Shown: one piece after another, positions 1 to 64,000 of the stretch
How positions within the stretch are numbered: position 1 is the stretch's first letter
Layout of the letters: every line of letters starts with the position of its first letter
Source: Candidatus Altiarchaeota archaeon
GTDB taxonomy: Archaea > Altiarchaeota > Altiarchaeia > IMC4 > SCGC-AAA252-I15
Length of the DNA stretch: 64,000 nt
Reading direction: 5' to 3'
Assembly (NCBI GenBank): GCA_043800705.1
Contig: JAZDMS010000023.1
Coordinates: forward strand, 65,584-129,583
Notes under the pieces: generated by a model
What the model was told of the DNA's origin: nothing
What the model saw: only the letters and a program-made list of their open reading frames with translations
Databases searched by the model: none
Program-made: the position numbers and the translations under genes

Positions 1-141
1 GGTACATGACGTTGATCTGGGTGAAGCTCACCTGGTATTCGGAGCCGACCTTGTTAGACTCCAGAACCTTGTTCTTGTTCGACGTCGCAAAGAGCACTTC
101 CATGTAATGGATTTAACGGACGCAACCTTAATAAGTATCCC

Positions 142-1251
142 ATGAGGCCCAACGCCATATTCTTCCTGTCCACTGCGGCCACCAGCATGAGCGTGCTGTT
201 CATACCCGTCATTGCGCAGAACATGGGGGCCTCGAACCTCATGATCGGCCTGATAGTCTCCATGTACGGCTTCATGTCCCTCCTGTCCATGTACTTCTTC
301 GGATGGGTCTCGGACGAGAAGGGCCGCCTGGCGCTGATACGCGCTGGCATGCTGTTCGCGGCTTTCGCATTCCTCATGCAGTCCTTCGCGGACACAGAGG
401 CGAAGCTCCTTGCGGCCCGCTCCCTTTGCGGCCTGTCTATAGGGGTCTTCTATTCGAGCCTGGTCATGTACGGGGTCGAGGCCGGGAAGAAGCTCGGCAA
501 GTTCACCTCCTATGAGAGCCTCGGATGGGGCGCAGGCAACCTCGTCGCGGGGCTCATGATCGGCGCATCGCTTTTCGGCCTCGTCGCCGGATACGCGGAC
601 ATATTCACGGTGTCGGCCCTCGTATTCTTCGCATGCTTCATCCTGAGCATGCGGCTTCGGGATGTCAAGGCCGCCAGGATCCGTTCGCCGCTTCTGCCAA
701 TCGGCTTGATAAGGAAGAACGCCAACATCTACTTCCCGTTCCTCCTTCGGGACATCGGGGCCTTCTGCGCATGGACTTTCTTCCCCCTTTATCTCATAGA
801 CCTCGGAGCGAACGACATGTGGATCGGGATCCTCATATTCCTCAACAGCGGCCTCCAGTTCCCAATGAAGCAGATAGTGGACCGCTACGACTTCGAGAAG
901 CTGTTCACCTGGGGCCTTGCGATATCGGCGGTCGCCCTCTACGCATACGTGCTGCCCCGGAACTACATCGAGGTAATACCCGTCCAACTCCTCATCGCCA
1001 TCGCCTGGACTACCCTCAGCGTCGGCGCCATGGGCCTCCTTACGCAGAGGAACCAAGAGAAGGCGACGGTGATAGGCCTCTTCAGCTCGACGAGGGGGGT
1101 AGCGCAGATCATCGCCCCCCTCGTCGGGGGCGTCATAGCCGAGTATTGGGGATACAAGGCCCTGATGTTCTTTTCGGGTTCTATTACGACCCTGGGACTG
1201 GCATTCCATCTGAGCCTCAAGGAAAGGCGGATCAAAAGTCAGAGAGTTTAG
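142..1251 (+). CDS. MFS transporter
   Basis: About 12 hydrophobic segments; motif A-like GWVSDEKGR; host-like codon usage. Confidence 0.85.
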   Translation: MRPNAIFFLSTAATSMSVLFIPVIAQNMGASNLMIGLIVSMYGFMSLLSMYFFGWVSDEKGRLALIRAGMLFAAFAFLMQSFADTEAKLLAARSLCGLSIGVFYSSLVMYGVEAGKKLGKFTSYESLGWGAGNLVAGLMIGASLFGLVAGYADIFTVSALVFFACFILSMRLRDVKAARIRSPLLPIGLIRKNANIYFPFLLRDIGAFCAWTFFPLYLIDLGANDMWIGILIFLNSGLQFPMKQIVDRYDFEKLFTWGLAISAVALYAYVLPRNYIEVIPVQLLIAIAWTTLSVGAMGLLTQRNQEKATVIGLFSSTRGVAQIIAPLVGGVIAEYWGYKALMFFSGSITTLGLAFHLSLKERRIKSQRV

Positions 1252-1939
1252 GTTGTTTTATATCCAGTTTTTCAGTGATCTGAGGCCTTGTAATCCTCCT
1301 TAATCTGGGTCTGCCCCACCCTGTAATCATTACCACGGCATTGGCGAATACGAATCCCCAAAACAGGGGCTTTAGCGGAAACTCGGGCGCGGGTTCCTGC
1401 TTGAATATCATTGCGACAGAGAAGCCCAGGACACACCCTGCGGCGGACACCGCGGCAAAGTGGACGGTTTCGAGCACAAACTGGGTGAACCCTGCGAAGA
1501 CATTGGAGGATATCGATCCGTCCGCCGTTTCAACATCAGCCATGTTCTTCTTGCCGGTCGCCGCAGAATAGACCACGAATATCAAAAGATATCCGATGAC
1601 CAGTCCGAAAAGCCACCTCAGCTGGGTCGGAAAAAAGTCGAGCGGGCTGCCTGCGATCGCCACGGCTGCCGACCACAGCCAAGGCCCGAACGAGTCGGGG
1701 ATCGGGCCTCGGGGGAGAAGGAGCTCCAGAAGGCTCACGGCCGCGACTACGTAAGCCAAGTTTTTGACAACTGCCACAATACTATGATTCTTGGGCAGAA
1801 TAAAAATGGCTGCCTCCCGACGGCATGGGCCGCCGACCCGCCTACATATCATATGTACGCAGGGTTTATGCGCATCGGACCCTGTTTTTATCTGGCGATA
1901 TGTTATATTTACGATGGTTCTGGATTTCCGCGCCCTCAA
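1232..1939 (-). CDS. Hypothetical membrane protein (true start probably near 1770)
   Basis: Several TM segments in the C-terminal 180 aa; the N-terminal part overlaps the alaS leader and is probably not real. Confidence 0.5.
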   Translation of the reverse strand: MRARKSRTIVNITYRQIKTGSDAHKPCVHMICRRVGGPCRREAAIFILPKNHSIVAVVKNLAYVVAAVSLLELLLPRGPIPDSFGPWLWSAAVAIAGSPLDFFPTQLRWLFGLVIGYLLIFVVYSAATGKKNMADVETADGSISSNVFAGFTQFVLETVHFAAVSAAGCVLGFSVAMIFKQEPAPEFPLKPLFWGFVFANAVVMITGWGRPRLRRITRPQITEKLDIKQPKLSDF

Positions 1940-4900
1940 GGCCAGGATGAAGCCGGAATTCCACGCGAATTTCGAGAAATACTACCCTGCCAAGAGCCTG
2001 GCATCCGTCGGGTTCAAGCGGAAGGTCTGCAAAAACTGCGGCAGGGGCTTCTGGAGCGCCGCGGAGCGGGACGTCTGCGACGAGCCGGTATGCTCCGGCG
2101 GCTACAGGTTCATCGGCGAAAAGCTGACGAGGAAGAGGTTCGCATACAAGGAGGCCTGGGACGAGTACGTCAAGGTCTTCGGCAAATGGGGCTACGTCCC
2201 CATCGAACGCTACCCCGTCGTATGCAGGTGGTACGAGGACCTTTACTTCGTCAACGCCGGCGTCAACGACTTCCAGCCGTACGTCATATCCGGCGAGGTC
2301 GAGCCGCCGGCTCCGGCCGTCCTAGAGCCGCAGTTCTGCCTCCGCTTCCAGGACATAGACTCGGTCGGAATCACCGGCCGCCACTATAGCGGATTCATCA
2401 TGGTCGGCCAGCACACGTTCAACACAGCCAAGCGGCACGTGTTCTTCAAGGACGAGGGCATACTCCAGATACACGAATTCCTCACGAAAGGCCTCGGCAT
2501 CAAGGCCGAGGAGGTCGTCTACCACGAGGACGTCTGGGCCGGAGGCGGCAACTTCGGCCCAAGCATGGAGTTCTTCTGCCGCGGCCTCGAGCTGGGGAAC
2601 CAGGTCTACATGCAGTACAAGGTCCTTCCTGACGGCACGAGCCAGGAGCTGAAGACGCGGGTCATCGACATGGGCGCCGGCCTCGAGCGGTGGAGCTGGT
2701 TCAGCCAGGGGAATCCGATGAGCTACGACAGCACCTTCCCCCAGGTGATGAAGCACCTGTATAAGGTATCGGGCGTCAAACCCGACGAGAAGCTGATGCT
2801 GAAGTTCGGAAACTATGCGGGGCTCCTGAGCATCGACGACGTCGACGACATCAACTCCGTATGGGGCAGGATATCGAAGGAGCTCGGCATCGACATGGCA
2901 AAGCTGAAGGATGAGGTCTACCGGATGCGCGCCCTCTACGCGATAGCGGACCATACCCGGAGCCTCCTTGTAGCCATACACGACGGCGCATTGCCCTCCA
3001 ACGTCGGGGGCGGATACAACCTCAGGACTCTCCTGAGAAGGTGCTGGAGCCTCAACGACGAATTCGGCCTCGATATCGAGGTGGAGAAGGTCTTCGAGGA
3101 GCACATCGGCGAGTTCGGGAAGTGGTACACGGACCTGAAGGAGACAGGCAGCCTCTTCGACATCGTCGCAGTGGAGCGGGAAAGGTACAAGGAGAACCAG
3201 GCCAAGGGCCGCAAGCTCATCGAGAAGGAGAAGGACATGACGGTGGCGAAGATGGTGGAGCTCTACGACAGTCATGGCATAGCCCCCGACGTCATGCAGA
3301 AGATAACAGGCATCCAAATCCCGGACGACTTCTACAAGAAAGTGGAGGAACGCCACGAGAAACAAGTAAAAACAGATGAGGTCAAAGAAGAAAAAGATTT
3401 AACGGGGATTCCTTTGACAAAACTATTATATTATGAAGATTCTGAAAAACTCGATTTTGAGGCGGAATTATTATCTATGTCGGGGGGCTTAGGGGGGGAT
3501 GAAGGTCATGTAATTCTGGACAAGACATTATTCTATCCTGGGGGTGGAGGCCAGGAGACAGACAAAGGCCACCTTCAGATTGGATCTAATAGATATGACG
3601 TAGTAAGTGTGGAAAAGAAAAAAGGGGGAATAATAGCGCATAAGATTAATAATTTTTCTCGATTATGGGGAGACGATAGTAGGGTCGATGACAAAGTAAA
3701 GGGGTATGTAGATAAGAGACGTCGCTTACAGCTCGTGCAGCATCATACTGCGACGCACATAGTCAACGCATCAGCGAGGACTGTTCTTGGACCCCACATA
3801 TGGCAGGCGGGAGCCCATAAGAGCGAGAAGTTTTCCCGGCTGGATATCACGCACTATAAGGCGGTGTCGCAGGAGGAGCTTAAAAAGATCGAGGAGAGGG
3901 CGAACGAGATTGTCCGGGAGGCTCACCCTGTCGAAATCAATTGGATGAGGCGCAACGATGCGGAAGGGAAGTATGGGATGCGGCTCTATCAGGGTGGTGC
4001 GGTCCCCGGGACGAAGCTGCGGATCGTGAGCATCCCCGGCATTGACACGGAAGCCTGCGGCGGAACCCACCTGAAAAACACCAAGGAAGCTGGCCGCATA
4101 AAGCTCCTGTCCGCGAAGAGGATACAGGACGGCGTAGTCAGGCTCGAATTCACGGCAGGCGAGGCATCAGAGAGGGAAATACGAGAGGATGCAGAAAAAT
4201 TTATTCTAGTGAAAATCCATTTAGATGAGTTTTTGCAACAACAGATAAGAATCCAAAAAAAACTACAGAGAGATTTAGAACCTTTTATGCAAATGCAGAG
4301 ACGGATGGCAGAAATCATGGGCCCAGCCATGCAAATGCAGAAGCGGTTAGCGGAAAGTTTGGAACCCGTGGAAAGGATGCAGGAACAACTTCGCCAGAAT
4401 CTTGAACCCTTAGAAACATCATTTAAAATAATAGCTGAAAAAGTTGCACCTCAAATGGAAGAGTCTGCAAGAATATTTTCCGTCCCAAAGGAAAAACTCG
4501 GAGAAACAATTAATAGATTTACAACTGAAATCAATCAGATGGAAGAGAAGATAATGGGGCTGGGCGGAGAACCTCCATCAGATATTGACCTAGATGATAC
4601 CCCTGCGTTAGGAATTAGTGGAACATCAAGATACCTCTTTGATAGATGGAAGGAGGATAGAAAGATTTTAGAGAAATTACAAGCCGAAGCATCAGGAGAC
4701 CTAGTCAGCGACATCGAAGCCAAGTTCACAGAATCCAACGTCGTAAAGCACGTGACAAGCGGCCTCATGGTGAAGGCTTTGACTGAAGCCGCGAATGCCG
4801 CGGTATCGAAGCCCGGCCGTCTGTTGATATTGGTCAACATGGCCGGTGACAAGGTCAACGTCGTCGTCGCATCCAGCGGCAAGGCGAACGCCGGAGACGT

Positions 4901-5015
4901 GTGCAAGAGGCTGTGCGCCCTCCTTGGCGGCGGAGGCGGTGGGAAGCAGGCGCTGGCGATGGGCGGCGGCAACGCGAAGGACGCTGAACGGATACTGGAA
5001 GAATTAAATTATTAA
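1914..5015 (+). CDS. alaS: Alanine--tRNA ligase, archaeal type
   Basis: CxxCGxxFW N-terminal Zn motif, VGITGRH, LELGNQV, IDMGAGLER, YAIADHTR, editing motifs HHTATH and ACGGTH, C-terminal GGGGGG (DHHA1); start taken at MVLDF. Confidence 0.97.
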   Translation: MVLDFRALKARMKPEFHANFEKYYPAKSLASVGFKRKVCKNCGRGFWSAAERDVCDEPVCSGGYRFIGEKLTRKRFAYKEAWDEYVKVFGKWGYVPIERYPVVCRWYEDLYFVNAGVNDFQPYVISGEVEPPAPAVLEPQFCLRFQDIDSVGITGRHYSGFIMVGQHTFNTAKRHVFFKDEGILQIHEFLTKGLGIKAEEVVYHEDVWAGGGNFGPSMEFFCRGLELGNQVYMQYKVLPDGTSQELKTRVIDMGAGLERWSWFSQGNPMSYDSTFPQVMKHLYKVSGVKPDEKLMLKFGNYAGLLSIDDVDDINSVWGRISKELGIDMAKLKDEVYRMRALYAIADHTRSLLVAIHDGALPSNVGGGYNLRTLLRRCWSLNDEFGLDIEVEKVFEEHIGEFGKWYTDLKETGSLFDIVAVERERYKENQAKGRKLIEKEKDMTVAKMVELYDSHGIAPDVMQKITGIQIPDDFYKKVEERHEKQVKTDEVKEEKDLTGIPLTKLLYYEDSEKLDFEAELLSMSGGLGGDEGHVILDKTLFYPGGGGQETDKGHLQIGSNRYDVVSVEKKKGGIIAHKINNFSRLWGDDSRVDDKVKGYVDKRRRLQLVQHHTATHIVNASARTVLGPHIWQAGAHKSEKFSRLDITHYKAVSQEELKKIEERANEIVREAHPVEINWMRRNDAEGKYGMRLYQGGAVPGTKLRIVSIPGIDTEACGGTHLKNTKEAGRIKLLSAKRIQDGVVRLEFTAGEASEREIREDAEKFILVKIHLDEFLQQQIRIQKKLQRDLEPFMQMQRRMAEIMGPAMQMQKRLAESLEPVERMQEQLRQNLEPLETSFKIIAEKVAPQMEESARIFSVPKEKLGETINRFTTEINQMEEKIMGLGGEPPSDIDLDDTPALGISGTSRYLFDRWKEDRKILEKLQAEASGDLVSDIEAKFTESNVVKHVTSGLMVKALTEAANAAVSKPGRLLILVNMAGDKVNVVVASSGKANAGDVCKRLCALLGGGGGGKQALAMGGGNAKDAERILEELNY
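4233..4442 (+). repeat. Five degenerate 42-nt (14-aa) in-frame repeats inside alaS
   Basis: LQQQIRIQKKLQRD / LEPFMQMQRRMAEI / MGPAMQMQKRLAES / LEPVERMQEQLRQN / LEPLETSFKIIAEK; ATGCAAATGCAG recurs 42 nt apart. Confidence 0.75.
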
Positions 5016-5067
5016 TACATTGCACTACCCTAATAATTTATATATTAGTACATCGTAATGTACTAAT

Positions 5068-6351
5068 GTGGATATCTCTCGGTTGGAGTTGTTCAACGAA
5101 TGGTGGACTACGGGATCGGTGCGTAAGGAGCTCACAAAAGAGTATAGGCGGCCATTATTTGACGAGGTTTTGAAATACCTGAACGACCGGCAGATCATCC
5201 TCATATACGGTCTTAGGAGGGTGGGAAAGTCCACACTCATGTATCAGATAATACAGCATCTCCTAAAGCAGGGAATTGGAGCGGATAGGATATTCCGGTT
5301 CTCATTCGACGACACAGAGGCCCAACTGGATGAGGTCCTGAGGGTTTTTGAGCGGGAGAAGCTAAGGAAGAACTTCGAGCAAGCCGATAGAGTATACGTC
5401 TTCTTCGACGAGATCCAGAAGACCGCGGACTGGCAGAACAAGCTCAAGATATTCTACGACCTCTACCCCAACATAAAATTTTTCATCTGCGGCTCAGCAT
5501 CCATCAGCATACAGAAGAAGGCTAAGGAAAGCCTGGCTGGACGGACATACGACTTCCATATGAAGCCGCTCACTTTTGCTGAATTCCTCAAACTCAAAGG
5601 CATAGATGCGAAGTTCGACCACTGGAAGACCTACAAACGGACTGTAGCCCCATCATTCTACGACCACCTGCGAAAAGGCGGCTTCCCGGAATTGACAGAC
5701 GAAACAGACGAGGAAAAGATAAGAAGCTACGTGAAAAACAACGTGATAGACAGGATACTGTACGTTGACCTGCCGGCCGAGTTCGGCCTCAAGGATCCCC
5801 AGCTGCTCAAGACCATAGTCGAGTTGACGGCAGACCATCCGGGCATGATAGTCAACTACGACGCCCTGAAGAACGACCTGAAAAGGAACAAGCAGACCAT
5901 TATGAGCTACTTCACGTACCTGGAGTACGCCCTCATACTCAAGCTTGTGGCCAACATACGGCCCGGCTTCCTGTCGACGTCACGGAAGATGAGGAAGGCG
6001 TATCACACCAGCACTGCGTTCCCGCTCTCTATTGCAAGAAACCCGGACGACACGCTCATGGGCAGAGTCGTGGAAAACCTGATGGTTCAGGAGCTTGATG
6101 CGGAATATTACTTCCGCGACAAAGGCTTTGAAATAGACTTCATAATAAAAAAGGGCGGGAAGACCATCCCCATAGAGATAAAATACGGCAAACCGGACGC
6201 CTCAAAGTTTGCCAAAGCGCTGGCGAGAATTCAACTGGACAATGGGATAATCGTCACAAAAGACCAGGACCAAGAAACGGAAGTAGACGGCAGAAAAATC
6301 AAAATGATCCCGGCCTGGGCGTTCATACTCTTCAAGGAAAAATTCATCTGA
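5068..6351 (+). CDS. AAA+ ATPase with C-terminal DUF4143 (PD-(D/E)xK-like) domain
   Basis: Walker A GLRRVGKST, Walker B VFFDEIQK, ESLAGR, GGFP, C-terminal EIDF...PIEIKY. Confidence 0.9.
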   Translation: MDISRLELFNEWWTTGSVRKELTKEYRRPLFDEVLKYLNDRQIILIYGLRRVGKSTLMYQIIQHLLKQGIGADRIFRFSFDDTEAQLDEVLRVFEREKLRKNFEQADRVYVFFDEIQKTADWQNKLKIFYDLYPNIKFFICGSASISIQKKAKESLAGRTYDFHMKPLTFAEFLKLKGIDAKFDHWKTYKRTVAPSFYDHLRKGGFPELTDETDEEKIRSYVKNNVIDRILYVDLPAEFGLKDPQLLKTIVELTADHPGMIVNYDALKNDLKRNKQTIMSYFTYLEYALILKLVANIRPGFLSTSRKMRKAYHTSTAFPLSIARNPDDTLMGRVVENLMVQELDAEYYFRDKGFEIDFIIKKGGKTIPIEIKYGKPDASKFAKALARIQLDNGIIVTKDQDQETEVDGRKIKMIPAWAFILFKEKFI

Positions 6352-6420
6352 ACAGGCGATCGGCCCTTTCTTCAGCACACGATGCTCTCCGCAAAATGGA
6401 TACAGAGCGGCGTCGTTAGG

Positions 6421-6463
6421 CGCGAAGGACGCTGAAAGGGTTCTGGGCGAGTTCAAGCCTTGA
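6421..6463 (+). repeat. Displaced copy of the alaS 3' end
   Basis: CGCGAAGGACGCTGAA identical at 4973-4988 and 6421-6436; reads AKDAERVLGEFKP* versus AKDAERILEELNY*. Confidence 0.85.
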
Positions 6464-6464
6464 A

Positions 6465-6812
6465 TTATTGCTCCGCCTCATTACCGTCAATCATGTTCAT
6501 GGCCATGCCGACCCCCACATTTCCGGCATCCTGGAAGAGAAAGTTGCCGGCGGTTTTCATAAGATCCATGACTAAACTAATCCCCGTCATTATGGGATTT
6601 TTATTAAATTGCGTCATCATCTGGTTGGCAAATTCCTCGGCCTGGTGCGTCTGGTCCCCTTCCCCTGGCATAAAGGAAGAGCCGACTATCGGCCCCCTGC
6701 CCCTCATGAAGGAATTGCCCAACAATCCGGTGAGCGTCGCCAACGGCGACTGCTGCTCCATCTGGGGCGACGCAGCTTCCCTGGGTTCAATCATCCTTTG
6801 GGCCATTCTCAC
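6465..6812 (-). CDS. Hypothetical protein
   Basis: ORF directly behind 6813-7121 on the same strand; no recognised motif. Confidence 0.45.
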   Translation of the reverse strand: MRMAQRMIEPREAASPQMEQQSPLATLTGLLGNSFMRGRGPIVGSSFMPGEGDQTHQAEEFANQMMTQFNKNPIMTGISLVMDLMKTAGNFLFQDAGNVGVGMAMNMIDGNEAEQ

Positions 6813-7121
6813 CTATCCGACGCCATCCAGCGTCCTCTCATATATGGTCTTCAGCCTCATCAGGAACTTCAGCTTCTGTTCCTCGTCGATCTTTATTATG
6901 CCCGCATCCACTATGCTGATGTCCTTTCCGTTGGAGAAAACCGCGAGTTTTGAGGACACGGGGCTGCCGAATATTGCGGCCAAATCCTTGTCGGCATTCA
7001 ACTCGTCGGTCAACCTGTAAAGGAGGTCGAGGCGCACGCCTATGCCGGCCTCTCCCTCAACCTTCATCCTGCGTTTTGCCTCGAGAGCTTCGGCCTTCTT
7101 AGCGAGCGATGTCGCATCCAT
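6813..7121 (-). CDS. Hypothetical protein
   Basis: ATG start, protein-like composition, TATA-like element upstream. Confidence 0.65.
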   Translation of the reverse strand: MDATSLAKKAEALEAKRRMKVEGEAGIGVRLDLLYRLTDELNADKDLAAIFGSPVSSKLAVFSNGKDISIVDAGIIKIDEEQKLKFLMRLKTIYERTLDGVG

Positions 7122-7335
7122 GGTAAATTACGTGCATTATGAGTTTATATCCGCCTATGTCCCGTGGATGCATTTTTTCGGATATCACGGCAGCTGTATC
7201 CTCCCCAGGTAGAGCGTCAACAGCATGAGCAGAAGGAGGGCGAACAGGAGGCCGCCTATCACCTCGAATATGGGGTTCTTCACGTTATCAATTCCCCGGA
7301 CACGTATATATTCCGCTCTTTCTTGTACTTGGTAC

Positions 7336-7965
7336 ATGTCACCCCAATTGGACGGGCTCATCGGCCTCACCCTCTATATGGTGGCCTTGATAAACCCCAT
7401 CAGCAAGGTATTCATACTCTCCACGATGGCAAAGCGCGGCTGCCTGAGGGAGGTCTTCATGGTCTCCGTCAAGTCGACGCTCGTGGCTTTCGCGATACTC
7501 ATGGCATCCGCATTAGCCGGCAACTTCATACTCCACGAGGTATTCCACGTGGAGGTGTATTCCCTGAAGGTGGCGGGCGGAATCGTCATATTCTACATGG
7601 GTTTCAGGGCATTGACGAAGGGGGTCTTCTTCGAGGCGAAGGAGAACGGCTCCATCGCCGACATGTCGATCGTCCCCCTCGCGTCGCCGCTCATCGCGGG
7701 GCCTGCGACCATAACGGCGGCGATTTCGATGCCGGCAGAATACGGCATAGCCGCGACCTCGCTCGCGATAATTCTCGGCCTATCCATCAACCTCGCGATC
7801 ATGTCCTTTTCGAAGACCATCGGCAAATTCCTTAACGTCCACAACTTCATGGGCGCCCTCATCAGGATAACGGGCCTGATTGTCGCGACAATCGCCGTCC
7901 AGATGGTTCTCGGCGGGCTTGAATCCTGGATAAAGCTCATACTACAGGCTATTTTATCCGATTAA
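7336..7965 (+). CDS. MarC family membrane protein
   Basis: ALINP, VAGGI, IVPLASPLIAGPATI, RITGLI..TIAVQM motifs; start estimated. Confidence 0.9.
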   Translation: MSPQLDGLIGLTLYMVALINPISKVFILSTMAKRGCLREVFMVSVKSTLVAFAILMASALAGNFILHEVFHVEVYSLKVAGGIVIFYMGFRALTKGVFFEAKENGSIADMSIVPLASPLIAGPATITAAISMPAEYGIAATSLAIILGLSINLAIMSFSKTIGKFLNVHNFMGALIRITGLIVATIAVQMVLGGLESWIKLILQAILSD

Positions 7966-8082
7966 GCGCAGAAGACTGCGGCATTGATGGCGCAGATGAA
8001 TGCGCAGAGGGTGCGCTTAATGGATAAATACCGCGGCCTTTAGGCCGCAGATATTTATTGTCTGCGTCAGATATCTAATGGG

Positions 8083-9636
8083 ATGTACGAAGAGCCTGAC
8101 GACGATCCGGGAAGCCTCATACACGGCAGCAGGGAACTGCAGATACAGATAGTGCTGTCCGGAGTGGTCGTATTGGTCTTTGCACTGGTCGTCGTCATAC
8201 TCCCCCTGCTTTTCACCCCGCCTGACCCGATAATCGCACTCATATTCTCGCTCCTTCTTGCAGCGGGCGGTGCGTTCCTCGGAGGCTCCCTCATATTTGG
8301 CTACTTCAAGGTGCGGGTCGGAGCCGAAGCCAGAAGGTACGCGCAGGAGATGTTCGAAAAGGCGTTCGAAGACGGGCATGCGAGGAAGAGCATGGAGGAG
8401 TTGTTCCTTGACGAGAAGGAGCGTCTCGTCGCAGAGCTGGAAGAGCAAAAGCGGCAGTACTTCGACGAATTGCAGGGAGAATTCAATAAACGGCTGGACG
8501 AGGAGGAGAACGCCCTGATGAACGACGTCCGCAGGGAGTTCGAGAAGCAGATGGAGGCCGAGAAGCAGCTTTACCTCACCAAGGTCGACGAAGACATCCG
8601 GGGCCAGGTCACTGAGGAACATAAGGCATACCAGGACTCCGTCAAGTCGGAATACACAAAAAGGCTCGAAGACGAGAAGAAAGCCTATCAGAAGGCCATC
8701 CGGGAGGAGTTCGAAAAAAGGCTCCAAGAGGAGAAGAAGGCCAATGAGGCCAGGATTGCCGAACACGACGCAGAGCTGCAGGCGCAGAAGAGGAAGTTCT
8801 CCGAGCAGGTCGCGGACCTGGAGGGCAAAAGAAGGAAAGACGTCGAGGAAAACGAGGCCAAGCAGGCCGTGTTCGACGAGCACATACAGTCCGAGAAGAA
8901 GATATTCTCCGACCAGCTGGCGGAGACGGAGAAACACTACCAGGCGGAGAAGAAGGCCCTCGAGGAGGCTCTCCGCGTCGAATTCGAGCGGAAGGCCGAT
9001 GTAGAAAAGCAGGCCTACACGGACATCATCAGGAAGGATTTCGAGTACTGGAAGAAGGAGTTCACGGACGCGTTTAGAAAGGAGATAATGCGGGACGTGC
9101 CGCCCGAGAAGCCGCCGGAGCCTCCGAAGCCGGAGCCTTCGCCGCCGTGGGTCAAGACGGAGGAGCCCGCTGCCCCCAAGGCGAAGGAGGACCTCAGCGA
9201 CATATTCCCTAAGGAGAAGATAGCGGCGGAGCCTGCGTCAGCGGAAGAGGAGGTTCACCGTTCGTTCGATTTCAAGAGCATGGGCCCGCGAGAGCAGGTG
9301 GGCTCCGCGGTCGAACTCCTCCTTAGCGCGGGAGGAAAGGGAGTCAGCCTCACCTTCAGGAACTCTAAGACCCGCAGGCAGGTCGAGCTGAAGGCCAGGG
9401 GGAAGGACATCCTGTTCGAAGCGGCGGTCGACGAGATAAGCATCAAGTCGAGGCTGATGCTGAGGGAGTTCGCGGCACAGAACAAGCTTCCCATGGAAAA
9501 GAACGACGATTACATCCGCATCTCATTCGGCTCCGACGAAAGAGCAGTCAAGGACCGGCTGAAGGAGGCCCTGGAGACGGCATTCGCCACCCCGATAGAG
9601 AACCTGGCGTTCGACGTGAAAACGGCAGAGAACTGA
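8083..9636 (+). CDS. Membrane-anchored coiled-coil protein
   Basis: Two N-terminal TM helices, long E/K-rich heptad region, Pro-rich linker, small C-terminal domain. Confidence 0.75.
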   Translation: MYEEPDDDPGSLIHGSRELQIQIVLSGVVVLVFALVVVILPLLFTPPDPIIALIFSLLLAAGGAFLGGSLIFGYFKVRVGAEARRYAQEMFEKAFEDGHARKSMEELFLDEKERLVAELEEQKRQYFDELQGEFNKRLDEEENALMNDVRREFEKQMEAEKQLYLTKVDEDIRGQVTEEHKAYQDSVKSEYTKRLEDEKKAYQKAIREEFEKRLQEEKKANEARIAEHDAELQAQKRKFSEQVADLEGKRRKDVEENEAKQAVFDEHIQSEKKIFSDQLAETEKHYQAEKKALEEALRVEFERKADVEKQAYTDIIRKDFEYWKKEFTDAFRKEIMRDVPPEKPPEPPKPEPSPPWVKTEEPAAPKAKEDLSDIFPKEKIAAEPASAEEEVHRSFDFKSMGPREQVGSAVELLLSAGGKGVSLTFRNSKTRRQVELKARGKDILFEAAVDEISIKSRLMLREFAAQNKLPMEKNDDYIRISFGSDERAVKDRLKEALETAFATPIENLAFDVKTAEN

Positions 9637-9658
9637 TGTTTCGGCCGCGACCGAAACA
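9637..9658. promoter_or_regulatory. Inverted repeat TGTTTCGG-N6-CCGAAACA, possible operator or terminator
   Basis: Perfect 8-bp arms just after a stop codon and upstream of an HTH regulator gene. Confidence 0.5.
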
Positions 9659-9712
9659 AACATCGATGGTCTTTATTATGCAGTTACCTTATATGCATTT
9701 GGAAGGGCTTAT

Positions 9713-10582
9713 ATGGGCGATAAGATAACACTCGACCGGGAGACGTTCAAGGCGCTGGCAGCCGATACGAGGGTCGACATGCTCAAAAGGCTCGGGGAAC
9801 ATAAGCTCACCCTCACGGACCTGGCCCAGCAGATGGGCATGAGTCCGTCGACGATAAAAGAACACCTGGAAAAGCTGGTCGAAGTCGGCCTCATCGAACA
9901 GGAAGATAAGGGGATGAAGTGGAAGTATTACCGGCTCACCGACAAGGGGAAGAACATCGTCAGCCCGTATGAGACGAAGGTGTGGATACTCCTTGGAACA
10001 TCGCTCCTGGTTCTGATGGGCAGCGCCCTCTCGCTGGCAGGCAGGCTTGCCGCGATCGCGGGTTTCCAGTACTCTTCGAAGATGGATGCGCCGGCCCCGG
10101 ATCTCCTGATGGCAGGTGCCAGGCAGGGATTGGGGGAATCCGCTGTCACGACTGCGTCCTCGGTCACGACAACCACTATCGACCTAGTCCAGTCGACGCT
10201 GAGCACCCTGGCTTCGGCCGCGGACGGCGGCGTGAGGATGTTGGCGAAAAGCGCGCCCTCCGTCAACGGGACCATAGGTGCGGCGCAGGGGGAGGGATTG
10301 AAGGCAGCCCACGACAGCCTTCTCATGTCGGCGGAGAATGCGGTAGCCGACGGGATTTCGACCACGTCCACTACACTGATGCAGGCCGCATCCACCACCC
10401 TGCAGGCGGCGTCGACGACGCTGCGGCATGTTACGGCCGCAGCGGCTGCGCAGATTTCAGAAACCGTCAAGCCGGCACCGGCGGACATGCCTTACCTGGA
10501 ATTCGCGCTCATCGGCCTGTCGCTGATAGTGGCCGGATCATGCACGGGGCATCTGATAAAAAGAAGGATACGGCTTGGATGA
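9713..10582 (+). CDS. ArsR-like winged-helix regulator with TM segments and Thr/Ala-rich region
   Basis: FKALAADTRVDML...STIKEHLEKL...GLI...YYRLT, followed by a TM helix. Confidence 0.85.
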   Translation: MGDKITLDRETFKALAADTRVDMLKRLGEHKLTLTDLAQQMGMSPSTIKEHLEKLVEVGLIEQEDKGMKWKYYRLTDKGKNIVSPYETKVWILLGTSLLVLMGSALSLAGRLAAIAGFQYSSKMDAPAPDLLMAGARQGLGESAVTTASSVTTTTIDLVQSTLSTLASAADGGVRMLAKSAPSVNGTIGAAQGEGLKAAHDSLLMSAENAVADGISTTSTTLMQAASTTLQAASTTLRHVTAAAAAQISETVKPAPADMPYLEFALIGLSLIVAGSCTGHLIKRRIRLG

Positions 10583-10586
10583 CCCC

Positions 10587-10955
10587 TCATTTGAAAGAGA
10601 TCCTGTCACCTACGGCCGTGTCTTTGATACCCCCTTTCCCAAATTCTATCACGTATTTCGCAGGTGACTTCGGCGCATACATCCTCCACGTAATCGGCCG
10701 AAGGATCCTTGACGGCGGCAGTCCCCTTCTTACGTCGACGGCCTCCATCCTGCCGTTTACCCAGACCACGTCTATGGGGTACCTCATGCCGAACATGTGA
10801 ATCATCGGCAATATCCTCGAATCCCATGCGACCTTGAGGACAACGTCCATCCTCTCCGACCCCATGAGGCCCTTCCTTCGGCCTTCGGGGGTGTCCCTCA
10901 TCTGCGCATCAGCGCTAATGACGAACCCTCTGGTCTCGTTGACTATCTCCACCAT
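10587..10955 (-). CDS. DUF192 family protein
   Basis: RRKGLMG, IHMFGMRYPIDVVW, AKYVIE, VGDRI. Confidence 0.85.
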   Translation of the reverse strand: MVEIVNETRGFVISADAQMRDTPEGRRKGLMGSERMDVVLKVAWDSRILPMIHMFGMRYPIDVVWVNGRMEAVDVRRGLPPSRILRPITWRMYAPKSPAKYVIEFGKGGIKDTAVGDRISFK

Positions 10956-10981
10956 TTAACTATGTAATCCATCTGTATTTT

Positions 10982-11647
10982 ATGCCATACGTCTGCGTCA
11001 CGATGACAGAGAAAGACGTGAAATCGACGCTCAAGGCCGCGAAGGGCCTGAGGTGCGACATAATCGAGGTCAGGTTGGACCATATGTCGGACACTAGGGA
11101 CCTGGCACCCCTTGCGAAGCTCAAACAGAAGGTGATGGTGACCTGCATGCCCCTCTGGGAGGGGGGGAAGTTCAGGGGGCCTGAGGGCGCACGGGTCAGG
11201 CTCCTCATGGATGCGATGGTCCACGCGGACTATGTCAGCATAGAATTGAAGACCTACTCCGGCCTGCGGGATGAGCTGGTTCTTGCCGCCCAAAAAGCCA
11301 AGGCGAAGGCGATAATCGCATACCACGACTTCAAGTCGACTCCGCCGTTGGAGGAGATCATAAAGGTGCTCAAGGCAGAGGCGCGGGCAGGGGCCGACAT
11401 AGCCAAGGTCGCGTACATGCCGAGGACGGCAGCCGACGTGACCGCAGTCCTCATGGCCCAGGCCTCATGCGGCCTTCGGATCCCCGTCATCGCATTGAGC
11501 ATGGGGGAAAAAGGTTCGCCGTCGCGGATAGCGGCGCCGATGCTCGGAGGATACCTGACCTTTGCGGCGCCGTCTGCGGGGAAGAAGGCGGCCGCGGGAC
11601 AGTACACCCTTGACGAGATGAATACGGTAAAGTTCCTCTTCCGATGA
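10982..11647 (+). CDS. aroD: Type I 3-dehydroquinate dehydratase
   Basis: EVRLD, EGGKF, YHDF..TP, DIAKVA, IALSMGEKG..SRI, AAAGQ. Confidence 0.9.
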   Translation: MPYVCVTMTEKDVKSTLKAAKGLRCDIIEVRLDHMSDTRDLAPLAKLKQKVMVTCMPLWEGGKFRGPEGARVRLLMDAMVHADYVSIELKTYSGLRDELVLAAQKAKAKAIIAYHDFKSTPPLEEIIKVLKAEARAGADIAKVAYMPRTAADVTAVLMAQASCGLRIPVIALSMGEKGSPSRIAAPMLGGYLTFAAPSAGKKAAAGQYTLDEMNTVKFLFR

Positions 11648-12297
11648 AAATAGTAGAGCCCGACTTCGATAGGATGAGCCGCTGCGGGATACCGGAGGTC
11701 GTATACGGCCGGGGGAAATCCAGGAAGCAGCTTCTGGAGGTCGCGGCAAGATTCATAGAACACACCGGCCGCGTCATCGTCACGAAGGTCGATCCTGTTG
11801 GGGCGCGGGCGGTCATAGAGGCGCATCCCGGCCTGGAATCCGAATACGGCGAGGAATCCGGGACGCTCGTGGTCAGGAAAAAGGGCGCCAAGGCAAAGAT
11901 GGCAGGCAAGGTCGGCATCATCACCGCAGGGACGTCTGACATACCGGTCGCCGAGGAGGCTAGGGCCATACTCGGCGAGCTCGGATGCTCGACCGTCGCA
12001 TCCTATGACATAGGCGTCGCCGGAGTACACCGGCTATTTCCGGCGCTGAAGACCATGTCCGACGCGAAGGCCCTGATTGTCGTCGCCGGGATGGAGGGTG
12101 CGCTGCCGTCGGTCGTGTCGGGCCTCGTCGACGTCCCCGTCATCGGGGTTCCGACGTCGGTCGGCTACGGCGTCGGGAAAGGCGGCCTCACGGCGTTGAA
12201 TTCGATGCTCGCATCCTGCGCGCCGGTGGCTGTCGTGAACATAGACAACGGCTATGGCGCCGCCGTGCTAGCATACCAGATCGCGAGGACAAAATGA
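11644..12297 (+). CDS. larB: Nickel-pincer cofactor biosynthesis protein LarB
   Basis: R.GIPEVVYG.GK, TAGTSDIPVAEEA, D.GVAG.HRL, AGMEGALPS, PTSVGYG, VNIDNG.GAA. Confidence 0.95.
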   Translation: MKIVEPDFDRMSRCGIPEVVYGRGKSRKQLLEVAARFIEHTGRVIVTKVDPVGARAVIEAHPGLESEYGEESGTLVVRKKGAKAKMAGKVGIITAGTSDIPVAEEARAILGELGCSTVASYDIGVAGVHRLFPALKTMSDAKALIVVAGMEGALPSVVSGLVDVPVIGVPTSVGYGVGKGGLTALNSMLASCAPVAVVNIDNGYGAAVLAYQIARTK

Positions 12298-12776
12298 AAG
12301 TTGACGATGTCATAGCGCTCCTTAAGCAGGCAAAGGTGGAGGAGGCGCTCGAAGCCATCGAAAAGGTCGATGACAGGAAGGAGATGGCGCACAAGCTGAC
12401 GGAGTTCGCTGCTGCCCTCAACTACCTAAAAGGCCTGCCGCAGCTGTCCGAGGCGCTCCTGAGGAGGTCCATCCGACTCGATACAGACAACCCCCACACA
12501 TACTTCAACCTCGGCGTGCTATACACGAACATCGACGCCCCTGACAAAGGCGGAAGGAATGCCGAACTATCTGAACGGGCTTATAAGAAGGCGTTAAGCC
12601 TCAAAAGTGACTTCCACGAGGCAAGGTACAACCTTGCGCTCATATACTATTTCACTGACAGAATCGACGACGCAAGGAGGGAATACGGGCTCATCCAGGA
12701 AGCCATCGGAGACGACCCCGGCTTCAGAGACCTAGGCATCATGCTCCTCGAAGAAGACCGTCTGGCTGCGATATGA
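12294..12776 (+). CDS. Tetratricopeptide repeat protein
   Basis: YFNLGVLY, YKKALSL..D..EARYNLA TPR patterns. Confidence 0.8.
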   Translation: MKVDDVIALLKQAKVEEALEAIEKVDDRKEMAHKLTEFAAALNYLKGLPQLSEALLRRSIRLDTDNPHTYFNLGVLYTNIDAPDKGGRNAELSERAYKKALSLKSDFHEARYNLALIYYFTDRIDDARREYGLIQEAIGDDPGFRDLGIMLLEEDRLAAI

Positions 12777-13840
12777 TATACCTCGACTGTTCCTCTGGAA
12801 TGTCAGGCGACATGTTCGCCGCGGCCCTAGCGGGCCTAGGCGCCAAAAAGGGAGAAGTCATCTCCGCGCTGAAGCCCATCGCCAGGGTCGGATATAGGCG
12901 GGTAAAGAAAAAAGGGACCGCCGCCGTCAAATTCGACGCAACATTCCAACCCGACTCCCACGACTACGTCGACCTCGTAAAATCCGTGAAACGCCTCCGG
13001 CTTAAGCCGAAGGCGCAAAGCCTCGCCTTGCGCATCCTCAGCATCCTCGCGGAGGCGGAGAGCAAGGCCCACGATATTCCCGTAAACAAGGTGCACCTTC
13101 ACGAGGCCGCAGACTGCGCGGTCGACGCCGTCGCTGCGGCAGTCTCCCTGGAAGGCCTCGGCCTGATCGATGAGCCGGTAGCTTCCTCCGTCATCTCCTG
13201 CGGCATGATAGCGCCCGCCACAAGGCTGATACTCGAAGAATACGGGATACCTGTCAGGTTCGTATCCGAAAGGGAGATCCTCACGCCGACGGGGGCCGCC
13301 ATACTCGCGTCCCTCGATTGCGAATTCGGCGAGATGGGATATACGGATCCCGGGGTCGGAGCAGGCTCGATGGAGCTTCCCTGGCCGAACATACTTCGGG
13401 TCTCGATAGTCCTACCGAAGGTCGTCTTGGAGTCGAACATCGACGACTGCACACCGGAACACATATCCCACCTGGGCTCTTCGCTCATGGATCTGGGCGC
13501 ATTGGACGTGCACGTCATCCCCTGCATGATGAAGAAGGGACGCATAGGGTTCCTCGTGAGGGTGCTGACAGACGACCCCGAAGCTCATGCCGCCACGATA
13601 ATGGCAGAGACCGGCTCACTGGGGGTCAGGGTCCACCCCCTGGAGTCGAGGTATGAGCTGCCAAGAAGGTCGGAGACCGTAAATGTAAAGCTTGGAGGCT
13701 TCGCCGAAAAGGTGCGGGTCAAATTCAGCCCCCTCGGATACAAGCCGGAATTTGACGACGTATCTGCATTAGCTAAAAAACGGGGCCTTACGTTCAGCCA
13801 GGTCCGAGAGGCCGTTTCTTCGGCTCTTTCTCGGGGCTAG
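12773..13840 (+). CDS. larC: Nickel insertion protein LarC
   Basis: YLDCSSGMSGDM, VHLHE, LTPTGAAIL, ESNIDD, MKKGR, ETGSLGVR, KPEFDD. Confidence 0.92.
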   Translation: MIYLDCSSGMSGDMFAAALAGLGAKKGEVISALKPIARVGYRRVKKKGTAAVKFDATFQPDSHDYVDLVKSVKRLRLKPKAQSLALRILSILAEAESKAHDIPVNKVHLHEAADCAVDAVAAAVSLEGLGLIDEPVASSVISCGMIAPATRLILEEYGIPVRFVSEREILTPTGAAILASLDCEFGEMGYTDPGVGAGSMELPWPNILRVSIVLPKVVLESNIDDCTPEHISHLGSSLMDLGALDVHVIPCMMKKGRIGFLVRVLTDDPEAHAATIMAETGSLGVRVHPLESRYELPRRSETVNVKLGGFAEKVRVKFSPLGYKPEFDDVSALAKKRGLTFSQVREAVSSALSRG

Positions 13841-14660
13841 GCTGCTTCGGCTTCTTCAGCTCCTCCAAGACGGCCTCCCTCCTCGCCTCTATCGGCGGCT
13901 CAACGTCGAGCCAGATGCGGAGCGCCTCGGCCCCCTGGTGCACGAGCATGCCGGTGCCGTCGACGGTCTTGCAACCCAAATGTTTGGCCTGTAGCAGGAG
14001 CCTGGTGTTTTGGGGATTGTAGACTATATCGACGACTGTGATTGCCGGATGAAGAAACTTCTTTCGGACCGGGGTCTCGTCGACTTTGGGTTCCATCCCG
14101 ACAGACGTGGCGTTAACGAGGACATCCACATCCTTCATCACAGAGGCGATATCGTCAACGGGCTCGACTCGCACGCTCAGCCTGGTCATGACGTCTTTAG
14201 AAAGTTCCAAGGCCTTCTTCGCGTCCCGGTTGTGGACGTAGACCCTCGCCTTCTCCATCGCAAGCTTGAACACGATGCTGCGGCCCGCACCCCCCGCACC
14301 CAAAACGAGGAAGGTCGCGTCGTCGACGCCCACGTCCGCTTCCTCAAGGGCCCTTATGAATCCGATTCCGTCCGTGTTGTGGCCGATGCGTCCGTCCGCG
14401 AACTCTATCGTGTTGACCGCGCCTATCACGGCTGCGTCGTTGCTGAGCTCCCTCATGTGCTTCGCGGCCGCCACCTTCAGGGGGACGGTGACGTTCAGGC
14501 CCCTGAAGTCGGCGTTCTCTATGAACAGGCCCAGCTCCCCCTCCGTAACGTCAAACAGGCTGTACGTGTATTCGAGGCCGAGCTCCCGGAACGCCGCCTC
14601 GTGCATGACCTTGCTCATGCTGTGCGCCACCGGATGCCCTATGAGCCCGAAGTCGGTCAT
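13794..14660 (-). CDS. aroE: Shikimate dehydrogenase
   Basis: G.PV.HSMS..MH, NVTVPLK, GAVNT, GHNTDG.G, GAGGAG, NATSVGM, DIVYNP, GMLVHQG. Confidence 0.95.
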   Translation of the reverse strand: MTDFGLIGHPVAHSMSKVMHEAAFRELGLEYTYSLFDVTEGELGLFIENADFRGLNVTVPLKVAAAKHMRELSNDAAVIGAVNTIEFADGRIGHNTDGIGFIRALEEADVGVDDATFLVLGAGGAGRSIVFKLAMEKARVYVHNRDAKKALELSKDVMTRLSVRVEPVDDIASVMKDVDVLVNATSVGMEPKVDETPVRKKFLHPAITVVDIVYNPQNTRLLLQAKHLGCKTVDGTGMLVHQGAEALRIWLDVEPPIEARREAVLEELKKPKQPSPEKEPKKRPLGPG

Positions 14661-14719
14661 AGATGGTATATGGATTTATGACAAATATATCCTATGCAGG
14701 CAATCCATGGTTCCAATGG

Positions 14720-14835
14720 AGTCTCCGGTTTGAAGTCCCCGGCCTGCAGTCTCCGGTCTACAGTCTTCGATCTTGAAGTCCTGCGAGAATCGAGGACCGG
14801 AGACTGAGGGCCCAAGACTGAAGATCGAGGGCCGA
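14720..14835. repeat. Inverted array of degenerate 7-nt repeats
   Basis: AGTCTCC GGTTTGA AGTCCCC GGCCTGC AGTCTCC GGTCTAC AGTCTTC..., then the complementary arm CGAGGAC CGGAGAC TGAGGGC CCAAGAC TGAAGAT. Confidence 0.75.
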
Positions 14836-14866
14836 TTAGCGGCTGCCGTAAATCGCCGGGCATTTA

Positions 14867-16273
14867 TTGTTTGCTGTCCCCATCATAACTGTGACGAGCA
14901 CGGTTAGTTCCTCCCAGGGGGATAGTGACAGGCCCAAGAGGATAGAGCCGATGCCAGACCCCATGGCTGCAAGGACTGCGGAAGGTATGGGCGCCATTTT
15001 TGAGGGGCATCCATTCCGGAACGACTTGATGTGCGTACTTGAGGGACGGACCCAGGTGGGCGCCCAGATAAACACTCTCGCACTTGACCTCCTAAAATTT
15101 CCCGAGATCCGGGAGGCTACCCCCTTCTCAGGAGAGGCTCATCTGTCGCCCCGGGTCTTCGACCGTGTTTGGGATTTTACAGAAGGAAGAGACTTCTCCT
15201 GGTTCGACCCCAAGCGGGAGGATATGCTCTTCATCCTCTCCACAGGCGCAGGCGACGCGATGAGGCGGGCTCTCATAGTCTCGGCATTCCATCAGTCGAT
15301 CGAGAAGGAAATCAAAACCACGAATCCGCTACAGGAGTCGCAGAAAAAGGCGTTGATTGATATGTTCAAGGCCTATGTGTGGGGGCCGTATTTGAGAAAC
15401 AGGGAGACAAAGGCGCATATCATGTATTCATCTAATCCAGGGCTCGTTGATTTGGCGTCTAAAATACACACGCTCAACATCCTGATGGACGGCGTAGAAC
15501 CCGCACGATTTGGCAGCCAAACGTCCTACGATATTATGCGCCAGGGGCGACATGACCCGGCGGGGGCCTTTGACGCGGTGTTGGTCGTCGACATCGCAAA
15601 CAGGGACGACGATGCCAAATCCCTCTTCGTCGGCCTCTTGGAGAGCATCCGGAACAAAGTCTGCGGGAGGTTCGAACATTTCAAAGAATTGCTGCCTGGC
15701 GTGGCTACGGCGAAATCCCCCTTCTTTACAGACATAGGCCACTCATTCAAGATAGCGACAACAATTTGGGGCATACAGGCGCATATGAATATGGGCTTGA
15801 AGCCGTTGGAGCTCAACCGCGAATGCAGTCTGCTGGTTGCGGAAAACGACCCATTGGATGCGGCCCTCTTCGCGATGATATGGCACAACAAAGTGAAGAA
15901 CCTCTCAATGTATGAAATATATGACGAATCCCCAGACTCCCCCTACGAAGAGAACGGCATCGTCGCAACCAAAAGGCGTTTCCTAGAGGTGGTAGCCGGG
16001 TATACGACCGGAAGCGGAAAACTCCCGGACCTGGTGATGCTTGACGTGGAGCTCGACGACGGCGCTGATGCAGGCCTTGAACTGGCTAGGGAGCTTAAGG
16101 CAAAGTACGGCCGCGGGATCAGAATCTGCATGATGTACTCCAGCAACCCGGAGAAGGTGAGGGAGATACAGAAACTCCATGAAGATGGCATCGTGGACCT
16201 ATTCTGGCACAAGCGGGACTTCACGCTGGAGAAGATGGTCGTAGAACTCAACAAGCTGCTCCCGAAGGAATAG
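14867..16273 (+). CDS. Unknown N-terminal region fused to a C-terminal response-regulator receiver domain (start perhaps 14950)
   Basis: LLVAEND, PDLVMLDVEL, GLELARELK, MYSS, conserved K. Confidence 0.7.
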   Translation: MFAVPIITVTSTVSSSQGDSDRPKRIEPMPDPMAARTAEGMGAIFEGHPFRNDLMCVLEGRTQVGAQINTLALDLLKFPEIREATPFSGEAHLSPRVFDRVWDFTEGRDFSWFDPKREDMLFILSTGAGDAMRRALIVSAFHQSIEKEIKTTNPLQESQKKALIDMFKAYVWGPYLRNRETKAHIMYSSNPGLVDLASKIHTLNILMDGVEPARFGSQTSYDIMRQGRHDPAGAFDAVLVVDIANRDDDAKSLFVGLLESIRNKVCGRFEHFKELLPGVATAKSPFFTDIGHSFKIATTIWGIQAHMNMGLKPLELNRECSLLVAENDPLDAALFAMIWHNKVKNLSMYEIYDESPDSPYEENGIVATKRRFLEVVAGYTTGSGKLPDLVMLDVELDDGADAGLELARELKAKYGRGIRICMMYSSNPEKVREIQKLHEDGIVDLFWHKRDFTLEKMVVELNKLLPKE

Positions 16274-16294
16274 GCAATTGCCCCCGGGGCCGCA

Positions 16295-17479
16295 TTATCC
16301 TCCTGCGACGAGTGTCGCCAGGTACATGAGGCCCACTATGTTGCCTACGGTGGCGGTTACGTTCGTGAACGCGACGACGAATAGCAGGCGTACGACCCTG
16401 TTTCTGAAGTAGTCGGCGGTGGTCTTCAGCATCATCAGGTTCTTGAAGTCGACGACCCTCGGCTTACGCATCTTCAATTCGATGAAGCCCGCTATCCAGC
16501 CTGTCGCAATGGTCGGGTGCAGGAACTTCAGGGGGGCGGACACGAACGCGGCGAGCACCGAAAACGGGTGGCCCATGGCCAAGATAGGCCCAACAGCGGA
16601 TATAGCCCCCGTTAGCACGAACCATTTCACGAGCATGTCAGCGGTCATCGTGCCGCCGTTCTGCCTGAGGCCGGCTATCAGCAGGGCTGCGAAGGCCAGG
16701 ATTATAGCCAAAGACAGGACGCTTATCCTCTTTTTCTTCTTCGGCTGGACTAGGGTCTGCCCTCCTAGCGTCATCGAGTGGCTGACCAGAACCTTCCCGT
16801 CCAGTTCGGCGAGGTTCCTCTTTATCCCTGCCATATGGCCGGCCCCGACCACGGCAACGACGGTCTTGGCGTCCGTTATATGGAGTATGTGGGCGATGTA
16901 TTCGTCGCGTTCGTCGACGAGCACCTTCTTTATGGACGGCGTCTCCACCGCAAGATCCTCCATGAGCTCGGTGAGTACGTCCTTCTCCTTGAGCCTCTCT
17001 ATGAGCTCCTTGTCTATATCCTCCCCTTGGACGAAGCCGGAGACGAACCCCCAGAAGAGTTTGGCCTTCTCCTTTAGGCTCATCATGTCCATTGCCCTCT
17101 TCAGGGTGACCTTTATGTCGCGGTCGGCGAGGATCACATTGACTTTCTCCCGCTCGGCTATCTCCACGGCCTTCAGCATCTCAGCACCAGGCTTGACCCC
17201 GACGTTTTCCCCTATCTTTCGCTGGAAATTGGCAAGCAGTATCTGCAGCAGGAACAGGTGGATGCGGTCGGACGATATCACCTCGAGTATGTCGGTCTCC
17301 TCCCAGCGCTTCTCCTCCTTCAGGGCCTGATAGCGCTGCCGGCACAGTTCGACCGCGACAGCGTCGGGCTTGTATTTCGATATCGCCTCCTCGACGGCCC
17401 TGACGCTCTCGTCCGAGACGTGGGCTGTGCCCACGATTATTATGGTCTTGTCCCTGAAAACTAGCTCCTCGGTCGGCAT
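16295..17479 (-). CDS. TraB/PrgY/GumN family protein
   Basis: VGTAHVS..S, VELC..R, PG.EM, LADR.I..T, LVDERD, VVGAGH..GI, C-terminal TM helices. Confidence 0.93.
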   Translation of the reverse strand: MPTEELVFRDKTIIIVGTAHVSDESVRAVEEAISKYKPDAVAVELCRQRYQALKEEKRWEETDILEVISSDRIHLFLLQILLANFQRKIGENVGVKPGAEMLKAVEIAEREKVNVILADRDIKVTLKRAMDMMSLKEKAKLFWGFVSGFVQGEDIDKELIERLKEKDVLTELMEDLAVETPSIKKVLVDERDEYIAHILHITDAKTVVAVVGAGHMAGIKRNLAELDGKVLVSHSMTLGGQTLVQPKKKKRISVLSLAIILAFAALLIAGLRQNGGTMTADMLVKWFVLTGAISAVGPILAMGHPFSVLAAFVSAPLKFLHPTIATGWIAGFIELKMRKPRVVDFKNLMMLKTTADYFRNRVVRLLFVVAFTNVTATVGNIVGLMYLATLVAGG

Positions 17480-17480
17480 T

Positions 17481-18137
17481 CTAGACACACTTCTTTGCGA
17501 AGCCGGACATCTGCGAGGATACGGAGGCCGACGCCTGGCCGCTCAGAATCTTGTATTCTCCGGTCTTCGGGCAGAACAGCATCGGGCACTGGCCGAATGC
17601 CGGATTCGACGGGCTGTATGTTCCGTAGAAGCATTCGAGGAATCTCATCCCAGGCTCGTCGGACCGTATGGCAAGGTTGAACGGCTGGATGTCGACGCCG
17701 GTCCGGATCGAGACCATGGATGCGTCGGACTTGAACTTCATCCCGCAGTCGGGGCTGTAGCCGTAATAGGCCTTGTCGGGATCGAATCCGGCAGTCCTCA
17801 CGCACTCGTATGTCCCGCTTCTGGGCTTGACGGTCGTAGTCACAGCCGGCTGCGTCGTGACGGTGGCCTGTGTGATCGTGGTCTCTGTGGATTCCCCGTA
17901 CGATTCGAGGGTTGTCGTAGTCTCCTCCTCTACGTCTGCCGGTTGTTCCTCGGCGTTTACCTCGTCTGCCTGAACGTCGTCATATCCTCCCCCCTCGTCT
18001 GTGTTGGAGATGTCTTCGACGCCTACATCGTCGGCTGTTGATTTCCCGCCCGTGATGTCCGAGAAGTCCTTCCCCCCGCAACATATGCAGCCGGAGAACA
18101 TGAGCACGATAGCGAGTATGGCGAGCCCTTTCATCAC
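17481..18137 (-). CDS. Predicted lipoprotein with acidic/Thr-rich stalk and Cys-containing head
   Basis: Signal peptide ending SGCICCGG, TTT-rich linker. Confidence 0.7.
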   Translation of the reverse strand: MMKGLAILAIVLMFSGCICCGGKDFSDITGGKSTADDVGVEDISNTDEGGGYDDVQADEVNAEEQPADVEEETTTTLESYGESTETTITQATVTTQPAVTTTVKPRSGTYECVRTAGFDPDKAYYGYSPDCGMKFKSDASMVSIRTGVDIQPFNLAIRSDEPGMRFLECFYGTYSPSNPAFGQCPMLFCPKTGEYKILSGQASASVSSQMSGFAKKCV

Positions 18138-19210
18138 AATTCCCTCACGATACTTACAGTGTCTTTGTCTTTAAGAATATGGCCGAGGCCGACCCGCTGG
18201 CCGTCGTGTTTCACAGACGCACCCCATACGAGGGCATACCTGAACTTGGCGAGGAAGTCCTTGTGGAGCCTGCCGCACATGTCCCTGATGGTGGAGCCCT
18301 CCTTGAGGATCATCGGCTCTCCGTAGTCGGCCTTCCCCCCCTGGGGCTTCAGGTAGACGCGTATGAACCTGAGCTTGCGGAATATCTCCTCCCTGAGCCT
18401 GTCGAGGTTGGTCTTGTTTGCAGCGGAGATGGGAAGATAATCCCTCGGCAGCCTCATGTCCCCTGCGATGTCCATCTTGTTCACCACGACGACGGACGGG
18501 ATATACACCCGGTTGCCCCGGACGGCGTCGACCAGCTCCTCGGCGGTGAGCTCCTGCCTGACGATCACGTCCGCGTTGAGTATGCCGTTTGATACTATCA
18601 GCGCCTTCATCTCCTCCTCGGTCAGCCTCGTCTGCTTGAGCGTGGAATTGATCTTGAGGCCGCCCTTGTCCCTCTTCTTGATCACCACCTCCGGCGGCTT
18701 CTTGTCGAGCCTGACGCCCACGCCCTCCAGCTCATTCTTTATCTCCACCCCGGTCGGTATCCGGTTCGGGTCCAGGACGATGAGGGCGAGCTCGGCGTTC
18801 CTGACCATGGACAGGATTTCGCGGCCACGGCCCTTCCCCCCCGCAGCACCGGTGATGAGTCCCGGTACGTCCAGGAGCTGGATGCTGACTCCCCCATAGT
18901 TCATCATCCCCGGGACGACGTCGAGGGTTGTGAACTCGTATGCGGCGACCTTGCTCGTGGCGTTGGTGAGGGCGTTGATGAGCGTGGATTTGCCGACGGA
19001 GGGCAGGCCGACGAACACAACCGTAGCATGCCCTGTCTTTTTGACACCGAATCCGAGGCCCTTACTCTTCCCTCTCTTGAGTGTGACGTCGCGCTCCTTG
19101 AGTTCGGCGATCCTGGCCTTCAGGAGTCCGATGTGCATCTCGGTGGCCTTGTTCTTCTTGGTCCGGGTTATCTCATCCTCCAGCTCCTTAATCTTCTCCT
19201 CATAGGCCAT
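18134..19210 (-). CDS. DRG/OBG family GTPase with TGS domain
   Basis: KNKATE.H.G.LKA, GLPSVGKS, YEFTT, DVPG, NKMD, C-terminal TGS. Confidence 0.95.
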   Translation of the reverse strand: MAYEEKIKELEDEITRTKKNKATEMHIGLLKARIAELKERDVTLKRGKSKGLGFGVKKTGHATVVFVGLPSVGKSTLINALTNATSKVAAYEFTTLDVVPGMMNYGGVSIQLLDVPGLITGAAGGKGRGREILSMVRNAELALIVLDPNRIPTGVEIKNELEGVGVRLDKKPPEVVIKKRDKGGLKINSTLKQTRLTEEEMKALIVSNGILNADVIVRQELTAEELVDAVRGNRVYIPSVVVVNKMDIAGDMRLPRDYLPISAANKTNLDRLREEIFRKLRFIRVYLKPQGGKADYGEPMILKEGSTIRDMCGRLHKDFLAKFRYALVWGASVKHDGQRVGLGHILKDKDTVSIVREL

Positions 19211-19299
19211 GTAAACAACTAGAATAAGGAGAAACGGCTAAAAAACGGGAAGATATGGGAATACCATCCTTTAGGTTAAAAGGTGCCGACGTCTTATAA

Positions 19300-20352
19300 T
19301 TGCTCATGGGCTGGTTCGGGTCTAGGCTGCTGACTGCTGTCGGATTCATGGCCTTTTCCGCTTTGCTTTGGCATCTGCTTGCAGGCTTCAGTTACAGGCT
19401 CATGTTCGCGGCAGTGCCTGTCCTTTTCGCGGTGCAGATTACGCTATGCGACGCACTGGAGGGGATCGTCATGTCCAAGGTGGGCTGGCGGACCAAATGG
19501 TTCACTCTCATCATCGCTCCGGGGACCATACTCCACGAACTCTGCCACCTCTTTGCGGCGCTGGCGACAGGCTGCACGGTGACGAAGGCCGCCCTCTTCC
19601 GGCCCAATCCCTCCACCGGGGTCCTGGGATACGTCGCATACACCCAACCCGACGACCGCCTCGTCGTCTTCAGGGAGTTCCTCGTCGGCTTCGCCCCGTT
19701 CTTCGGCTGCGGGCTTCTCCTGGTCGCAGTCGGCGGAATGTCCGGATTCGACGCCCTCTCGTTCATGGACGCGGCGCCGATCCCCGACGTCGGAGGATTC
19801 GCGGACATGGCGCAGAGGATGGCCTCATCGGCGACATCATCACTTTCCGGCCTAGACCTGTCGAAGCCTTCGGTGTGGTTCCTCATCTATCTGCAGATGT
19901 GTTTCACGTTCGGGGCCGCGCCCAGCACCGTGGATTTCAAGGGCGCATTATCTTCGCTGTACCGGCACATCGTCAGCGCGGCCGTCTTCCTGGCGTTTGC
20001 CGCATTCGTCGTCCTGGCTTCGCAGAATCGGCTGGGCCTCGGGGGGTACGAGGATTTCGTCCAGTCCGCCATAGGAGCCTTCCTGGGGTTCACGCTCGTC
20101 GTCATGACGTTGTCCTGCCTCCTTATGGCGGCGATCCTTCCCGTGCTGTATTTCGCGGTGAAGGTCCTGGAGCTGGAGGGAACGAGCAAGACAATACCCC
20201 TCACCGCCGGCTTCCTCGCCTGCTACTACGGAAATATGGAGTACGGACGGGATGCGGGACTCGCAGCTGCAGCATGCGTTTCGGTCGTGGCGTACCTACT
20301 CCTCAGATGGACGAACAAGCCCGCCACAAGGAAAGGCCGGGGGAAATCCTAG
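19300..20352 (+). CDS. Membrane protein with HExxH, M50-like metallopeptidase
   Basis: APGTILHELCH, LGYV, GFAP, APS..D; many TM segments. Confidence 0.7.
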   Translation: MLMGWFGSRLLTAVGFMAFSALLWHLLAGFSYRLMFAAVPVLFAVQITLCDALEGIVMSKVGWRTKWFTLIIAPGTILHELCHLFAALATGCTVTKAALFRPNPSTGVLGYVAYTQPDDRLVVFREFLVGFAPFFGCGLLLVAVGGMSGFDALSFMDAAPIPDVGGFADMAQRMASSATSSLSGLDLSKPSVWFLIYLQMCFTFGAAPSTVDFKGALSSLYRHIVSAAVFLAFAAFVVLASQNRLGLGGYEDFVQSAIGAFLGFTLVVMTLSCLLMAAILPVLYFAVKVLELEGTSKTIPLTAGFLACYYGNMEYGRDAGLAAAACVSVVAYLLLRWTNKPATRKGRGKS

Positions 20353-22286
20353 CCGGTTCTTTTACGTTTTGGATCCCTCAAGACGATTGCTGCCGCGCCC
20401 GCCAGAGCTATCATTGCCGGGATCTTCAGGGCGATGCTTCCGTCCTCCAACCTCTCCAGTTCGGCTAAAACGTCCTTTCCGGAACGGCATACGGCGCCGA
20501 ACATGGGCGGCGAGTATCCTCCCCTCCCGTCTTTGAACAGGTTCCTTTCGAACGTGTCCTTCAGCGTGTTGGTCGCCACGAATTCGTCCAGGCTGCAGAC
20601 CCTGTCGAAGACGGATTCGATATATGCCTTCGCGTCTTGCCCCAGCTGTATGCAGTATTTCGGGTTCCTGAAATAGAACGTCGTCACCTGGTTGCCTATC
20701 CTCATCCTGCTGAACTTCGGCAGGTATACCGTGCAGCCTTCGCTCATCTTGTCCTTGTCGGCTTTGGCAAGCACGCGCCAGAGGTGGGTCTTCGTCTGCG
20801 AGGGGCCTATGTACGTCCCGAAGTACCTGTCGGCTTCGATTCCCTGGGCGAGGGCGGTCTCCCTGTCGTTCAACGTGTACGGGAGGTTGCGGTTGTCGAC
20901 CATCCCGTATTCCAGCAGGGCGGGCGTGAAATAGTCCATGGACAGGTCGATCTGGGGGGCGCTCGTCCAGTCCACCTGCGCCATGTCGGTTTTCGTGTCG
21001 GCGTCGCGGAGTATGTTGTACATTCCCCAGTCCGCCAGCACAGGGCCGTCGTTTTTCGGCAGAAGCCTGTACACTCCGTCGACGAGGCTCCTCAGTTCCT
21101 CCACATCGTTCAGCAGGTTCCCTTTACCGTTCAGCTGGATATACGACCACTCCCTGAATGTCGTTCCCTGATGGGGCTTCAATCCCCCGAAGAACAATGC
21201 GGCCACGACGATGATGGCGCACATCGCCGTCATCTTGCGCTCCGGCAGCCTGCATGCCGCCCTGCCGACGATTATGAAGAGGAAAAAAACGGGGAAGATG
21301 ACATAGTAGGATTCCAATGTGCTGTCCATGAAGTAGCCGTACATAGTGCCCCTCGTTATCGTGCCCATGAAGGACGAGACCGCATACGCAGCTGCAACCT
21401 CGTCGCCGGTGCGGATGTAGTATGCGACCGCGGCTGCAAGAAGGAGATAGAATATCAGGATGTCCGGGTTACCGACCGGATTTGTAGTCACGACGACAAA
21501 AAGTGTCTGCAGGAACGTCGAATGCGCGGGCTTGATCTGCGAGAATATCGTGTAGACCAGTATGTTCGGAAATATCAGAACCATGATTCCCACACCGATG
21601 GCTATCGGCGCCGCAAATGTTGCCCCAGCTTTGACGAGCGGCCCCCACAAGATCCGCCTCTTTTTCGGGTCGTATGCCTTTTTTCCGACAATCAGCATAA
21701 GGGCGATAAAAAGGCCAGCGACCGCCGACAAGACGCTTGCCTTGGATGCTAGGGCGAGAAGCAGCATCGTCGAAGATGCCGCGACGGCCTTCAATCCACT
21801 GTGGGTGAAGAGGATATACGTCCCGATCATCATGAAGAAGCATGCGAGCATAGTGGCGAGGTCCCCTCTGGAGCTGCCCCAATCAATCTGCTGGGGGGTC
21901 AGTATCAGGGCATAGGCCGCAGCCAACGCGATGGCGAGGGACGGCCTCTTCGGTTTGACGAGGCGCAGGATCAGGAACAGGCAGCAGGTATGCAGGATCA
22001 TTGTCAGGATGTACGCGAACATCTGCATCTTCCCCACGTCTGCCAGCCTGAAGGCGAGACCGACGAGGTACGTCATCGGAGGCTGTATGCATTCGGACCT
22101 GCCGCCTCCGTAGAGGGTGCCTTTCTGCAGGAATTCGGTGCACTGGTACCAGCGGACCTGATAGGCCTGCGACCTGAATTCGGTCATATAATAGTAGCTG
22201 GAAAACACGAACAGGATAGAGACGATCGCCCAAAGGCGCATATCGATCGCCGGGTTATTGGCGGACTTTTTTTGCCTGGCCATCAT
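20349..22286 (-). CDS. Large polytopic membrane protein, possibly a GT-C glycosyltransferase
   Basis: QPP motif after the first TM, about 11 TMs, soluble C-terminal domain; start placed at MMARQKK. Confidence 0.55.
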   Translation of the reverse strand: MMARQKKSANNPAIDMRLWAIVSILFVFSSYYYMTEFRSQAYQVRWYQCTEFLQKGTLYGGGRSECIQPPMTYLVGLAFRLADVGKMQMFAYILTMILHTCCLFLILRLVKPKRPSLAIALAAAYALILTPQQIDWGSSRGDLATMLACFFMMIGTYILFTHSGLKAVAASSTMLLLALASKASVLSAVAGLFIALMLIVGKKAYDPKKRRILWGPLVKAGATFAAPIAIGVGIMVLIFPNILVYTIFSQIKPAHSTFLQTLFVVVTTNPVGNPDILIFYLLLAAAVAYYIRTGDEVAAAYAVSSFMGTITRGTMYGYFMDSTLESYYVIFPVFFLFIIVGRAACRLPERKMTAMCAIIVVAALFFGGLKPHQGTTFREWSYIQLNGKGNLLNDVEELRSLVDGVYRLLPKNDGPVLADWGMYNILRDADTKTDMAQVDWTSAPQIDLSMDYFTPALLEYGMVDNRNLPYTLNDRETALAQGIEADRYFGTYIGPSQTKTHLWRVLAKADKDKMSEGCTVYLPKFSRMRIGNQVTTFYFRNPKYCIQLGQDAKAYIESVFDRVCSLDEFVATNTLKDTFERNLFKDGRGGYSPPMFGAVCRSGKDVLAELERLEDGSIALKIPAMIALAGAAAIVLRDPKRKRTG

Positions 22287-22318
22287 TATACCCATATAAC
22301 CATAATCTAAATTCCTGC

Positions 22319-23086
22319 TCAGACAATCCTCCCCTCGCCCGGGGGCATCATCCTCTGTATGTCGTCTAGTTCCGCCTCCATGAGTTTCAGCTTTATCTTC
22401 TTCGCCAATGCGCCCTGCGGGACGTCTCCGACTCCCAATATCACGTATTCCTTCGTCTTGGCTGCTATGGCCTCCTTCGGGCCTCCGATGACCTGTCCGC
22501 CGACTAACCCCACAGCGGCCTCTAACCTGACTCCCTTGTGCCATGTCTTTTCGCCGTATACCATGAAGGCGCCTTTGGGCAGGTATTCGCCGGCTGGCGG
22601 GCTCTTTGATATCTGTTCCGGCCTGACGCTGTAAACGTCTGCGGCTCCGCGACCGCTCGCCCATGCCTTACTGTATGAGGCTGACGCGGTCGCCGCCTGC
22701 TCGACCGTCGCCTGCGGCACCTCCTTGCCTTCGGGGTTCTTGACGACGAAAAACGGCGCGCCCTGCACGTTGGCGTGGAATACACTGTCCCTGGGCTCCA
22801 GGTGCTTCTTGATGAGTATCTCGTTGGATGTGGCGTCTTTGCCGCCTATCACGAGAAATCCGTCCGACGAGTCGAACCAGCGGAACTTCTCATACCACCT
22901 CCTCTCAACCCTCTTCCTCATCTTCGGCTGCTCGTGGACCTCTTCGGCGACGGACTCCAGCTTCCTCTTCGAGTCCGCTATCGCCTTCTGCATCCCCTCT
23001 AGTTTGCCCCTGTATTTCTTCGCCTGATCGTAGCACTCCTTGGCGTTGTCTGGGACGCTTTTCCGAAGGTCTATGACGACTTCCAT
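22319..23086 (-). CDS. NFACT-R (DUF814) domain protein, short Rqc2/RqcH-like form
   Basis: WYEKFRWF.SSDG.LVIGGKDA..NE, FHA, P.QISK....GEYL.KGAF. Confidence 0.9.
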   Translation of the reverse strand: MEVVIDLRKSVPDNAKECYDQAKKYRGKLEGMQKAIADSKRKLESVAEEVHEQPKMRKRVERRWYEKFRWFDSSDGFLVIGGKDATSNEILIKKHLEPRDSVFHANVQGAPFFVVKNPEGKEVPQATVEQAATASASYSKAWASGRGAADVYSVRPEQISKSPPAGEYLPKGAFMVYGEKTWHKGVRLEAAVGLVGGQVIGGPKEAIAAKTKEYVILGVGDVPQGALAKKIKLKLMEAELDDIQRMMPPGEGRIV

Positions 23087-23124
23087 GGTATAGGATAAAT
23101 ACGGGCCCGGCAATATATTCCCCC

Positions 23125-23406
23125 ATGGGGAAGAATCCTTGGATCGCTGCGGGCCTGAGCCTGTTGTTTGGCGGACTCGGCCAGTTCTACGTCGGCGACT
23201 GGCTGAAGGGGCTGGCGTTTCTGGTCATGGATTTTGCGACAGGATACGTCTACCTCCATGTGAACGCCGAGCTCGGGGCGGCGGCAAATATCGTTGTCGG
23301 GGTGGTCGCAATAACCGACGCATACAACGGTGCGAAGAGGAAGAATGCAGGCGCTCCGGCTCCGAAGGCAGCGGAGCATGTACACCCCCCGCTCAGGGTC
23401 TTTTAG
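23125..23406 (+). CDS. Small membrane protein (TM2-like)
   Basis: KNPWIAAGLSLLFGGLGQFY.G. Confidence 0.7.
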   Translation: MGKNPWIAAGLSLLFGGLGQFYVGDWLKGLAFLVMDFATGYVYLHVNAELGAAANIVVGVVAITDAYNGAKRKNAGAPAPKAAEHVHPPLRVF

Positions 23407-24034
23407 CCTTTCTGTGGTTCATGAATTCCATGAACGGCGGGATGAGGGATACGAATATTATCGCGAATATCACGAGCGTGAAGTTGTCCCTGACGACCGG
23501 CATGTTCCCGAAGAAGTATCCCGCGAATATGAATATGGCGTTCCAGAGTATTCCGCCGACAAGGTTGTAGGTCAGGAAGACCGGATACCTCATGCTCCCT
23601 ATGCCCGCCACGAACGGTGCGAAAGTCCTGATAATGGGCACGAACCTTGCGAGGATTATGGTCTTGCCCCCGTGCCTCTCGTAGAACCTCTCCGTCCTCT
23701 CGAGGTACTCCTTGTTTATCAGGCGCCTGCCCTCCCACTTCAGGTTGGGGCCGACGTATTTCCCGGCCCAGTAGTTGACGGTGTCGCCGATAATGGATGC
23801 GACCGTCAAGACGATGAACAGCCAGAACACGTTGAAGGAGCCCGTTGCCGCGAACGCCCCAGCCGTGAAAAGGAGCGAGTCACCGGGCAGGAAAGGCATT
23901 ATCACGAGCCCAGTCTCACAGAAGATGATAAGAAATAGGATGATGTATGTCCAGGCACCAAACTCCTGTATCAGCTGCCCGAGATGCCTGTCCAGGTGGA
24001 TTATGAAATCCACGAACCAGGACAGGATATCCAT
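23393..24034 (-). CDS. dedA: DedA family membrane protein
   Basis: FCETGLV..PFLPGDSLLF, GD.VNY..G, ARFVPIIRTFAPFVAG. Confidence 0.95.
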   Translation of the reverse strand: MDILSWFVDFIIHLDRHLGQLIQEFGAWTYIILFLIIFCETGLVIMPFLPGDSLLFTAGAFAATGSFNVFWLFIVLTVASIIGDTVNYWAGKYVGPNLKWEGRRLINKEYLERTERFYERHGGKTIILARFVPIIRTFAPFVAGIGSMRYPVFLTYNLVGGILWNAIFIFAGYFFGNMPVVRDNFTLVIFAIIFVSLIPPFMEFMNHRKAKRP

Positions 24035-24037
24035 GGC

Positions 24038-24895
24038 CTACTCCTTCTTGTCAAGTTCGGCCTGCAGTTCAGGAGGCAGGACGCTCTTCACAGACTTCGC
24101 CGCCGCGTCGGCCCTGGCGAGGTAGATCCCGATGGTCTCCTTGTTGACGATCTTCGCGTTGATCATCAGGTTCCTCGTCTTGACCACTGCGTCGGCTATC
24201 ATGTACGGCATCACCGCCTTGCTGTAGACCTTTGCGTTGACTGCGAGGTTCAGCGCCTTCAGGTGGGCGTCAGCGATCTTAGCCTTAGTCTCCTCCTCGT
24301 CTGTGTGGAGGATGTCTCCGGAGTATACCATCTCGCCATCGTATGCGGCGGCTACTTTGAGGATTATCTCCATCGGCTCTACGCCGAGCCTTGCGAGGAC
24401 CGCAGACACCTTGTCGTTGACTACCTGGCCCTGCTTGACAAGGAGCGAATCCTCCGTGACCGTGATCTTGCCGGACTGTATCTTCGCCTTGACGCCCGCC
24501 CCTTGCAGGTCGCCGATTATAGGTCCTGCAGGCAGTCCGGTGTCGCCTGCGGGGACTATGAGGTCGAAGGGCGCGATGCTTCCCGGCTTTGCGGGGGCCC
24601 TCGTCTTGCAGCCGTATATCATCTTCTCCAGCTGGAACGGGTTCAGGTCGGAGAATACGATGCCTGAGGGGCCTGCGACGTACTCGTCCATGCCCTTTAT
24701 CCCGGCCTTGCCGAGCGCCTTCTTTATGAGGGTGGAGCGTGCTACGAATATGTCAGCCTTCCCCTTGAATTGCCTCTTCATGTTCTGCATCTGCTTCGAA
24801 GGGACGCTCTTGATGCTTACGATGCCCACCGTCTTGTGGGCCTTGATCTTCTTAGAGAACCGGTCGACCGTGTCCTTCTTCCACGTCGCTACCAT
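24038..24895 (-). CDS. rpl10: 50S ribosomal protein uL10 (aP0), lacking the usual acidic C-terminal tail
   Basis: ATWKK, PAKPG.IAP.D..VPAGDTG...GP; follows rpl1. Confidence 0.93.
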   Translation of the reverse strand: MVATWKKDTVDRFSKKIKAHKTVGIVSIKSVPSKQMQNMKRQFKGKADIFVARSTLIKKALGKAGIKGMDEYVAGPSGIVFSDLNPFQLEKMIYGCKTRAPAKPGSIAPFDLIVPAGDTGLPAGPIIGDLQGAGVKAKIQSGKITVTEDSLLVKQGQVVNDKVSAVLARLGVEPMEIILKVAAAYDGEMVYSGDILHTDEEETKAKIADAHLKALNLAVNAKVYSKAVMPYMIADAVVKTRNLMINAKIVNKETIGIYLARADAAAKSVKSVLPPELQAELDKKE

Positions 24896-25518
24896 ATCCT
24901 CACCGCCTCGCCCATGGTCGTCTTCACGAAAAGCGACTTGATGTTGTCCTTGGGTATGACACGCTCTATCGCGGTGTAGACGGCGAGCACGTTCTCTGCG
25001 ATATCCGCAGCCTGCATCTCATCTGAGCCCACTGGTATCTGTATCATGGGTAGCTTCTTCGTCTTGATCCTGACGGTGTTCTTGGCACGCTTGATGAGCT
25101 CTTCGATCGGCGCGTTGCCGGGGACCGGCTGCGGCATCTTACCGCGGGGACCCAATACGATACCCCACGACTTCCCGATCTGGCCCATCATGTCCGCCTG
25201 AGCGAGGAAACTGTAGCACTGGCCGGCGTAGACGCGCATCTTCCTCTTGTTAGAGGAGTACTCCTCCATCTCCGCCTTGCTCATGACGTGCTTCGAAGCC
25301 TGCTTCGCGCGGACGTTCATGTCGCCGTCGCCGAAGACGCCGACCTCGATGTCTTTGCCCCTGCCTTTGGGCAGGTTGACGTTGAGGTTCAGCTTATGGG
25401 CGCCCTCTATCTCGACGCCCTGGAAGTTGAACATGACATCCACTGTCTGCTTGAACTTTCGCTCCGTCTTCTTAGACAAAGCCTCCTCGATCTTGGGTAC
25501 GAATTCGCTTGCTTCCAT
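24889..25518 (-). CDS. rpl1: 50S ribosomal protein uL1
   Basis: RKFKQTVD, LPKGRGK, LGPRGKMP, VKTTMG. Confidence 0.96.
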   Translation of the reverse strand: MEASEFVPKIEEALSKKTERKFKQTVDVMFNFQGVEIEGAHKLNLNVNLPKGRGKDIEVGVFGDGDMNVRAKQASKHVMSKAEMEEYSSNKRKMRVYAGQCYSFLAQADMMGQIGKSWGIVLGPRGKMPQPVPGNAPIEELIKRAKNTVRIKTKKLPMIQIPVGSDEMQAADIAENVLAVYTAIERVIPKDNIKSLFVKTTMGEAVRIW

Positions 25519-25658
25519 TATCTTAGCCCTCCTAGCCGAAAAGTCGGCTAGTACAACGGGTTTTAAAGAATAAGCAATACTCCTATAAAAGCGCGCATTA
25601 TCCCCGTGTAATCAACGATTTAAGCTCGCAACGCCATATTACTATACAAGGTATATTC

Positions 25659-26267
25659 ATGAGTCCGACGACAAACGAGATCGTCCAGGCCATTCGCGAC
25701 CCCGCACTTCTGGAACAGGTGAAGCAGGTCGAGATCGACCAGCTCAGGAAATTGAAGACCGGCGGGGAAGGCCGGCAGACGACGGAACCCACGAACCTGA
25801 ACGACTTCCTCATGGACCTCCATGGCGGGGGGATGGCCAAGGAGCTTAACCAATTCTTCGTGAGGATGACCGATGCCCAGGGTTCATTGCAGAAGCTGGC
25901 CAAGCGCCTGAGGGGTCCTCTCAAGGAGCAGGCAAACAAAGGCATCGAGATGTTCTCGCCGGAAGTGGTGGCCCGGACGGATAGCGGCATCATCATAAAG
26001 TTGACGGCTCAACGCGGGAAGCTGGAGACGTCCTCCAATTTCCACCCGAAAGAGGGATTCGCAGCCGGAAATGCATTGACGCCCATCGGAAAAAACGAGC
26101 GGGTCATGTGGTCTTTGGCTGTCCAAAAAAGCGAGATGATGACGCTCGACGGAGTGAAGGAGAAGGTATTGGCGGGCATAACCGGATACAAGGAGAATGC
26201 CCTTGCCGGGTTGATGTTGGTTTCAGAGGCGTTGGAGGGGCGGATCTGCCCCCCGCAGAAAAAATGA
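25659..26267 (+). CDS. Hypothetical protein
   Basis: 202-aa ORF with ATG start; no motif recognised. Confidence 0.6.
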   Translation: MSPTTNEIVQAIRDPALLEQVKQVEIDQLRKLKTGGEGRQTTEPTNLNDFLMDLHGGGMAKELNQFFVRMTDAQGSLQKLAKRLRGPLKEQANKGIEMFSPEVVARTDSGIIIKLTAQRGKLETSSNFHPKEGFAAGNALTPIGKNERVMWSLAVQKSEMMTLDGVKEKVLAGITGYKENALAGLMLVSEALEGRICPPQKK

Positions 26268-26418
26268 ACGAAAAGGACGAACTCAAGCGGATAAAGGCCG
26301 AAGTATTGGAGACCCTGAAGCTGGCGGACGCGTTCGTCGAGAAACACTGCAAAAAGGGGAAATAGGTCCTATGCCCGGAAGTAGAGCACCGTCAGCCTTT
26401 CCCTTCCCCTGTGATATG

Positions 26419-26775
26419 TCACGGCAGCCAGGAGTTCGCCGTCTCGTGGACCTGGCCGATCTCCAGCGGGAATCCCCCGAAGGTCGGTTCATCGGGGTTG
26501 ACGACCTGTATCTTGGCGGGTTTCCCCACGTTGTTGGGTTCAGTACTAACGCCGCAGTCGACTCCAGCAGCCCTGACTTTTTTCCAGTCCTCCTCCGACG
26601 GCACCTTGTCGGCAGGCAATGCCGCCTTCGGCAGGGGGACGTCCCTCATACCTGCCCTAGACAAAGCCGTCTTGAGAGCCTTCAGCTCCGGGCCCAGGCT
26701 GGCGTCTGCTACCTTAACTGGCGGTACCGAAGGATTCGACCCTAAATTTGCTTCCCTCTCGACCATATCAATCAA
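26419..26775 (-). CDS. Hypothetical protein
   Basis: ORF only. Confidence 0.45.
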   Translation of the reverse strand: MIDMVEREANLGSNPSVPPVKVADASLGPELKALKTALSRAGMRDVPLPKAALPADKVPSEEDWKKVRAAGVDCGVSTEPNNVGKPAKIQVVNPDEPTFGGFPLEIGQVHETANSWLP

Positions 26776-26894
26776 TGGGGAGCATCCGAATACATCCTAA
26801 AGCCTGAGTCGGGATTGTCGCTTTCCCGCTGTGGGTGCCTAGCCTTTCGCTACAGCCTTCTCCCCCTTGATCTCTTCAATGTGGCCGATGGGAT

Positions 26895-28007
26895 TCACTT
26901 CTTCTTTTTCAGAAGGAGCATTAGCTGGCCGTCAAGGTTGTCGCCGGCGTATGATTTGCCGGTCAGATGCCCCCTGTTCAGCCCGTATCTCATTATCTCG
27001 AATCCGAGGTCCTCGATCTCGTCCCTTGCCGGCATCTCCCTCATATGCAGTAGCAGGTCTATGGACATTCCGTACATAATCGCCGGTTCGATTACGCAGA
27101 AGCCGCCCACTTTGAGTATCTCGTGGGCGTTCGCCAGAGCCATCCTCGCCTGGCCTTCCCGGACCTGCACAGTCGCGCCTCCCGGGCTCCCGATGAATCC
27201 CTTCATACTGACTGCGGAGGACTTCATTTTGCCGAATTCGGAGCGGAACCTTTCAGGGAACGCCTCTTTGGTGGGATCGGCGTCTAGGACCCTCACACCC
27301 TCCCCATTTGCATAGGCCAGCAGCCTCGCGTTCACGTCGACGCCGATGCCCTCCGCACCTATCCCTTCGCCGCTTATGTAATTCACATATGAGGCTATGT
27401 TGCAGCCGAAGTCCACTATCCTCTCCCCCCGGAGGGATCCCATGGCTCCTACCAGGACCCGATGTATGAGTTCATACGACGGGGCTGAATTGCAGTCCTC
27501 CCCAGTACGATCCTTGAATAGTTCTCTGGCCCTCCTGGAATAATCGTCTTCAAGGGGTATCATTCTCCTATCCCAAGCCGGGAAGTGGATGGGTTCAGGC
27601 AGCAGCCGGTAATTTTCCGGCTGGGGCCCATCTGCAAGCCGGTCAAAATAGGCTCCTGCGCGTCCGATGAAATTGCTTCTGTCAGGGGCATATCCCCCCC
27701 TGCCATTGACCTCCAATGTGCGAGCGAAGCTTTCAGGAAAATTCTCCGTGTTTGCGAGCGAAAAGGCCCCCCCGGAGAAAAGCTCCCTCGCCCCGGCTAG
27801 GTTGTCAGGGCTAAGCTGCCTTGAAAGGGCATACAGGCAAAACAGTTTTTCCCCTGGGGACTTCCTACCGAATCCCTTATATGACGGCGGACCGGTTGAT
27901 TTGACCGGTTGAGCCGGCATCAGAGCTGAAAATGGAGCATGTTGTAGTCCCTGCGGATAGTGCTCTTTCCTCTTATGGGCCCATTCTGGCATAAACAATA
28001 CCCGCAT
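26895..28007 (-). CDS. Putative class I SAM-dependent methyltransferase
   Basis: IVDFGCNIA (motif I-like), GIGVDVN, ILKVGG. Confidence 0.6.
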   Translation of the reverse strand: MRVLFMPEWAHKRKEHYPQGLQHAPFSALMPAQPVKSTGPPSYKGFGRKSPGEKLFCLYALSRQLSPDNLAGARELFSGGAFSLANTENFPESFARTLEVNGRGGYAPDRSNFIGRAGAYFDRLADGPQPENYRLLPEPIHFPAWDRRMIPLEDDYSRRARELFKDRTGEDCNSAPSYELIHRVLVGAMGSLRGERIVDFGCNIASYVNYISGEGIGAEGIGVDVNARLLAYANGEGVRVLDADPTKEAFPERFRSEFGKMKSSAVSMKGFIGSPGGATVQVREGQARMALANAHEILKVGGFCVIEPAIMYGMSIDLLLHMREMPARDEIEDLGFEIMRYGLNRGHLTGKSYAGDNLDGQLMLLLKKKK

Positions 28008-28075
28008 CCGCGATTAAAATACGAAACCCACGGTGCGGGAAAAATAACGGGAAAAAATCGAAGAAGGGAAGAGCA

Positions 28076-28756
28076 TTACTTCTTCTCCTTCTTGCCTTCC
28101 GGCTTCTTATCCGCGGCTGGCTTCTTGTCGCCTTCGGCCTTCTTCTCGCCTTCCGCCGCGGGTGCCGCGCCTTCTGCTGCCGCTGGAGCCTTCTCCTCCT
28201 TCTTGGCCTCTTCGATGTGGCCGAGGAGCTTCACGGTCTTGGCTTCCTTGTGGACCAGCTTCGGCATCGTCTGCGTCTTGCCGGATATGTAGTCGTCTAG
28301 TATGTTCGTCCTCAGCGCCTCCTGCATCTCCTTTGGTGTGAGGCCGTTTATGGAAATCCTCAGGCTCTGGCAGCTTCCCACCACTTCCTTAACCGCGCCT
28401 TTGAGGTCTTTTGCGAGTGTGGATCCCATCTTGCTCTTGGCGACTTCCAGTACCTGGTTGAAGCCGAGGTCTCCGATGAGCTCCTTTCCGCCGCCTCCCT
28501 TCTCGGCTCCCAGCGCCTTGACTATAAGAGCCGATGTCGGGGGGCTGCCGACTATGATATCGAACTTCTTCGTCTCGGGATCGACTTGGACTTCGACCGG
28601 GACCTTCATACCCCGAAACGATGCCGTCATCTTGTTGATCTCTTCGACCACTTTTCCTGCGTTGACGCCAAGCGGACCCAATGCGGGACCGAGCGGCGGA
28701 CCCGGCGTCGCTGCGCCGCCTTCGACCATTACCTTGACTGAAGCCTTCTTACTCAT
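28076..28756 (-). CDS. rpl11: 50S ribosomal protein uL11 with charged C-terminal extension
   Basis: GGAATPGPPLGPALGPLGVN, GMKVPV, PPTSAL. Confidence 0.96.
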   Translation of the reverse strand: MSKKASVKVMVEGGAATPGPPLGPALGPLGVNAGKVVEEINKMTASFRGMKVPVEVQVDPETKKFDIIVGSPPTSALIVKALGAEKGGGGKELIGDLGFNQVLEVAKSKMGSTLAKDLKGAVKEVVGSCQSLRISINGLTPKEMQEALRTNILDDYISGKTQTMPKLVHKEAKTVKLLGHIEEAKKEEKAPAAAEGAAPAAEGEKKAEGDKKPAADKKPEGKKEKK

Positions 28757-29261
28757 CCTTATCCCTCGTGATGACCTTGATGTCGTCGCCGCTGACTACG
28801 ACCGGAATCGGCACCGCGGCCTCTATGAGTTCGACCGTGATCTCGTTCTTGTCCTTGTCGATCTTGGCGACCCTCGCCTTCTCGCCCTTGAACGGGCCGG
28901 CTATGAGTTCTATCATATCCCCCCTGTTGACTTCCATGACCACCGACTTCGGCTTAAGCGTCTTTTCGAGGTCGGATATCGGGATGACGCCTGCGCTTTC
29001 CAGGTTTCCCTTCTCCTTCAGGAGCAGTCCGCGGGTCTTGGGGACGTCCCTTGCAAGGTCTTCAACGACTCCCGGGCTGTTCGCCTCAACGAGGACGTAG
29101 CCTTTCAGGCCTGTCGTGTAAAGGACGCTATAGATCTTTCCGCCTTCGGATTCGATGAGGGCCTTCTTGTTCTTGGCCTCCCTGTACAGGAGTTCCGCGA
29201 CTACCCTCTCCTGGCCCGCCGTCGCCTTCACTGCGTAAATCTTTGGTGTGTCCTCTGACAT
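28749..29261 (-). CDS. spt5: Transcription elongation factor Spt5/NusG
   Basis: YAVK.TAGQE, LKGYVLVEA, KOW motif GD.IELIAGPFKGEKA. Confidence 0.96.
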   Translation of the reverse strand: MSEDTPKIYAVKATAGQERVVAELLYREAKNKKALIESEGGKIYSVLYTTGLKGYVLVEANSPGVVEDLARDVPKTRGLLLKEKGNLESAGVIPISDLEKTLKPKSVVMEVNRGDMIELIAGPFKGEKARVAKIDKDKNEITVELIEAAVPIPVVVSGDDIKVITRDKDE

Positions 29262-29265
29262 TTTA

Positions 29266-29457
29266 TCACATCGCCCACTGGAAATACTGGAATATCAGGA
29301 ATATTATAAACCCAATCGTGCCTGTTATCAGTATCCCGGCGCCGCATATCTTGACCGATTCCGTATACTCGGACCTCTTCGGCTTCCTCGTCAGCCTCAG
29401 TATCCTGCGGGTCTCGCTGATGGCCCTAGCCGCCGGGCTGAAAACGTTAGCTATCAT
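29266..29457 (-). CDS. secE: Protein translocase SecE/Sec61-gamma
   Basis: RILRLTRKP...EY followed by a TM helix; lies between ftsZ and spt5. Confidence 0.9.
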   Translation of the reverse strand: MIANVFSPAARAISETRRILRLTRKPKRSEYTESVKICGAGILITGTIGFIIFLIFQYFQWAM

Positions 29458-29606
29458 GATATGGCTCCAAGTATAAGGGATTACCCCTTTATAAGTTGAG
29501 GACATAACTCTTCGGAGTACGCGTGCATCCTCTGGAGGGCCGCCGTCCTCAACATACAACCGAGAGCCGGGTTCGAGTCAAAATGCATACGCTCCCGATT
29601 AAAAGC

Positions 29607-30752
29607 CTACAGGCTCTTGAGGCCTATGTCCCCTCCCCGTTGCTCTCCGTGGCTGACTTTGTCCTCCAGGGCCTCCTCGTACCCCGGCACGCTGACGCCG
29701 GATAGTATCAGGAGGGTCTTTATGACGTTCCTGTCGAGGTTGTCCTCAATCTGGGCTCCCCAGATTATCTCGGCTTCGGGGCTAATCCTCTCCGAGACGA
29801 CCCTCACTATCTCTTCCGCCTCTTCGAGTGTCATGTCCCTGGAGCCGATGATGTTGATGAGGGCGCCTGTGGCGTTGCTTATGTCGGTGTCAAGAAGCGG
29901 CGACGTTAGCGCCTTTTCCACGGACTCCCTTGAGCGCTGCTCCATCGGTGTGTCCTTCGCCGAGGATCCGAGGCCTATCATCGCCGTGCCGCCGTCCTTC
30001 ATGATGGCGCGGACGTCCGCGAAGTCCAGGTTGACTAGCCCCGGCTTCGTAACCATCTCGGTGATTCCCTTGACGCTGTTGGAAAGGAGCTCGTCCGCGA
30101 CCTTGAACGCGGCATTAAGCGGCAGGTTAGGGGCGATGTCCAAAAGCCTGTCGTTGGGGATGACTATTACTGTATCAGCGTATTTTCTGAGCTTCTTCAG
30201 CCCTCTCAGGGCGTTTTCGGCCCTGACGCGGCCTTCGACGCTGAACGGCAGCGTGACGATGGCGATCGTGAGCGCCTGCAGCTCCTTCGCGACTTCCGCG
30301 ACGACCGGCGCGCTTCCGGTCCCGGTTCCGCCGCCGAGGCCGCATGTTATGAATACTAGGTCTGCGCCTTGGAGGGCCCCGGATATTTTGTCCACGTCGG
30401 CTTCGGCGCATTGTTCCCCGACTTCGGGGTCGTTTCCTGCCCCTACGCCGCCTGTGACGCTTGTTCCGACGAGTATCTTCGTCCCTGCCTTGGAGTACAA
30501 TAGGTGGAGTGCGTCGGTGTTGAGTGCGATGACTTCGCCGCCTTCGACGCCCATCTCAAGGAGCCTGTCTATGGTGTTGGACCCTGCGCCGCCGCATCCG
30601 ACGACCCTGATCGATGTCTTTATGCCTTCGACGATCCTTCTTAGCTCCTCGTCCGTGTCGGTCGCCTTCCCCGGGTAGCCGGTAGGCTTTACAGCCGCGC
30701 CGCGCGGTCCGGTGCTTGCCTTACTGATAGCTTCCTGTACAATAGCATCCAT
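29607..30752 (-). CDS. ftsZ: Cell division protein FtsZ
   Basis: GCGGAGSN, NTD, GLGGGTGTG, PF..EG..R, VNLDFADV. Confidence 0.97.
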   Translation of the reverse strand: MDAIVQEAISKASTGPRGAAVKPTGYPGKATDTDEELRRIVEGIKTSIRVVGCGGAGSNTIDRLLEMGVEGGEVIALNTDALHLLYSKAGTKILVGTSVTGGVGAGNDPEVGEQCAEADVDKISGALQGADLVFITCGLGGGTGTGSAPVVAEVAKELQALTIAIVTLPFSVEGRVRAENALRGLKKLRKYADTVIVIPNDRLLDIAPNLPLNAAFKVADELLSNSVKGITEMVTKPGLVNLDFADVRAIMKDGGTAMIGLGSSAKDTPMEQRSRESVEKALTSPLLDTDISNATGALINIIGSRDMTLEEAEEIVRVVSERISPEAEIIWGAQIEDNLDRNVIKTLLILSGVSVPGYEEALEDKVSHGEQRGGDIGLKSL

Positions 30753-30922
30753 CCAAATACACCCCACTCATATGCGAAAAATGCAAACTAAATGCTCTAA
30801 ATAAATAGATGGTTCCCCCTTAAAAAGGCCGATTGTGGTAAACTGAAAATATCGATGGCGTGGCTGTTCAATCCTTCGACAGTTGTTGAGAAATCTGTCG
30901 CCCGGCCGGGGGCTGGATATGT

Positions 30923-31124
30923 TCAGAAGCCTTGGTCCGCCATCTTCTTCAGGCGGTCGATGTTGTCCTTCACCTGCTTCTGTATCTTGCCCAGCTCCGC
31001 CGTGTTGGGTTCGGGCTTGAACAGGTGCCTGAACCTGCCCTGCAGCTTCAGGTATTCTTCGACAGGCTTCATCTTCGCGGAGTCGACCGGCATGTTCAGC
31101 TTGTGTTTGCCGTCGATTATCTCG
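30923..31124 (-). pseudogene. Displaced, diverged copy of the last 66 codons of porB
   Basis: Collinear 202-nt match to 32442-32643 with mostly synonymous differences. Confidence 0.9.
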
Positions 31125-31203
31125 GACGCCTGGGGCATGTTATAACCGGGCAATCATATTAATTTATGCGAGTATTCCAGGGCAAAACCGCAACAGCCCT
31201 AAA

Positions 31204-32427
31204 ATGCCCGACAACCGATCACAACTTAAATCAGGAAAAATGATCATAAACTCCGGATATAAAAAAATTCTAAAAATACTGGCAATTGTTGGCATCATCA
31301 TCGCAATAATCGCGCTCGGACTTGTTGCCGATAATATCCGGAACTCGAGCTCCCTTTCCCTCTACGATTTGCCCTCTTTTCTTAAGGAGTCATCAAGGGA
31401 AGCGATCTATGACAAACTCACGAAGAATTCATGGTGCACACCGAAAGGCATTAACTCATATGTTTATTCTTTTAAACCTGATGGCACATATGCGTGGAAT
31501 CAATTTGAGGATTATGTTCCTTCACCAAGCGGCAGCGGTAGATGGAATTTTGAGCAGAATCCGGCGGGCGAATGGTTCTTGCTTTACGACAACGGTCAGC
31601 GCCTTAGATTCACCCTTTACAGGTTCGACAGGCTTATATTGGAGTATGCTAATCTCCGCCCCTGCGACCCCATAACAACCCCTAGAAAGTATGATGCCTC
31701 TTCCCTGCCGCCAGTCCGGTCTCCTAATCAAGACGATAAAAAGCTTGTCGCCAATCGGTGGAAAAGGGCCAATGACATTGATTTGGACTATGAACCGACC
31801 CTTGTCGAATTCAGGGATAATTTTGAATACGTGACAACATACCGGTATGGTGAGTGCCAGAATAGCGGCAGCTGGTATGCAAAGGCAGGTCAGATCAAAG
31901 CCAGTAGCACGACAGACAAATGCGACCCAAGGGATGACATCTACCCTGAAGCGTTTCCCGGTGAATGGTCAGAAGATGGATTCCTCCTGTTAAACAATGA
32001 TGATGACCTGTACGTACCTGAAGATTACCCCTTAATGAAAGGCGTTATTTGGCGGATATTCTCATTTTCTGACATTATGGAAATCAAAGTCGAGTATGAT
32101 ATGCCGATCAGAGCCGGGGTGCCGAATAGATTCGACGTGGAAATGAAAAACGTTGCCAAAAGAGAAGGACCGATGACGATCCGACGGTTCTCCGTCACAA
32201 AGGATTATGGCGATTACCGAAACACCGACGGTTCAATCGCGCAGGTCGATGAAATCGCAGGATTGGATCTAGGCTCAAGAATTCTAAAGCCGAACGAGAC
32301 ATACAATTTTTCCTTGTCCGTAACCTTTGAAAAGCCGGGCAAGCAGCGTATGTACTTATACGCTTTGGTGGATGGTAGGACACAGAAATGGGATTTTAAG
32401 AAGAACTACAACATCAATGTTCTTTAG
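31204..32427 (+). CDS. Secreted or membrane-anchored beta-rich protein (cassette cargo)
   Basis: N-terminal TM; two similar units F..D..Y...SG.W; Ig-like C-terminus; more AT-rich than its neighbours. Confidence 0.75.
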   Translation: MPDNRSQLKSGKMIINSGYKKILKILAIVGIIIAIIALGLVADNIRNSSSLSLYDLPSFLKESSREAIYDKLTKNSWCTPKGINSYVYSFKPDGTYAWNQFEDYVPSPSGSGRWNFEQNPAGEWFLLYDNGQRLRFTLYRFDRLILEYANLRPCDPITTPRKYDASSLPPVRSPNQDDKKLVANRWKRANDIDLDYEPTLVEFRDNFEYVTTYRYGECQNSGSWYAKAGQIKASSTTDKCDPRDDIYPEAFPGEWSEDGFLLLNNDDDLYVPEDYPLMKGVIWRIFSFSDIMEIKVEYDMPIRAGVPNRFDVEMKNVAKREGPMTIRRFSVTKDYGDYRNTDGSIAQVDEIAGLDLGSRILKPNETYNFSLSVTFEKPGKQRMYLYALVDGRTQKWDFKKNYNINVL

Positions 32428-32441
32428 TAGCCCTAAGGCTC

Positions 32442-33357
32442 TTAGAATCCTTTTTCAGAGAGGGCCTTCACCAGGTCTATCTTGTCTTTGACCTCTTTCT
32501 GTATCTTCGCCAGTTCGGCGGTGTTCGGCTCCGGCTTGAACAGGTGCCTGAAGCGGCCTTGCAGCTTCAGGTATTCCTCAACAGGCTTCAATTTTGTCGA
32601 GTCGACGGGCATGTTCAGCTTGTGTTTGCCGTCTATGATCTCGAATAATAGGGTCGCCCCGGTCTCTACGCCGAGCTTTGCGACCTTGATCGTGGCCTCC
32701 GGCTCGATCCTCCATCCCGGGACGCACGGCACTATGACGTTGATGAATGTGGGCCCCTTCGTCTCGAGGGCGGTCTTCACCTTCCTGAGGAAGTCCGTGT
32801 GGTAGCCCACGGACGCGGTCGCCAGGTATGGCGAGCCGTGTGCCGCGATTATGTGCATGAGGTCCTTCTTGTATTCCGTCTTTCCGATGCTGGCCTTCCC
32901 GGACGGAGACGTCGTGGTCGCCGCGCCGTATGGCGTCGCCCCGCTCCTTTGTATGCCGGTGTTCATGTAGGCCTCGTTGTCGGTGCAGACGTATGTGATG
33001 TTGTGCCCCCGCTCGAATGCGCCTGAAAGGCACTGCAGCCCGATGTCGTAGGTTCCCCCGTCCCCCCCCGATGACGAGCACCTTAGTGTCCTCCTTCCCG
33101 AGGACCTTAAGCGCCCTCTCGACGCCGGATGCGACCGCGCTGTTGTTCTCGAACGCGCTGTGCACCCACGGGACCTCCCATGCTGTCTCCGGGTACGGGG
33201 TCGATACGACTTCCATGCAGCCTGTGCAGTGGCAGACTACCGTGTTGGGGCCTGCGACCTTCATCAGAAGCCTCAGGGCCAGCGACTCGCCGCATCCTGC
33301 GCACGCCCTGTGGCCGCGCGCGAAATACTCCTTCTCGTCAAGTCCCAGTATCGCCAT
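32442..33357 (-). CDS. porB: Pyruvate:ferredoxin oxidoreductase beta subunit, frameshifted at a G8 run (33062-33069)
   Basis: [18 protein letters not shown] in one frame; [18 protein letters not shown] in the next; removing one G restores GGDGGT. Confidence 0.9.
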
Positions 33358-33358
33358 T

Positions 33359-34531
33359 TTAAAACATCCACTCCTCTTTGGCTCCCTCGCCCTTGACTGT
33401 CCTGCTGACTATTTTTTCTACGTGGCCGAGTGTCACGTCCCTGCCGCCGAGTCCGACCACGAACGCGCGAAGCTTCGGCCTCTTGTCGCTGTCGTAGAGG
33501 GCTTCGGCGACTTCGGTGTAAAGCGGAGTCCTGGAGCCCGGTGACAGAGCCTTCTCGATTACCGCGACCTTGCTTTTCCCCGCGAGCTTCTTCTTTATCA
33601 GTTCGGCCGGGAACGGCCTGTACGTTACGATCTTGAGGAGCCCTACCTTCACGCCTTTTCCTCGGATGTCGTCGATTTCCTCCTTGATGGTCCCGCAGAC
33701 GGAACCCATCGCGACCAAGACGACGTCCGCGTCGTCCATCCTGTACTCTTCGATGTGGAAGTATTTCTCGGGCCTGGAGTCCTTTATGGAGACCGGGAAC
33801 CTCTTGCTGAAGTCTGCCATGACCTCTTCTATGACGTCCATGGATCCTTCGATGGCCTTGCACAGTTCGCTTCTGAACTCCATGTAGTGCGTCGGGAACC
33901 CGATCGGGCCCTGCGTCAGCGGCTCCTTGGGGTCCAGCACCGCATGCACAGGCTTGTATTTCGGAAGGAATCCGTCGACATGCTCCTTCGACAATATGTC
34001 GACGGGCTCGTATACGTGTGACAGCGTGAATCCGTCCATGCAGACCATAGATGGCAGAAGGACGCGCTTGTCCTCGCTGATCTTGTGCTGCATGATCGTC
34101 ATGTCGTGGGCTTCCTGCGCGGTCTCGACGAACAGCTGGATCCAGCCGGTGTCGCGCTCGGAGAAGCTGTCCTGGTGGTCGTTCCAGATGTTGATCGGCG
34201 CCGAAAGCGCCCTGTTGACCATGGACATGCAGACTGGCAGCCTCATGCCGGATGTGATGAACAGGATCTCGTGCATGAGGGCCAGGCCCTGTGACGATGT
34301 GGACGTGTAGGCCCGCACGCCGGTGGCGGATGCGCCGAGGCATGCGGATATCGCCGCGAACTCGCTCTCTACGCGGATGTACTCCGACTTGATCTCGCCG
34401 TTTGCCACGAAGTCGGAAAGCCTCTCGACGATGTGCGTCTGGGGAGTGATCGGATAAGCCGCTATGACGTCCGGCTCCACGGCCTTCACCGCCTCTGCCA
34501 CCGCGTGGCTCGCCTCCATCACTTCTTTCAT
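33359..34531 (-). CDS. porA: Pyruvate:ferredoxin oxidoreductase alpha subunit
   Basis: [39 protein letters not shown]. Confidence 0.95.
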
Positions 34532-34827
34532 TTTTCCTCAACCACCATCGCTATGCATTTGACGGGGCAGACGTTGGCGCATATCCCGCAGCCTTTGCAG
34601 AAGTCCGCGACAAAATCGAATTTCCCGTCCTTGTCCTTGAATCTCGACGCGTCTGGGCAGTACACCCAGCAGATGCCGCATCCCGTGCATTTGGCATGGT
34701 CTGTTACGGGCTTCATCGCCCTCCATCCGCCGGTCTTCGTCCTCTGGGTGCTGCCGTCGCTCGGCAGCACGCAGCCTGTCGTCAATTCGACCTTCCCGAC
34801 CTTTTTCCTGCCAAAATCGACCGTCAT
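34528..34827 (-). CDS. porD: Pyruvate:ferredoxin oxidoreductase delta subunit (2x[4Fe-4S])
   Basis: [29 protein letters not shown]. Confidence 0.95.
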
Positions 34828-35363
34828 TTTACATTAGATTGATTATAAACCTGCTCTAGGAGCTTCTTGTTCTTCTCGCCGATGCTACCGGAGAAGTGTT
34901 CGTCGACGCCCTTGAAGAGCCCCTCGAGGCTGACAATTCCGGTAAAGCCCGCGAACGCCCCGAGCATGGCCGTATTGACTATGTCCCTGCCCAAGACCTC
35001 GATAGCCAGCTTGCTGACGTCCAACGTCTTCACATTCAGGCCCTTGAGGCCAAGCTGATCAGCCGACTTGTTGGTGTTTACTATGATCAATCCGCCCTTC
35101 TTGAGGCCGGAGGTGACATCGACCGCGCCGAAGAGCGTGGAGTCCAGGACGACGATGATATCCGGCTCATATACCTGGCTCTTCCTGCGGATAAACGAGT
35201 CTGAAATCCTCGTGAACGCCTCGACCGGCGCCCCTCTGCGTTCGACGCCGAACTTCGGGAACGCCTGCGTGTATTTCCCGTCCTTGAAAGCCCCCACGGA
35301 TAAAATCATTGCTGCGGTCACGGCACCCTGCCCGCCGCGCCCGTGGAAGCGAATCTCGGTCAT
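34824..35363 (-). CDS. porG: Pyruvate:ferredoxin oxidoreductase gamma subunit
   Basis: [32 protein letters not shown]. Confidence 0.95.
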
Positions 35364-35388
35364 GTGGAAAAGCTATATGCGGCCACGG

Positions 35389-35402
35389 TTAAAAAGCTTT
35401 CG
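35389..35402 (-). promoter_or_regulatory. BRE/TATA promoter of the por operon
   Basis: Minus strand reads CGAAAGCTTTTTAA about 26 nt before the ATG, which would give a leaderless transcript. Confidence 0.65.
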
Positions 35403-35474
35403 AAAAACAGTCTCACCCCCAAGGCGACCGCGAAGGAATAATGGATTGTTTACCCATACCTCCAATAATATACC

Positions 35475-35654
35475 ATGAGCACTCAAAAGCAGAGGGAACA
35501 TCCTGGACGTACGAGGCCCGTCAATCTCATAAAAGCGGAGCATGACCGAATCCGCGCAAAGGCCGCAGCGAGCGAAATCCCCCAGCGCATCGCGTTAAAA
35601 GGGTTGACTTACCTGAAAAGGAAAAATAACATAAACCCTGTCAATGCAAAGTAG
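35475..35654 (+). CDS. Possible small protein (59 aa)
   Basis: ATG-TAG ORF filling the intergenic gap; below the ORF-track cutoff. Confidence 0.3.
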   Translation: MSTQKQREHPGRTRPVNLIKAEHDRIRAKAAASEIPQRIALKGLTYLKRKNNINPVNAK

Positions 35655-35697
35655 GGACCTTTTTATACTACCTTTGCATTAATAATAAGTCCTTAAA

Positions 35698-35955
35698 ATG
35701 GAAGCTACTATCATGAACTACCGGCGGGGCCGCAACACCCAGAACACGAGGCAGATGGTCATCCTGCCGGTGGGGAATAAGACGAAGGCCGATGCCGAGA
35801 AGCTAATCGGCAAGACAGTCGAATGGAAGACGGCGACCGGCAAGATCCTCAACGGCAAGGTCAGCAAGCCACACGGCGCCAAGGGCGCAGTCCTCGCCCA
35901 ATTCAGCCCAAGCCTTCCCGGCCAGGCCATCGGCACAAAGGCGAAGATAGTCTGA
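35698..35955 (+). CDS. rpl35ae: 50S ribosomal protein L35Ae (eL33)
   Basis: NYRRG..TQ, LIGK.V.W, G.V...HG..GAV.A.F...LPGQAIG. Confidence 0.93.
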   Translation: MEATIMNYRRGRNTQNTRQMVILPVGNKTKADAEKLIGKTVEWKTATGKILNGKVSKPHGAKGAVLAQFSPSLPGQAIGTKAKIV

Positions 35956-35959
35956 AAGA

Positions 35960-36835
35960 CTAACGCGGCTTTTTTATCGTCTCCTTGCTCCTGAAGTGCT
36001 CCATCCTGTCTATCTCAGGAGTCCACTCAAGCCTCACCCTGTCGCCCTCTGAGGGAACGCCACTTCTGGCCCTCACCCTCCCGCCGGCTTCCCTGAATCC
36101 GAAGACCTGCATGAGGAAATCGGTCCTTGCGTCCCCGTGCCGGTCCTCCTCCTCGTATTCCGTTACCAGTCGGGGCTTCTGCCTCAGGTCCTTGAACAGC
36201 CTCCCTGCCTTATCGTTGCAGACCTCGGATATCCTCCTTATCGCAGCTCTCGAGAGCTCGGCCTCGTCCTCCTCGAACCCCTTGAATCCCTCGGGGAGGG
36301 CGATGTTGAAGTCCCATGTGTTCGGGTCGACGCCTTTGCCCTGAAGGAGCTTGACGCTCCCTGAGAAGACCGCAGTGGCTGGGGTATCCTGGGCGCCGGA
36401 AATCGCGAGCGAATCGCCGCCTGCGCCGACGACGTCTGGGAACCTGTTGTAGTCCCTGAATGTGAATGAGTACCTCGGCGACTGCGCATCCTTGTCGCCC
36501 CACTCCCTGACGACCCTCAAAGCCATGCGGCTTCTGCCGAGGCCGAAGACCCACTCCCTCGCGGCAACCCTGCATTCGGCGTCTCTGGTCTCCGTCAGGC
36601 CGAAGTCTTTGAACTCCTGAAGGTCTTCCACTAGGTTCCTTGCCTCGGGCGTGAGTCCGCCGGTCGCGGAATCCCAGATTGAAAGCTGCCTGTCCGCTGG
36701 CCTCTCTGCCGCCGCCTTTGCGGCTCCGAGGGGCATAGGTTCCCCGGTCGCAGGGGGGGTGGGGGGCTTGGGTTGGCCTTCCGCCGCATCGGGCCAAAAA
36801 ACATTCTGCCTGCGTTTTTCACCGCTCTGGGACAT
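35960..36835 (-). CDS. Hypothetical protein
   Basis: 291-aa ORF with host-like codons; no motif recognised. Confidence 0.6.
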   Translation of the reverse strand: MSQSGEKRRQNVFWPDAAEGQPKPPTPPATGEPMPLGAAKAAAERPADRQLSIWDSATGGLTPEARNLVEDLQEFKDFGLTETRDAECRVAAREWVFGLGRSRMALRVVREWGDKDAQSPRYSFTFRDYNRFPDVVGAGGDSLAISGAQDTPATAVFSGSVKLLQGKGVDPNTWDFNIALPEGFKGFEEDEAELSRAAIRRISEVCNDKAGRLFKDLRQKPRLVTEYEEEDRHGDARTDFLMQVFGFREAGGRVRARSGVPSEGDRVRLEWTPEIDRMEHFRSKETIKKPR

Positions 36836-36925
36836 GATATCTCAACATATCCTGGGAAGCAAGGGGATAAATAAGATGTGTCGCTTTTTATTCCGATTAA
36901 CCTACAAATATATCCGAGCAATGAA

Positions 36926-37078
36926 ACAGCATGCCGCTGTAGGTGCGAGACATCCGTCTCGCCTACATCGTCTTCGCTTCGCGAAGCCAATGTAGCTCAG
37001 ACCGGGACGCTCAAAACTGCTGCGCAGTTTTGGCGTATCAAGACGCGTTCGGCGTCTTGAGTAGATCACTCGGCTGAA
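36926..37078 (+). pseudogene. Fragmented copy of the tRNA-Phe leader and 5' half, interrupted by two hairpin inserts
   Basis: 36926-36942 = 37105-37121; 36991-37007 = 37117-37133; 37067-37078 = 37137-37148. Confidence 0.85.
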
Positions 37079-37111
37079 TATAACGGCGAAAAAACATAAA
37101 AAATACAGCAT

Positions 37112-37208
37112 GCCGCTGTAGCTCAGACCGGGAGAGCACTCGGCTGAAGAGGCCTGTATAAGGCACTCCGAAACCGAGGTGTCGCGTGTTCAAATCACGT
37201 CGGCGGCA
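37112..37208 (+). tRNA. tRNA-Phe(GAA) with 23-nt intron at 37/38 (37150-37172)
   Basis: Cloverleaf GCCGCTG/CGGCGGC, anticodon stem CTCGG/CCGAG, relaxed BHB motif. Confidence 0.93.
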
Positions 37209-37260
37209 AGAACCGTTTCATTTTTAGAGAAATTGTGGTTCTCATACCCCCGGGAAAACT

Positions 37261-38202
37261 ATGGCTGACGTTTTGATCAAAGACGGAGTTCTGCATAAGT
37301 TGTGGGTTACATCTGATGAGGTGCATGACTTCGAGCCGATAGTCAAGTATCATGTTAAGGATATTTTTGGTGTTGATTGCGAATACTTCCAAAAACAGAA
37401 ACTAAAGTCCCTTGCAGATAATCGTTCTATCCCGGATGGTTTCGTCATAGATTACAAGAATCAGATGTGGTACATAGTTGAATTAAAGCTACTTTGTGAT
37501 GATGCAGTAAAACGGATTCCGGGCCAGATTATAAGCTATAAAAACGCAGTAAAGAGCATAGGTACAAAGAAGCAGATATATGATTCCATCCGCAGTCAAA
37601 TTTCTAAACCTCCTGCATTCCTTTATGACCTAATTTTCGACAAGAACCCTTCAATTGTGATTATTATAAACAGTCTCGATGGAGAGCTTGGTGAACAATT
37701 CGAAGAAAATGTTAACGGCGCGGATAAAAACGCCAAAATACTTGTTTTCAAGACTTTTGCCCCTGAGTCTACTGATCCGAGAAAGATACACTGCCATGTA
37801 TTTGAACCTATGCACTCAACTAGTCCATTCAAAACAAAAAAGACAACTTCCACAGAACTAGCTTCAACGCCAGAATTAAAGCGTATGAAACGTGGTGAAA
37901 TTACGACACAACTAACATACAGAATGCCCATTCTTGAAACTCTTCTGGAAATGGGTGGAAGGGGTAAAACAAAAGAGGTTCTGGATAGTATCGGTGTTAA
38001 AATGAAGGGTATCCTAAAAGCGGTAGATTACACGAAACAGCCATCCGGCTTTGATATTCGCTGGAGAAACACAGCGGCTTGGGAAAGGCAACAGATGACC
38101 ACTGACGGATTATTAAAATCATCTAAGGAGTCAGGCCGTGGTTTCTGGGAGATTTCCGATACAGGTAGACGATATTACGACGAAAACAAACCTCACAAAT
38201 AA
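37261..38202 (+). CDS. PD-(D/E)xK nuclease-like domain plus Mrr N-terminal-like winged helix (putative restriction/defence protein)
   Basis: IPDG...IVELK; YRMPILETLLEMGG...RWRNTAAWER...GLL...RG.WEISD.G; AT-rich. Confidence 0.75.
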   Translation: MADVLIKDGVLHKLWVTSDEVHDFEPIVKYHVKDIFGVDCEYFQKQKLKSLADNRSIPDGFVIDYKNQMWYIVELKLLCDDAVKRIPGQIISYKNAVKSIGTKKQIYDSIRSQISKPPAFLYDLIFDKNPSIVIIINSLDGELGEQFEENVNGADKNAKILVFKTFAPESTDPRKIHCHVFEPMHSTSPFKTKKTTSTELASTPELKRMKRGEITTQLTYRMPILETLLEMGGRGKTKEVLDSIGVKMKGILKAVDYTKQPSGFDIRWRNTAAWERQQMTTDGLLKSSKESGRGFWEISDTGRRYYDENKPHK

Positions 38203-38332
38203 TCAGGTCTCGGTTTCGTAGTCACCTCAAGTCCTGTACTGTATGTGGCGCTTAAGTCCCTATAACAGTTTCGGGGGAATCAGGGGTAACTTAGACCTGA
38301 GGGGGCGGTAGCCTCCTGCGGTTCGGGTGGAG

Positions 38333-38348
38333 ATCACGTCGGCGGCAA
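38333..38348 (+). repeat. Direct repeat of the tRNA-Phe 3' end (att-like)
   Basis: ATCACGTCGGCGGCAA identical to 37194-37209. Confidence 0.85.
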
Positions 38349-38363
38349 CTATTCTTTTTTCAT

Positions 38364-39614
38364 TTATTTTTTCTTCCTGGGCGTGAACTTGATCTTTATC
38401 ATGTATTGGTTCGTCCTTCCTATCGCCGGCAGTTCGCCCGAGTCCGGTCTGTCTCCTTGGATCATGCTTTCGTCCGGGGCCGCTCTTCCTGTGGTAGGGG
38501 GCATGAGGTGGGGGAATCCTCCGAAGCCGGCCGTGACGGTTATGGGCCTGTCGTCCGGTATCTTTACGCGAACTATCCCCTTCTCTGTGGGGATGTCAAG
38601 GGTGTTTCCGTAGGCGTCGATGGCCGAAAAGTCGGCGCCGGTCGGCTCAAGCCGCTCCAATACCACGAAGTCTCCCTCGGTCCTGATGAGGGCCTGTCTG
38701 CTGGCTACGCCCTCTATGTCGTCGGGGACGGTCAGGTCGACTCCCCTGTAGAAGTCGACTCGTATCTCCCCCTCCCTGATGACAAGATGCTGCATGTTCC
38801 CGATCATGAAGTTCCCGTTTGGGTGTATTATCCGTTCGACTACTTCTTGCGGCAGGGGCTGCTGCAATAATTTTCCCGACGGGGTGCGTCTCTCTTCGAT
38901 GCCTGTCACGTGATGGGTTTGTGCGAGCGTCGGCCTCTTTTTCTGTTCGGGCTCGGCCGCCCTGACTCCCTGCCTCCTTTTGAATTGCAGACTGATGAAG
39001 TTCGGGTGGGCAAGGAGTGCGCCGATCCGTTCATTCGAATCCCCCTGCCTGTCTGCGAAACTGATGACCGATTCGCTCAGGTCTTCCCCGAGGACTGTCT
39101 GGAGCTTTTGGCTGTTGGTGGCTACGTCGTTGCGGCCGTTCTTCTGATACCTGCCAATGGCCAGGACTATTGTGACGTCGCTGTCGCCTATGCTGACTTT
39201 TTTGCCGTCTTTTTCGCAGTATCCGCGCTCGCCTGTCGGCTGCTTCTGGAGGGTGTCTATGCTCTGGCATACTCCGTCCCGGAAGACTATCACCTGGATG
39301 GGTTTGTTCGTCAATGCGTCTATGTCCAGTTGCTGGCCGAGGAGCGAGCATGCGAGGGAGTTCCTTGAGACATATTGGTCCCCTTCCCCGCAGTTTATCC
39401 CCACCGTCCCCGCCGGCAGCCTTCCGCACGTCAAGAGGCCTCCGTCCAGCAGGTGTTGGGCAATGTTCGGCGCCTGTTCGATCGGTTGCGTTCCTCCGTC
39501 TTGGTCCAGCTGTTTGCCTGTGATTGTGAGCCTGTGCGTTTCTTTTACGTACCTTCTCTCCTGCGGGCTGCCTTGGCCAGGATGCATGGATTCCATTGTA
39601 TTATTTACATGCAT
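38364..39614 (-). CDS. Hypothetical protein, possibly with a degenerate FHA-like domain
   Basis: 416-aa ORF; RGVDLTVPD..GVASRQALI weakly resembles FHA. Confidence 0.55.
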   Translation of the reverse strand: MHVNNTMESMHPGQGSPQERRYVKETHRLTITGKQLDQDGGTQPIEQAPNIAQHLLDGGLLTCGRLPAGTVGINCGEGDQYVSRNSLACSLLGQQLDIDALTNKPIQVIVFRDGVCQSIDTLQKQPTGERGYCEKDGKKVSIGDSDVTIVLAIGRYQKNGRNDVATNSQKLQTVLGEDLSESVISFADRQGDSNERIGALLAHPNFISLQFKRRQGVRAAEPEQKKRPTLAQTHHVTGIEERRTPSGKLLQQPLPQEVVERIIHPNGNFMIGNMQHLVIREGEIRVDFYRGVDLTVPDDIEGVASRQALIRTEGDFVVLERLEPTGADFSAIDAYGNTLDIPTEKGIVRVKIPDDRPITVTAGFGGFPHLMPPTTGRAAPDESMIQGDRPDSGELPAIGRTNQYMIKIKFTPRKKK

Positions 39615-39785
39615 TATGGGGAAAAAAGCTGTATGTCAAGTAGAGAAAATGGTGATTGAAGATGTCTCATATGTAATTTTCGTGCGTAGAGTGTTCTTTA
39701 TGTGGATATTTGAATAACAACACCCCATTGCTGACTCCTTTTTGCTTTTTATGACTTATTTCTAATAGTTTATTGCACCGATAGT

Positions 39786-40703
39786 ATGGGTAAAAAAAGG
39801 TTCAAAAAAGGCAAAATTGTAGTAAATAAAACCATTTCATGTGATGAGTCAACTGATGCGGGCTCAAAAATCCATGACTTAGTTTCAGTAGACGGTACTT
39901 CGGCTGCCGGCGGGAAAAAATCCTCGGGGGAAAAATCCGAAGACCTTGTCAGGATCATCACAGACATACAATCCGAAGAGGATTTAGGACCTGGCGTGAA
40001 GACATCCCTGGACTATTCGTCCGAAGATCAGATCACTTCTGTCGTCTCCGACATAGAAGAGGAGATCCCGCATGAGCCGCTGGCCGATGACATAAAGTGC
40101 GCCAGAAGCTGCGCGTTGGAGATCGGCGTAGTGGCCTTGACAGTCATAGCCATCCTTGCTGGCATCCTCATCCTCTGTGTGGTCTACATCTACCAGGAGT
40201 ATGGTCCTAAAGATTCGACATTCGGGCATGTCGTCAAAGGAGGGCCCGTTGCAGAAGCGGCCTCCTCCACCACTTCGTCTACTACGACAACGACGTCGTC
40301 GACGTCGATCACTTCGACCACGACCTCCACGTCATCCCCTCCCCCCGCCCCCGTCTGCAGGCCGCCTTATATGCGTCTGGGCCTCGGTTGCTGCCTTGAT
40401 TCCCAAGGCAACGGATTATGCGACACAGACGAGCATTCCACGACGTCTTCGACGGTCCTCGACTACGTCATATGCAGGCGGGATGCCGACTGCGGGGCTA
40501 CGAGGACGGAGTATATCTGCCGCATCGGAGACGTTTACCGTCTGACCTTCACCCACGTTTGCAGGAGGCCGGGGCTGACGTCCTCGGCCTGCGAGCAGGT
40601 CGTGATCGACGACCTCGTCGACAGTTGCGGGCCTGCCTATCAATGCGTTACGGGCAGGAACAGGTGTCAGCCCAGGTACACGAGCAACAACTTCATGGAC
40701 TAG
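39786..40703 (+). CDS. Membrane-anchored Thr/Ser-rich, Cys-rich surface protein
   Basis: TM helix, STTSSTTTT linker, C.PPY...G..CCLD...NG.CD motif. Confidence 0.75.
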   Translation: MGKKRFKKGKIVVNKTISCDESTDAGSKIHDLVSVDGTSAAGGKKSSGEKSEDLVRIITDIQSEEDLGPGVKTSLDYSSEDQITSVVSDIEEEIPHEPLADDIKCARSCALEIGVVALTVIAILAGILILCVVYIYQEYGPKDSTFGHVVKGGPVAEAASSTTSSTTTTTSSTSITSTTTSTSSPPPAPVCRPPYMRLGLGCCLDSQGNGLCDTDEHSTTSSTVLDYVICRRDADCGATRTEYICRIGDVYRLTFTHVCRRPGLTSSACEQVVIDDLVDSCGPAYQCVTGRNRCQPRYTSNNFMD

Positions 40704-41589
40704 GCTTTCTCGGCTGTCTGTAGGGGAGTCCTCTTATAAGTTTGCGCATTTTAGCAGCCGTCACCCACGTCTCCTTCCCGACTCTGATTTTAAGCTCTCC
40801 TGTGACTGTGCCGACTTCCACGCATGGGCAGCCGTGTTTCGCTGCTGTGGTGACTACAGTGTCAGTCTCCTTCTGTGGCACAGCCAAAAGGTATGTCCCC
40901 ATGTATCGTGTGGGGCTCGGGTACGGTATCGCCGTGATCTTGACCCCCTTTTGGCTCTTTATCAGCATCTCGGTGAGGTTTCCGAACCATCCTCCGCGAC
41001 TCGCGTCTTTGAGGGCGTGCATCTCGATCTTCTGCCCGTAGAGGTCGAACATAGTTGCGAATTTCACGTTCACCCTGTGGACGCGCTCCCCTGTGGTTCC
41101 CTCGACCACGTGGCCGACCATGAGTATCTTGTCCCCGTCCTGGCATCCGCAGTCGGGTATCGGTCTGCCGATGAGCCTGCCGACGACGAAGAACGATATG
41201 CACGGCTTGAGGTCGTTCTCAAGCTGCGTGTTCCCGCCGATTATCGGGACGCCGAGGCCCATGCTCTGGCGTTTGACCTCTTCGACCACCTCCTTCGCCT
41301 GCTCGAGGGAGTCCACCTGCATGGCGTTGAATGCGAAGAGCGGTCTTGCCCCCATCGCGACTATGTCCGCGCAGGTGTGTATGAGGCCCGTCTTCTGGCC
41401 TATGTTCAGCGGGTATGGTCCTTCCATGTTGTAGACGTAGTCGTCGACGATCGCCGCGTCGTCACCCTGCTGTATCCCGAAGCGTAGGCCTTTGACCTTC
41501 TCGTCCATGTGCCAGAAGGCTCGCCTTATCGCGGTCGTCTCAAGTATGTGTCCGAGGCTTCTTTCTATCTCTTCCTTCATCGTTGTCAC
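40693..41589 (-). CDS. AIR synthase-related (PurM/ThiL/SelD/HypE fold) protein
   Basis: GDDAA, DIVAMGARP, IIGGNT, KDASRGG. Confidence 0.85.
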   Translation of the reverse strand: MTTMKEEIERSLGHILETTAIRRAFWHMDEKVKGLRFGIQQGDDAAIVDDYVYNMEGPYPLNIGQKTGLIHTCADIVAMGARPLFAFNAMQVDSLEQAKEVVEEVKRQSMGLGVPIIGGNTQLENDLKPCISFFVVGRLIGRPIPDCGCQDGDKILMVGHVVEGTTGERVHRVNVKFATMFDLYGQKIEMHALKDASRGGWFGNLTEMLIKSQKGVKITAIPYPSPTRYMGTYLLAVPQKETDTVVTTAAKHGCPCVEVGTVTGELKIRVGKETWVTAAKMRKLIRGLPYRQPRKPSP

Positions 41590-41653
41590 CCGCTCATGTG
41601 GATCCGGATCATAAGTGTTTTCCTATTCCTATTATGCTATTTCCCCCTTAGTA

Positions 41654-43126
41654 TTATCCCAGCGCCTTCATCTGTTCGAACGTCAACTCCTCTATGTCGG
41701 TTTTGTCGTCCGTGAATATATCACCGCCTTCCTGGTTATATTCGACCGCATATTCGTTGAAGTTGTAAATTATCGGCTCCATGCGGGGGTTATTCGCCCT
41801 CGTCAGGCCTTCAGTGAGCTGTTGTTTGGTTTTTTTGCCCTTGCATGCGATGAGTATGTCGTTCCTTGACGAATTCACCAAGAAGACGCTTGGGAACGCG
41901 GTTTTCATGGTGTTTGCCACCGCATGCGACAGTTTCCTGTCATTTTTTATGTTCAGGACGTTCATCATCAGGATGCCGTCGTCGTTCAGGTGCCCGTAGG
42001 CATCCTTGAAGAATTCCGCGGATGACATGTGGGTCGGGATGTCTGCTCCGTTGAACGCGTCAACGTCTATCACGTCATATTTCCCCGAGCCTTTGAGGAA
42101 CTGCCGCCCGTCAGACACGAAGATGCGCAACCTGGGGCCTTCCGTCACGTTGAAGTATTCCTTTGCGACATCTACGACTGAGGGGTCGATCTCGACCGCG
42201 TCGACGTCCACGTCGTAGAATCCGAGGAGCTGGTTGACTGCGACCCCCCCCGCCATTCCTATGAAAAGAACCTTGTTGCCTCCGCTCATTGGCGGGCCAA
42301 GCAGGTAATTGTCGAAGTAGTAGCCTGTTAGGGGGCCGTTCTTGTTCTGATATGACTGTATGAGAAATAGGTCCCAGTTCATCCTCAGGATGCGGCTGTT
42401 TGGGGAGTCAACGACGGATATTATGTTGTATGCGGACTCGCCCCTGTATATGAGTCCCTCTGCTTGCAGATACGGCGGCTGATACAGGAAGCCGGGTAAC
42501 ATGAACATCGCCAAGAGCGCGGAATTCCTCTCATAGACTCCGATGCATCCTAAGGCGCAAAGAAGCAGGGCGTTGGAAAGCAGCGTCGCCCTGGTCCCGA
42601 GGTAAGGCAATAGGAGGAAGGCCGTGGCGAAGGTGCCTATTATGCTCCCAACTGTCGAGATAGCGAACACCTTTCCTGCGCTCCCGCCGACGGTCGAGAG
42701 ATTCCTAGCCTCGCGTTTTATCACCATCGGAGAGACCGTGGAGACCAGCGTCATCGGAGCCGCGAAGATCATCACCGAAGATATGAGCGGCCCGAATATA
42801 AGGCCCGCATACGTGCAGACCGCGACGATAGCATACCCCACGGTGGGCGTCAGGGACACTATTATGCCGGAGAGTATCAGGGCCTTATACGGCCTCTTCG
42901 GATCCTTTCGGTCGTCAGCCCATCTGCCGCCTATCCAGTACCCCAACGACATGGCCGCCATTATAACGCCGATAAGTGAGCCCCATACGTATATTCCCCC
43001 TCCGAAGCCGGGGGACAGGATCCTTGAGGCGCAAAGCTCAAGGCTCATCACGGAGGCCCCGGCCAGGAAGGCGCTCCCTAAGAGGAACGCCCGGGATCTT
43101 GGCTGATTCGACGTCTTTTTCCTCAT
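41654..43126 (-). CDS. Membrane domain fused to spermidine synthase-like methyltransferase
   Basis: MSLEL..SR.L.P.FG, ISTVGSI.GTF, IGMAGG, VEIDP, DGRQFL, YD.I.VDAF. Confidence 0.9.
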   Translation of the reverse strand: MRKKTSNQPRSRAFLLGSAFLAGASVMSLELCASRILSPGFGGGIYVWGSLIGVIMAAMSLGYWIGGRWADDRKDPKRPYKALILSGIIVSLTPTVGYAIVAVCTYAGLIFGPLISSVMIFAAPMTLVSTVSPMVIKREARNLSTVGGSAGKVFAISTVGSIIGTFATAFLLLPYLGTRATLLSNALLLCALGCIGVYERNSALLAMFMLPGFLYQPPYLQAEGLIYRGESAYNIISVVDSPNSRILRMNWDLFLIQSYQNKNGPLTGYYFDNYLLGPPMSGGNKVLFIGMAGGVAVNQLLGFYDVDVDAVEIDPSVVDVAKEYFNVTEGPRLRIFVSDGRQFLKGSGKYDVIDVDAFNGADIPTHMSSAEFFKDAYGHLNDDGILMMNVLNIKNDRKLSHAVANTMKTAFPSVFLVNSSRNDILIACKGKKTKQQLTEGLTRANNPRMEPIIYNFNEYAVEYNQEGGDIFTDDKTDIEELTFEQMKALG

Positions 43127-43328
43127 TTTAGTTGGCGGTCAGGTCGCCCATCAGTCATCATAAAGTCAGAGGTTGTTCGCATCATCACACCGCCGATAAC
43201 TACTAGGTGGACTTCAGATAATATAGTTAAAATCACTCGACCGATGAAGATGGGAGAAAAATGGCAGATTGTTATTCTTCGAGAAAAAGTTAAATACGGG
43301 GGCGTCTTTCAGCCCCCGCTTTATATGT

Positions 43329-44969
43329 TCAGTAGTCGCCCATGTCGCCGCCAGGCATCCCGCCAGGTGGCATTCCGCCGCCCATCTTCGGCTTGTTTGA
43401 GGCGATGACGTCGTCGATCCTCAGGATCATCTCAGCGGCCTCTGAGGAGCTCTTGATGACCTGGCTTTTCAGCTTTAGGGGCTCGATCACGCTCTTTGAG
43501 AACATGTCGTCGACTTTGCCTTCCAAGACGTTGACGCCGTATCCTGCGCCGTCCTTCTTGTCGTGCTTGCTCCTTAGGCTGACGAGGGTGTCGATCGCGT
43601 CCATGCCTGCGCTTTCCGCCAGAGTCCTCGGGATTATCTCGAGGCTGTCGGCGAAGGCGTTTACCGCCAGTTGTTCGCGGCCTCCTATGGTGTCTGAGTA
43701 TTTTCGCAGCTCTTTGGCGAGTTCGACCTCTATGGCTCCTCCGCCTGCGACGTATTTGCCCGAGTCGATCGCTGCTGCGACGACGCAGACTGCGTCGTGT
43801 ATGCCGCGTTCGGCCTCGTCAACGACGTGCTCTGTTCCGCCGCGCACCAGAATGCTTACAGCCTTCGGGTTCTTGCAGTCGCGGATGAAGAGCATGTCGT
43901 CTCCGGAGACCTTCTTCTCCTCGACGACTTTAGCATATCCGAGGTCGTCTTTTGAGAGTTCCTTGATGCTCGTCACGATCCTTGCGCCTGTGGCTTTCGA
44001 GAGCTTCTTCATGTCGGACTCCTTCACGCGCCTCGCTGCGAGGATGCCGGCCTTCGAGAGGAAGTGCTGCGGCAGGTCTTCGATGCCCTTCTGGCATAGG
44101 AGGACGTTCGCTCCGCTTTTCACTACCGCATCAACAAGGGATTTCAGGGTCTTCTCTTCCTGGTCGACGAACGCCTGAAGCTGCATCGGGTCCGTGATCG
44201 ATATTTCCGCGTCGGTTTCGGTCTTCTTTATCTCGAATGCCCCGTCGACGAGCGCGATCTTCGCGTCCGTCACCTTCTTCGGCATGCCGGAGTGGACCAC
44301 TTCCTTGTCGATAACGATGCCCCTGATCAGTTCGGTGTCCGTGACGGCGCTGCCTTGCTTCTTTTCGACCTGTATGTCGTCCATGTCGGCCTTCATCCTG
44401 CCGTTGACCTCTTCGGCCACTTGCGTTACCGCGTTCACCGCTATCTCTGCGAGGTAGTCCTTGGATCCGCCGACACTCTTTCCTGTCATGGATGTCGCAG
44501 CGATCTTCTTCAGCGTCGCCTTTTCGGATACTGAAACCGGCCTGCCTGCCCTGTCCAATGCCTCCTGGGCCTTGTTGGCCGCCATCCTGTATCCGCGTGC
44601 GATTATCGTCGAGTGTATGCCCAGGTCGAGGAGCTTCTCGGCGTTGGCCAGAAGCTCGCCTGTCATCACGACTGCGGTCGTCGTCCCGTCGCCGACTTCG
44701 TCGTCTCGGGTCTTGGCGACCTCGACGACCATCTTCGCCGCCGGGTGCTCGACGTTCATCTCCTTGACGATCGTCGCACCGTCGTTGGTGATGACGATGT
44801 CTCCGAGGTCGTCGACGAGCATCTTGTCCATCCCCATCGGGCCCATGGTGCTTCTCACCATCTGGGACATAGCCTTAGCAGCTGCGATGTTGCTCCTTTG
44901 GGCGTCGCGGCCCTGAGTCCTAAGCGCCCCTTCGGGCAGAATAAAAATCTGTTGTCCTTGCTGTACCAT
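43329..44969 (-). CDS. ths: Thermosome subunit (group II chaperonin)
   Basis: GP.GMDKM, TNDGATI, GDGTTT, RGGT, GGGA.E, ILRIDD, GGM tail. Confidence 0.98.
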
Positions 44970-45020
44970 ATCAAATTCACCTCAAATATAAATTTCTGGA
45001 ACAATTAATGGGTTTGCCTG

Positions 45021-45036
45021 TATATAAAGCTTTCGG
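45021..45036 (-). promoter_or_regulatory. BRE/TATA promoter of the thermosome gene
   Basis: Minus strand CCGAAAGCTTTATATA; SD-like GAGGTGA before the ATG. Confidence 0.75.
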
Positions 45037-45107
45037 AAACCCCCATACGGTCATATTTCCCCGAATACCGGCCATATCCTTATTAAGGTGATTTTTAAAG
45101 TAAGGTT

Positions 45108-46085
45108 ATGGGCCCCAGATTCCTAGTTCTTTTCCTCCTTTTGGCATGCCTTTATGGGTGCCTGGGGCAAAATCAAGGGGAAAACAGCACTGTCCTGACC
45201 GACTTGCCACAAGTTCCGGCATCCTCGACCTCAACCCCGGAGGTTTCGACCACCTCCACTCAAATGCCCACGACAACCACGACTTCCTCAACTATCCCCC
45301 CGCTGGAGACAATAACGACTATAACGACTAACCCTCCGACAACAATGACCGCTCCTCCGACGACCGTAGCCAAACCTCAACTCATGAAAAGTGATGTCTT
45401 GGCACCCCTCCCCCCGGAGGACATCTCGTTCTTCGAGAAATACGCCCATGGCAGGAACTACATATGGTCCTATAAAGTCCCGTCATTCGTCGCAGAGGAG
45501 AATGCCCGGATAAACGTTCACGTGACCAACAAGAGGAACATCACCTTCCATATCTACATAATGAACGAGACGCAGACGACGAAATGCTGGAAGAGCCCGT
45601 TCTTCACAGACTGCCGCTATGGCGTTGACTCATCGCACAGCATAACGGAATTCGACAAGGCCTACAGCATGAATTCCAACTGGTCGGTGTCCATCGATAA
45701 TGCCGTCGAAGGTACGGAATTCACAATTAACTGGACGATTATCAGCCCGTCGGAGAACACGTCGAAGATTTGGACTCTATGGAACACAAAGACCGCCGGG
45801 TGCCTCTACAATCCCCAGAACGGATCCGCATACGACTTCATGCAGTACCGTGGGCATTGGACCGAGAAAATAGCCACCTGCGGGGAAAGGTGCTGTCTCA
45901 TGACCGACCACCGCCGCGACAAGAACATCACCTGGTACCAGAAATGCTATTCTTCGGAAGATTACCGGAAGATATACAACCGCTGGCCTTTCGATGTCGA
46001 ATTTCCCGGCCTCCCGGCATATTACGTCTGGGAGCCGATAAAATACAAGGACTCCAACTGCGCCGATGTCATGAAGCAATATTGA
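45108..46085 (+). CDS. Predicted lipoprotein with Thr/Pro-rich stalk
   Basis: Lipobox-like LYGC, TTTT linker, Cys/aromatic-rich C-terminus. Confidence 0.75.
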   Translation: MGPRFLVLFLLLACLYGCLGQNQGENSTVLTDLPQVPASSTSTPEVSTTSTQMPTTTTTSSTIPPLETITTITTNPPTTMTAPPTTVAKPQLMKSDVLAPLPPEDISFFEKYAHGRNYIWSYKVPSFVAEENARINVHVTNKRNITFHIYIMNETQTTKCWKSPFFTDCRYGVDSSHSITEFDKAYSMNSNWSVSIDNAVEGTEFTINWTIISPSENTSKIWTLWNTKTAGCLYNPQNGSAYDFMQYRGHWTEKIATCGERCCLMTDHRRDKNITWYQKCYSSEDYRKIYNRWPFDVEFPGLPAYYVWEPIKYKDSNCADVMKQY

Positions 46086-46097
46086 TACGCAGGCGGT

Positions 46098-47006
46098 TCA
46101 GTGGTGGGGGTGGTGTCTCTTCAGCCTGTGTTCCGCGTCGCTGTGGCAGACTTCATGGTATTCTATGGCTGCGAGGCCTGCGATGATGAGGAATCCGCCG
46201 ACCGCCTGATAGGGCATCAGCCTTTCACCAAGGAGGATGACCGCGTAGACCACTCCGAAGAGCGGCATGCTCAGGGAGGCGAGTCCCACGTTGCATGCAG
46301 TCGTGTGTTCAAGGCTGTAGTACCAGAGATATCGTCCGATTACGCCGACCAGTATCACCTGCCCCGTCAAGAGCGCGACCGTACTGGCTGAGAGCATTGC
46401 GGGAATCTGGGTGCCGCATATGCCAAGGAGCACTGCCCCCGAGAATCCGAAATATCCTATGACTATTATCTCGGGCCTCACGTCGGATAGGTACTTCTTC
46501 ATGATGATGTTCGCCACAGCCCAGAACACCGCGGCGAGGATCAAAAGGCCGTCTCCCCGCATCATGGCCAGCTCCTGGGAAAAGCTCTTTGTGGCTATCA
46601 TCAGCACCCCGATGACCATCAGCGCCGCCCCGACTCCGTGGTTCCATGTGGGTCTCTCCTTTATCAGCAGGATGCCCAAGACCGCTATCAGCATGGAGTT
46701 GAGCCTCGTCAATAGGACCGCGTTCGTCGCGGTCGTGTCGCGAAGGCCCGTGACGTACAGCAGCTGCGCCATGACGCCGCTGATTATGCCGATCGCCAGG
46801 AGGGCGACGAACTGGCTCCTCTTGAGCTTCCAGATCTCGCCCATCTTCTTCTCGCCCTCCAGGATGAAGAAGAGGATGATGGCGGCCGAGACGGAGATGA
46901 GGGCTGCCAAGGCCAGCGGCGTCAGCTCCAGGAGCAGGACCTTCGAAAAGACGGCCTCCAGGGCAAGGAACATGCAGGCAAAGAGCGCGACGGAGACCCC
47001 CTTCAT
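46098..47006 (-). CDS. DMT/EamA family transporter
   Basis: 10 TMs in two repeats, GL..T.A.NA, KE, LGE.L. Confidence 0.9.
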   Translation of the reverse strand: MKGVSVALFACMFLALEAVFSKVLLLELTPLALAALISVSAAIILFFILEGEKKMGEIWKLKRSQFVALLAIGIISGVMAQLLYVTGLRDTTATNAVLLTRLNSMLIAVLGILLIKERPTWNHGVGAALMVIGVLMIATKSFSQELAMMRGDGLLILAAVFWAVANIIMKKYLSDVRPEIIVIGYFGFSGAVLLGICGTQIPAMLSASTVALLTGQVILVGVIGRYLWYYSLEHTTACNVGLASLSMPLFGVVYAVILLGERLMPYQAVGGFLIIAGLAAIEYHEVCHSDAEHRLKRHHPHH

Positions 47007-47042
47007 GACACCTAATTAATATCCGGGGTCCTATATATCCCC

Positions 47043-47684
47043 ATGAGGGAACCGTTTCTCGGCGTCTATCTCCTTGACGGAAAGCTGGCGACCGTGAATA
47101 AGACACCCGGTTACAGGGTCTACAACGAGAAGACGATGCGGATCGGCGGGAAGGAATACAGGATATGGGACCCGTACAGGAGCAAGGTCGCGGCCGCATT
47201 GGCGAAGGGGATGAAGAGCTTCCCTGTGAAGAAGGGCTCGTTCGTGCTCTACCTGGGGGCTTCGTCCGGGACAACGGCGAGTCACATCGCAGACATCGCG
47301 GACACGGTATATTGCGTCGAGTTCTCGAAGAGGATGATGAGGGAGCTCCTCCTAGTATGCGAACGGAAGGAGAACATGATACCTATACTCGCAGACGCCA
47401 GGCACCCGTGGGAGTACGAGAACGCCATAGCCCAGGTCGACGTCCTCGTACAGGACGTGGCCCAGCCGGACCAAGCCAACATCGTCAACAACAACTGGGA
47501 GAGCTTCAAGTTCAGGGACGCGCTCCTTTCGATAAAGGCAAGGAGCATCAACTCGGTGAAAGACCCGGCCAAGGTATTCCGCGCCGAAGTAGACAAGCTC
47601 AGGGCCAAATTCCACATAGTCCAGGAGATAGACCTGCAGCCGTACGAGGAAGACCACATCCTCGTCAACCTGAAGGCGAAGTAG
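47043..47684 (+). CDS. flpA: Fibrillarin-like rRNA/tRNA 2'-O-methyltransferase
   Basis: YR.WDP.RSK.AA, VLYLGASSGTT.SH, PILADAR.P, QDVAQPDQ. Confidence 0.96.
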   Translation: MREPFLGVYLLDGKLATVNKTPGYRVYNEKTMRIGGKEYRIWDPYRSKVAAALAKGMKSFPVKKGSFVLYLGASSGTTASHIADIADTVYCVEFSKRMMRELLLVCERKENMIPILADARHPWEYENAIAQVDVLVQDVAQPDQANIVNNNWESFKFRDALLSIKARSINSVKDPAKVFRAEVDKLRAKFHIVQEIDLQPYEEDHILVNLKAK

Positions 47685-47714
47685 ATTTATTCTCCCTTTC
47701 TCATTCCTGTACTG

Positions 47715-48206
47715 ATGGCTCTGGAAGTCGAGATCAAGGCTCCGTGTCCGGGAGCTAAGGCGAAGGTCGAATCCATCGGGGCAACATTCGTGAAGTCGGA
47801 GACCCAGGAGGATACCTACTTCAAACACCCCTGCCGCGACTTCAAAAAGACGGACGAAGCCCTCCGGCTGAGAAATACCGGCGATCTTAGGATAACCTAC
47901 AAAGGCCCGAAGCAGAAATCGGACCTGAAGGCCAGGCGGGAGATAGAGTTCGACGTCCCCGAAGAGGCGCATGAGCTTCTGTCCTTCCTGGGATTCGAGA
48001 AGGCCTTCACGATCCGAAAGAACCGGAGCACATACCGGCTGGGTTCCCTCACAGTCTCTTGCGACATGGTCGAAGGCCTCGGCGAATACGTGGAGGTGGA
48101 GTCCGCATCGGAGCAGGACAACGAAAAGATCATGGCGGTGCTCCAGCGCCTCGGAGTCCATGGGATGGGGACGACGAAGTCTTATTCAGAGCTGCTTGGG
48201 CTTTGA
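47715..48206 (+). CDS. cyaB: CYTH domain protein (CyaB-like)
   Basis: EVEIK, QEDTYF.HP.RDF..TDEALRLR, TYKGPK, GLG.YVEVE, SY.ELL. Confidence 0.9.
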   Translation: MALEVEIKAPCPGAKAKVESIGATFVKSETQEDTYFKHPCRDFKKTDEALRLRNTGDLRITYKGPKQKSDLKARREIEFDVPEEAHELLSFLGFEKAFTIRKNRSTYRLGSLTVSCDMVEGLGEYVEVESASEQDNEKIMAVLQRLGVHGMGTTKSYSELLGL

Positions 48207-48491
48207 GTAGTTGTCTTCGAAGAAGAGGAGCTCGATAAAGGGCTCGAACCATCTCTGCAGAATGCTGACGACGCTCGCGCCCACCATCAGCAGGAATCCC
48301 CCGAACATCACCCTCACCCACTCCGGGTTCTGGTCCAAGAGGAAGTAGACGCCGAGGGACTTCAGAAGCGACATGATGTTAATCTGGATCAGCGGCATGA
48401 ACAGCATGATAAGGCCAATCAGCGCGATGAGCAGGCCGATCTTGAAGCCTATACCAAAAAGGAGTTCAAGGGCGTATTTGGTCTTCCCCAT
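48186..48491 (-). CDS. Small membrane protein
   Basis: Two or three TM segments. Confidence 0.6.
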   Translation of the reverse strand: MGKTKYALELLFGIGFKIGLLIALIGLIMLFMPLIQINIMSLLKSLGVYFLLDQNPEWVRVMFGGFLLMVGASVVSILQRWFEPFIELLFFEDNYSKPKQL

Positions 48492-48513
48492 ACAAAATAA
48501 TCGGACTGCCGCC

Positions 48514-48840
48514 TTAAAAAGCTTCCTGGTCCTTGCCGAAGAGGTGATCCACCATCGCCTCCACCACTTCCCTGGAGGCTCCGACGATCATAGCAGTCAG
48601 AACCAGGATTATCCCGACAACGATGAGCTGCAGCCAGAACGGAAGGGAGTTGAAGGCCGTCCAGATGCCGGCGTAGTCTAGCGTGAGGTCGGCATAGGCC
48701 GCGAAGAAGCCCGCAAAGTATACGAGGATACCCATGAGGGCTACGAGCCAACCGAGCCTGAACACAAGATGCATGAAGCTGTTGAACCTGTCCTCCCGCC
48801 TGATCACCACTGTAATTTCGATTAAATGCATAAAAAACAA
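48514..48840 (-). CDS. Small membrane protein (true start probably downstream, about 48774-48810)
   Basis: Two TM segments; same architecture as the adjacent 48186-48491. Confidence 0.55.
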   Translation of the reverse strand: MFFMHLIEITVVIRREDRFNSFMHLVFRLGWLVALMGILVYFAGFFAAYADLTLDYAGIWTAFNSLPFWLQLIVVGIILVLTAMIVGASREVVEAMVDHLFGKDQEAF

Positions 48841-49662
48841 ATCCCTACCGTGGACCTTGCCAAGATACTCCTCGAATCGTTCCGGCTCCTTAGGAAGAAG
48901 CCCAAGGCCTTCATACCCCGCATCATCACAACAGCGTTATATTCCGTCGTCATCATCTCCCTGATGCTCATATTCTCGGACCTTTATCCGGCACTCCAAG
49001 GCGGCGGCATGGACGGCAGACCTGACATTATAGCTTCTCAAGGCGTCGAATCCGCCCTTTGGGGGGGCCTGGCCTTGATGGCGTTCATGCCTGCCCTATA
49101 CTTCATCGACCTCATGTCCTATGCCATGTATCCGAGGATAGTGTCGGATTACCGGTCCGGAAAGGAGATAGACCTGATTGCTGCCTTAAGGGAGAGCGCA
49201 AAGGCGTGGAAGGTCGTGTCCGTCCTGGGAGTCCTGCTTTTCATCTTCGCCTCACTGGTGGGGTCCGTCGTGGCGTTCACCTACCTGATGTACGTCATAT
49301 CCGGCAATCCGCTCCCCCTCATCGCAGCATCCCTCATGGCTCTGGCGATGACTCTCTTCTTCGCGATCATCGCGTTCTTCGTGGTGCCATCCGCAGTCGT
49401 CGGCGGCAGAGGCGTACTCGACAGCTTCAGGGACAGCTACTCTTTGGGGATATCCCACGGCTGGGACCTCCTGAAGCTCAATACCATGTTCCTCCTCCTC
49501 ATCGCGGCCACGATGGCGCTCGCGTATCTTGTGAAGACCGACGAGACGCTGTCCGCGGTCTCCCTGGCATTCTTCCTGATACTCCGACTGGTCGAAGCCG
49601 TCGTCTACACGTACCTGAGCGTCACGAATCCTATGGCGTACCTGGAAGTCGGGGTTAAATAG
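48826..49662 (+). CDS. Polytopic membrane protein
   Basis: About 6 TMs, DSFRDS motif. Confidence 0.75.
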   Translation: MHKKQIPTVDLAKILLESFRLLRKKPKAFIPRIITTALYSVVIISLMLIFSDLYPALQGGGMDGRPDIIASQGVESALWGGLALMAFMPALYFIDLMSYAMYPRIVSDYRSGKEIDLIAALRESAKAWKVVSVLGVLLFIFASLVGSVVAFTYLMYVISGNPLPLIAASLMALAMTLFFAIIAFFVVPSAVVGGRGVLDSFRDSYSLGISHGWDLLKLNTMFLLLIAATMALAYLVKTDETLSAVSLAFFLILRLVEAVVYTYLSVTNPMAYLEVGVK

Positions 49663-49684
49663 CCCGGGATAAAATATATCCCCT

Positions 49685-51010
49685 ATGAGGGTCCTGGAAT
49701 ACGGCAAAAATGACATGAATGCCGTTTTCAACCGCAAGGGCGTCCCCGTCATCCAGGCTCGGGAAGCGGTGCGGGGGATAATCGAATCCGTCAGAGCCGA
49801 AGGCGACAAGGCGCTCCTTGAATACACGCGAAGGTTCGACCACGTGGAACTGAGGACCATTAGGGTCAGCGACGAAGAGATGACGGCAGCCTTCGAACGC
49901 ATCGACCCGAAGGTCGCCACCGCCATCCGCTTCGCCCACAAGAACATCACAGCGCTCCACAAAGCCCAATATCGCAAGATTAACCGGCAATGGATGACGG
50001 AAATCGCTCCCGGCGTGAAAGTAGGGGAACGGATAGCGCCCATCGACAGCGTCGGATGCTACGTGCCAGGCGGCCTCGCAGCCTATCCTTCGACGGTGCT
50101 CATGAACATCGTCCCGGCAAAGGTTGCGGGTGTCAAGAGGACTGTCGTCGTTTCGCCTCCCAAGAACATGTCGGATTCCGTACTTGCGGCGTGCAGGATT
50201 GCCCGGGTGAACGAGGTTTACCGGGTCGGCGGCGCCCAGGCAATTGCGGCACTAGCATACGGGACCGAATCCATAAAGCCGGTCTCGAAGATCGTCGGCC
50301 CTGGAAACCAGTACGTCGTTTCAGCCAAACTCATGGTATTCGGAAAGGTGGGAATAGATAGTCCCGCAGGGCCTAGCGAGATTCTGATAATAGCGGACGA
50401 CTCCGCCGACCCATCTTACATAGCCTCTGACATCCTCGCACAGGCAGAGCATTCTGCCGACGCCCAGTGCGTCCTCACAACAACATCCCGGAGACTTGCC
50501 AATGAGGCGATGAGGCTGGTGAGCGAGCTGGCACAGGCGTCGGAGCGGAAGGACATTATCTCCTCCAGTCTGGAGAACTTCTCAGTCGTCCTCACGAGAA
50601 ACCTGTCAGAGTCCATAGACTTCGCGAACCAGTACGCTCCTGAACACCTAGAAATACTGACTAATTACGCGGATGCGGTGTCCAAGGAGATTAGGAACGC
50701 TGGGGCGATATTCATCGGGCCATTCAGTCCGGTCGCAGCGGGAGATTACGCGTCGGGCGGCAACCACGTCCTGCCGACCGGGGGGGCTGCGAAGTTCTCG
50801 GGCCAGCTTTCTGTCCGCGACTTCCTCAAATCGACGAGCATACAGAAGATCTCAAAAGCCGGGCTGAAAAGGATCGCACCGACGATAACGACGCTCGCGG
50901 AACTAGAAGGACTGAACGAACACCGAAGGAGCGTCGAGGCAAGGCTCGAAGATCAGACAAGCGCGACCGAATCGGGATTTCGTCCCCTAAAAAAACAGAG
51001 CCTGTCGTAG
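49685..51010 (+). CDS. hisD: Histidinol dehydrogenase
   Basis: [53 protein letters not shown]. Confidence 0.97.
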
Positions 51011-51771
51011 CCTATGCCCCTCAGACAAGCGAGCGCCTTATCAAAGTGCCTGCCCACCTGGCTCGGCTTATGCGCATCCGAACCGAGGGTAATCCCTATG
51101 TCCAGTTCATGAGCTCTCCTGAGGACGTCCTCGGACGGATACATGTCGCCGGCCGGCTTGTCGAACCCTGAAGTGTTGACTTCGAGGATGAGGCCCTTCA
51201 TCCTTATGAGCTGAAGCGTCCGCTCAATGCCCGAGGCGAATGCCTCATTATCCCCCCTGAAGTATTTCCCGCCGCCGTTGAACTTCTTGATCAGGTCGAG
51301 GTGGGCCACGACGTCTACGGCATCCGACTTGACTAGTCCTTGGACGAGGCGGAAATATTCGCCAATACATCTGTCGATGTCCCCTCCGAATTGTCTCCTC
51401 AGCCCTTCGGCAAACACCTCGTCGGAGTAGTCGAAAACCCACCCGCCGATGAAGTGGACGGAGCCTATGACGTAATCCAGGCCCAAGCCCTTGAGGCTCT
51501 TCAACTCATCAGCATATCCGGGGATGTAGTCCACCTCGGTCCCGGCCAGAACGTTCGGGCCGCGGGCTGCCTTGAGCTCGGACAGGTATCCTGCAAGGGA
51601 CTCCCGTTTCATGGCACAATCCCCGACCGGGTCCTTGAATCCCTCGGGCAGCGGATAATGCTCCGAGAACCCGATGACGGAAATCCCCTTCGCCTTCGCG
51701 GCCTTGACATACTCCGACACCTCCCCCTCGGCATGCGGGCAATGTTTAGTGTGTACATGGGTGTCTATCAT
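50953..51771 (-). CDS. Histidinol-phosphatase, PHP family (HisJ/HisK)
   Basis: DTHVHT..C.HA, FSEH.P, GSVH, AHLD, EVNTSG, GSDAH. Confidence 0.92.
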   Translation of the reverse strand: MIDTHVHTKHCPHAEGEVSEYVKAAKAKGISVIGFSEHYPLPEGFKDPVGDCAMKRESLAGYLSELKAARGPNVLAGTEVDYIPGYADELKSLKGLGLDYVIGSVHFIGGWVFDYSDEVFAEGLRRQFGGDIDRCIGEYFRLVQGLVKSDAVDVVAHLDLIKKFNGGGKYFRGDNEAFASGIERTLQLIRMKGLILEVNTSGFDKPAGDMYPSEDVLRRAHELDIGITLGSDAHKPSQVGRHFDKALACLRGIGYDRLCFFRGRNPDSVALV

Positions 51772-52826
51772 CTCAAGACTTCCCTTAGCATCTTCAAGAA
51801 GTGCTTCGTATCCTTCACGGTCCCGATGGAGACCCTGACGCACCCCCCAAGGAGGGGATAATCGCTCCTGTCCCTCACCAACACTCCCTTCTTCCCGAGC
51901 CTGGCCGTGATGTCCCCGGCCGCGTCGCCGAACCTCACAATGATGAAGTTCGCCGACGTGGGATAGACCATGAATCCCATATTCTCCAGACCTGCTATCA
52001 TAAGCGGCCTCGACTCCTCCATCACCTGCCTCGCATACTTCTCCACAGGCCTGCGGTTCCTTATCGCGGACACTATCGCCGTCTTCGCTATCATGTTGAC
52101 GTCATACGGCCCCCTGACTTTCATGAGCTCGCGGATGTTCCTCTCGTCAGAGATGACGAAGCCAGCCCTCAAGGCAGCCAGGCCGAAAGCCTTCGAAAAT
52201 GTCCTGGTGATGACGAGGTTATCGTATATCCCGACGAGGTCGACGGCGGACTCCCTGGAGAACTCGAAATACGTCTCGTCGACATAGACCGGGACGTCCT
52301 TGGCCTTCTCGAGTATCCTGACTATGTCCCCCCTTGCTATGGGTGTCCCGGTGGGGTTGTTGGGGTTGCATAAAATCACCAAGGCGGTCTTCTCGCAGAT
52401 GGCGTCCAACACCCGCTCGGTAGGGAAACTCAGATCCTCGTTGTAAAGCACCTTCCTGATGTCGGCGCCCTCGACCTGCGCCGCCTGATAGAACATCGCG
52501 AAGCTCGGCGTCGGTATGACGACCTCGTCACCCTTCTCGACATAGGCCCTGACGATGATGTCTATCCCCTGGTCGGAGCCGTTGGTGACCATGACCTGTC
52601 CGGGCTTCACGCCGAAGTACCCTGCCGAGACATCGACGAGGTCCCCGTACTCGGGGTAGACATGCAGCCTGCCCTCCTTGACGAATTTGACGACGTCCTT
52701 GACGACGTTCGGGTGACAGCCGATAGTGCTCTCGTTGAAGTCGTACCTGTGCTTGAACTTCGCCCTCCCCTCGATGGGCGGGCAATACGGCTTCATCCCC
52801 GAAATCTGCTCCTTGGGCTTGATCAT
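51768..52826 (-). CDS. hisC: Histidinol-phosphate aminotransferase
   Basis: FNE, NGSD, CNPNNPTG, VDE.Y.EF, RTFSKAFGLA.LR. Confidence 0.95.
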   Translation of the reverse strand: MIKPKEQISGMKPYCPPIEGRAKFKHRYDFNESTIGCHPNVVKDVVKFVKEGRLHVYPEYGDLVDVSAGYFGVKPGQVMVTNGSDQGIDIIVRAYVEKGDEVVIPTPSFAMFYQAAQVEGADIRKVLYNEDLSFPTERVLDAICEKTALVILCNPNNPTGTPIARGDIVRILEKAKDVPVYVDETYFEFSRESAVDLVGIYDNLVITRTFSKAFGLAALRAGFVISDERNIRELMKVRGPYDVNMIAKTAIVSAIRNRRPVEKYARQVMEESRPLMIAGLENMGFMVYPTSANFIIVRFGDAAGDITARLGKKGVLVRDRSDYPLLGGCVRVSIGTVKDTKHFLKMLREVLR

Positions 52827-52909
52827 ACTTTCACCTGACTAAAATGAACGAAGGCTGAAATTAAAACCAAAAAATGCCGACTTATATCCCCACTACCTAA
52901 ATCTCCACC

Positions 52910-53818
52910 ATGGAGATAACCTTCCTCGGCACATCAGGCACAATCCCAACCGAAAAACGCGGACTATCCGCCGTCCACCTCAACTACATGGGGCAGCCGA
53001 TGCTTTTCGACTGCGGGGAGGGGACCCAGCGCCAGATGCGCCTCGCAGGACTAAACTTCATGAGCATCGACAACATATACCTCACCCACCTGCACGCAGA
53101 CCACTTCCTCGGCCTCGGCGGGATGCTGCAGAGCATGGACTTCCTCGAGCGAAAACCCCCCCTCACGATCCACGGCCCGCCGGGAACCAAGGAGACCATC
53201 GAAAAGCTCCTGACGCTCGGGACGTTCCAATTGGACTACCTCATCGTCAAGACGAACGAAGTCCAGGAAGGCCTCGTCCACAGGGGGGATAGATACTCGG
53301 TGACCTGCGCGAAGACCGCGCACACGAAATACAGCGTCGCATACTGCTTCACAGAAGACCCACACAGGAAATTCGACAAACCCAAGGCGCTCGCCCTCGG
53401 CGTACCCGAAAGCCGCCTGTTCTCGAAACTCCAAAACGGAGAATCCGTCGAAGTCAAAGGAAATACGATAACCCCCGACATGGTCCTCATGGACCCCATA
53501 CCCGGCAGAAAGGTCGTCTACACCGGCGACACACGGCCCTGCAGGGCGGTAGAGGAACTGGCGAAGGGGGCGGACATACTAATACACGAATGCATGTTCA
53601 GCCACGAAGACCTCGAAGACGTCAAAGACATGGCACACAGCACCACCAAACAGGCCGCAGAGATAGCGAAGAACGCGGGCGTCAAGAGGCTCTACCTCAC
53701 CCACATCAGCCAAAGGTACACAGAACCTGAGAAACTCCAGGCCGAAGCCAGGGAAGTCTTCCCCGAATCCTACATAGCCGAAGACTTCATGAAAGTGCGG
53801 GTGGAGAAGCATTGGTAG
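52910..53818 (+). CDS. rnz: Ribonuclease Z
   Basis: FLGTSG..PT..R, FDCGEGTQ, THLHADH, YTGDT.P, HE, HST, LTHISQRY. Confidence 0.96.
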   Translation: MEITFLGTSGTIPTEKRGLSAVHLNYMGQPMLFDCGEGTQRQMRLAGLNFMSIDNIYLTHLHADHFLGLGGMLQSMDFLERKPPLTIHGPPGTKETIEKLLTLGTFQLDYLIVKTNEVQEGLVHRGDRYSVTCAKTAHTKYSVAYCFTEDPHRKFDKPKALALGVPESRLFSKLQNGESVEVKGNTITPDMVLMDPIPGRKVVYTGDTRPCRAVEELAKGADILIHECMFSHEDLEDVKDMAHSTTKQAAEIAKNAGVKRLYLTHISQRYTEPEKLQAEAREVFPESYIAEDFMKVRVEKHW

Positions 53819-53878
53819 ACTTCAGAGTCATCGAGGCCACGGGCCGAAGATGGCTCCTTCGCGAACCTTATAAGGTTC

Positions 53879-53918
53879 AGCCGAAGACTTCATTAAAGTC
53901 AAAATAGACAAACACTGG
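53879..53918 (+). repeat. Displaced copy of the rnz 3' end
   Basis: AGCCGAAGACTTCAT identical at 53776-53790 and 53879-53893; AEDFIKVKIDKHW versus AEDFMKVRVEKHW. Confidence 0.85.
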
Positions 53919-53998
53919 TTATGGGGGCAGGAACCCATCAGGCCAAGAGAAACCGCATCGGGCCTTTTTATTCCTCGCCATACCTAATTATAAAAACC

Positions 53999-54071
53999 GG
54001 GACCATGGGGTAGCTTGGTATCCTTCTAGCTTTGGGAGCTAGTGACCTGCGTTCAAATCGCAGTGGTCCCA
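53999..54071 (+). tRNA. tRNA-Pro(TGG), no intron
   Basis: GGGACCA/TGGTCCC acceptor, CTAGC-TTTGGGA-GCTAG, GTTCAAATC. Confidence 0.95.
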
Positions 54072-54109
54072 TAATTTAGCTTTTTTATCCCCTATTCTAA
54101 TAATTTCTC

Positions 54110-54793
54110 ATGGACAGCCGGCTTTCCACTGGGATCAAGGGCTTGGACGAACTTATTGAAGGCGGCCTGAAGCCGAAGAGCATCAACCTGGTCATGGGCG
54201 AATCCGGCAGCGGCAAATCGACTTTCGCCGTCAACTTCCTCAAAGCCGGAGCCGACAAGGGCGAAGCCGGCCTCTACGTCTCCGTTGAGGAACAGAAGGA
54301 CAAGTTCTACGAGAACATGAGCCGCTTCGGAATAGACCTGGCAAAAATGGAGGCGGAGAAAACATTTGTTTTCCACAAGGCTTCGATTCCGGAGGTAAGG
54401 AACTTTCTCGACCAGGGGATGGTCAGCTTCGAACAATACTTCAAAACACACAACCTCAAGCGGGTCGTCATCGACAGCATGACCGCCCTCATGCTGGCAT
54501 ACAGCGCCGAGACGTCTCAGAGAAACTCACTCCTCCTGCTTTTCGAACTCCTATCAAAGTGGGAGGTAACGGTCCTCGTCACGAGCGAAGTCGAAGGAGA
54601 CGAGGCCCGATTTGGCCTCCAGTACCTGGTCGACACTGTATTCAGGCTATACTACCGCAAGGTAGGCCAGGAGCGGGTCAGGACCCTCGAAGTCATGAAG
54701 ATGAGGGGCACAGACCACAGCAAGCAGGAAATCGTCTACCGCATAGGGAAAGGCGGAATAATCCTATACCCCACGGAGAAAATACTCGTCTGA
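54110..54793 (+). CDS. Single-domain KaiC/RAD55-like ATPase
   Basis: STGI.GLD....GG, GESGSGKS, S.EE, RVVIDS, R.LEV.KMRGT.H. Confidence 0.92.
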   Translation: MDSRLSTGIKGLDELIEGGLKPKSINLVMGESGSGKSTFAVNFLKAGADKGEAGLYVSVEEQKDKFYENMSRFGIDLAKMEAEKTFVFHKASIPEVRNFLDQGMVSFEQYFKTHNLKRVVIDSMTALMLAYSAETSQRNSLLLLFELLSKWEVTVLVTSEVEGDEARFGLQYLVDTVFRLYYRKVGQERVRTLEVMKMRGTDHSKQEIVYRIGKGGIILYPTEKILV

Positions 54794-54832
54794 GGGAAAA
54801 AATAATCGGAATGTGCATTTTTATTATTATGA

Positions 54833-55045
54833 TTGTCGATAGATACCCCGGCCGGGCCGATTCCTTTAAGTCAACCTAAAATCGCACAAAATGCGGGAGC
54901 GGGAAAGATAATCGTCACCCCTGAAGGCAACCAACCGGACCTCAAAGCCGACGCATTTGCACCCCGGCATGTGACCGAAAATAACATACAAGCCCTATTG
55001 GCTCTCGTCCGCCAGCTTGAAGGCCCGCAGAGACACACCGTTTGA
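54833..55045 (+). CDS. Possible small hypothetical protein
   Basis: ORF fills the gap; non-ATG start. Confidence 0.3.
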   Translation: MSIDTPAGPIPLSQPKIAQNAGAGKIIVTPEGNQPDLKADAFAPRHVTENNIQALLALVRQLEGPQRHTV

Positions 55046-55052
55046 TATGGGA

Positions 55053-55700
55053 TTATTTTAGAATCGTCGTGACGTCCTGTATCACGTCCGTCTTTGTTAT
55101 GACTGTCAGGATGTCGTCCTTCTTCAGTATCGTGTTGTCGTCGGCTATGATAACCTCCCCTTTCCTGTAGACGACGCCAATCAATGCGCCGAACGGGAGA
55201 CCGACGTCCTTCACCTTCCTGTTGTCCAATCTCTCGTTGGTGAGTTTGATCTCGACGACTTCGGCGTTCCCGCCCGCGATGCTTATCATGCTTCTGCCCT
55301 TGTCCTTCGTCAGGGCGTTTTTTATCTGGCTGACCGCCGCGGAGACGATGCTTATAGCCGCAGTGATCTCGAGGCCTATGTAGAGGTCCTTCTTGTCAGG
55401 CTCGTTCACTCTCGCAACGATCTTCGCCACCTTGAACCTCTTAAGGATTTGGCAGATCGTCAAATTGGTGTTGTCGTCGGCGGTCAGGACCGCGACGGCG
55501 TCAGCCCGCTCGACGCCGGCATCCTTCAGCATCTCAGTGCTCGACCCATCCCCGTGGATGACTATTGCGTCGATGGATTCCGCGAGGAACTTGCTCCTTT
55601 CATCGTCCTTCTCGATGATGACGAGTTCATGGCCTTCGCTTATCAGGTGGTTCACGAGGGATTTGCCGATATTGCCACAGCCGATGACGATAACGTACAT
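55053..55700 (-). CDS. trkA: TrkA family potassium uptake regulatory protein
   Basis: IGCGNIG, GDG....L..AG, T.DD..N, RCK-C domain. Confidence 0.92.
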   Translation of the reverse strand: MYVIVIGCGNIGKSLVNHLISEGHELVIIEKDDERSKFLAESIDAIVIHGDGSSTEMLKDAGVERADAVAVLTADDNTNLTICQILKRFKVAKIVARVNEPDKKDLYIGLEITAAISIVSAAVSQIKNALTKDKGRSMISIAGGNAEVVEIKLTNERLDNRKVKDVGLPFGALIGVVYRKGEVIIADDNTILKKDDILTVITKTDVIQDVTTILK

Positions 55701-55776
55701 TTTTTTAACAGTTTAGAGTATAGCCGCGGCAGCTATAAATACCGCTTATAACCGCGGAAAAACATATCATACCTCG

Positions 55777-56625
55777 ATGAAGACGTCGGAGATACTGGTA
55801 GACGCCATCGGTTACGTGCGGAGATTCTGCGGCGAAATATTCGTCATAAAAATCGGCGGCGAAGCCCTCCTGGACAAGGACGTCGTCGACTCCGTCGCAC
55901 AGGACCTCATACTCCTGAACGCGCTCAACATCAAGACCGTAGTCGTCCACGGGGGCGGCGTCGAGATATCCCAAGCCATGGAAAAGTTCGGCAAGAAGCC
56001 GACATTCGTCCGCGGCCTCAGGGTCACTGACCAGGAGACGATGGACATCGTCGAGATGGTGATGACCGGGAAGGTCAAGCAGGAACTGACGTCGCGGATA
56101 CAGAAACACGGCGGACAGGCTGTCGGGCTTTCCGGCAAATACGGCAAGCTTTTCGAAGCCGTGAAAAAGAAAGGAAAAGTAGACCTCGGCCTCGTGGGAG
56201 AGGTCAAGAAGGTGAACCCGAAGGTCGTCATGACTCAGCTAGATGGGGGATACATACCCGTAATTTCGCCGATAGGATTCGCACCAGACGGGAGCAGCCT
56301 CAACATCAACGCAGACACCGCCGCATCGGAGCTGGCGATAGCCCTAGTGGCGAGCAAGCTCATAGTCCTAACCAACGTCGACGGAGTATTGGACAAGAAT
56401 AAGAGCCTCATTAAGCGCCTCACCGCGGCCGATGCCAAAAAACTCATAGGAAACGGAATCATCTCCGAAGGCATGATACCAAAGGTCGAGTCCTGCGTCA
56501 AGGCACTGAAAGGCGGTATCGCAAGGACCCACATAGTGAAGGCATCCACCCACGCAGTCCTTGAGGAGATACTGACGACGACAGGCACAGGGACGATGAT
56601 CACCCTAAAAAAAGCCGCAGACTGA
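55777..56625 (+). CDS. argB: Acetylglutamate kinase
   Basis: VIKIGG, VVVHGGG, GLRVTD, NINADT.A, LTNVDG, GMIPK, GTGT. Confidence 0.96.
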   Translation: MKTSEILVDAIGYVRRFCGEIFVIKIGGEALLDKDVVDSVAQDLILLNALNIKTVVVHGGGVEISQAMEKFGKKPTFVRGLRVTDQETMDIVEMVMTGKVKQELTSRIQKHGGQAVGLSGKYGKLFEAVKKKGKVDLGLVGEVKKVNPKVVMTQLDGGYIPVISPIGFAPDGSSLNINADTAASELAIALVASKLIVLTNVDGVLDKNKSLIKRLTAADAKKLIGNGIISEGMIPKVESCVKALKGGIARTHIVKASTHAVLEEILTTTGTGTMITLKKAAD

Positions 56626-56627
56626 CA

Positions 56628-56885
56628 ATGGAATTCAAACCATACGTCATCGAACTCGAGAACGCCAACCTAGTCCTACTCAAAGCGAAAAACGGATACG
56701 TCATGTGCGGCCTACTCAACATCGAAACTGCGGAGAGGCTCGGGCAGGCGGCAGCCATCGTCACAGCAGTCAAGAGCGCCGAAGACGCATTGAAGGCGAA
56801 AATAAAATCTGCAACGACCGCGGCCATGAAACTCGGAGTCAAAGAAGGGATGAGCGGGGAAGAAGCCATTAAAAAGATGTCCTGA
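56628..56885 (+). CDS. YunC/DUF1805 family protein
   Basis: GYVMCG.LN, AA.V..V, A..LGV..GM.G.EA. Confidence 0.85.
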   Translation: MEFKPYVIELENANLVLLKAKNGYVMCGLLNIETAERLGQAAAIVTAVKSAEDALKAKIKSATTAAMKLGVKEGMSGEEAIKKMS

Positions 56886-56886
56886 C

Positions 56887-57789
56887 ATGGAACTAAGAAA
56901 GTTTTTAACGAGCGATGTCGTAACGATCGGGTCAAAGGCGACTCTGCTCGAAGTCGCCACATTGATGACCAGAAAAAACATCAGCTCAATCATCGTGGCA
57001 GACGAAGGCGTAGTCTCCGGGATAATCACAGAACGGGACTTCCTACACCTTGTCAAGGACGGCAAGAACCAGACAGAGATGATAGCAAAGGACCTAATGA
57101 GTTCTCCAGTCATCACAGCTGACATAAAAATAACCGTCGAGGAAGCCGCGACTTTAATGCACGACAAAGGCATCCGGCAACTGCCAATAACCGAGGACGG
57201 CACACTGGCTGGGATAATAACGGAGACCGACATAGCGAACGCGATAAGGACCGTCCAACATGACGTCGAGATCGCCCTAGAGGAAACGATAGTCGAAACC
57301 CCGATGACCCACAACCTCGAGTTCGGAAAAACATATCTCTACCTGGAGCCTAAACCCGGCAATAGCATAAGCGCATTCGTTGACCTGGTAAAGCACGGAA
57401 CTGCAGGCCTCCTGATAACCAGACGGGATCCCGCACTTATCGCAGGCGAATGGGGCATCGACAAGATTCCAATGCTCTGGCTCACCGACACCAGCCCCCC
57501 ATGCCACCACGCAGACCCGCACAACGTACAGGGGATCTCGATCCTTGTCAGCAACTACCTCTCCCAGGCGTGCAAAACGGTGCTGATGATGGACGGGATA
57601 TCCTATCTCATCACCCAAAACAGATTCGAGACCGTCCTAAACCTGATCCAAAACGTACACGACAAGGCGGTAAGCTCCAAGTCCATATTCATCCTCTCGC
57701 TCAATCCGGAAACCCTGACCAAGCAGGAACTGGAACTGATAAAGCAGGAGACCGACGAGACGGTCCGTCGGCTAGGACCCTCCCTATAA
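56887..57789 (+). CDS. CBS-pair plus DUF835 domain protein
   Basis: GIITERD and GIITETD CBS motifs; GLLITR..P, LWLT, DGI.YL...N.F. Confidence 0.85.
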   Translation: MELRKFLTSDVVTIGSKATLLEVATLMTRKNISSIIVADEGVVSGIITERDFLHLVKDGKNQTEMIAKDLMSSPVITADIKITVEEAATLMHDKGIRQLPITEDGTLAGIITETDIANAIRTVQHDVEIALEETIVETPMTHNLEFGKTYLYLEPKPGNSISAFVDLVKHGTAGLLITRRDPALIAGEWGIDKIPMLWLTDTSPPCHHADPHNVQGISILVSNYLSQACKTVLMMDGISYLITQNRFETVLNLIQNVHDKAVSSKSIFILSLNPETLTKQELELIKQETDETVRRLGPSL

Positions 57790-57955
57790 AAATCGCACAT
57801 CTAAAAAATCGGCTGTATCCAAGCGGCCCCACGACTTGCACGGAGCATCACAGCCGGGACTCAACTTCGTCCGCCTCAGCAGCGGGCCACCGGCGGGCAC
57901 TTCTCGACCCCGCCCCCGCTTCTTTTAGGGGGAAGGTCAGAATTAAGAAGGCTTT

Positions 57956-58006
57956 TAGTTTTCAGTTTCCGGCTCTCTAGACCGAAAACCGTAAACTGAA
58001 AACTGG
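57956..58006. repeat. Inverted 7-nt-period repeat
   Basis: AGTTTTCAGTTT (57957-68) pairs with AAACTGAAAACT (57993-58004); units ACCGAAA ACCGTAA ACTGAAA. Confidence 0.65.
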
Positions 58007-58010
58007 GTGT

Positions 58011-58096
58011 TTTGGGCCGGGAGCGGAATCGCCGAAAACTGATTCACAGTTTTGGCGCGCTGGCTCCCTTCGGAGGCCGTCGTTGAATCCGCGTCA
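58011..58096 (-). repeat. Displaced copy of the tRNA-His 3' end with a 53-nt hairpin insert (58030-58082)
   Basis: TTTGGGCCGGGAGCGGAAT and TTGAATCCGCGTCA are contiguous at 58773-58805 but split here. Confidence 0.9.
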
Positions 58097-58666
58097 TTTT
58101 TTCCCAGATAAGAAGAACACAATCCAGCTTGATATGAAAACAAATATGGGTGCGGAAATGCATATTTCAAAAATTGGCAAACCCGTTCGCATGAAGATAA
58201 CCTCATAGCCCATAGAGAATATGTCTTTGCCATGGGATAAAATTGCCCCGCCCCCCGGAGAAATTGCCAAGACAAACACACCTAAACAACTTAATGCTGC
58301 CATCATACCTAATGTGATGGTTAGTATTACAGAGCTGATTATGGCAGGAGTCCTCCATTTTAATGCCTCTCGCTCAGATGATAGTATTATGTAGAACGAT
58401 AGCGTCATGATGATAAATTGGAAAAATAAAAATTCTAAAAAACTAATCATCGGCAAATTTGTCATGAAAATAAAAAACCTTCGGTCATGAGTAACAATCC
58501 ATAAAATTGCCTGAAACACATAAACCAGGATGAATATCCCGCATGTCGCAACTCCCCCCAGGACGGACATTATTATCTTTTTTTTCGGCCCTTTAATGTT
58601 ACTTTCTTCAACGCCTTGAACCATCATAACCTCATTGGGTAGCGGGATTAAATACTGATCGGTCAC
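58094..58666 (-). CDS. AT-rich membrane protein (cassette cargo)
   Basis: About 4 TMs; its TGA stop is the first 3 nt of the duplicated tRNA fragment. Confidence 0.65.
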   Translation of the reverse strand: MTDQYLIPLPNEVMMVQGVEESNIKGPKKKIIMSVLGGVATCGIFILVYVFQAILWIVTHDRRFFIFMTNLPMISFLEFLFFQFIIMTLSFYIILSSEREALKWRTPAIISSVILTITLGMMAALSCLGVFVLAISPGGGAILSHGKDIFSMGYEVIFMRTGLPIFEICISAPIFVFISSWIVFFLSGKK

Positions 58667-58776
58667 CTACGGCTATGATTAACTCAATTGTTTCATCACC
58701 CCTTAGAACAACCCTACAAGGAGATAATAGTCTATAGAACACAAGGATTCTACTACAGCTAGGAAAAAATGGTTTG

Positions 58777-58873
58777 GGCCGGGAGCGGAATTTGAATCCG
58801 CGTCACCGGATTGCTGCAGCCTGTTTGTGGCTGCCACAGTCCAGGAGGATAACCTAACTACCCCATCCCGGCC
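58777..58873 (-). tRNA. tRNA-His(GTG) with encoded G-1 and a 22-nt BHB intron (58812-58833)
   Basis: GCCGGGA/TCCCGGC acceptor, C discriminator, CTGT/GCAG central helix with 3-nt bulges. Confidence 0.93.
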
Positions 58874-59250
58874 ATTTTCTGTGCGGCTATCCTATAGGGC
58901 CGTTCAGGAATAAAACCTTCGTTAGGCGGGTGAGCCCATTTTCCCCCCGATTAGGCCCTTCATACTTCCTCATATAAATGTGCACTACGGCTCCGGGTTT
59001 TATTATAAGGGCGTACCGGTGGGTTTTTATAGTGGACATGCCTATATTATAGGGCGCGAAAATTAGCCTTTTCGCGTTAATTCAATCCAAAACTGAGACA
59101 ACCCCGAGTCTTTCGGGAAAGTGTCGATTTGGAAGCGCCTCACATAGATTTCTTGGACGCAGAAAGGTGGTGCCTAACGCACCCACTCCGAGTCTGGGTG
59201 TTGACCGTGAGGCATTATGAGGACAACACCCGCACGGGGGTTGTTTGATG

Positions 59251-59284
59251 TGTTCGAACGCTGGAATAGCTAAACTCGTGTGTG
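59251..59284 (+). other. 5' strand of the 16S processing stem (BHB with 60863-60897)
   Basis: TGGAAT-AGCT-AAA-CTCGTGTGTG pairs with CGCACACGAG-GGTT-AAA-ACTCCA. Confidence 0.75.
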
Positions 59285-59330
59285 AGAAAAACATCCACGA
59301 CAATTCCATATATCAGCGATACGTACCATA

Positions 59331-60819
<1,489 letters not shown>

Positions 60820-61022
60820 AGAAACCAAATAAGGTTCAAAAGGAGTGGAATTCCGTGCCCACCGCACACGAGGGTTAAAACTCCACGCGCTCGAACAAAC
60901 ATTTTGGGACCCGTAGGGGGGACCAGGTTATCGGACTCTACGACTCCAGAGACACCCTCCGAAGGGATGGGTCAGGAGGAACTTGGAACTGGGGGGAACC
61001 GTAGGTTCCCCGCGGTTCAGAT

Positions 61023-61185
61023 GGGCTCGTAGATCCGTCCGGTAGGTCGCCCGCTTTGCAAGAGCCTTTTTCTTTCTTCAAAAGAAAGAAAAACGCTCGC
61101 GAAAAAGAAAGAACACGTTCTTCTTTTTCAAGAAAAAAAGCTCCAAAACAGCGGGAGGCCTCGGGTTCAAATCCCGACGAGTCCA
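61023..61185 (+). tRNA. tRNA-Ala(TGC) in the rRNA spacer, with an 89-nt BHB intron (61061-61149)
   Basis: GGGCTCG/CGAGTCC with G3:U70; TTTG/CAAA central helix, bulges CA|A and AC|A, outer GAGC/GCTC. Confidence 0.93.
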
Positions 61186-61192
61186 TTCAACC

Positions 61193-61242
61193 TTTTCTTT
61201 CTTTTGATAAAAGAAAGAAAATGTTGATGAAAAGAAAGAAAA
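61193..61242. repeat. TTTTCTTTCTTTT/AAAAGAAAGAAAA hairpin plus a third purine arm
   Basis: Perfect 13-bp stem with GAT loop; the same motif occurs in the tRNA-Ala intron. Confidence 0.8.
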
Positions 61243-61462
61243 TTGTGCCGTCTTCGACGGCACTGACAAAATCACGTTCATCCCTTAAAAGATGATTCGG
61301 GGCCTTATGGTTCCGAGCTTGAAGCATGTTGGCGCACGCTGTCATGTGGAGAAACCTTTGATTTGATTTAATTTTCAGTCTCATCAGAGGTGGTGTAGGA
61401 AGGAATGGAATTCAGACAATTGAATTCATAGAGAGAGTGAGCATTTGGCTCGCCACAAAAAT

Positions 61463-64000
<2,538 letters not shown>

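Follow-up and report, generated by a model that had tools for sequence, protein, structure and literature searches.

The window analysed here is a stretch of 64,000 nucleotides on contig C14 of an archaeal MAG (G000; 2.0 Mb in 43 contigs, 87.5% complete) assigned to Candidatus Altiarchaeota. A preliminary description of this DNA reported that the 3' ends of five genes, alaS, porB, tRNA-Phe, rnz and tRNA-His, are each repeated downstream, and all five repeats are present where it placed them. As it also stated, four of the pairs (alaS, porB, tRNA-Phe and tRNA-His) enclose exactly one ORF, and these cargo genes are AT-richer than the genome (GC 0.39-0.49 vs 0.554). Below, the copy joined to the gene body is called the end in use, and the copy on the far side of the insert is called the stranded end.

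At alaS, the repeats span positions 4973-5023 and 6421-6471 and encode the peptides AKDAERILEELNY (in use) and AKDAERVLGEFKP (stranded), each closed by a stop codon. The end in use (4973-5015, plus strand) consists of the core GCGAAGGACGCTGAA followed by an AT-rich tail that reads ...ILEELNY up to the stop. A TATA-like leader with a palindrome (5016-5067) leads into the first cargo gene (5068-6351, plus strand), which encodes an AAA_14 and DUF4143 ATPase by Pfam match, with a D...ExK motif, and whose nearest homologs, at 46-47% amino acid identity, come from another family of the order. The stranded end (6421-6463, plus strand) is native-like. The GC content is 0.40 for the end in use vs 0.58 for the stranded copy, and the GC3 of alaS stays native-like (0.75) right to the start of the conserved block. 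The tail in use differs from the tails of same-genus relatives, and the stranded tail resembles them (...EFQP, ...RFNP and ...EFKP before the stop in G001, G003 and G005, respectively).

The porB-like pair lies on the minus strand, where positions 32444-32643 and 30925-31124 share 80% identity over 200 nt. The end in use (32442-32643) supplies the last 66 codons and appears to be an imported allele, and the stranded end (30923-31145) is native-like and retains an open frame of 76 codons that closes with ...NIDRLKKMADQGF and a stop. Over 66 codons, the two copies differ with a pS of 0.60 and a pN of 0.10. Same-genus motifs are found in the stranded tail and are missing from the tail in use. Thus, for both alaS and porB, sequence comparison indicates that the end in use is foreign and that the stranded copy matches same-genus relatives. 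Between the porB copies lies a gene on the plus strand (31204-32427) for a 407-aa protein with an N-terminal hydrophobic segment, a GC content of 0.453 and no Pfam family. In 7 of 9 relatives the porB-ftsZ junction is empty and this cargo gene is missing. Pfam matches were found for alaS, rnz and the adjacent ftsZ, and none for either porB piece in the window; the intact porB ortholog of G001 carries TPP_enzyme_C.

The tRNA-Phe gene (37112-37208, plus strand) has a 23-nt intron, and its 3' end at 37185-37209 recurs at 38324-38348 on the same strand. The intervening gene (37261-38202, plus strand; GC 0.40) encodes a protein of 313 aa that has an Mrr_N domain (Pfam match) at its C terminus and a PD...ELK motif at its N terminus. 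It is followed by a hairpin module, M1 (38269-38323, plus strand), which immediately precedes the stranded tRNA-Phe end. A stranded 5' fragment of tRNA-Phe, split by a hairpin insert, can also be read upstream of the tRNA gene (36990-37085, plus strand), and motif M4 was located there. The content of this locus differs among relatives, and a gene of the cargo type is absent beside tRNA-Phe in the 8 relatives examined.

The remaining tRNA lies at 58776-58872 on the minus strand, carries an intron and provides the in-use repeat with its 3' end. Its identification as tRNA-His fits the GTG anticodon and G-1:C73 as read, but ARAGORN returned "???" and, separately, Asp with an intron. The 3' part recurs at 58008-58096 (minus strand), where the T-loop is split by a two-hairpin insert of approximately 54 nt. 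The cargo gene (58094-58666, minus strand; GC 0.389) encodes a 190-aa hydrophobic protein without a Pfam match, and its TGA stop falls within the stranded tRNA copy. In G001, three tandem units have the same design as this stranded end with its hairpins.

The rnz pair (53776-53816 and 53879-53919) encloses just a spacer of 60 nt (53819-53878, plus strand) that closes with the palindrome GAACCTTATAAGGTTC at 53863-53878, as originally described. Here the end in use (53776-53818, plus strand; AEDFMKVRVEKHW and a stop) looks native, and it is the downstream copy (53879-53919, plus strand; AEDFIKVKIDKHW, AT-rich, no stop) that looks atypical, which makes rnz the exception among these loci. A second rnz end is absent from all 6 relatives examined.

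To place these five loci in context, we compared the whole MAG with itself in 8-kb windows. This comparison yielded 440 direct and 51 inverted local repeats. Among the direct HSPs, 27 match the 3' end of a gene to non-genic DNA downstream of it, and 16 match the 5' end of a gene to non-genic DNA upstream of it, giving 43 HSPs at approximately 40 loci in which a gene or tRNA end is matched to nearby non-coding DNA. None of the 51 inverted HSPs falls in either class. The proposal of a dense, genome-wide distribution is therefore borne out, and so is that of anchoring at the 3' ends of genes and tRNAs, except that 3' ends are not the only anchors, as 5' ends are duplicated as well. Small imported pieces, each consisting of a hairpin module or a single accessory gene, frequently border conserved genes and tRNAs in this genome. 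The inserts span 45 nt to 1.5 kb, and many have no ORF at all. Where there is cargo, it includes membrane or secreted proteins of no known family, DUF6498, GNAT, wHTH and 23S-IVP proteins. In most pairs the similarity opens abruptly with an identical block of 14-26 nt that codes for a conserved motif, after which the tails diverge; comparison of the blocks across pairs revealed no motif common to them. An insert comprises a brief conserved block, the remainder of the gene end in a version specific to the insert, and a hairpin module, a single self-contained accessory gene under its own promoter, or both. The cassette borders sit tight against promoter and stop codon. The gene-end-repeat design is also present in further families of this order.

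Pooling 12 pairs (C26 was excluded for a 1-nt misregistration and C25 because no gene was found) gave S = 158.3, N = 585.7, sd = 84.5 and nd = 57.5, and hence a pS of 0.53, a pN of 0.10 and a pN/pS of approximately 0.18. The copies therefore diverge mostly at silent sites, which indicates that they are two functional alleles rather than one decaying copy. In 8 of 11 informative pairs the copy in use is the AT-richer one, as the cargo is. Usually, then, the copy joined to the gene body is the imported one and the far-side copy is the native end, now out of use; the earlier claim that incoming DNA supplies the gene end in an allele of its own is sustained in this usual form, but not at rnz. Relatives do have empty or alternative sites, as seen at porB, rnz and tRNA-Phe. 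At two loci the imported DNA also includes homologous sequence from downstream of the gene, namely at C18:34805 and in the alaS insert of G024 (118 nt at 94% plus a 27-nt repeat), as would be expected of DNA from an orthologous locus. Most pairs show no such homology. The nearest relative, at approximately 80% DNA identity, is too distant to place crossover points.

Hairpins had been noted at the displaced copies, and folding of the 45 nt beside the stranded copy agrees: the mean is -13.7 kcal/mol, compared with -9.7 at the opposite end of the insert and a background value of -8.9, and the stranded side has the more stable fold in 20 of 30 loci. Several hairpin families recur at different targets, namely M1, hairpins of the form CCAGC..GCTGG-CGAA, and GTAAAAA units, which carry an inverted copy of the target. 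These families always adjoin the stranded copy with fixed polarity, at 3'-end and 5'-end events alike. M1 adjoins further stranded ends in this genome and in relatives; it has no Rfam match and was not found in a viral contig collection.

Of the 29 AAA_14-DUF4143 ATPase genes at the non-self loci returned for the order, 13 lie between direct repeats of 20-94 nt, compared with 7 of 250 control genes, all drawn from G000 alone. In 7 of the 12 bracketed loci examined, the ATPase stop codon falls inside the right repeat or no more than 8 nt from it.

The integrase and transposase families searched have no match in the window or on contig C14, in keeping with the preliminary description, but the MAG does encode one Xer-like tyrosine recombinase, two IS110-like and two DDE_Tnp_1 proteins on other contigs. 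Y1, TnpB, serine recombinase, Cas1, RT, rve and Rep_trans have no match in the 87.5% complete MAG, so the suggested search for XerA, integrase and HUH/Y1 genes turned up the Xer-like gene and no Y1. PF00589 has no match in 4 same-genus relatives. Some genomes of the order have longer tyrosine recombinases (open frames of 380-500 aa), and no att-type repeat was found around three integrase genes of relatives.

Several known systems share parts of this architecture. In fungal mitochondria, mobile endonuclease ORFs are accompanied by a duplicated C-terminal gene segment; as here, a nuclease gene and a foreign copy of the end sit at the gene's 3' end with the native end downstream, whereas only 2 of the 4 cargos in the window are nuclease-like, many loci lack an ORF, and no cleavage activity is known. 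Integron gene cassettes are likewise compact, with one gene and a hairpin-forming site, but they involve an IntI-type integrase, a single attI platform and an array at one site, none of which is seen here, and the repeats in our case come from the target. Integrative elements are also known in the 3'-distal parts of protein genes, such as e14 in icd of E. coli. The cited sections on thaumarchaeal iMGEs (Krupovic et al. 2019, PMC6563490) describe recombination with the 3'-distal part of a tRNA or protein gene, which is restored because the element supplies a replacement end and stop codon while the old end becomes the far-side direct repeat, and arrays formed by re-use of one site. In that account the elements encode an integrase, measure at least 2.6 kb and use one target each, whereas the inserts here have no integrase, span 45 nt to 1.5 kb and occupy dozens of targets. 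C-terminal displacement in Rhs and T6SS effector loci (Kirchberger et al. 2017, PMC5361080, with Jackson et al. 2009 among its references) is attributed in the passages cited to homology-facilitated illegitimate recombination without an integrase; there too, incoming DNA replaces the 3' part behind a conserved upstream anchor, the old 3' end is pushed downstream and repeated displacement builds arrays. Those are toxin/immunity loci under diversifying selection, unlike the housekeeping genes and tRNAs considered here, in which recoding is silent and the protein is not diversified. The pattern resembles a mechanistically unexplained type in print as "insertion with long target duplication" (Furuta, Abe and Kobayashi 2010, PMC2853133, citing Nobusato et al. 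2000). In the relevant parts of that paper the cases are restriction-modification units in bacteria, with no archaeal case passing the screen, and a gene unit without a mobility gene is flanked by direct repeats of a single-copy target; these repeats are long and variable and may overlap a gene's 3' end, the insert has atypical GC, a related genome has an empty site, and restriction-type cargo is common. Set against that account, our case extends to approximately 40 loci within a single archaeal genome, takes in tRNA genes, 5' ends and hairpin modules that carry no gene, and has deeply diverged alleles in place of near-identical repeats.

The two options raised in the preliminary description, homology-driven recombination and a trans-acting enzyme that recognises hairpins, are the two leading readings. 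We tentatively favour, with a little less than even confidence, insertion with long target duplication ("gene-end displacement") that spreads between lineages by homologous recombination via the short conserved block. I.e., we think that the general recombination and repair machinery of the cell, rather than an element-borne integrase, would make and spread the cassettes. One lineage would hold a cassette between two copies of the conserved block; its DNA would enter the orthologous site of another lineage, with both crossovers in that one block or, equivalently, as a circle excised between the repeats that re-enters by a single crossover. Either route would rebuild the duplication, put the donor tail in use and leave the recipient tail behind. 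Spread across diverged lineages would be possible only for very conserved anchors such as tRNAs and essential-gene ends, which would explain where the cassettes are seen. Besides homologous recombination, we infer an origin step: the first event at each site may be a break-repair linked to hairpins, in which a hairpin module or gene is inserted along with a duplication of 20-260 nt. The precedent of insertions lacking mobility genes, found mostly in naturally competent bacteria according to the cited part of PMC2853133, supports gene-end displacement, and the many blocks without a common motif fit poorly with one sequence-specific integrase. Counting against it are the native-looking end at rnz, the restriction of downstream homology to two loci and the two IS110-like genes. 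Moreover, inserts of 45-130 nt are too small for double-stranded circles, so that another mechanism is required at least at the origin, and hairpin families with fixed polarity resemble a defined element end that plain homologous recombination does not predict.

These recurrent hairpins keep a structure-specific enzyme in play, and it is conceivable, though rather unlikely, that the inserts are small non-autonomous integrative elements that depend for their movement on a recombinase acting in trans, either structure-specific or programmable. Such an enzyme, encoded on an unbinned plasmid or virus (the MAG being incomplete) or by the host (Xer-like or IS110-like), would recognise the element-end hairpin and recombine beside it, and the element would bring a new end for the gene, in the manner of classical integrative elements. 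The stable folds at the stranded copy and their constant placement would follow, the identical block at the inner border resembles an att core, tRNA 3' ends are classical targets, some genomes of the order have the longer tyrosine recombinases, this MAG has the two IS110-like genes, and the cited account of archaeal elements (PMC6563490) includes integration into 3'-distal parts of protein genes with replacement of the stop codon. Yet some 40 targets lack a common core, no cassette has an integrase in or near it, the 4 same-genus relatives lack PF00589, M1 is missing from the viral contig collection, two inserts hold host-type downstream sequence, polarity is reversed at rnz, and no att-type repeat was found around the three integrase genes of relatives. 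We consider it improbable that nucleases drive the mobility, with the ATPase (of PD-(D/E)xK fold) and the Mrr-like protein cutting the empty site and their genes being copied in during repair, much like homing endonuclease ORFs, and with hairpin-only and other cassettes as passengers or relics. The enrichment of bracketed ATPase genes, their tight junctions, retained D...ExK motif, patchy distribution and best homologs in another family all suit this idea, as does restriction-type cargo being classical in the cited part of PMC2853133; the single-genome control, the diverse and mostly not nuclease-like cargo, the gene-free loci and the lack of a known activity for DUF4143 do not, and the membrane-protein cassette at tRNA-His has an equally tight junction without a nuclease.

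Decay of integrase-bearing islands, proviruses or plasmids, with deletion leaving one gene or spacer between attL and attR, would leave such a layout at tRNA and gene 3' ends, to judge from the elements described in PMC6563490. We regard it as quite improbable: dozens of integrase specificities would be needed, every one erased, remnants of 45-230 nt recur with common hairpin modules, the borders are tight on promoter and stop codon, and cryptic elements of Thaumarchaeota that bear an integrase measure no less than 2.6 kb in the cited section of that paper. Strain-chimeric contigs, in which two variants of the same gene end would follow one another, might be suspected in a MAG of 43 contigs, but we give this almost no credence. 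The copies differ at a pS of approximately 0.5, well beyond strain variation, intact foreign ORFs lie between them, and the same architecture is found in independent assemblies, including a genome in one contig.

The window lies on contig C14 of a 2.0-Mb MAG (43 contigs, completeness 87.5%), carries an archaeal rRNA operon at 59331-64000, and contains tRNA genes with introns. A preliminary description of this DNA had claimed that alaS, a porB-like gene, tRNA-Phe, rnz and tRNA-His each have their 3' end repeated downstream, and all five repeats are present where it placed them. We refer to the repeat that is fused to the gene body as the in-use copy and to the second repeat, on the far side of the insert, as the stranded copy. 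The alaS gene, identified by a Pfam tRNA-synt_2c match, terminates in AKDAERILEELNY, and a second end, terminating in AKDAERVLGEFKP, lies 1448 nt downstream (repeat of approximately 43 nt). The porB-like gene, which lies on the minus strand, takes its identity from a TPP_enzyme_C domain found in the ortholog in a relative, G001. A 200-nt repeat of its final 66 codons, 80% identical in DNA, is located 1519 nt downstream, and this stranded copy still has an open frame. The last 25 nt of tRNA-Phe are present again 1139 nt downstream, and the tRNA repeats measure 25-33 nt. The rnz gene, which encodes tRNase Z by its Pfam match, has a second end 103 nt downstream; the repeat is 41 nt long, and the 60-nt spacer between the copies ends in a 16-nt palindrome. 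Finally, the tRNA at 58776-58872, on which ARAGORN is undecided and which we read as tRNA-His from its GTG anticodon and G-1:C73 pair, has its 3' part repeated at 58008-58096, where an insert of some 54 nt with two hairpins splits it.

Each of four pairs contains exactly one ORF, which agrees with the earlier claim of one accessory gene per pair. These cargo ORFs encode an AAA_14+DUF4143 ATPase, a 407-aa protein that has no Pfam match, a 313-aa protein with an Mrr_N domain, and a 190-aa hydrophobic protein, and their GC contents of 0.39-0.49, against 0.554 for the genome, bear out the description of the cargo as AT-richer. A PD-(D/E)xK-type motif is present in two of the four, which makes these two candidates for a homing-type mobile endonuclease ORF. 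In the membrane-protein cassette, the TGA stop of the cargo falls within the stranded tRNA copy. Two further features of the window involve the same genes. A second, stranded 5' half of tRNA-Phe lies upstream of the live gene at 36990-37085. A hairpin insert of roughly 55 nt interrupts its D-loop region and has AAAACTG..CAGTTTTGGCG in common with the insert in the stranded tRNA-His at 58030. In the porB-like gene, a C8/G8 run at 33052-33069 coincides with a change of reading frame, the G001 protein aligning to frame -3 upstream of the run and to frame -1 downstream of it, which reflects either a genuine frameshift or an error in sequencing.

Self-comparison of the whole MAG, which the preliminary description had proposed and which we ran in 8-kb windows, yielded 440 direct and 51 inverted local repeats. 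With gene calls from a crude custom caller and ARAGORN, 27 direct HSPs match the 3' end of a gene to non-genic DNA downstream of it (3'-type) and 16 match a 5' end to non-genic DNA upstream (5'-type), and no inverted HSP of the whole-MAG self-comparison falls in either class. Counted per feature, 3'-type repeats occur at 33 features and 5'-type repeats at 25, in raw lists that include whole-gene tandem paralogs and double-counted neighbors. Removal by eye of these paralogs and neighbors and of the heptamer tandem repeats at C12:76829, C28:2325 and C30:46652 leaves about 40 loci, an inexact count, and the pattern is neither chance nor local. Among the 34 tRNAs called by ARAGORN, 3'-type copies accompany 10 and 5'-type copies 9. 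Thus, the duplication of 3' ends that had been described does occur, but 5' ends are affected as well, which had gone unnoticed. When long introns are allowed, ARAGORN joins tRNA halves 1.4-2.4 kb apart for tRNA-Pro, tRNA-Thr and tRNA-Phe (C7:20130-22111, C29:8681-10159 and C35:162802-165287), and each of these spans probably holds another cassette, bounded by a tRNA and a stranded 3' end. The cargo elsewhere in the MAG is varied: ten proteins tested comprise one DUF6498, GNAT, wHTH and 23S-IVP member each, five familyless proteins, and a PolB that is probably not cargo.

Across loci, the duplications range from 17 to 258 nt. In most pairs, the similarity starts abruptly at an identical block of 14-26 nt that codes for a conserved motif, and the tails diverge after it. 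Most pairs are 72-93% identical, with one foreign allele, and only a few are 100% identical (C33:4000, C33:12163 and C23:4162). The 12 gap-free coding pairs together show 84.5 silent differences (S=158.3) and 57.5 replacement differences (N=585.7), which corresponds to a pS of 0.53, a pN of 0.10 and a ratio of about 0.18; the porB pair alone gives a pS of 0.60 and a pN of 0.10. This pooling omits C25, where no gene was found, and C26, which has a one-base misregistration and with which the totals would be 101.7 and 103.3. A copy that decays freely after duplication is expected to show a ratio above 0.5. Therefore, the two copies of a repeat are two alleles, and in view of the silent-site bias we rejected neutral decay of a true target duplication for the diverged pairs.

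Comparison with relatives indicates which allele is native. Same-genus alaS proteins terminate in EFQP, RFNP or EFKP and resemble the stranded copy, and same-genus porB products terminating in NIDRLKRLSDQGL and VDRLKELSDKGC resemble the stranded end, NIDRLKKMADQGF, and are unlike the in-use tail. At the sites that differ, the in-use copy is the AT-richer one, as is the cargo, in 8 of 11 informative pairs. The situation at rnz is reversed, in that all six relatives examined terminate in KHW, matching the in-use end, and the downstream copy is AT-rich and lacks a stop. The proposal that incoming DNA brings its own allele of the gene end therefore holds for alaS and porB, where the stranded end is native-like, but not for rnz, where the in-use end is. 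The GC3 of alaS is itself a mosaic: it is 0.84-0.90 in the 5' half, falls to 0.36-0.51 at 3291-3890 and 4191-4790 of the window, and is 0.72-0.75 between and after these stretches. The low-GC3 stretches align badly to relatives, with approximately 4131-4490 lacking a counterpart in most of them, and may be older imported tracts or an insertion.

Hairpins had been reported at the displaced copies, and on average this is the case: the 45 nt of insert on the stranded side have a mean fold energy of -13.7 kcal/mol, compared to -9.7 kcal/mol for the opposite end of the insert and a background of -8.9 (sd 4.0) from 400 random 45-mers, and the stranded side has the more stable fold in 20 of 30 loci. 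One family of hairpin modules, M1, which includes window 38269-38323, is in most cases immediately adjacent to the stranded end of a tRNA or gene. It has three near-exact copies and eight BLAST matches in the MAG and is also present in the relatives G003, G007 and G021; the archaeal named records that contain it are titled only Candidatus Altiarchaeota archaeon, Methanobacteriota archaeon or uncultured archaeon. Matches of M1 to Rfam are at chance level, a viral contig collection contains none, and RNAalifold on six copies supports only a GGGGGC..GCCCCC hairpin. Hairpins of the CCAGC..GCTGG type beside CGAA/TTCG keep a constant polarity toward the stranded copy at 3'-type and 5'-type loci alike. 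The units at tRNA-Gly, -Val, -Ala and -Pro (C23:4162-4267, C35:49807-50006, C15:52010-52131 and C2:19259-19430) consist of an inverted 10-11-nt target copy (T-arm/acceptor strand), GTAAA(AA), a small hairpin, a T run and the 3' copy. Each such unit forms a long stem with its copy, and tRNA-Val has three in tandem.

In the 16S-23S spacer, ARAGORN calls a tRNA-Ala with an 89-nt intron (window ~61022-61186, C14:126605-126769) that contains a CTTTCTTT-type hairpin, of the family seen in spacers at duplicated gene ends, and the tRNA-Phe intron of G021 contains one too. Tandem arrays of the ttttcgg/ttctcag type, which have a period of 7 nt (14 nt), are found shortly downstream of genes and adjoin several stranded copies (window 57950-58012 and 14717-14765; C12:76829-77005, C28:2325-2449 and C30:46652-46853).

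The comparison with relatives that the preliminary description had called for revealed empty and alternative sites at porB, alaS and tRNA-Phe. In seven of nine relatives, porB is followed by ftsZ within about 55-250 nt, with neither cargo nor second copy, and in the remaining two, 2-3 kb of other DNA separates the genes. The rnz end is single-copy in all six relatives examined. The ATPase is absent after alaS in 10 of 11 relatives. The eleventh, G024, is a one-contig genome from another family in which alaS is followed by a DUF4143 ATPase and then by a second copy, 118 nt long and 94% identical, of the alaS end and its downstream hairpin. Beyond this copy, the end of the ATPase is itself repeated over 27 nt, joined at the 9-nt repeat GCTGTTTTT (L023 228-1884, G024:C1). 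The arrangement looks like a stacked older cassette whose gene was lost by deletion. At tRNA-Phe, nothing is inserted in G001, G004 and G022, a 12-nt 3' copy lies about 79 nt downstream in G005 and G006, 5' fragments lie upstream in G003 and G009, and G021 has M1 and a 3' copy. The split 3' part of tRNA-His is present as three tandem units in G001. Since independent assemblies show the pattern and the copies are deeply diverged, an assembly artefact is very unlikely.

Consistent with the reported absence of integrases and transposases from the window, C14 has no match to any recombinase or transposase family searched. The suggested search of the whole genome for such enzymes found one PF00589 match, a 272-aa Xer-like tyrosine recombinase on C17, and no cassette has one. 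The MAG also has two IS110-like (DEDD) genes, 2.3 kb apart on opposite strands (C35:71213-74361), and two DDE_Tnp_1 genes, one each on C41 and C18; it has no match for Y1 transposase, TnpB, serine recombinase, Cas1, reverse transcriptase, rve or Rep_trans. No recombinase or transposase domain was found in the cargo proteins tested. Within the order, 30 of 49 genomes have a PF00589 match, mostly 1-3, while none of the four same-genus relatives does. Some genomes of the order have a longer class of tyrosine recombinase (open frames of 380-500 aa), and no convincing att pair was found around three of these genes, in G016, G014 and G006.

We tentatively favor a two-layer account of these observations, in which the cassettes spread by homologous recombination through the conserved block and arise in a separate origin step. 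A cassette with two copies of the conserved block would enter the orthologous site of a diverged lineage with both crossovers in the block, and such entry would re-create the duplication, put the donor tail into use and strand the native tail. We infer this spread layer from the range of features that it explains: an identical block lies at the border, alaS keeps a native-like GC3 as far as that block, the recoding is silent, the tails in use are AT-rich, the most conserved anchors are favored, and an integrase is missing. At C18:34805 and at alaS of G024, homologous downstream sequence is included in the import. In a sliding comparison of porB with G001, G003, G006 and G004, all are approximately 70-80% identical and no crossover could be located. 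The identical block at the inner border could also be an att-like core, yet it encodes a conserved protein motif too; C18:34805, C26 and G024 do not fit, and the blocks have no motif in common.

In the origin step, a hairpin module or a gene would be inserted along with the 17-258-nt duplication. Because modules recur with fixed polarity, we argue that this step involves recognition of structured ends. For the same reason, a structure-specific enzyme acting in trans is a strong rival to the two-layer account, if a distinctly less probable one. An enzyme encoded by the element cannot be a general requirement in cis, because the cargo is varied. A nuclease-driven variant of insertion, which would apply to the DUF4143 and Mrr-like cassettes, seems to us quite improbable. 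Simple tandem duplication was rejected as a general cause, as the spacer is not repeated after the second copy (except at C18:34805) and the cargo is foreign. Integration by a DGR, CRISPR or casposon was likewise rejected, the MAG having no match for reverse transcriptase or Cas1, and the targets being housekeeping genes.

In architecture, the cassettes correspond to insertion with long target duplication, which has been described for bacterial restriction-modification units without mobility genes, with repeats that sometimes overlap a gene 3' end; that source places it mostly in competent species and gives no archaeal case that passed its screen (PMC2853133). As in those insertions, flanking repeats longer than about 30 bp are single copy in the uninterrupted target (porB, rnz) and no mobility gene lies in or beside the insert, but in most pairs the repeats are not near-identical copies of the recipient's own target. 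Nor do the cassettes have the integrase gene next to att of a tyrosine-integrase element, or the terminal inverted repeats and short fixed target duplication of an IS or MITE; the inserts have no termini in common, and the duplications vary over 17-258 nt. An integron would have IntI and an attI array with attC, whereas here there is no second tyrosine recombinase and about 40 sites are scattered. Archaeal integration into 3'-distal parts of protein genes is described with integrases and for elements of at least 2.6 kb (PMC6563490). The C-terminal displacement of Rhs/T6SS proteins, which has been attributed to homology-facilitated illegitimate recombination (PMC5361080), resembles alaS and porB in its constant 5' part, imported 3' part and older ends downstream. 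Stacked copies are present in G001 (tRNA-His) and G024 (alaS) as well as at tRNA-Val. There is, however, no unit of toxin tip and immunity gene; insertion affects alaS, porB, rnz and tRNAs, to none of which the cargo is related.

A literature search on Altiarchaeota found no published account of the pattern, and published tables of integration sites and repeats may hold closer precedents. If the two-layer account is true, accessory genes enter the genomes of this order mainly as tiny self-contained cassettes, anchored on conserved gene and tRNA ends without an element-encoded integrase, and insertion with long target duplication extends to archaea, tRNA genes, 5' ends and gene-free hairpin modules. 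About 40 loci per genome, together with the empty and alternative sites of relatives, form a dense natural data set on the origin of insertions. In annotation, stranded gene ends give rise to spurious short ORFs and pseudo-tRNA halves.

We also searched the order with the window ATPase. Among the matches listed, 29 are non-self loci, of which 13 have direct repeats on both sides (20-94 nt, 82-93% identity), including one doubtful tandem 20-mer (L066). The identical procedure brackets 7 of 250 random genes of similar size, drawn from the source MAG only, and three of these seven are cassettes already listed. The repeats around the ATPases are neighboring gene ends (3' or 5') or intergenic, and the ATPase stop lies inside the right repeat or at most 8 nt from it in 7 of 12 loci examined. 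Searches with the ATPase protein found no relative in a genome contig collection, and a viral contig collection contained neither it nor the Mrr-like protein. With the porB cargo as the query, a single metagenome contig of 1.5 kb was recovered; it encodes a homolog with 52% identity, and its short flanks lack a porB fragment.

In the literature we consulted, DUF4143 figures as a function-unknown PD-(D/E)XK fold and nothing more, and no link to mobility was found there. It is conceivable, but in our judgment unlikely, that the AAA_14-DUF4143 ATPase-nucleases belong to a class of one-gene elements, so far undescribed, which would insert at gene borders with long target duplication. They would be both the autonomous members of this class and its mobilizing enzyme, with hairpin modules and other single-gene cassettes as non-autonomous passengers. 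If so, a widespread archaeal and bacterial ATPase family of unknown function would be a new kind of DNA-insertion enzyme, and the bracketed ATPases are a testable lead for that family. The leaders of the ATPase genes (L060, L064, L079, L061 and L067-L069) contain a TATA-like box and, immediately ahead of the start codon, a palindrome. In most leaders this palindrome, between box and start codon, is of the GTACAT..ATGTAC or TGTTAAC..GTTAACA type, and, judged by its sequence and position, it looks like a candidate operator for autoregulation.

Follow-up and report, generated by a model that had tools for sequence, protein, structure and literature searches.

A double-hairpin insert of 51-57 nt, termed R1, occurs throughout one archaeal order and appears to be a tiny mobile or recombination element of a kind not described before. 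Its stems covary in the manner of DNA palindromes, and in tRNA D- and T-loops it is confined to spare tRNA pieces, no instance lying in a complete tRNA (0/40). The pieces themselves form polar direct repeats around most tRNA genes of the genome studied. R1 is tentatively interpreted here as a non-autonomous, lineage-wide palindromic mini-insert that acts at the DNA level, resembles MITEs and REPINs and colonizes redundant hairpin loops, a reading that is given slightly less than even weight. tRNA genes are classic landing sites of mobile DNA, and those of archaea are famously fragmented.

Two copies of R1 are present in the window, the 64,000-nucleotide stretch of Candidatus Altiarchaeota archaeon DNA that was analysed. 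They and their surroundings comprise the following features:

36926-36942, + strand: tRNA-Phe mini-fragment 1, a 7-nt leader (acagcat) and tRNA positions 1-10
36943-36985, + strand: insert A, a 43-nt double hairpin unrelated to R1, second loop TTCG
36986-37007, + strand: tRNA-Phe fragment 2, positions 1-21, with 2 mismatches (positions 4-5), ending at the last D-loop base
37008-37063, + strand: R1 module copy 1, hairpins H1 (37008-37035) and H2 (37036-37063), at D-loop 21/22, 68.8 bits
37064-37079, + strand: tRNA-Phe piece 3, positions 22-37, with 2 mismatches, ending in the anticodon loop
37080-37111, + strand: A/T-rich 25-nt spacer and the 7-nt leader of intact tRNA-Phe
37112-37208, + strand: intact tRNA-Phe(GAA) with a 23-nt canonical intron
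37209-38348, + strand: low-GC island of 1.1 kb with a 313-aa ORF containing an Mrr_N domain
58011-58029, - strand: tRNA-His 3' piece, running from position 59 in the T-loop through the discriminator and 4 bases into the trailer
58030-58082, + strand: R1 module copy 2, hairpins H1 (58030-58057) and H2 (58058-58082), at T-loop 58/59, 50.0 bits
58083-58096, - strand: tRNA-His piece, variable region, 5' strand of the T-stem and T-loop to position 58
58094-58666, - strand: 190-aa hydrophobic orphan ORF (ORF190) in the low-GC stretch from intact tRNA-His to its fragment
58777-58872, - strand: intact tRNA-His(GUG) with a canonical BHB intron

The original prediction had described a 28-nt hairpin shared by 37008-37035 and 58030-58057, and the pair was recovered there with identity at 23 of 28 positions. 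Also as described, a second hairpin with a TTCG-containing loop follows each 28-mer, and the hosts are pieces of two different tRNAs. The resulting inserts measure 56 nt (37008-37063) and 53 nt (58030-58082) and lie in the D-loop of a 5' copy of tRNA-Phe and the T-loop of a 3' copy of tRNA-His, respectively. In the tRNA-Phe piece the insert at 37008 had been listed correctly, while the unrelated double hairpin at 36943-36985 had been overlooked; folded as 36942-36993, this insert A has a z-score of -4.1, and a homologue precedes tRNA-Phe in a sister genome (G001). For the R1 modules, single-stranded DNA folding gave the two-hairpin structure as the minimum-energy fold of both strands of both copies, with z-scores by strand of -7.6/-7.4 (Phe) and -3.6/-3.2 (His). 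When the pattern AAAACTG-N5-CAGTTTTGGCG was searched with at most 3 mismatches, only these two sites matched, each on both strands (4 matches observed versus 0.05 expected from shuffles), and a looser regular expression applied to the whole 2.0-Mb assembly yielded no third copy of the 28-nt hairpin.

The tRNA-Phe fragments (36926-37079, + strand) end 25 nt plus the 7-nt leader upstream of the intact gene, and the first of them (36926-36942) is an exact 17-nt direct repeat of 37105-37121. The A/T-rich stretch 37080-37111 might have a promoter role. Downstream of the gene, the final 16 nt of the low-GC island (38333-38348) directly repeat the 3' end of tRNA-Phe from within the T-loop onward, and its last ~60 nt are a multi-copy repeat. 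The tRNA-His pieces (58011-58096, - strand) lie 680 nt downstream of their intact gene and cover positions ~44-58 and 59-73(+4); 58011-58029 repeats the end of the intact gene exactly over 19 nt, and 58083-58096 is an exact 14-nt repeat. A TGA within the latter serves as the stop codon of the adjoining ORF190, which may not be a real gene and has no relatives among 5.8 billion clusters.

The shared 28-nt hairpin is the conserved half of the module, whose layout is [CGC-T-CAAAAC..loop..GTTTTG-GCG][CGC-CAAnn..loop..nnTTG-A-GCG], with one extrahelical base kept in each hairpin. Inverted repeats make up both its outer ends (CGCTCAA/TTGAGCG) and its centre (TTGGCG|CGCCAA), so that the two strands look alike, and the covariance model matches both strands of this two-fold pseudo-symmetric module at nearly every locus. 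A covariance-model scan, which had been proposed together with the original prediction, placed R1 in 33 of 49 genomes of the order, where it is neither limited to the window's two copies nor distributed as plain terminators. Four loci were found in the present genome, three of them in partial copies of tRNA-Phe, tRNA-His and tRNA-Val(UAC) within 765 nt of the intact gene; in some relatives the matches number 14-55 (both strands counted). Across 65 distinct aligned rows, 97.9% of stem cells are standard Watson-Crick pairs and double changes occur in 21 of the 22 pairs, with only ~9 G-U cells in 1384; shuffled and slid controls score far lower. Watson-Crick stems with G-U pairs nearly absent are the profile of a DNA palindrome and not of an RNA helix.

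Insertion is precise. Among 39 instances examined, 15 interrupt a partial copy of a tRNA for which an uninterrupted twin exists at a distance of 46-608 nt, and their joined flanks (24 nt) recur in that twin in direct orientation with at most 2 mismatches (at most 1 in 14 of the 15); hence there is neither target-site duplication nor deletion. The original view of a tiny non-autonomous, tRNA-tied repeat that is no ordinary intron is supported. The other 24 of the 39 instances have no uninterrupted twin within 1.5 kb, and many of them lie in other hairpins, long intervening sequences, an IS-like repeat or arrays. Within tRNA pieces the sites are D-loop 21/22 and T-loop 58/59-59/60. Elsewhere, R1 is found in the H1 loop of another R1 (L076), in the loop of a CAGCCTT..AAGGCTGG hairpin (C22, C37, L064, L077) and in intervening sequences of 190-290 nt at position 37/38 of tRNA-Trp, tRNA-Ser and tRNA-Arg (L051, L052, L063, L072, L076). 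In one genome (G026), an R1 copy beside a Y1 match lies within an IS-like repeat present in 3 copies, ~90 nt from its end, and hairpin units also form tandem arrays. Removal of the module in silico through the D/T-loop junction never restored a complete tRNA (0/40); the sole full tRNA among these 40 instances came from L052, where the module sits in the long 37/38 intervening sequence.

The conserved CAAAAC hairpin lies on the side remote from the intact gene in 14 of 15 instances (9/10 loci and the His locus of the window), the exceptions being tRNA-His of G002 (L071) and the nested C22 copy. Such a bias fits a role in the event that makes the fragments better than later random colonization. 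The best model orientation, in a module that matches both strands, is sense in Phe and Met fragments and antisense in His (including copy 2 of the window) and Gly; overall, 5' fragments carry it in the sense and most 3' fragments in the antisense direction. No polymorphism between filled and empty sites within one species was seen in the genomes compared.

Fragments of two tRNAs had been noticed correctly, whereas the genome-wide extent of fragmentation and the existence of several insert families had escaped attention. An exact direct self-repeat of at least 14 nt within 1.2 kb accompanies 18 of the 32 tRNA genes (35/2000 for random 90-nt segments), and inverted self-repeats under the same test accompany none (0/32). 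These repeats are strictly polar: upstream, 15/16 are 5' pieces; downstream, 22/22 are 3' pieces, 12 of which begin 16-17 nt before the tRNA 3' end. D- and T-loops are where the breaks fall. R1 is missing from most tRNA fragments of this genome and is only one of several insert families that they abut. Since every fragment here that bears a D- or T-loop has an insert at or near it, no empty fragment loop is seen. In a second family, opposite the tRNA 3' segment stands its own inverted copy of 10-11 nt, which is perfectly complementary and does not reproduce the G-U-pairing 5' strand of the tRNA; by hand count, its 11-nt arms flank 4-9 residual bases around an extruded hairpin. Another family in this genome (AAAAAGC..GCTTTTT) looks terminator-like.

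Fragment flanks are identical to the resident tRNA (33/33 for His) and the modules have diverged, which, judged from sequence, suggests recent formation or gene conversion. Fragment and insert arrangements at tRNA-Phe differ among the sister genomes G000, G001 and G003, and G002 and G004 have no tRNA-Phe fragments. Tandem units of fragment plus module, separated by 6-45-nt spacers, occur in G001 (3.5 units) and at L056 (2 units). An order of tRNA, ORF, and 3' fragment plus module was found three times, with unrelated ORFs (58094-58666 of the window, L011/L057 and L055).

According to the mini-insert interpretation, R1 would enter the single-stranded loop of an existing hairpin precisely, without duplicating or losing target sequence, and would persist only where the host hairpin is dispensable. 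In this genome, D- and T-arms in partial copies of tRNA genes would serve as the dispensable hairpins. A separate, genome-wide and strictly polar process would have produced these copies, giving most tRNA genes 5' pieces, from the start to the D-loop, on their upstream side and 3' pieces, from the T-loop to the end, on their downstream side, perhaps as att-type duplications from very small integrating units, which they resemble. Mobility of R1 is suggested by nested copies, identical copies at several loci, and presence or absence between sister species; a structure-specific enzyme would presumably act in trans, and the two copies in the window are probably old, inactive relics. In favour of this interpretation are the R1 copies outside tRNA pieces, which show independence from these, and the tRNA fragments formed without R1. 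Against it stand the orientation bias, the absence of a matching enzyme gene, of a recurrent neighbour family and of empty loops, the identity of the fragment flanks to the resident tRNA beside diverged modules, and the absence of filled-versus-empty polymorphism within one species.

Concerning the enzyme, the original prediction had looked to REP-like systems. REP/BIME sequences, REPINs with their RAYT (Y1 HUH) transposases and IS200/IS605 palindromes are short and imperfect, have an extrahelical base and form inverted doublets. They are non-coding and non-autonomous and insert without target duplication; REP/REPIN sequences with RAYT reach tens to hundreds of intergenic copies per genome, and the single-copy Y1 gene is flanked by the repeats. 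R1 resembles them as an imperfect palindrome doublet in inverted orientation, with an extrahelical base, without coding capacity, autonomy or target duplication, and with arrays in G026. However, the link to Y1 was not borne out. No Y1/HUH transposase, TnpB or reverse transcriptase was found in this 87.6%-complete genome, and no correlation emerges across the order, where Y1 genes occur in 17 of 49 genomes and R1 in 12/17 Y1-positive versus 21/32 Y1-negative genomes. Nor is Y1 flanked by the hairpin: a module lies within 1.5 kb of only one of the 10 Y1 loci, with another gene between. R1 further differs from REP/REPIN in having just 4 loci here, in going into loops of other hairpins, tRNA D/T arms above all, and in its archaeal hosts. 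Miniature IS200/IS605 elements likewise lack target duplication, but the R1 hairpins extend to the very ends instead of being subterminal. No parent IS with TnpA or TnpB and matching ends was found in this genome; in G026 it is the module near the end of the IS-like repeat that lies close to a Y1 match. Among 214 ORFs neighbouring modules at 32 loci, no recurrent protein family was detected, only synteny clusters, and no recombinase gene is linked to a module. The only tyrosine recombinase found is encoded on another contig, C17, and is XerA/integron-integrase-like.

The main rival, possible if somewhat unlikely, regards R1 as the recombination site itself, an idea that the original prediction had raised as the recognition site of a cassette recombinase: folded single-stranded or cruciform DNA with extrahelical bases, located in the T- or D-arm copy and used by a tyrosine recombinase, either a XerA-like one of the host or one from an unbinned element. 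This enzyme would bring very small units or cassettes into tRNA D/T loops and regenerate the tRNA end, and fragment plus module would be an attR-type product. Functionally, such a system would be similar to integron attC or the folded attP of CTX phage. The hairpin orientation (14/15), the three tRNA-ORF-fragment orders, the tandem arrays in G001 and at L056 and the flanks identical to the resident tRNA all argue for it, as do spacers of 6-45 nt that are hard to derive from the decay of a kb-sized element. The arms of the second insert family match the 11-nt arms of dif sites, and the sole tyrosine recombinase found is of the XerA/integron-integrase type. It is weakened by the 24/39 instances without a twin, by the absence of R1 from most tRNA fragments here and of a recombinase gene linked to any module, and by the orphan nature of the ORFs, ORF190 included. 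Moreover, a classical duplex core site cannot accommodate 53 nt inserted in its 7-nt overlap region, and the reading would therefore depend on an as yet unproven pathway via folded DNA.

Integron attC sites and the folded CTX-phage attP(+) are imperfect palindromes with conserved paired ends, a variable middle and extrahelical bases that mark the fold; attC lies at the 3' end of small promoter-less ORF units arrayed beside a fixed site, with IntI adjacent to attI. R1 shares the conserved paired ends, variable middle and extrahelical bases, its predicted fold is compatible with such a site, and three ORF plus R1 site units resemble attC arrays. In contrast to attC, there is no IntI, attI or Pc platform, RYYYAAC/GTTRRRY boxes are absent from R1, the fixed site would be a tRNA loop, and most R1 units have no ORF. 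The att repeats of archaeal viruses and integrative plasmids with SSV- and pNOB8-type integrases likewise consist of 5'/3' tRNA direct repeats beside a reconstituted gene, as does the Caldiarchaeum tRNA-Thr model of Sugahara et al. (2012, PMC3293823), whose proposed recombination of an insert-carrying attP with an insert-free attB also favours the recombination-site reading. In both cases tRNA-end direct repeats bound inserted DNA, one att copy may hold extra sequence, and repeats accumulate at tRNA genes. The present repeats differ in that no integrase, whole or partitioned, lies between or beside them, the stretches between repeats spanning just 6-680 nt (up to 1140 nt of bounded DNA), often as ~100-nt tandem units; 18/32 tRNA genes are affected; and what is added is a conserved symmetric double hairpin, carried by the dead copy, rather than an intron in the live one.

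A bolder and unlikely extension proposes a hitherto unrecognized class of miniature, gene-less, self-healing insertion units in Altiarchaeota-type archaea that would enter tRNA D-/T-loops and regenerate the tRNA end, with folded palindromes bearing extrahelical bases (R1 and its sister families) as substrates of a host housekeeping recombinase such as XerA. If true, nearly every tRNA gene would be accumulating an array of recombination footprints with an occasional gene cassette.

Inserts at the RNA level, whether non-canonical tRNA introns, their relics or structured expansions of functional tRNA-like RNAs, are quite improbable. Intron transposition, which has reportedly been proposed for Thermoproteales along with non-canonical D-/T-loop introns, would be their origin. 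The sites 21/22, 58/59 and 59/60 coincide with reported positions of non-canonical archaeal introns, modules also reside in long 37/38 intervening sequences of apparently intact tRNA-Trp, tRNA-Ser and tRNA-Arg, insertion into loops only is what selection on an RNA fold would permit, and the symmetry of the module lets each strand adopt the same fold. Against this stand the truncated hosts, the near absence of G-U pairs, the opposite best model orientations in 5' and most 3' fragments for a module that matches both strands, the absence of reverse transcriptase, and the lack of any matching Rfam family at E values up to 1. In agreement with the original prediction, no BHB exists at the tRNA-restoring boundaries of any of the three inserts, while the control, the intron of intact tRNA-His, scores the full H4/h5/h'4. 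A BHB-dependent archaeal tRNA intron is thus rejected, there being no BHB and no complete host tRNA (0/40). R1 is like non-canonical tRNA introns (cf. an Asgard census preprint, 10.64898/2026.10.13.758758) in its equal tRNA positions and in the similarity of inserts in different tRNAs, but differs from them in lacking a BHB and in having truncated hosts, both best model orientations and DNA-type covariation. Plain regulatory hairpins (terminators or attenuators) or a chance likeness of two GC-rich palindromes are hardly credible: both hairpins are stable, intergenic and near highly expressed genes, and the AAAAAGC..GCTTTTT family is terminator-like, but no T-run follows either module in the window, the modules occupy exact loop positions within tRNA-derived sequence, and the excess of pattern matches, conservation in 33 genomes and covariation refute this reading.

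R1 thus represents an order-wide, sequence-defined insert that occupies the D-/T-loop positions of non-canonical introns and behaves like DNA. The arrays of polar pieces at more than half of the tRNA genes here provide a testable system for the gain of inserts, fragments and small cassettes. Annotators should note that a tRNA half in a genome of this kind is usually debris of recombination rather than part of a split gene. Intact tRNA genes may also be misread, ARAGORN calling the intact tRNA-His(GUG) as Asp or ???.

The two 28-nt hairpins of the original prediction, at 37008-37035 and 58030-58057, are located exactly as described and are identical at 23 of 28 positions. A search with their pattern, allowing at most three mismatches, matched only these two sites (shuffle expectation 0.05), and no third copy of the pattern was found in the 2.0-Mb assembly (43 contigs, 87.6% complete), in which the window lies on contig C14 and carries archaeal 16S and 23S rRNA genes. 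A second hairpin directly follows each 28-mer, as had also been reported, yielding modules of 56 and 53 nt (hereafter R1, a name also used for the covariance model of the family). The finding is real, and it proved more general than initially supposed. The relevant features of the window are as follows.

36926-36942: 17-nt exact copy of the tRNA-Phe leader and positions 1-10, the outermost upstream piece
36943-36985: insert A, a 43-nt double hairpin unrelated to R1
36986-37007: copy of tRNA-Phe positions 1-21
37008-37063: R1 module copy 1 (56 nt), in the tRNA-Phe 5' copy
37064-37079: copy of tRNA-Phe positions 22-37, just after module copy 1
37112-37208: intact tRNA-Phe with a canonical intron
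58011-58096: tRNA-His copy, consisting of positions ~44-58, the module, positions 59-73 and 4 trailer bases
58030-58082: R1 module copy 2 (53 nt), in the tRNA-His 3' copy
58777-58872, minus strand: intact tRNA-His

The modules interrupt the D-loop of the tRNA-Phe copy at 21/22 and the T-loop of the tRNA-His copy at 58/59, the latter copy being identical to its gene at 33 of 33 positions. An A/T-rich spacer of 25 nt separates the copy of positions 22-37 from intact tRNA-Phe, and downstream of tRNA-His lies a 680-nt low-GC stretch with an orphan 190-codon ORF (ORF190), for which neither relatives nor a Pfam family were found. Within the genus, the tRNA-Phe fragment is absent from two relatives (G002 and G004), a third (G001) has a 7-nt duplication flanking a relative of insert A, and a fourth (G003) has a 60-bp duplication flanking a 43-nt insert; the underlying process thus recurs on short time scales. 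Behind tRNA-Phe, a 1.1-kb low-GC island (37209-38348, GC 0.42) encodes a 313-aa ORF with an Mrr_N domain; at its boundary, 16 nt of the tRNA 3' end, beginning in the T-loop, are repeated directly. This island looks like a small integrated unit, and the ORFs around tRNA-Phe matched no NCBIfam family.

The module has the layout [CGC-T-CAAAAC..loop..GTTTTG-GCG][CGC-CAAnn..loop..nnTTG-A-GCG], in which each outer end recurs in inverted form at the other, the centre likewise consists of an inverted pair (TTGGCG and CGCCAA), and one extrahelical base per hairpin is the sole constant imperfection. Owing to this design, reverse-complementing the module leaves its form unchanged, and nearly all loci are matched by the model on both strands. 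Among 65 distinct aligned rows, in an alignment that was fitted to the model and includes both strands, standard pairs occupy 97.9% of 1384 cells, both-sided changes occur in 21 of 22 pairs, and G-U accounts for only about 9 cells; shuffled and slid controls showed far lower pairing. Pairing that is almost entirely Watson-Crick, with so little wobble, is the profile of a DNA palindrome, not of an RNA helix. As single-stranded DNA, both window copies adopt the two-hairpin fold on either strand (z of -7.6 and -7.4 for 37008-37063; -3.6 and -3.2 for 58030-58082).

Comparison of the fragments by BLAST with 40 relatives revealed similar structures, including a tandem array of the tRNA-His 3' piece (3.5 copies) beside the intact gene in G001, each copy with a T-loop double hairpin of the same kind; an almost complete additional tRNA-Gly that carries one module in its T-loop and another in its D-loop and lies 20 nt from the intact gene (G015); and a tRNA-Met 5' half with a module in its D-loop, 26 nt upstream of the intact gene (G027). 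The covariance model, built from 14 copies, bore out the expectation of further copies, with matches in 33 of the 49 genomes searched in the order (1 to 42 per genome, both strands counted). Four R1 loci were detected in the source genome itself: the two in the window, one on contig C22 between a tRNA-Val(UAC) 5' piece and its intact gene, and a weak match on contig C37 that has no tRNA nearby. When 185,579 species genomes were scanned for the exact pattern, 38 stretches were returned, 9 of which possess the second hairpin and are all archaeal; the other 29 lack it and were treated as chance. Two such scans of viral contigs gave 2 chance matches without a second hairpin and then 0. In metagenomes, real modules were recognized by eye in 2 of 80 fetched loci (L208 and L235), the remainder being mostly a conserved bacterial coding motif. 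The literature searched, open-access papers without their supplements, contained no description of the R1 module or, for Altiarchaeota, of polar arrays of tRNA-end repeats, which is not proof of absence.

Insertion sites were analyzed in 39 instances from 32 loci, after four duplicate loci were dropped (L010, L011, L040 and L044, the same DNA as L050, L057, L051 and L052). In 15 of the 39, the joined flanks (24 nt) have an uninterrupted twin in direct orientation, 46-608 nt away, with at most one mismatch in 14 cases and two in the other; the twin is an intact tRNA each time. This recurrence of the joined flanks indicates insertion without duplication or deletion of target bases. The CAAAAC hairpin is distal to the intact gene in 14 of these 15 instances (9 of 10 loci), the exception being tRNA-His of G002, and the tRNA-His locus of the window agrees. 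Of the other 24 instances, five lie within intervening sequences of 190-290 nt that interrupt tRNA-Trp, Ser and Arg genes at position 37/38, several occupy the loop of another conserved hairpin (CAGCCTT..AAGGCTGG), and one is nested in the first-hairpin loop of a second R1 copy; others are located at contig edges or in settings for which no explanation was found. In silico removal of the module never restored a complete tRNA by joining a D- or T-loop (0 of 40); the sole hit was a long 37/38 intervening sequence. In the complete 1,390,915-nt contig of G026 (loci L094-L163), R1-like hairpin units form intergenic tandem arrays of 2-8 (e.g., 459403-459574), and one module lies within a three-copy IS-like repeat; ARAGORN recognizes only 23 tRNA genes in this genome, in which 16,992 bases are masked.

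Partial tRNA copies are widespread in the source genome. A direct exact repeat of at least 14 nt of the gene itself was found within 1.2 kb of 18 of 32 ARAGORN tRNA genes and an inverted one for none of 32, compared with 35 and 3, respectively, of 2000 random 90-nt segments. Repeats of at least 13 nt numbered 38. Among the 16 upstream, 15 are 5' pieces that end in the D-arm or D-loop; all 22 downstream are 3' pieces reaching 0-12 nt beyond the gene end, and 12 of them start 16-17 nt before the 3' end, in the T-loop. The sixteenth upstream repeat, like one of those downstream, represents a T-arm 13-mer common to the neighbouring tRNA-Ser and tRNA-Ala genes, which match each other. R1 is thus only one of several insert families that adjoin these pieces. 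The others are a terminator-like hairpin bordered by the tRNA 3' segment in inverted copy (10-11 nt), a hairpin of the GGGTTGATAAGGGC type, the CAGCCTT hairpin at D-loops, and a ~60-nt repeat present at least 8 times, whose copy behind tRNA-Phe ends the 1.1-kb island. For tRNA-Gly(UCC) and tRNA-Val(GAC), the inverted copy in the terminator-like family agrees with the perfect complement and not with the 5' strand of the tRNA itself, which pairs by wobble. R1 is often a secondary, nested insertion.

Taken together, these properties suggest that R1 is a palindromic, non-autonomous mini-insert whose targets are exposed hairpin loops. This preferred reading is based on the DNA-type covariation, strand symmetry, precise insertion free of duplication, nesting in hairpin loops, and absence from complete tRNAs. 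The insert would persist only where the entered hairpin is dispensable, and partial tRNA copies, which themselves resemble duplications of the att type such as very small integrating units would leave, would supply such loops. The system is probably akin to palindromic mini-elements and att-site debris, as a new form. The main rival explanation is that the module itself could be a folded recombination site that creates the tRNA duplication, to which the orientation bias of the modules, the very short spacers, the tandem units, three tRNA-ORF-site arrangements, and the 11-nt inverted arms of a sister insert family all lend support. In the nearest published model, proposed by Sugahara et al. 2012 (PMC3293823), the insert-bearing attP of a mobile element recombines with an uninterrupted tRNA attB, leaving a tRNA fragment.

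An intron origin of the inserts is unlikely. The original prediction that they form no bulge-helix-bulge splicing motif held: a script that found the full motif for the canonical tRNA-His intron, used as control, detected nothing usable in the three inserts. It is similarly unlikely that they are terminators, and no Rfam family matched them at E-values up to 1. A retrovirus-like primer-binding site, suggested by 3' pieces starting near position 58, was rejected, because leader or trailer bases belong to the pieces and the search for a reverse transcriptase was negative.

The proposed association with RAYT/HUH transposases, with Y1 genes flanked by the same hairpin, did not survive: in a search with filters off around 10 Y1 loci, a module was near only one and did not flank the gene. 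Y1 genes occur in 17 of the 49 genomes, and cross-tabulation showed R1 to be independent of them (present in 12 of 17 Y1-positive vs 21 of 32 Y1-negative genomes). R1 is not tied to a HUH transposase. In the source genome (87.6% complete), Y1 transposase, TnpB and reverse transcriptase were not found; one tyrosine recombinase, closest to archaeal XerA but below the curated cut-off, is encoded on another contig, at C17:175-993. Clustering of the 214 ORFs that reach 80 aa in 32 module loci produced synteny clusters only; neither a recurrent protein family nor a linked nuclease was found beside the modules.

Several further observations concern the surrounding sequences. Degenerate intergenic arrays of a 7-nt unit (GAAAACY or its complement) are present directly outside the tRNA-His fragment (57948-58006) and elsewhere in the source genome (C1:200-480, C1:22190-22590, C1:23030-23125 and C28:2295-2445). 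They share the word AAAACTG with the stem of the first R1 hairpin; a role as element ends or iterons was rejected, as they occur in unrelated intergenic regions and no link was found. The ~60-nt repeat is GC-rich and vaguely tRNA-like, with copies at window 38268-38332 and at C42:30036-30105, C33:12270, C34:9403, C24:30404 and C39:8107-8544 (3 copies), several of which adjoin 3'-end repeats of tRNA-Phe, Met and Thr at their T-loop breakpoint. Behind tRNA-Arg(GCG), Gly(GCC), Gly(UCC) and Val(GAC), units at C5:61400-61700, C23:4160-4250, C30:145-230 and C35:49810-49990 share one layout: a TCACGA motif, a 10-11-nt inverted tRNA 3' copy, a hairpin resembling a terminator (AAAAAGC..GCTTTTT), and finally the tRNA 3' end in direct orientation. 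Their arms are 11 nt, as are those of dif sites, and enclose 4-9 residual bases when the hairpin is not counted.

The long 37/38 intervening sequences in tRNA genes of relatives (L051:1339-1631, L052:1410-1680 and L076:1316-1684) each begin with a CCTTTCTTTTT..AAAAAGAAAGG hairpin, the same as that found after tRNA 3' ends, and might represent either long introns or split halves lying close together. In the 16S-23S spacer of the window, a tRNA-Ala(UGC) with an 89-nt intron (61022-61186) was predicted by ARAGORN only, not by Rfam at the gathering threshold. At L055:1580-2300 (minus strand), a 5' piece split by a TTTCTTTCTTAGGAAGAAAGAAA hairpin, a tRNA gene, a helical-repeat ORF of ~130 codons, and a 3' piece with R1 follow one another, so both kinds of flank occur at one gene. 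Finally, a 'tRNA-Stop(tta)' called by ARAGORN with a 99-nt intron (C24:1772-2250) is preceded by two of its own 5' pieces in tandem. A 47-nt double hairpin, with TTCG or TTCA as second loop, interrupts each piece near position 16, which is the architecture of the window's inserts in a different sequence.
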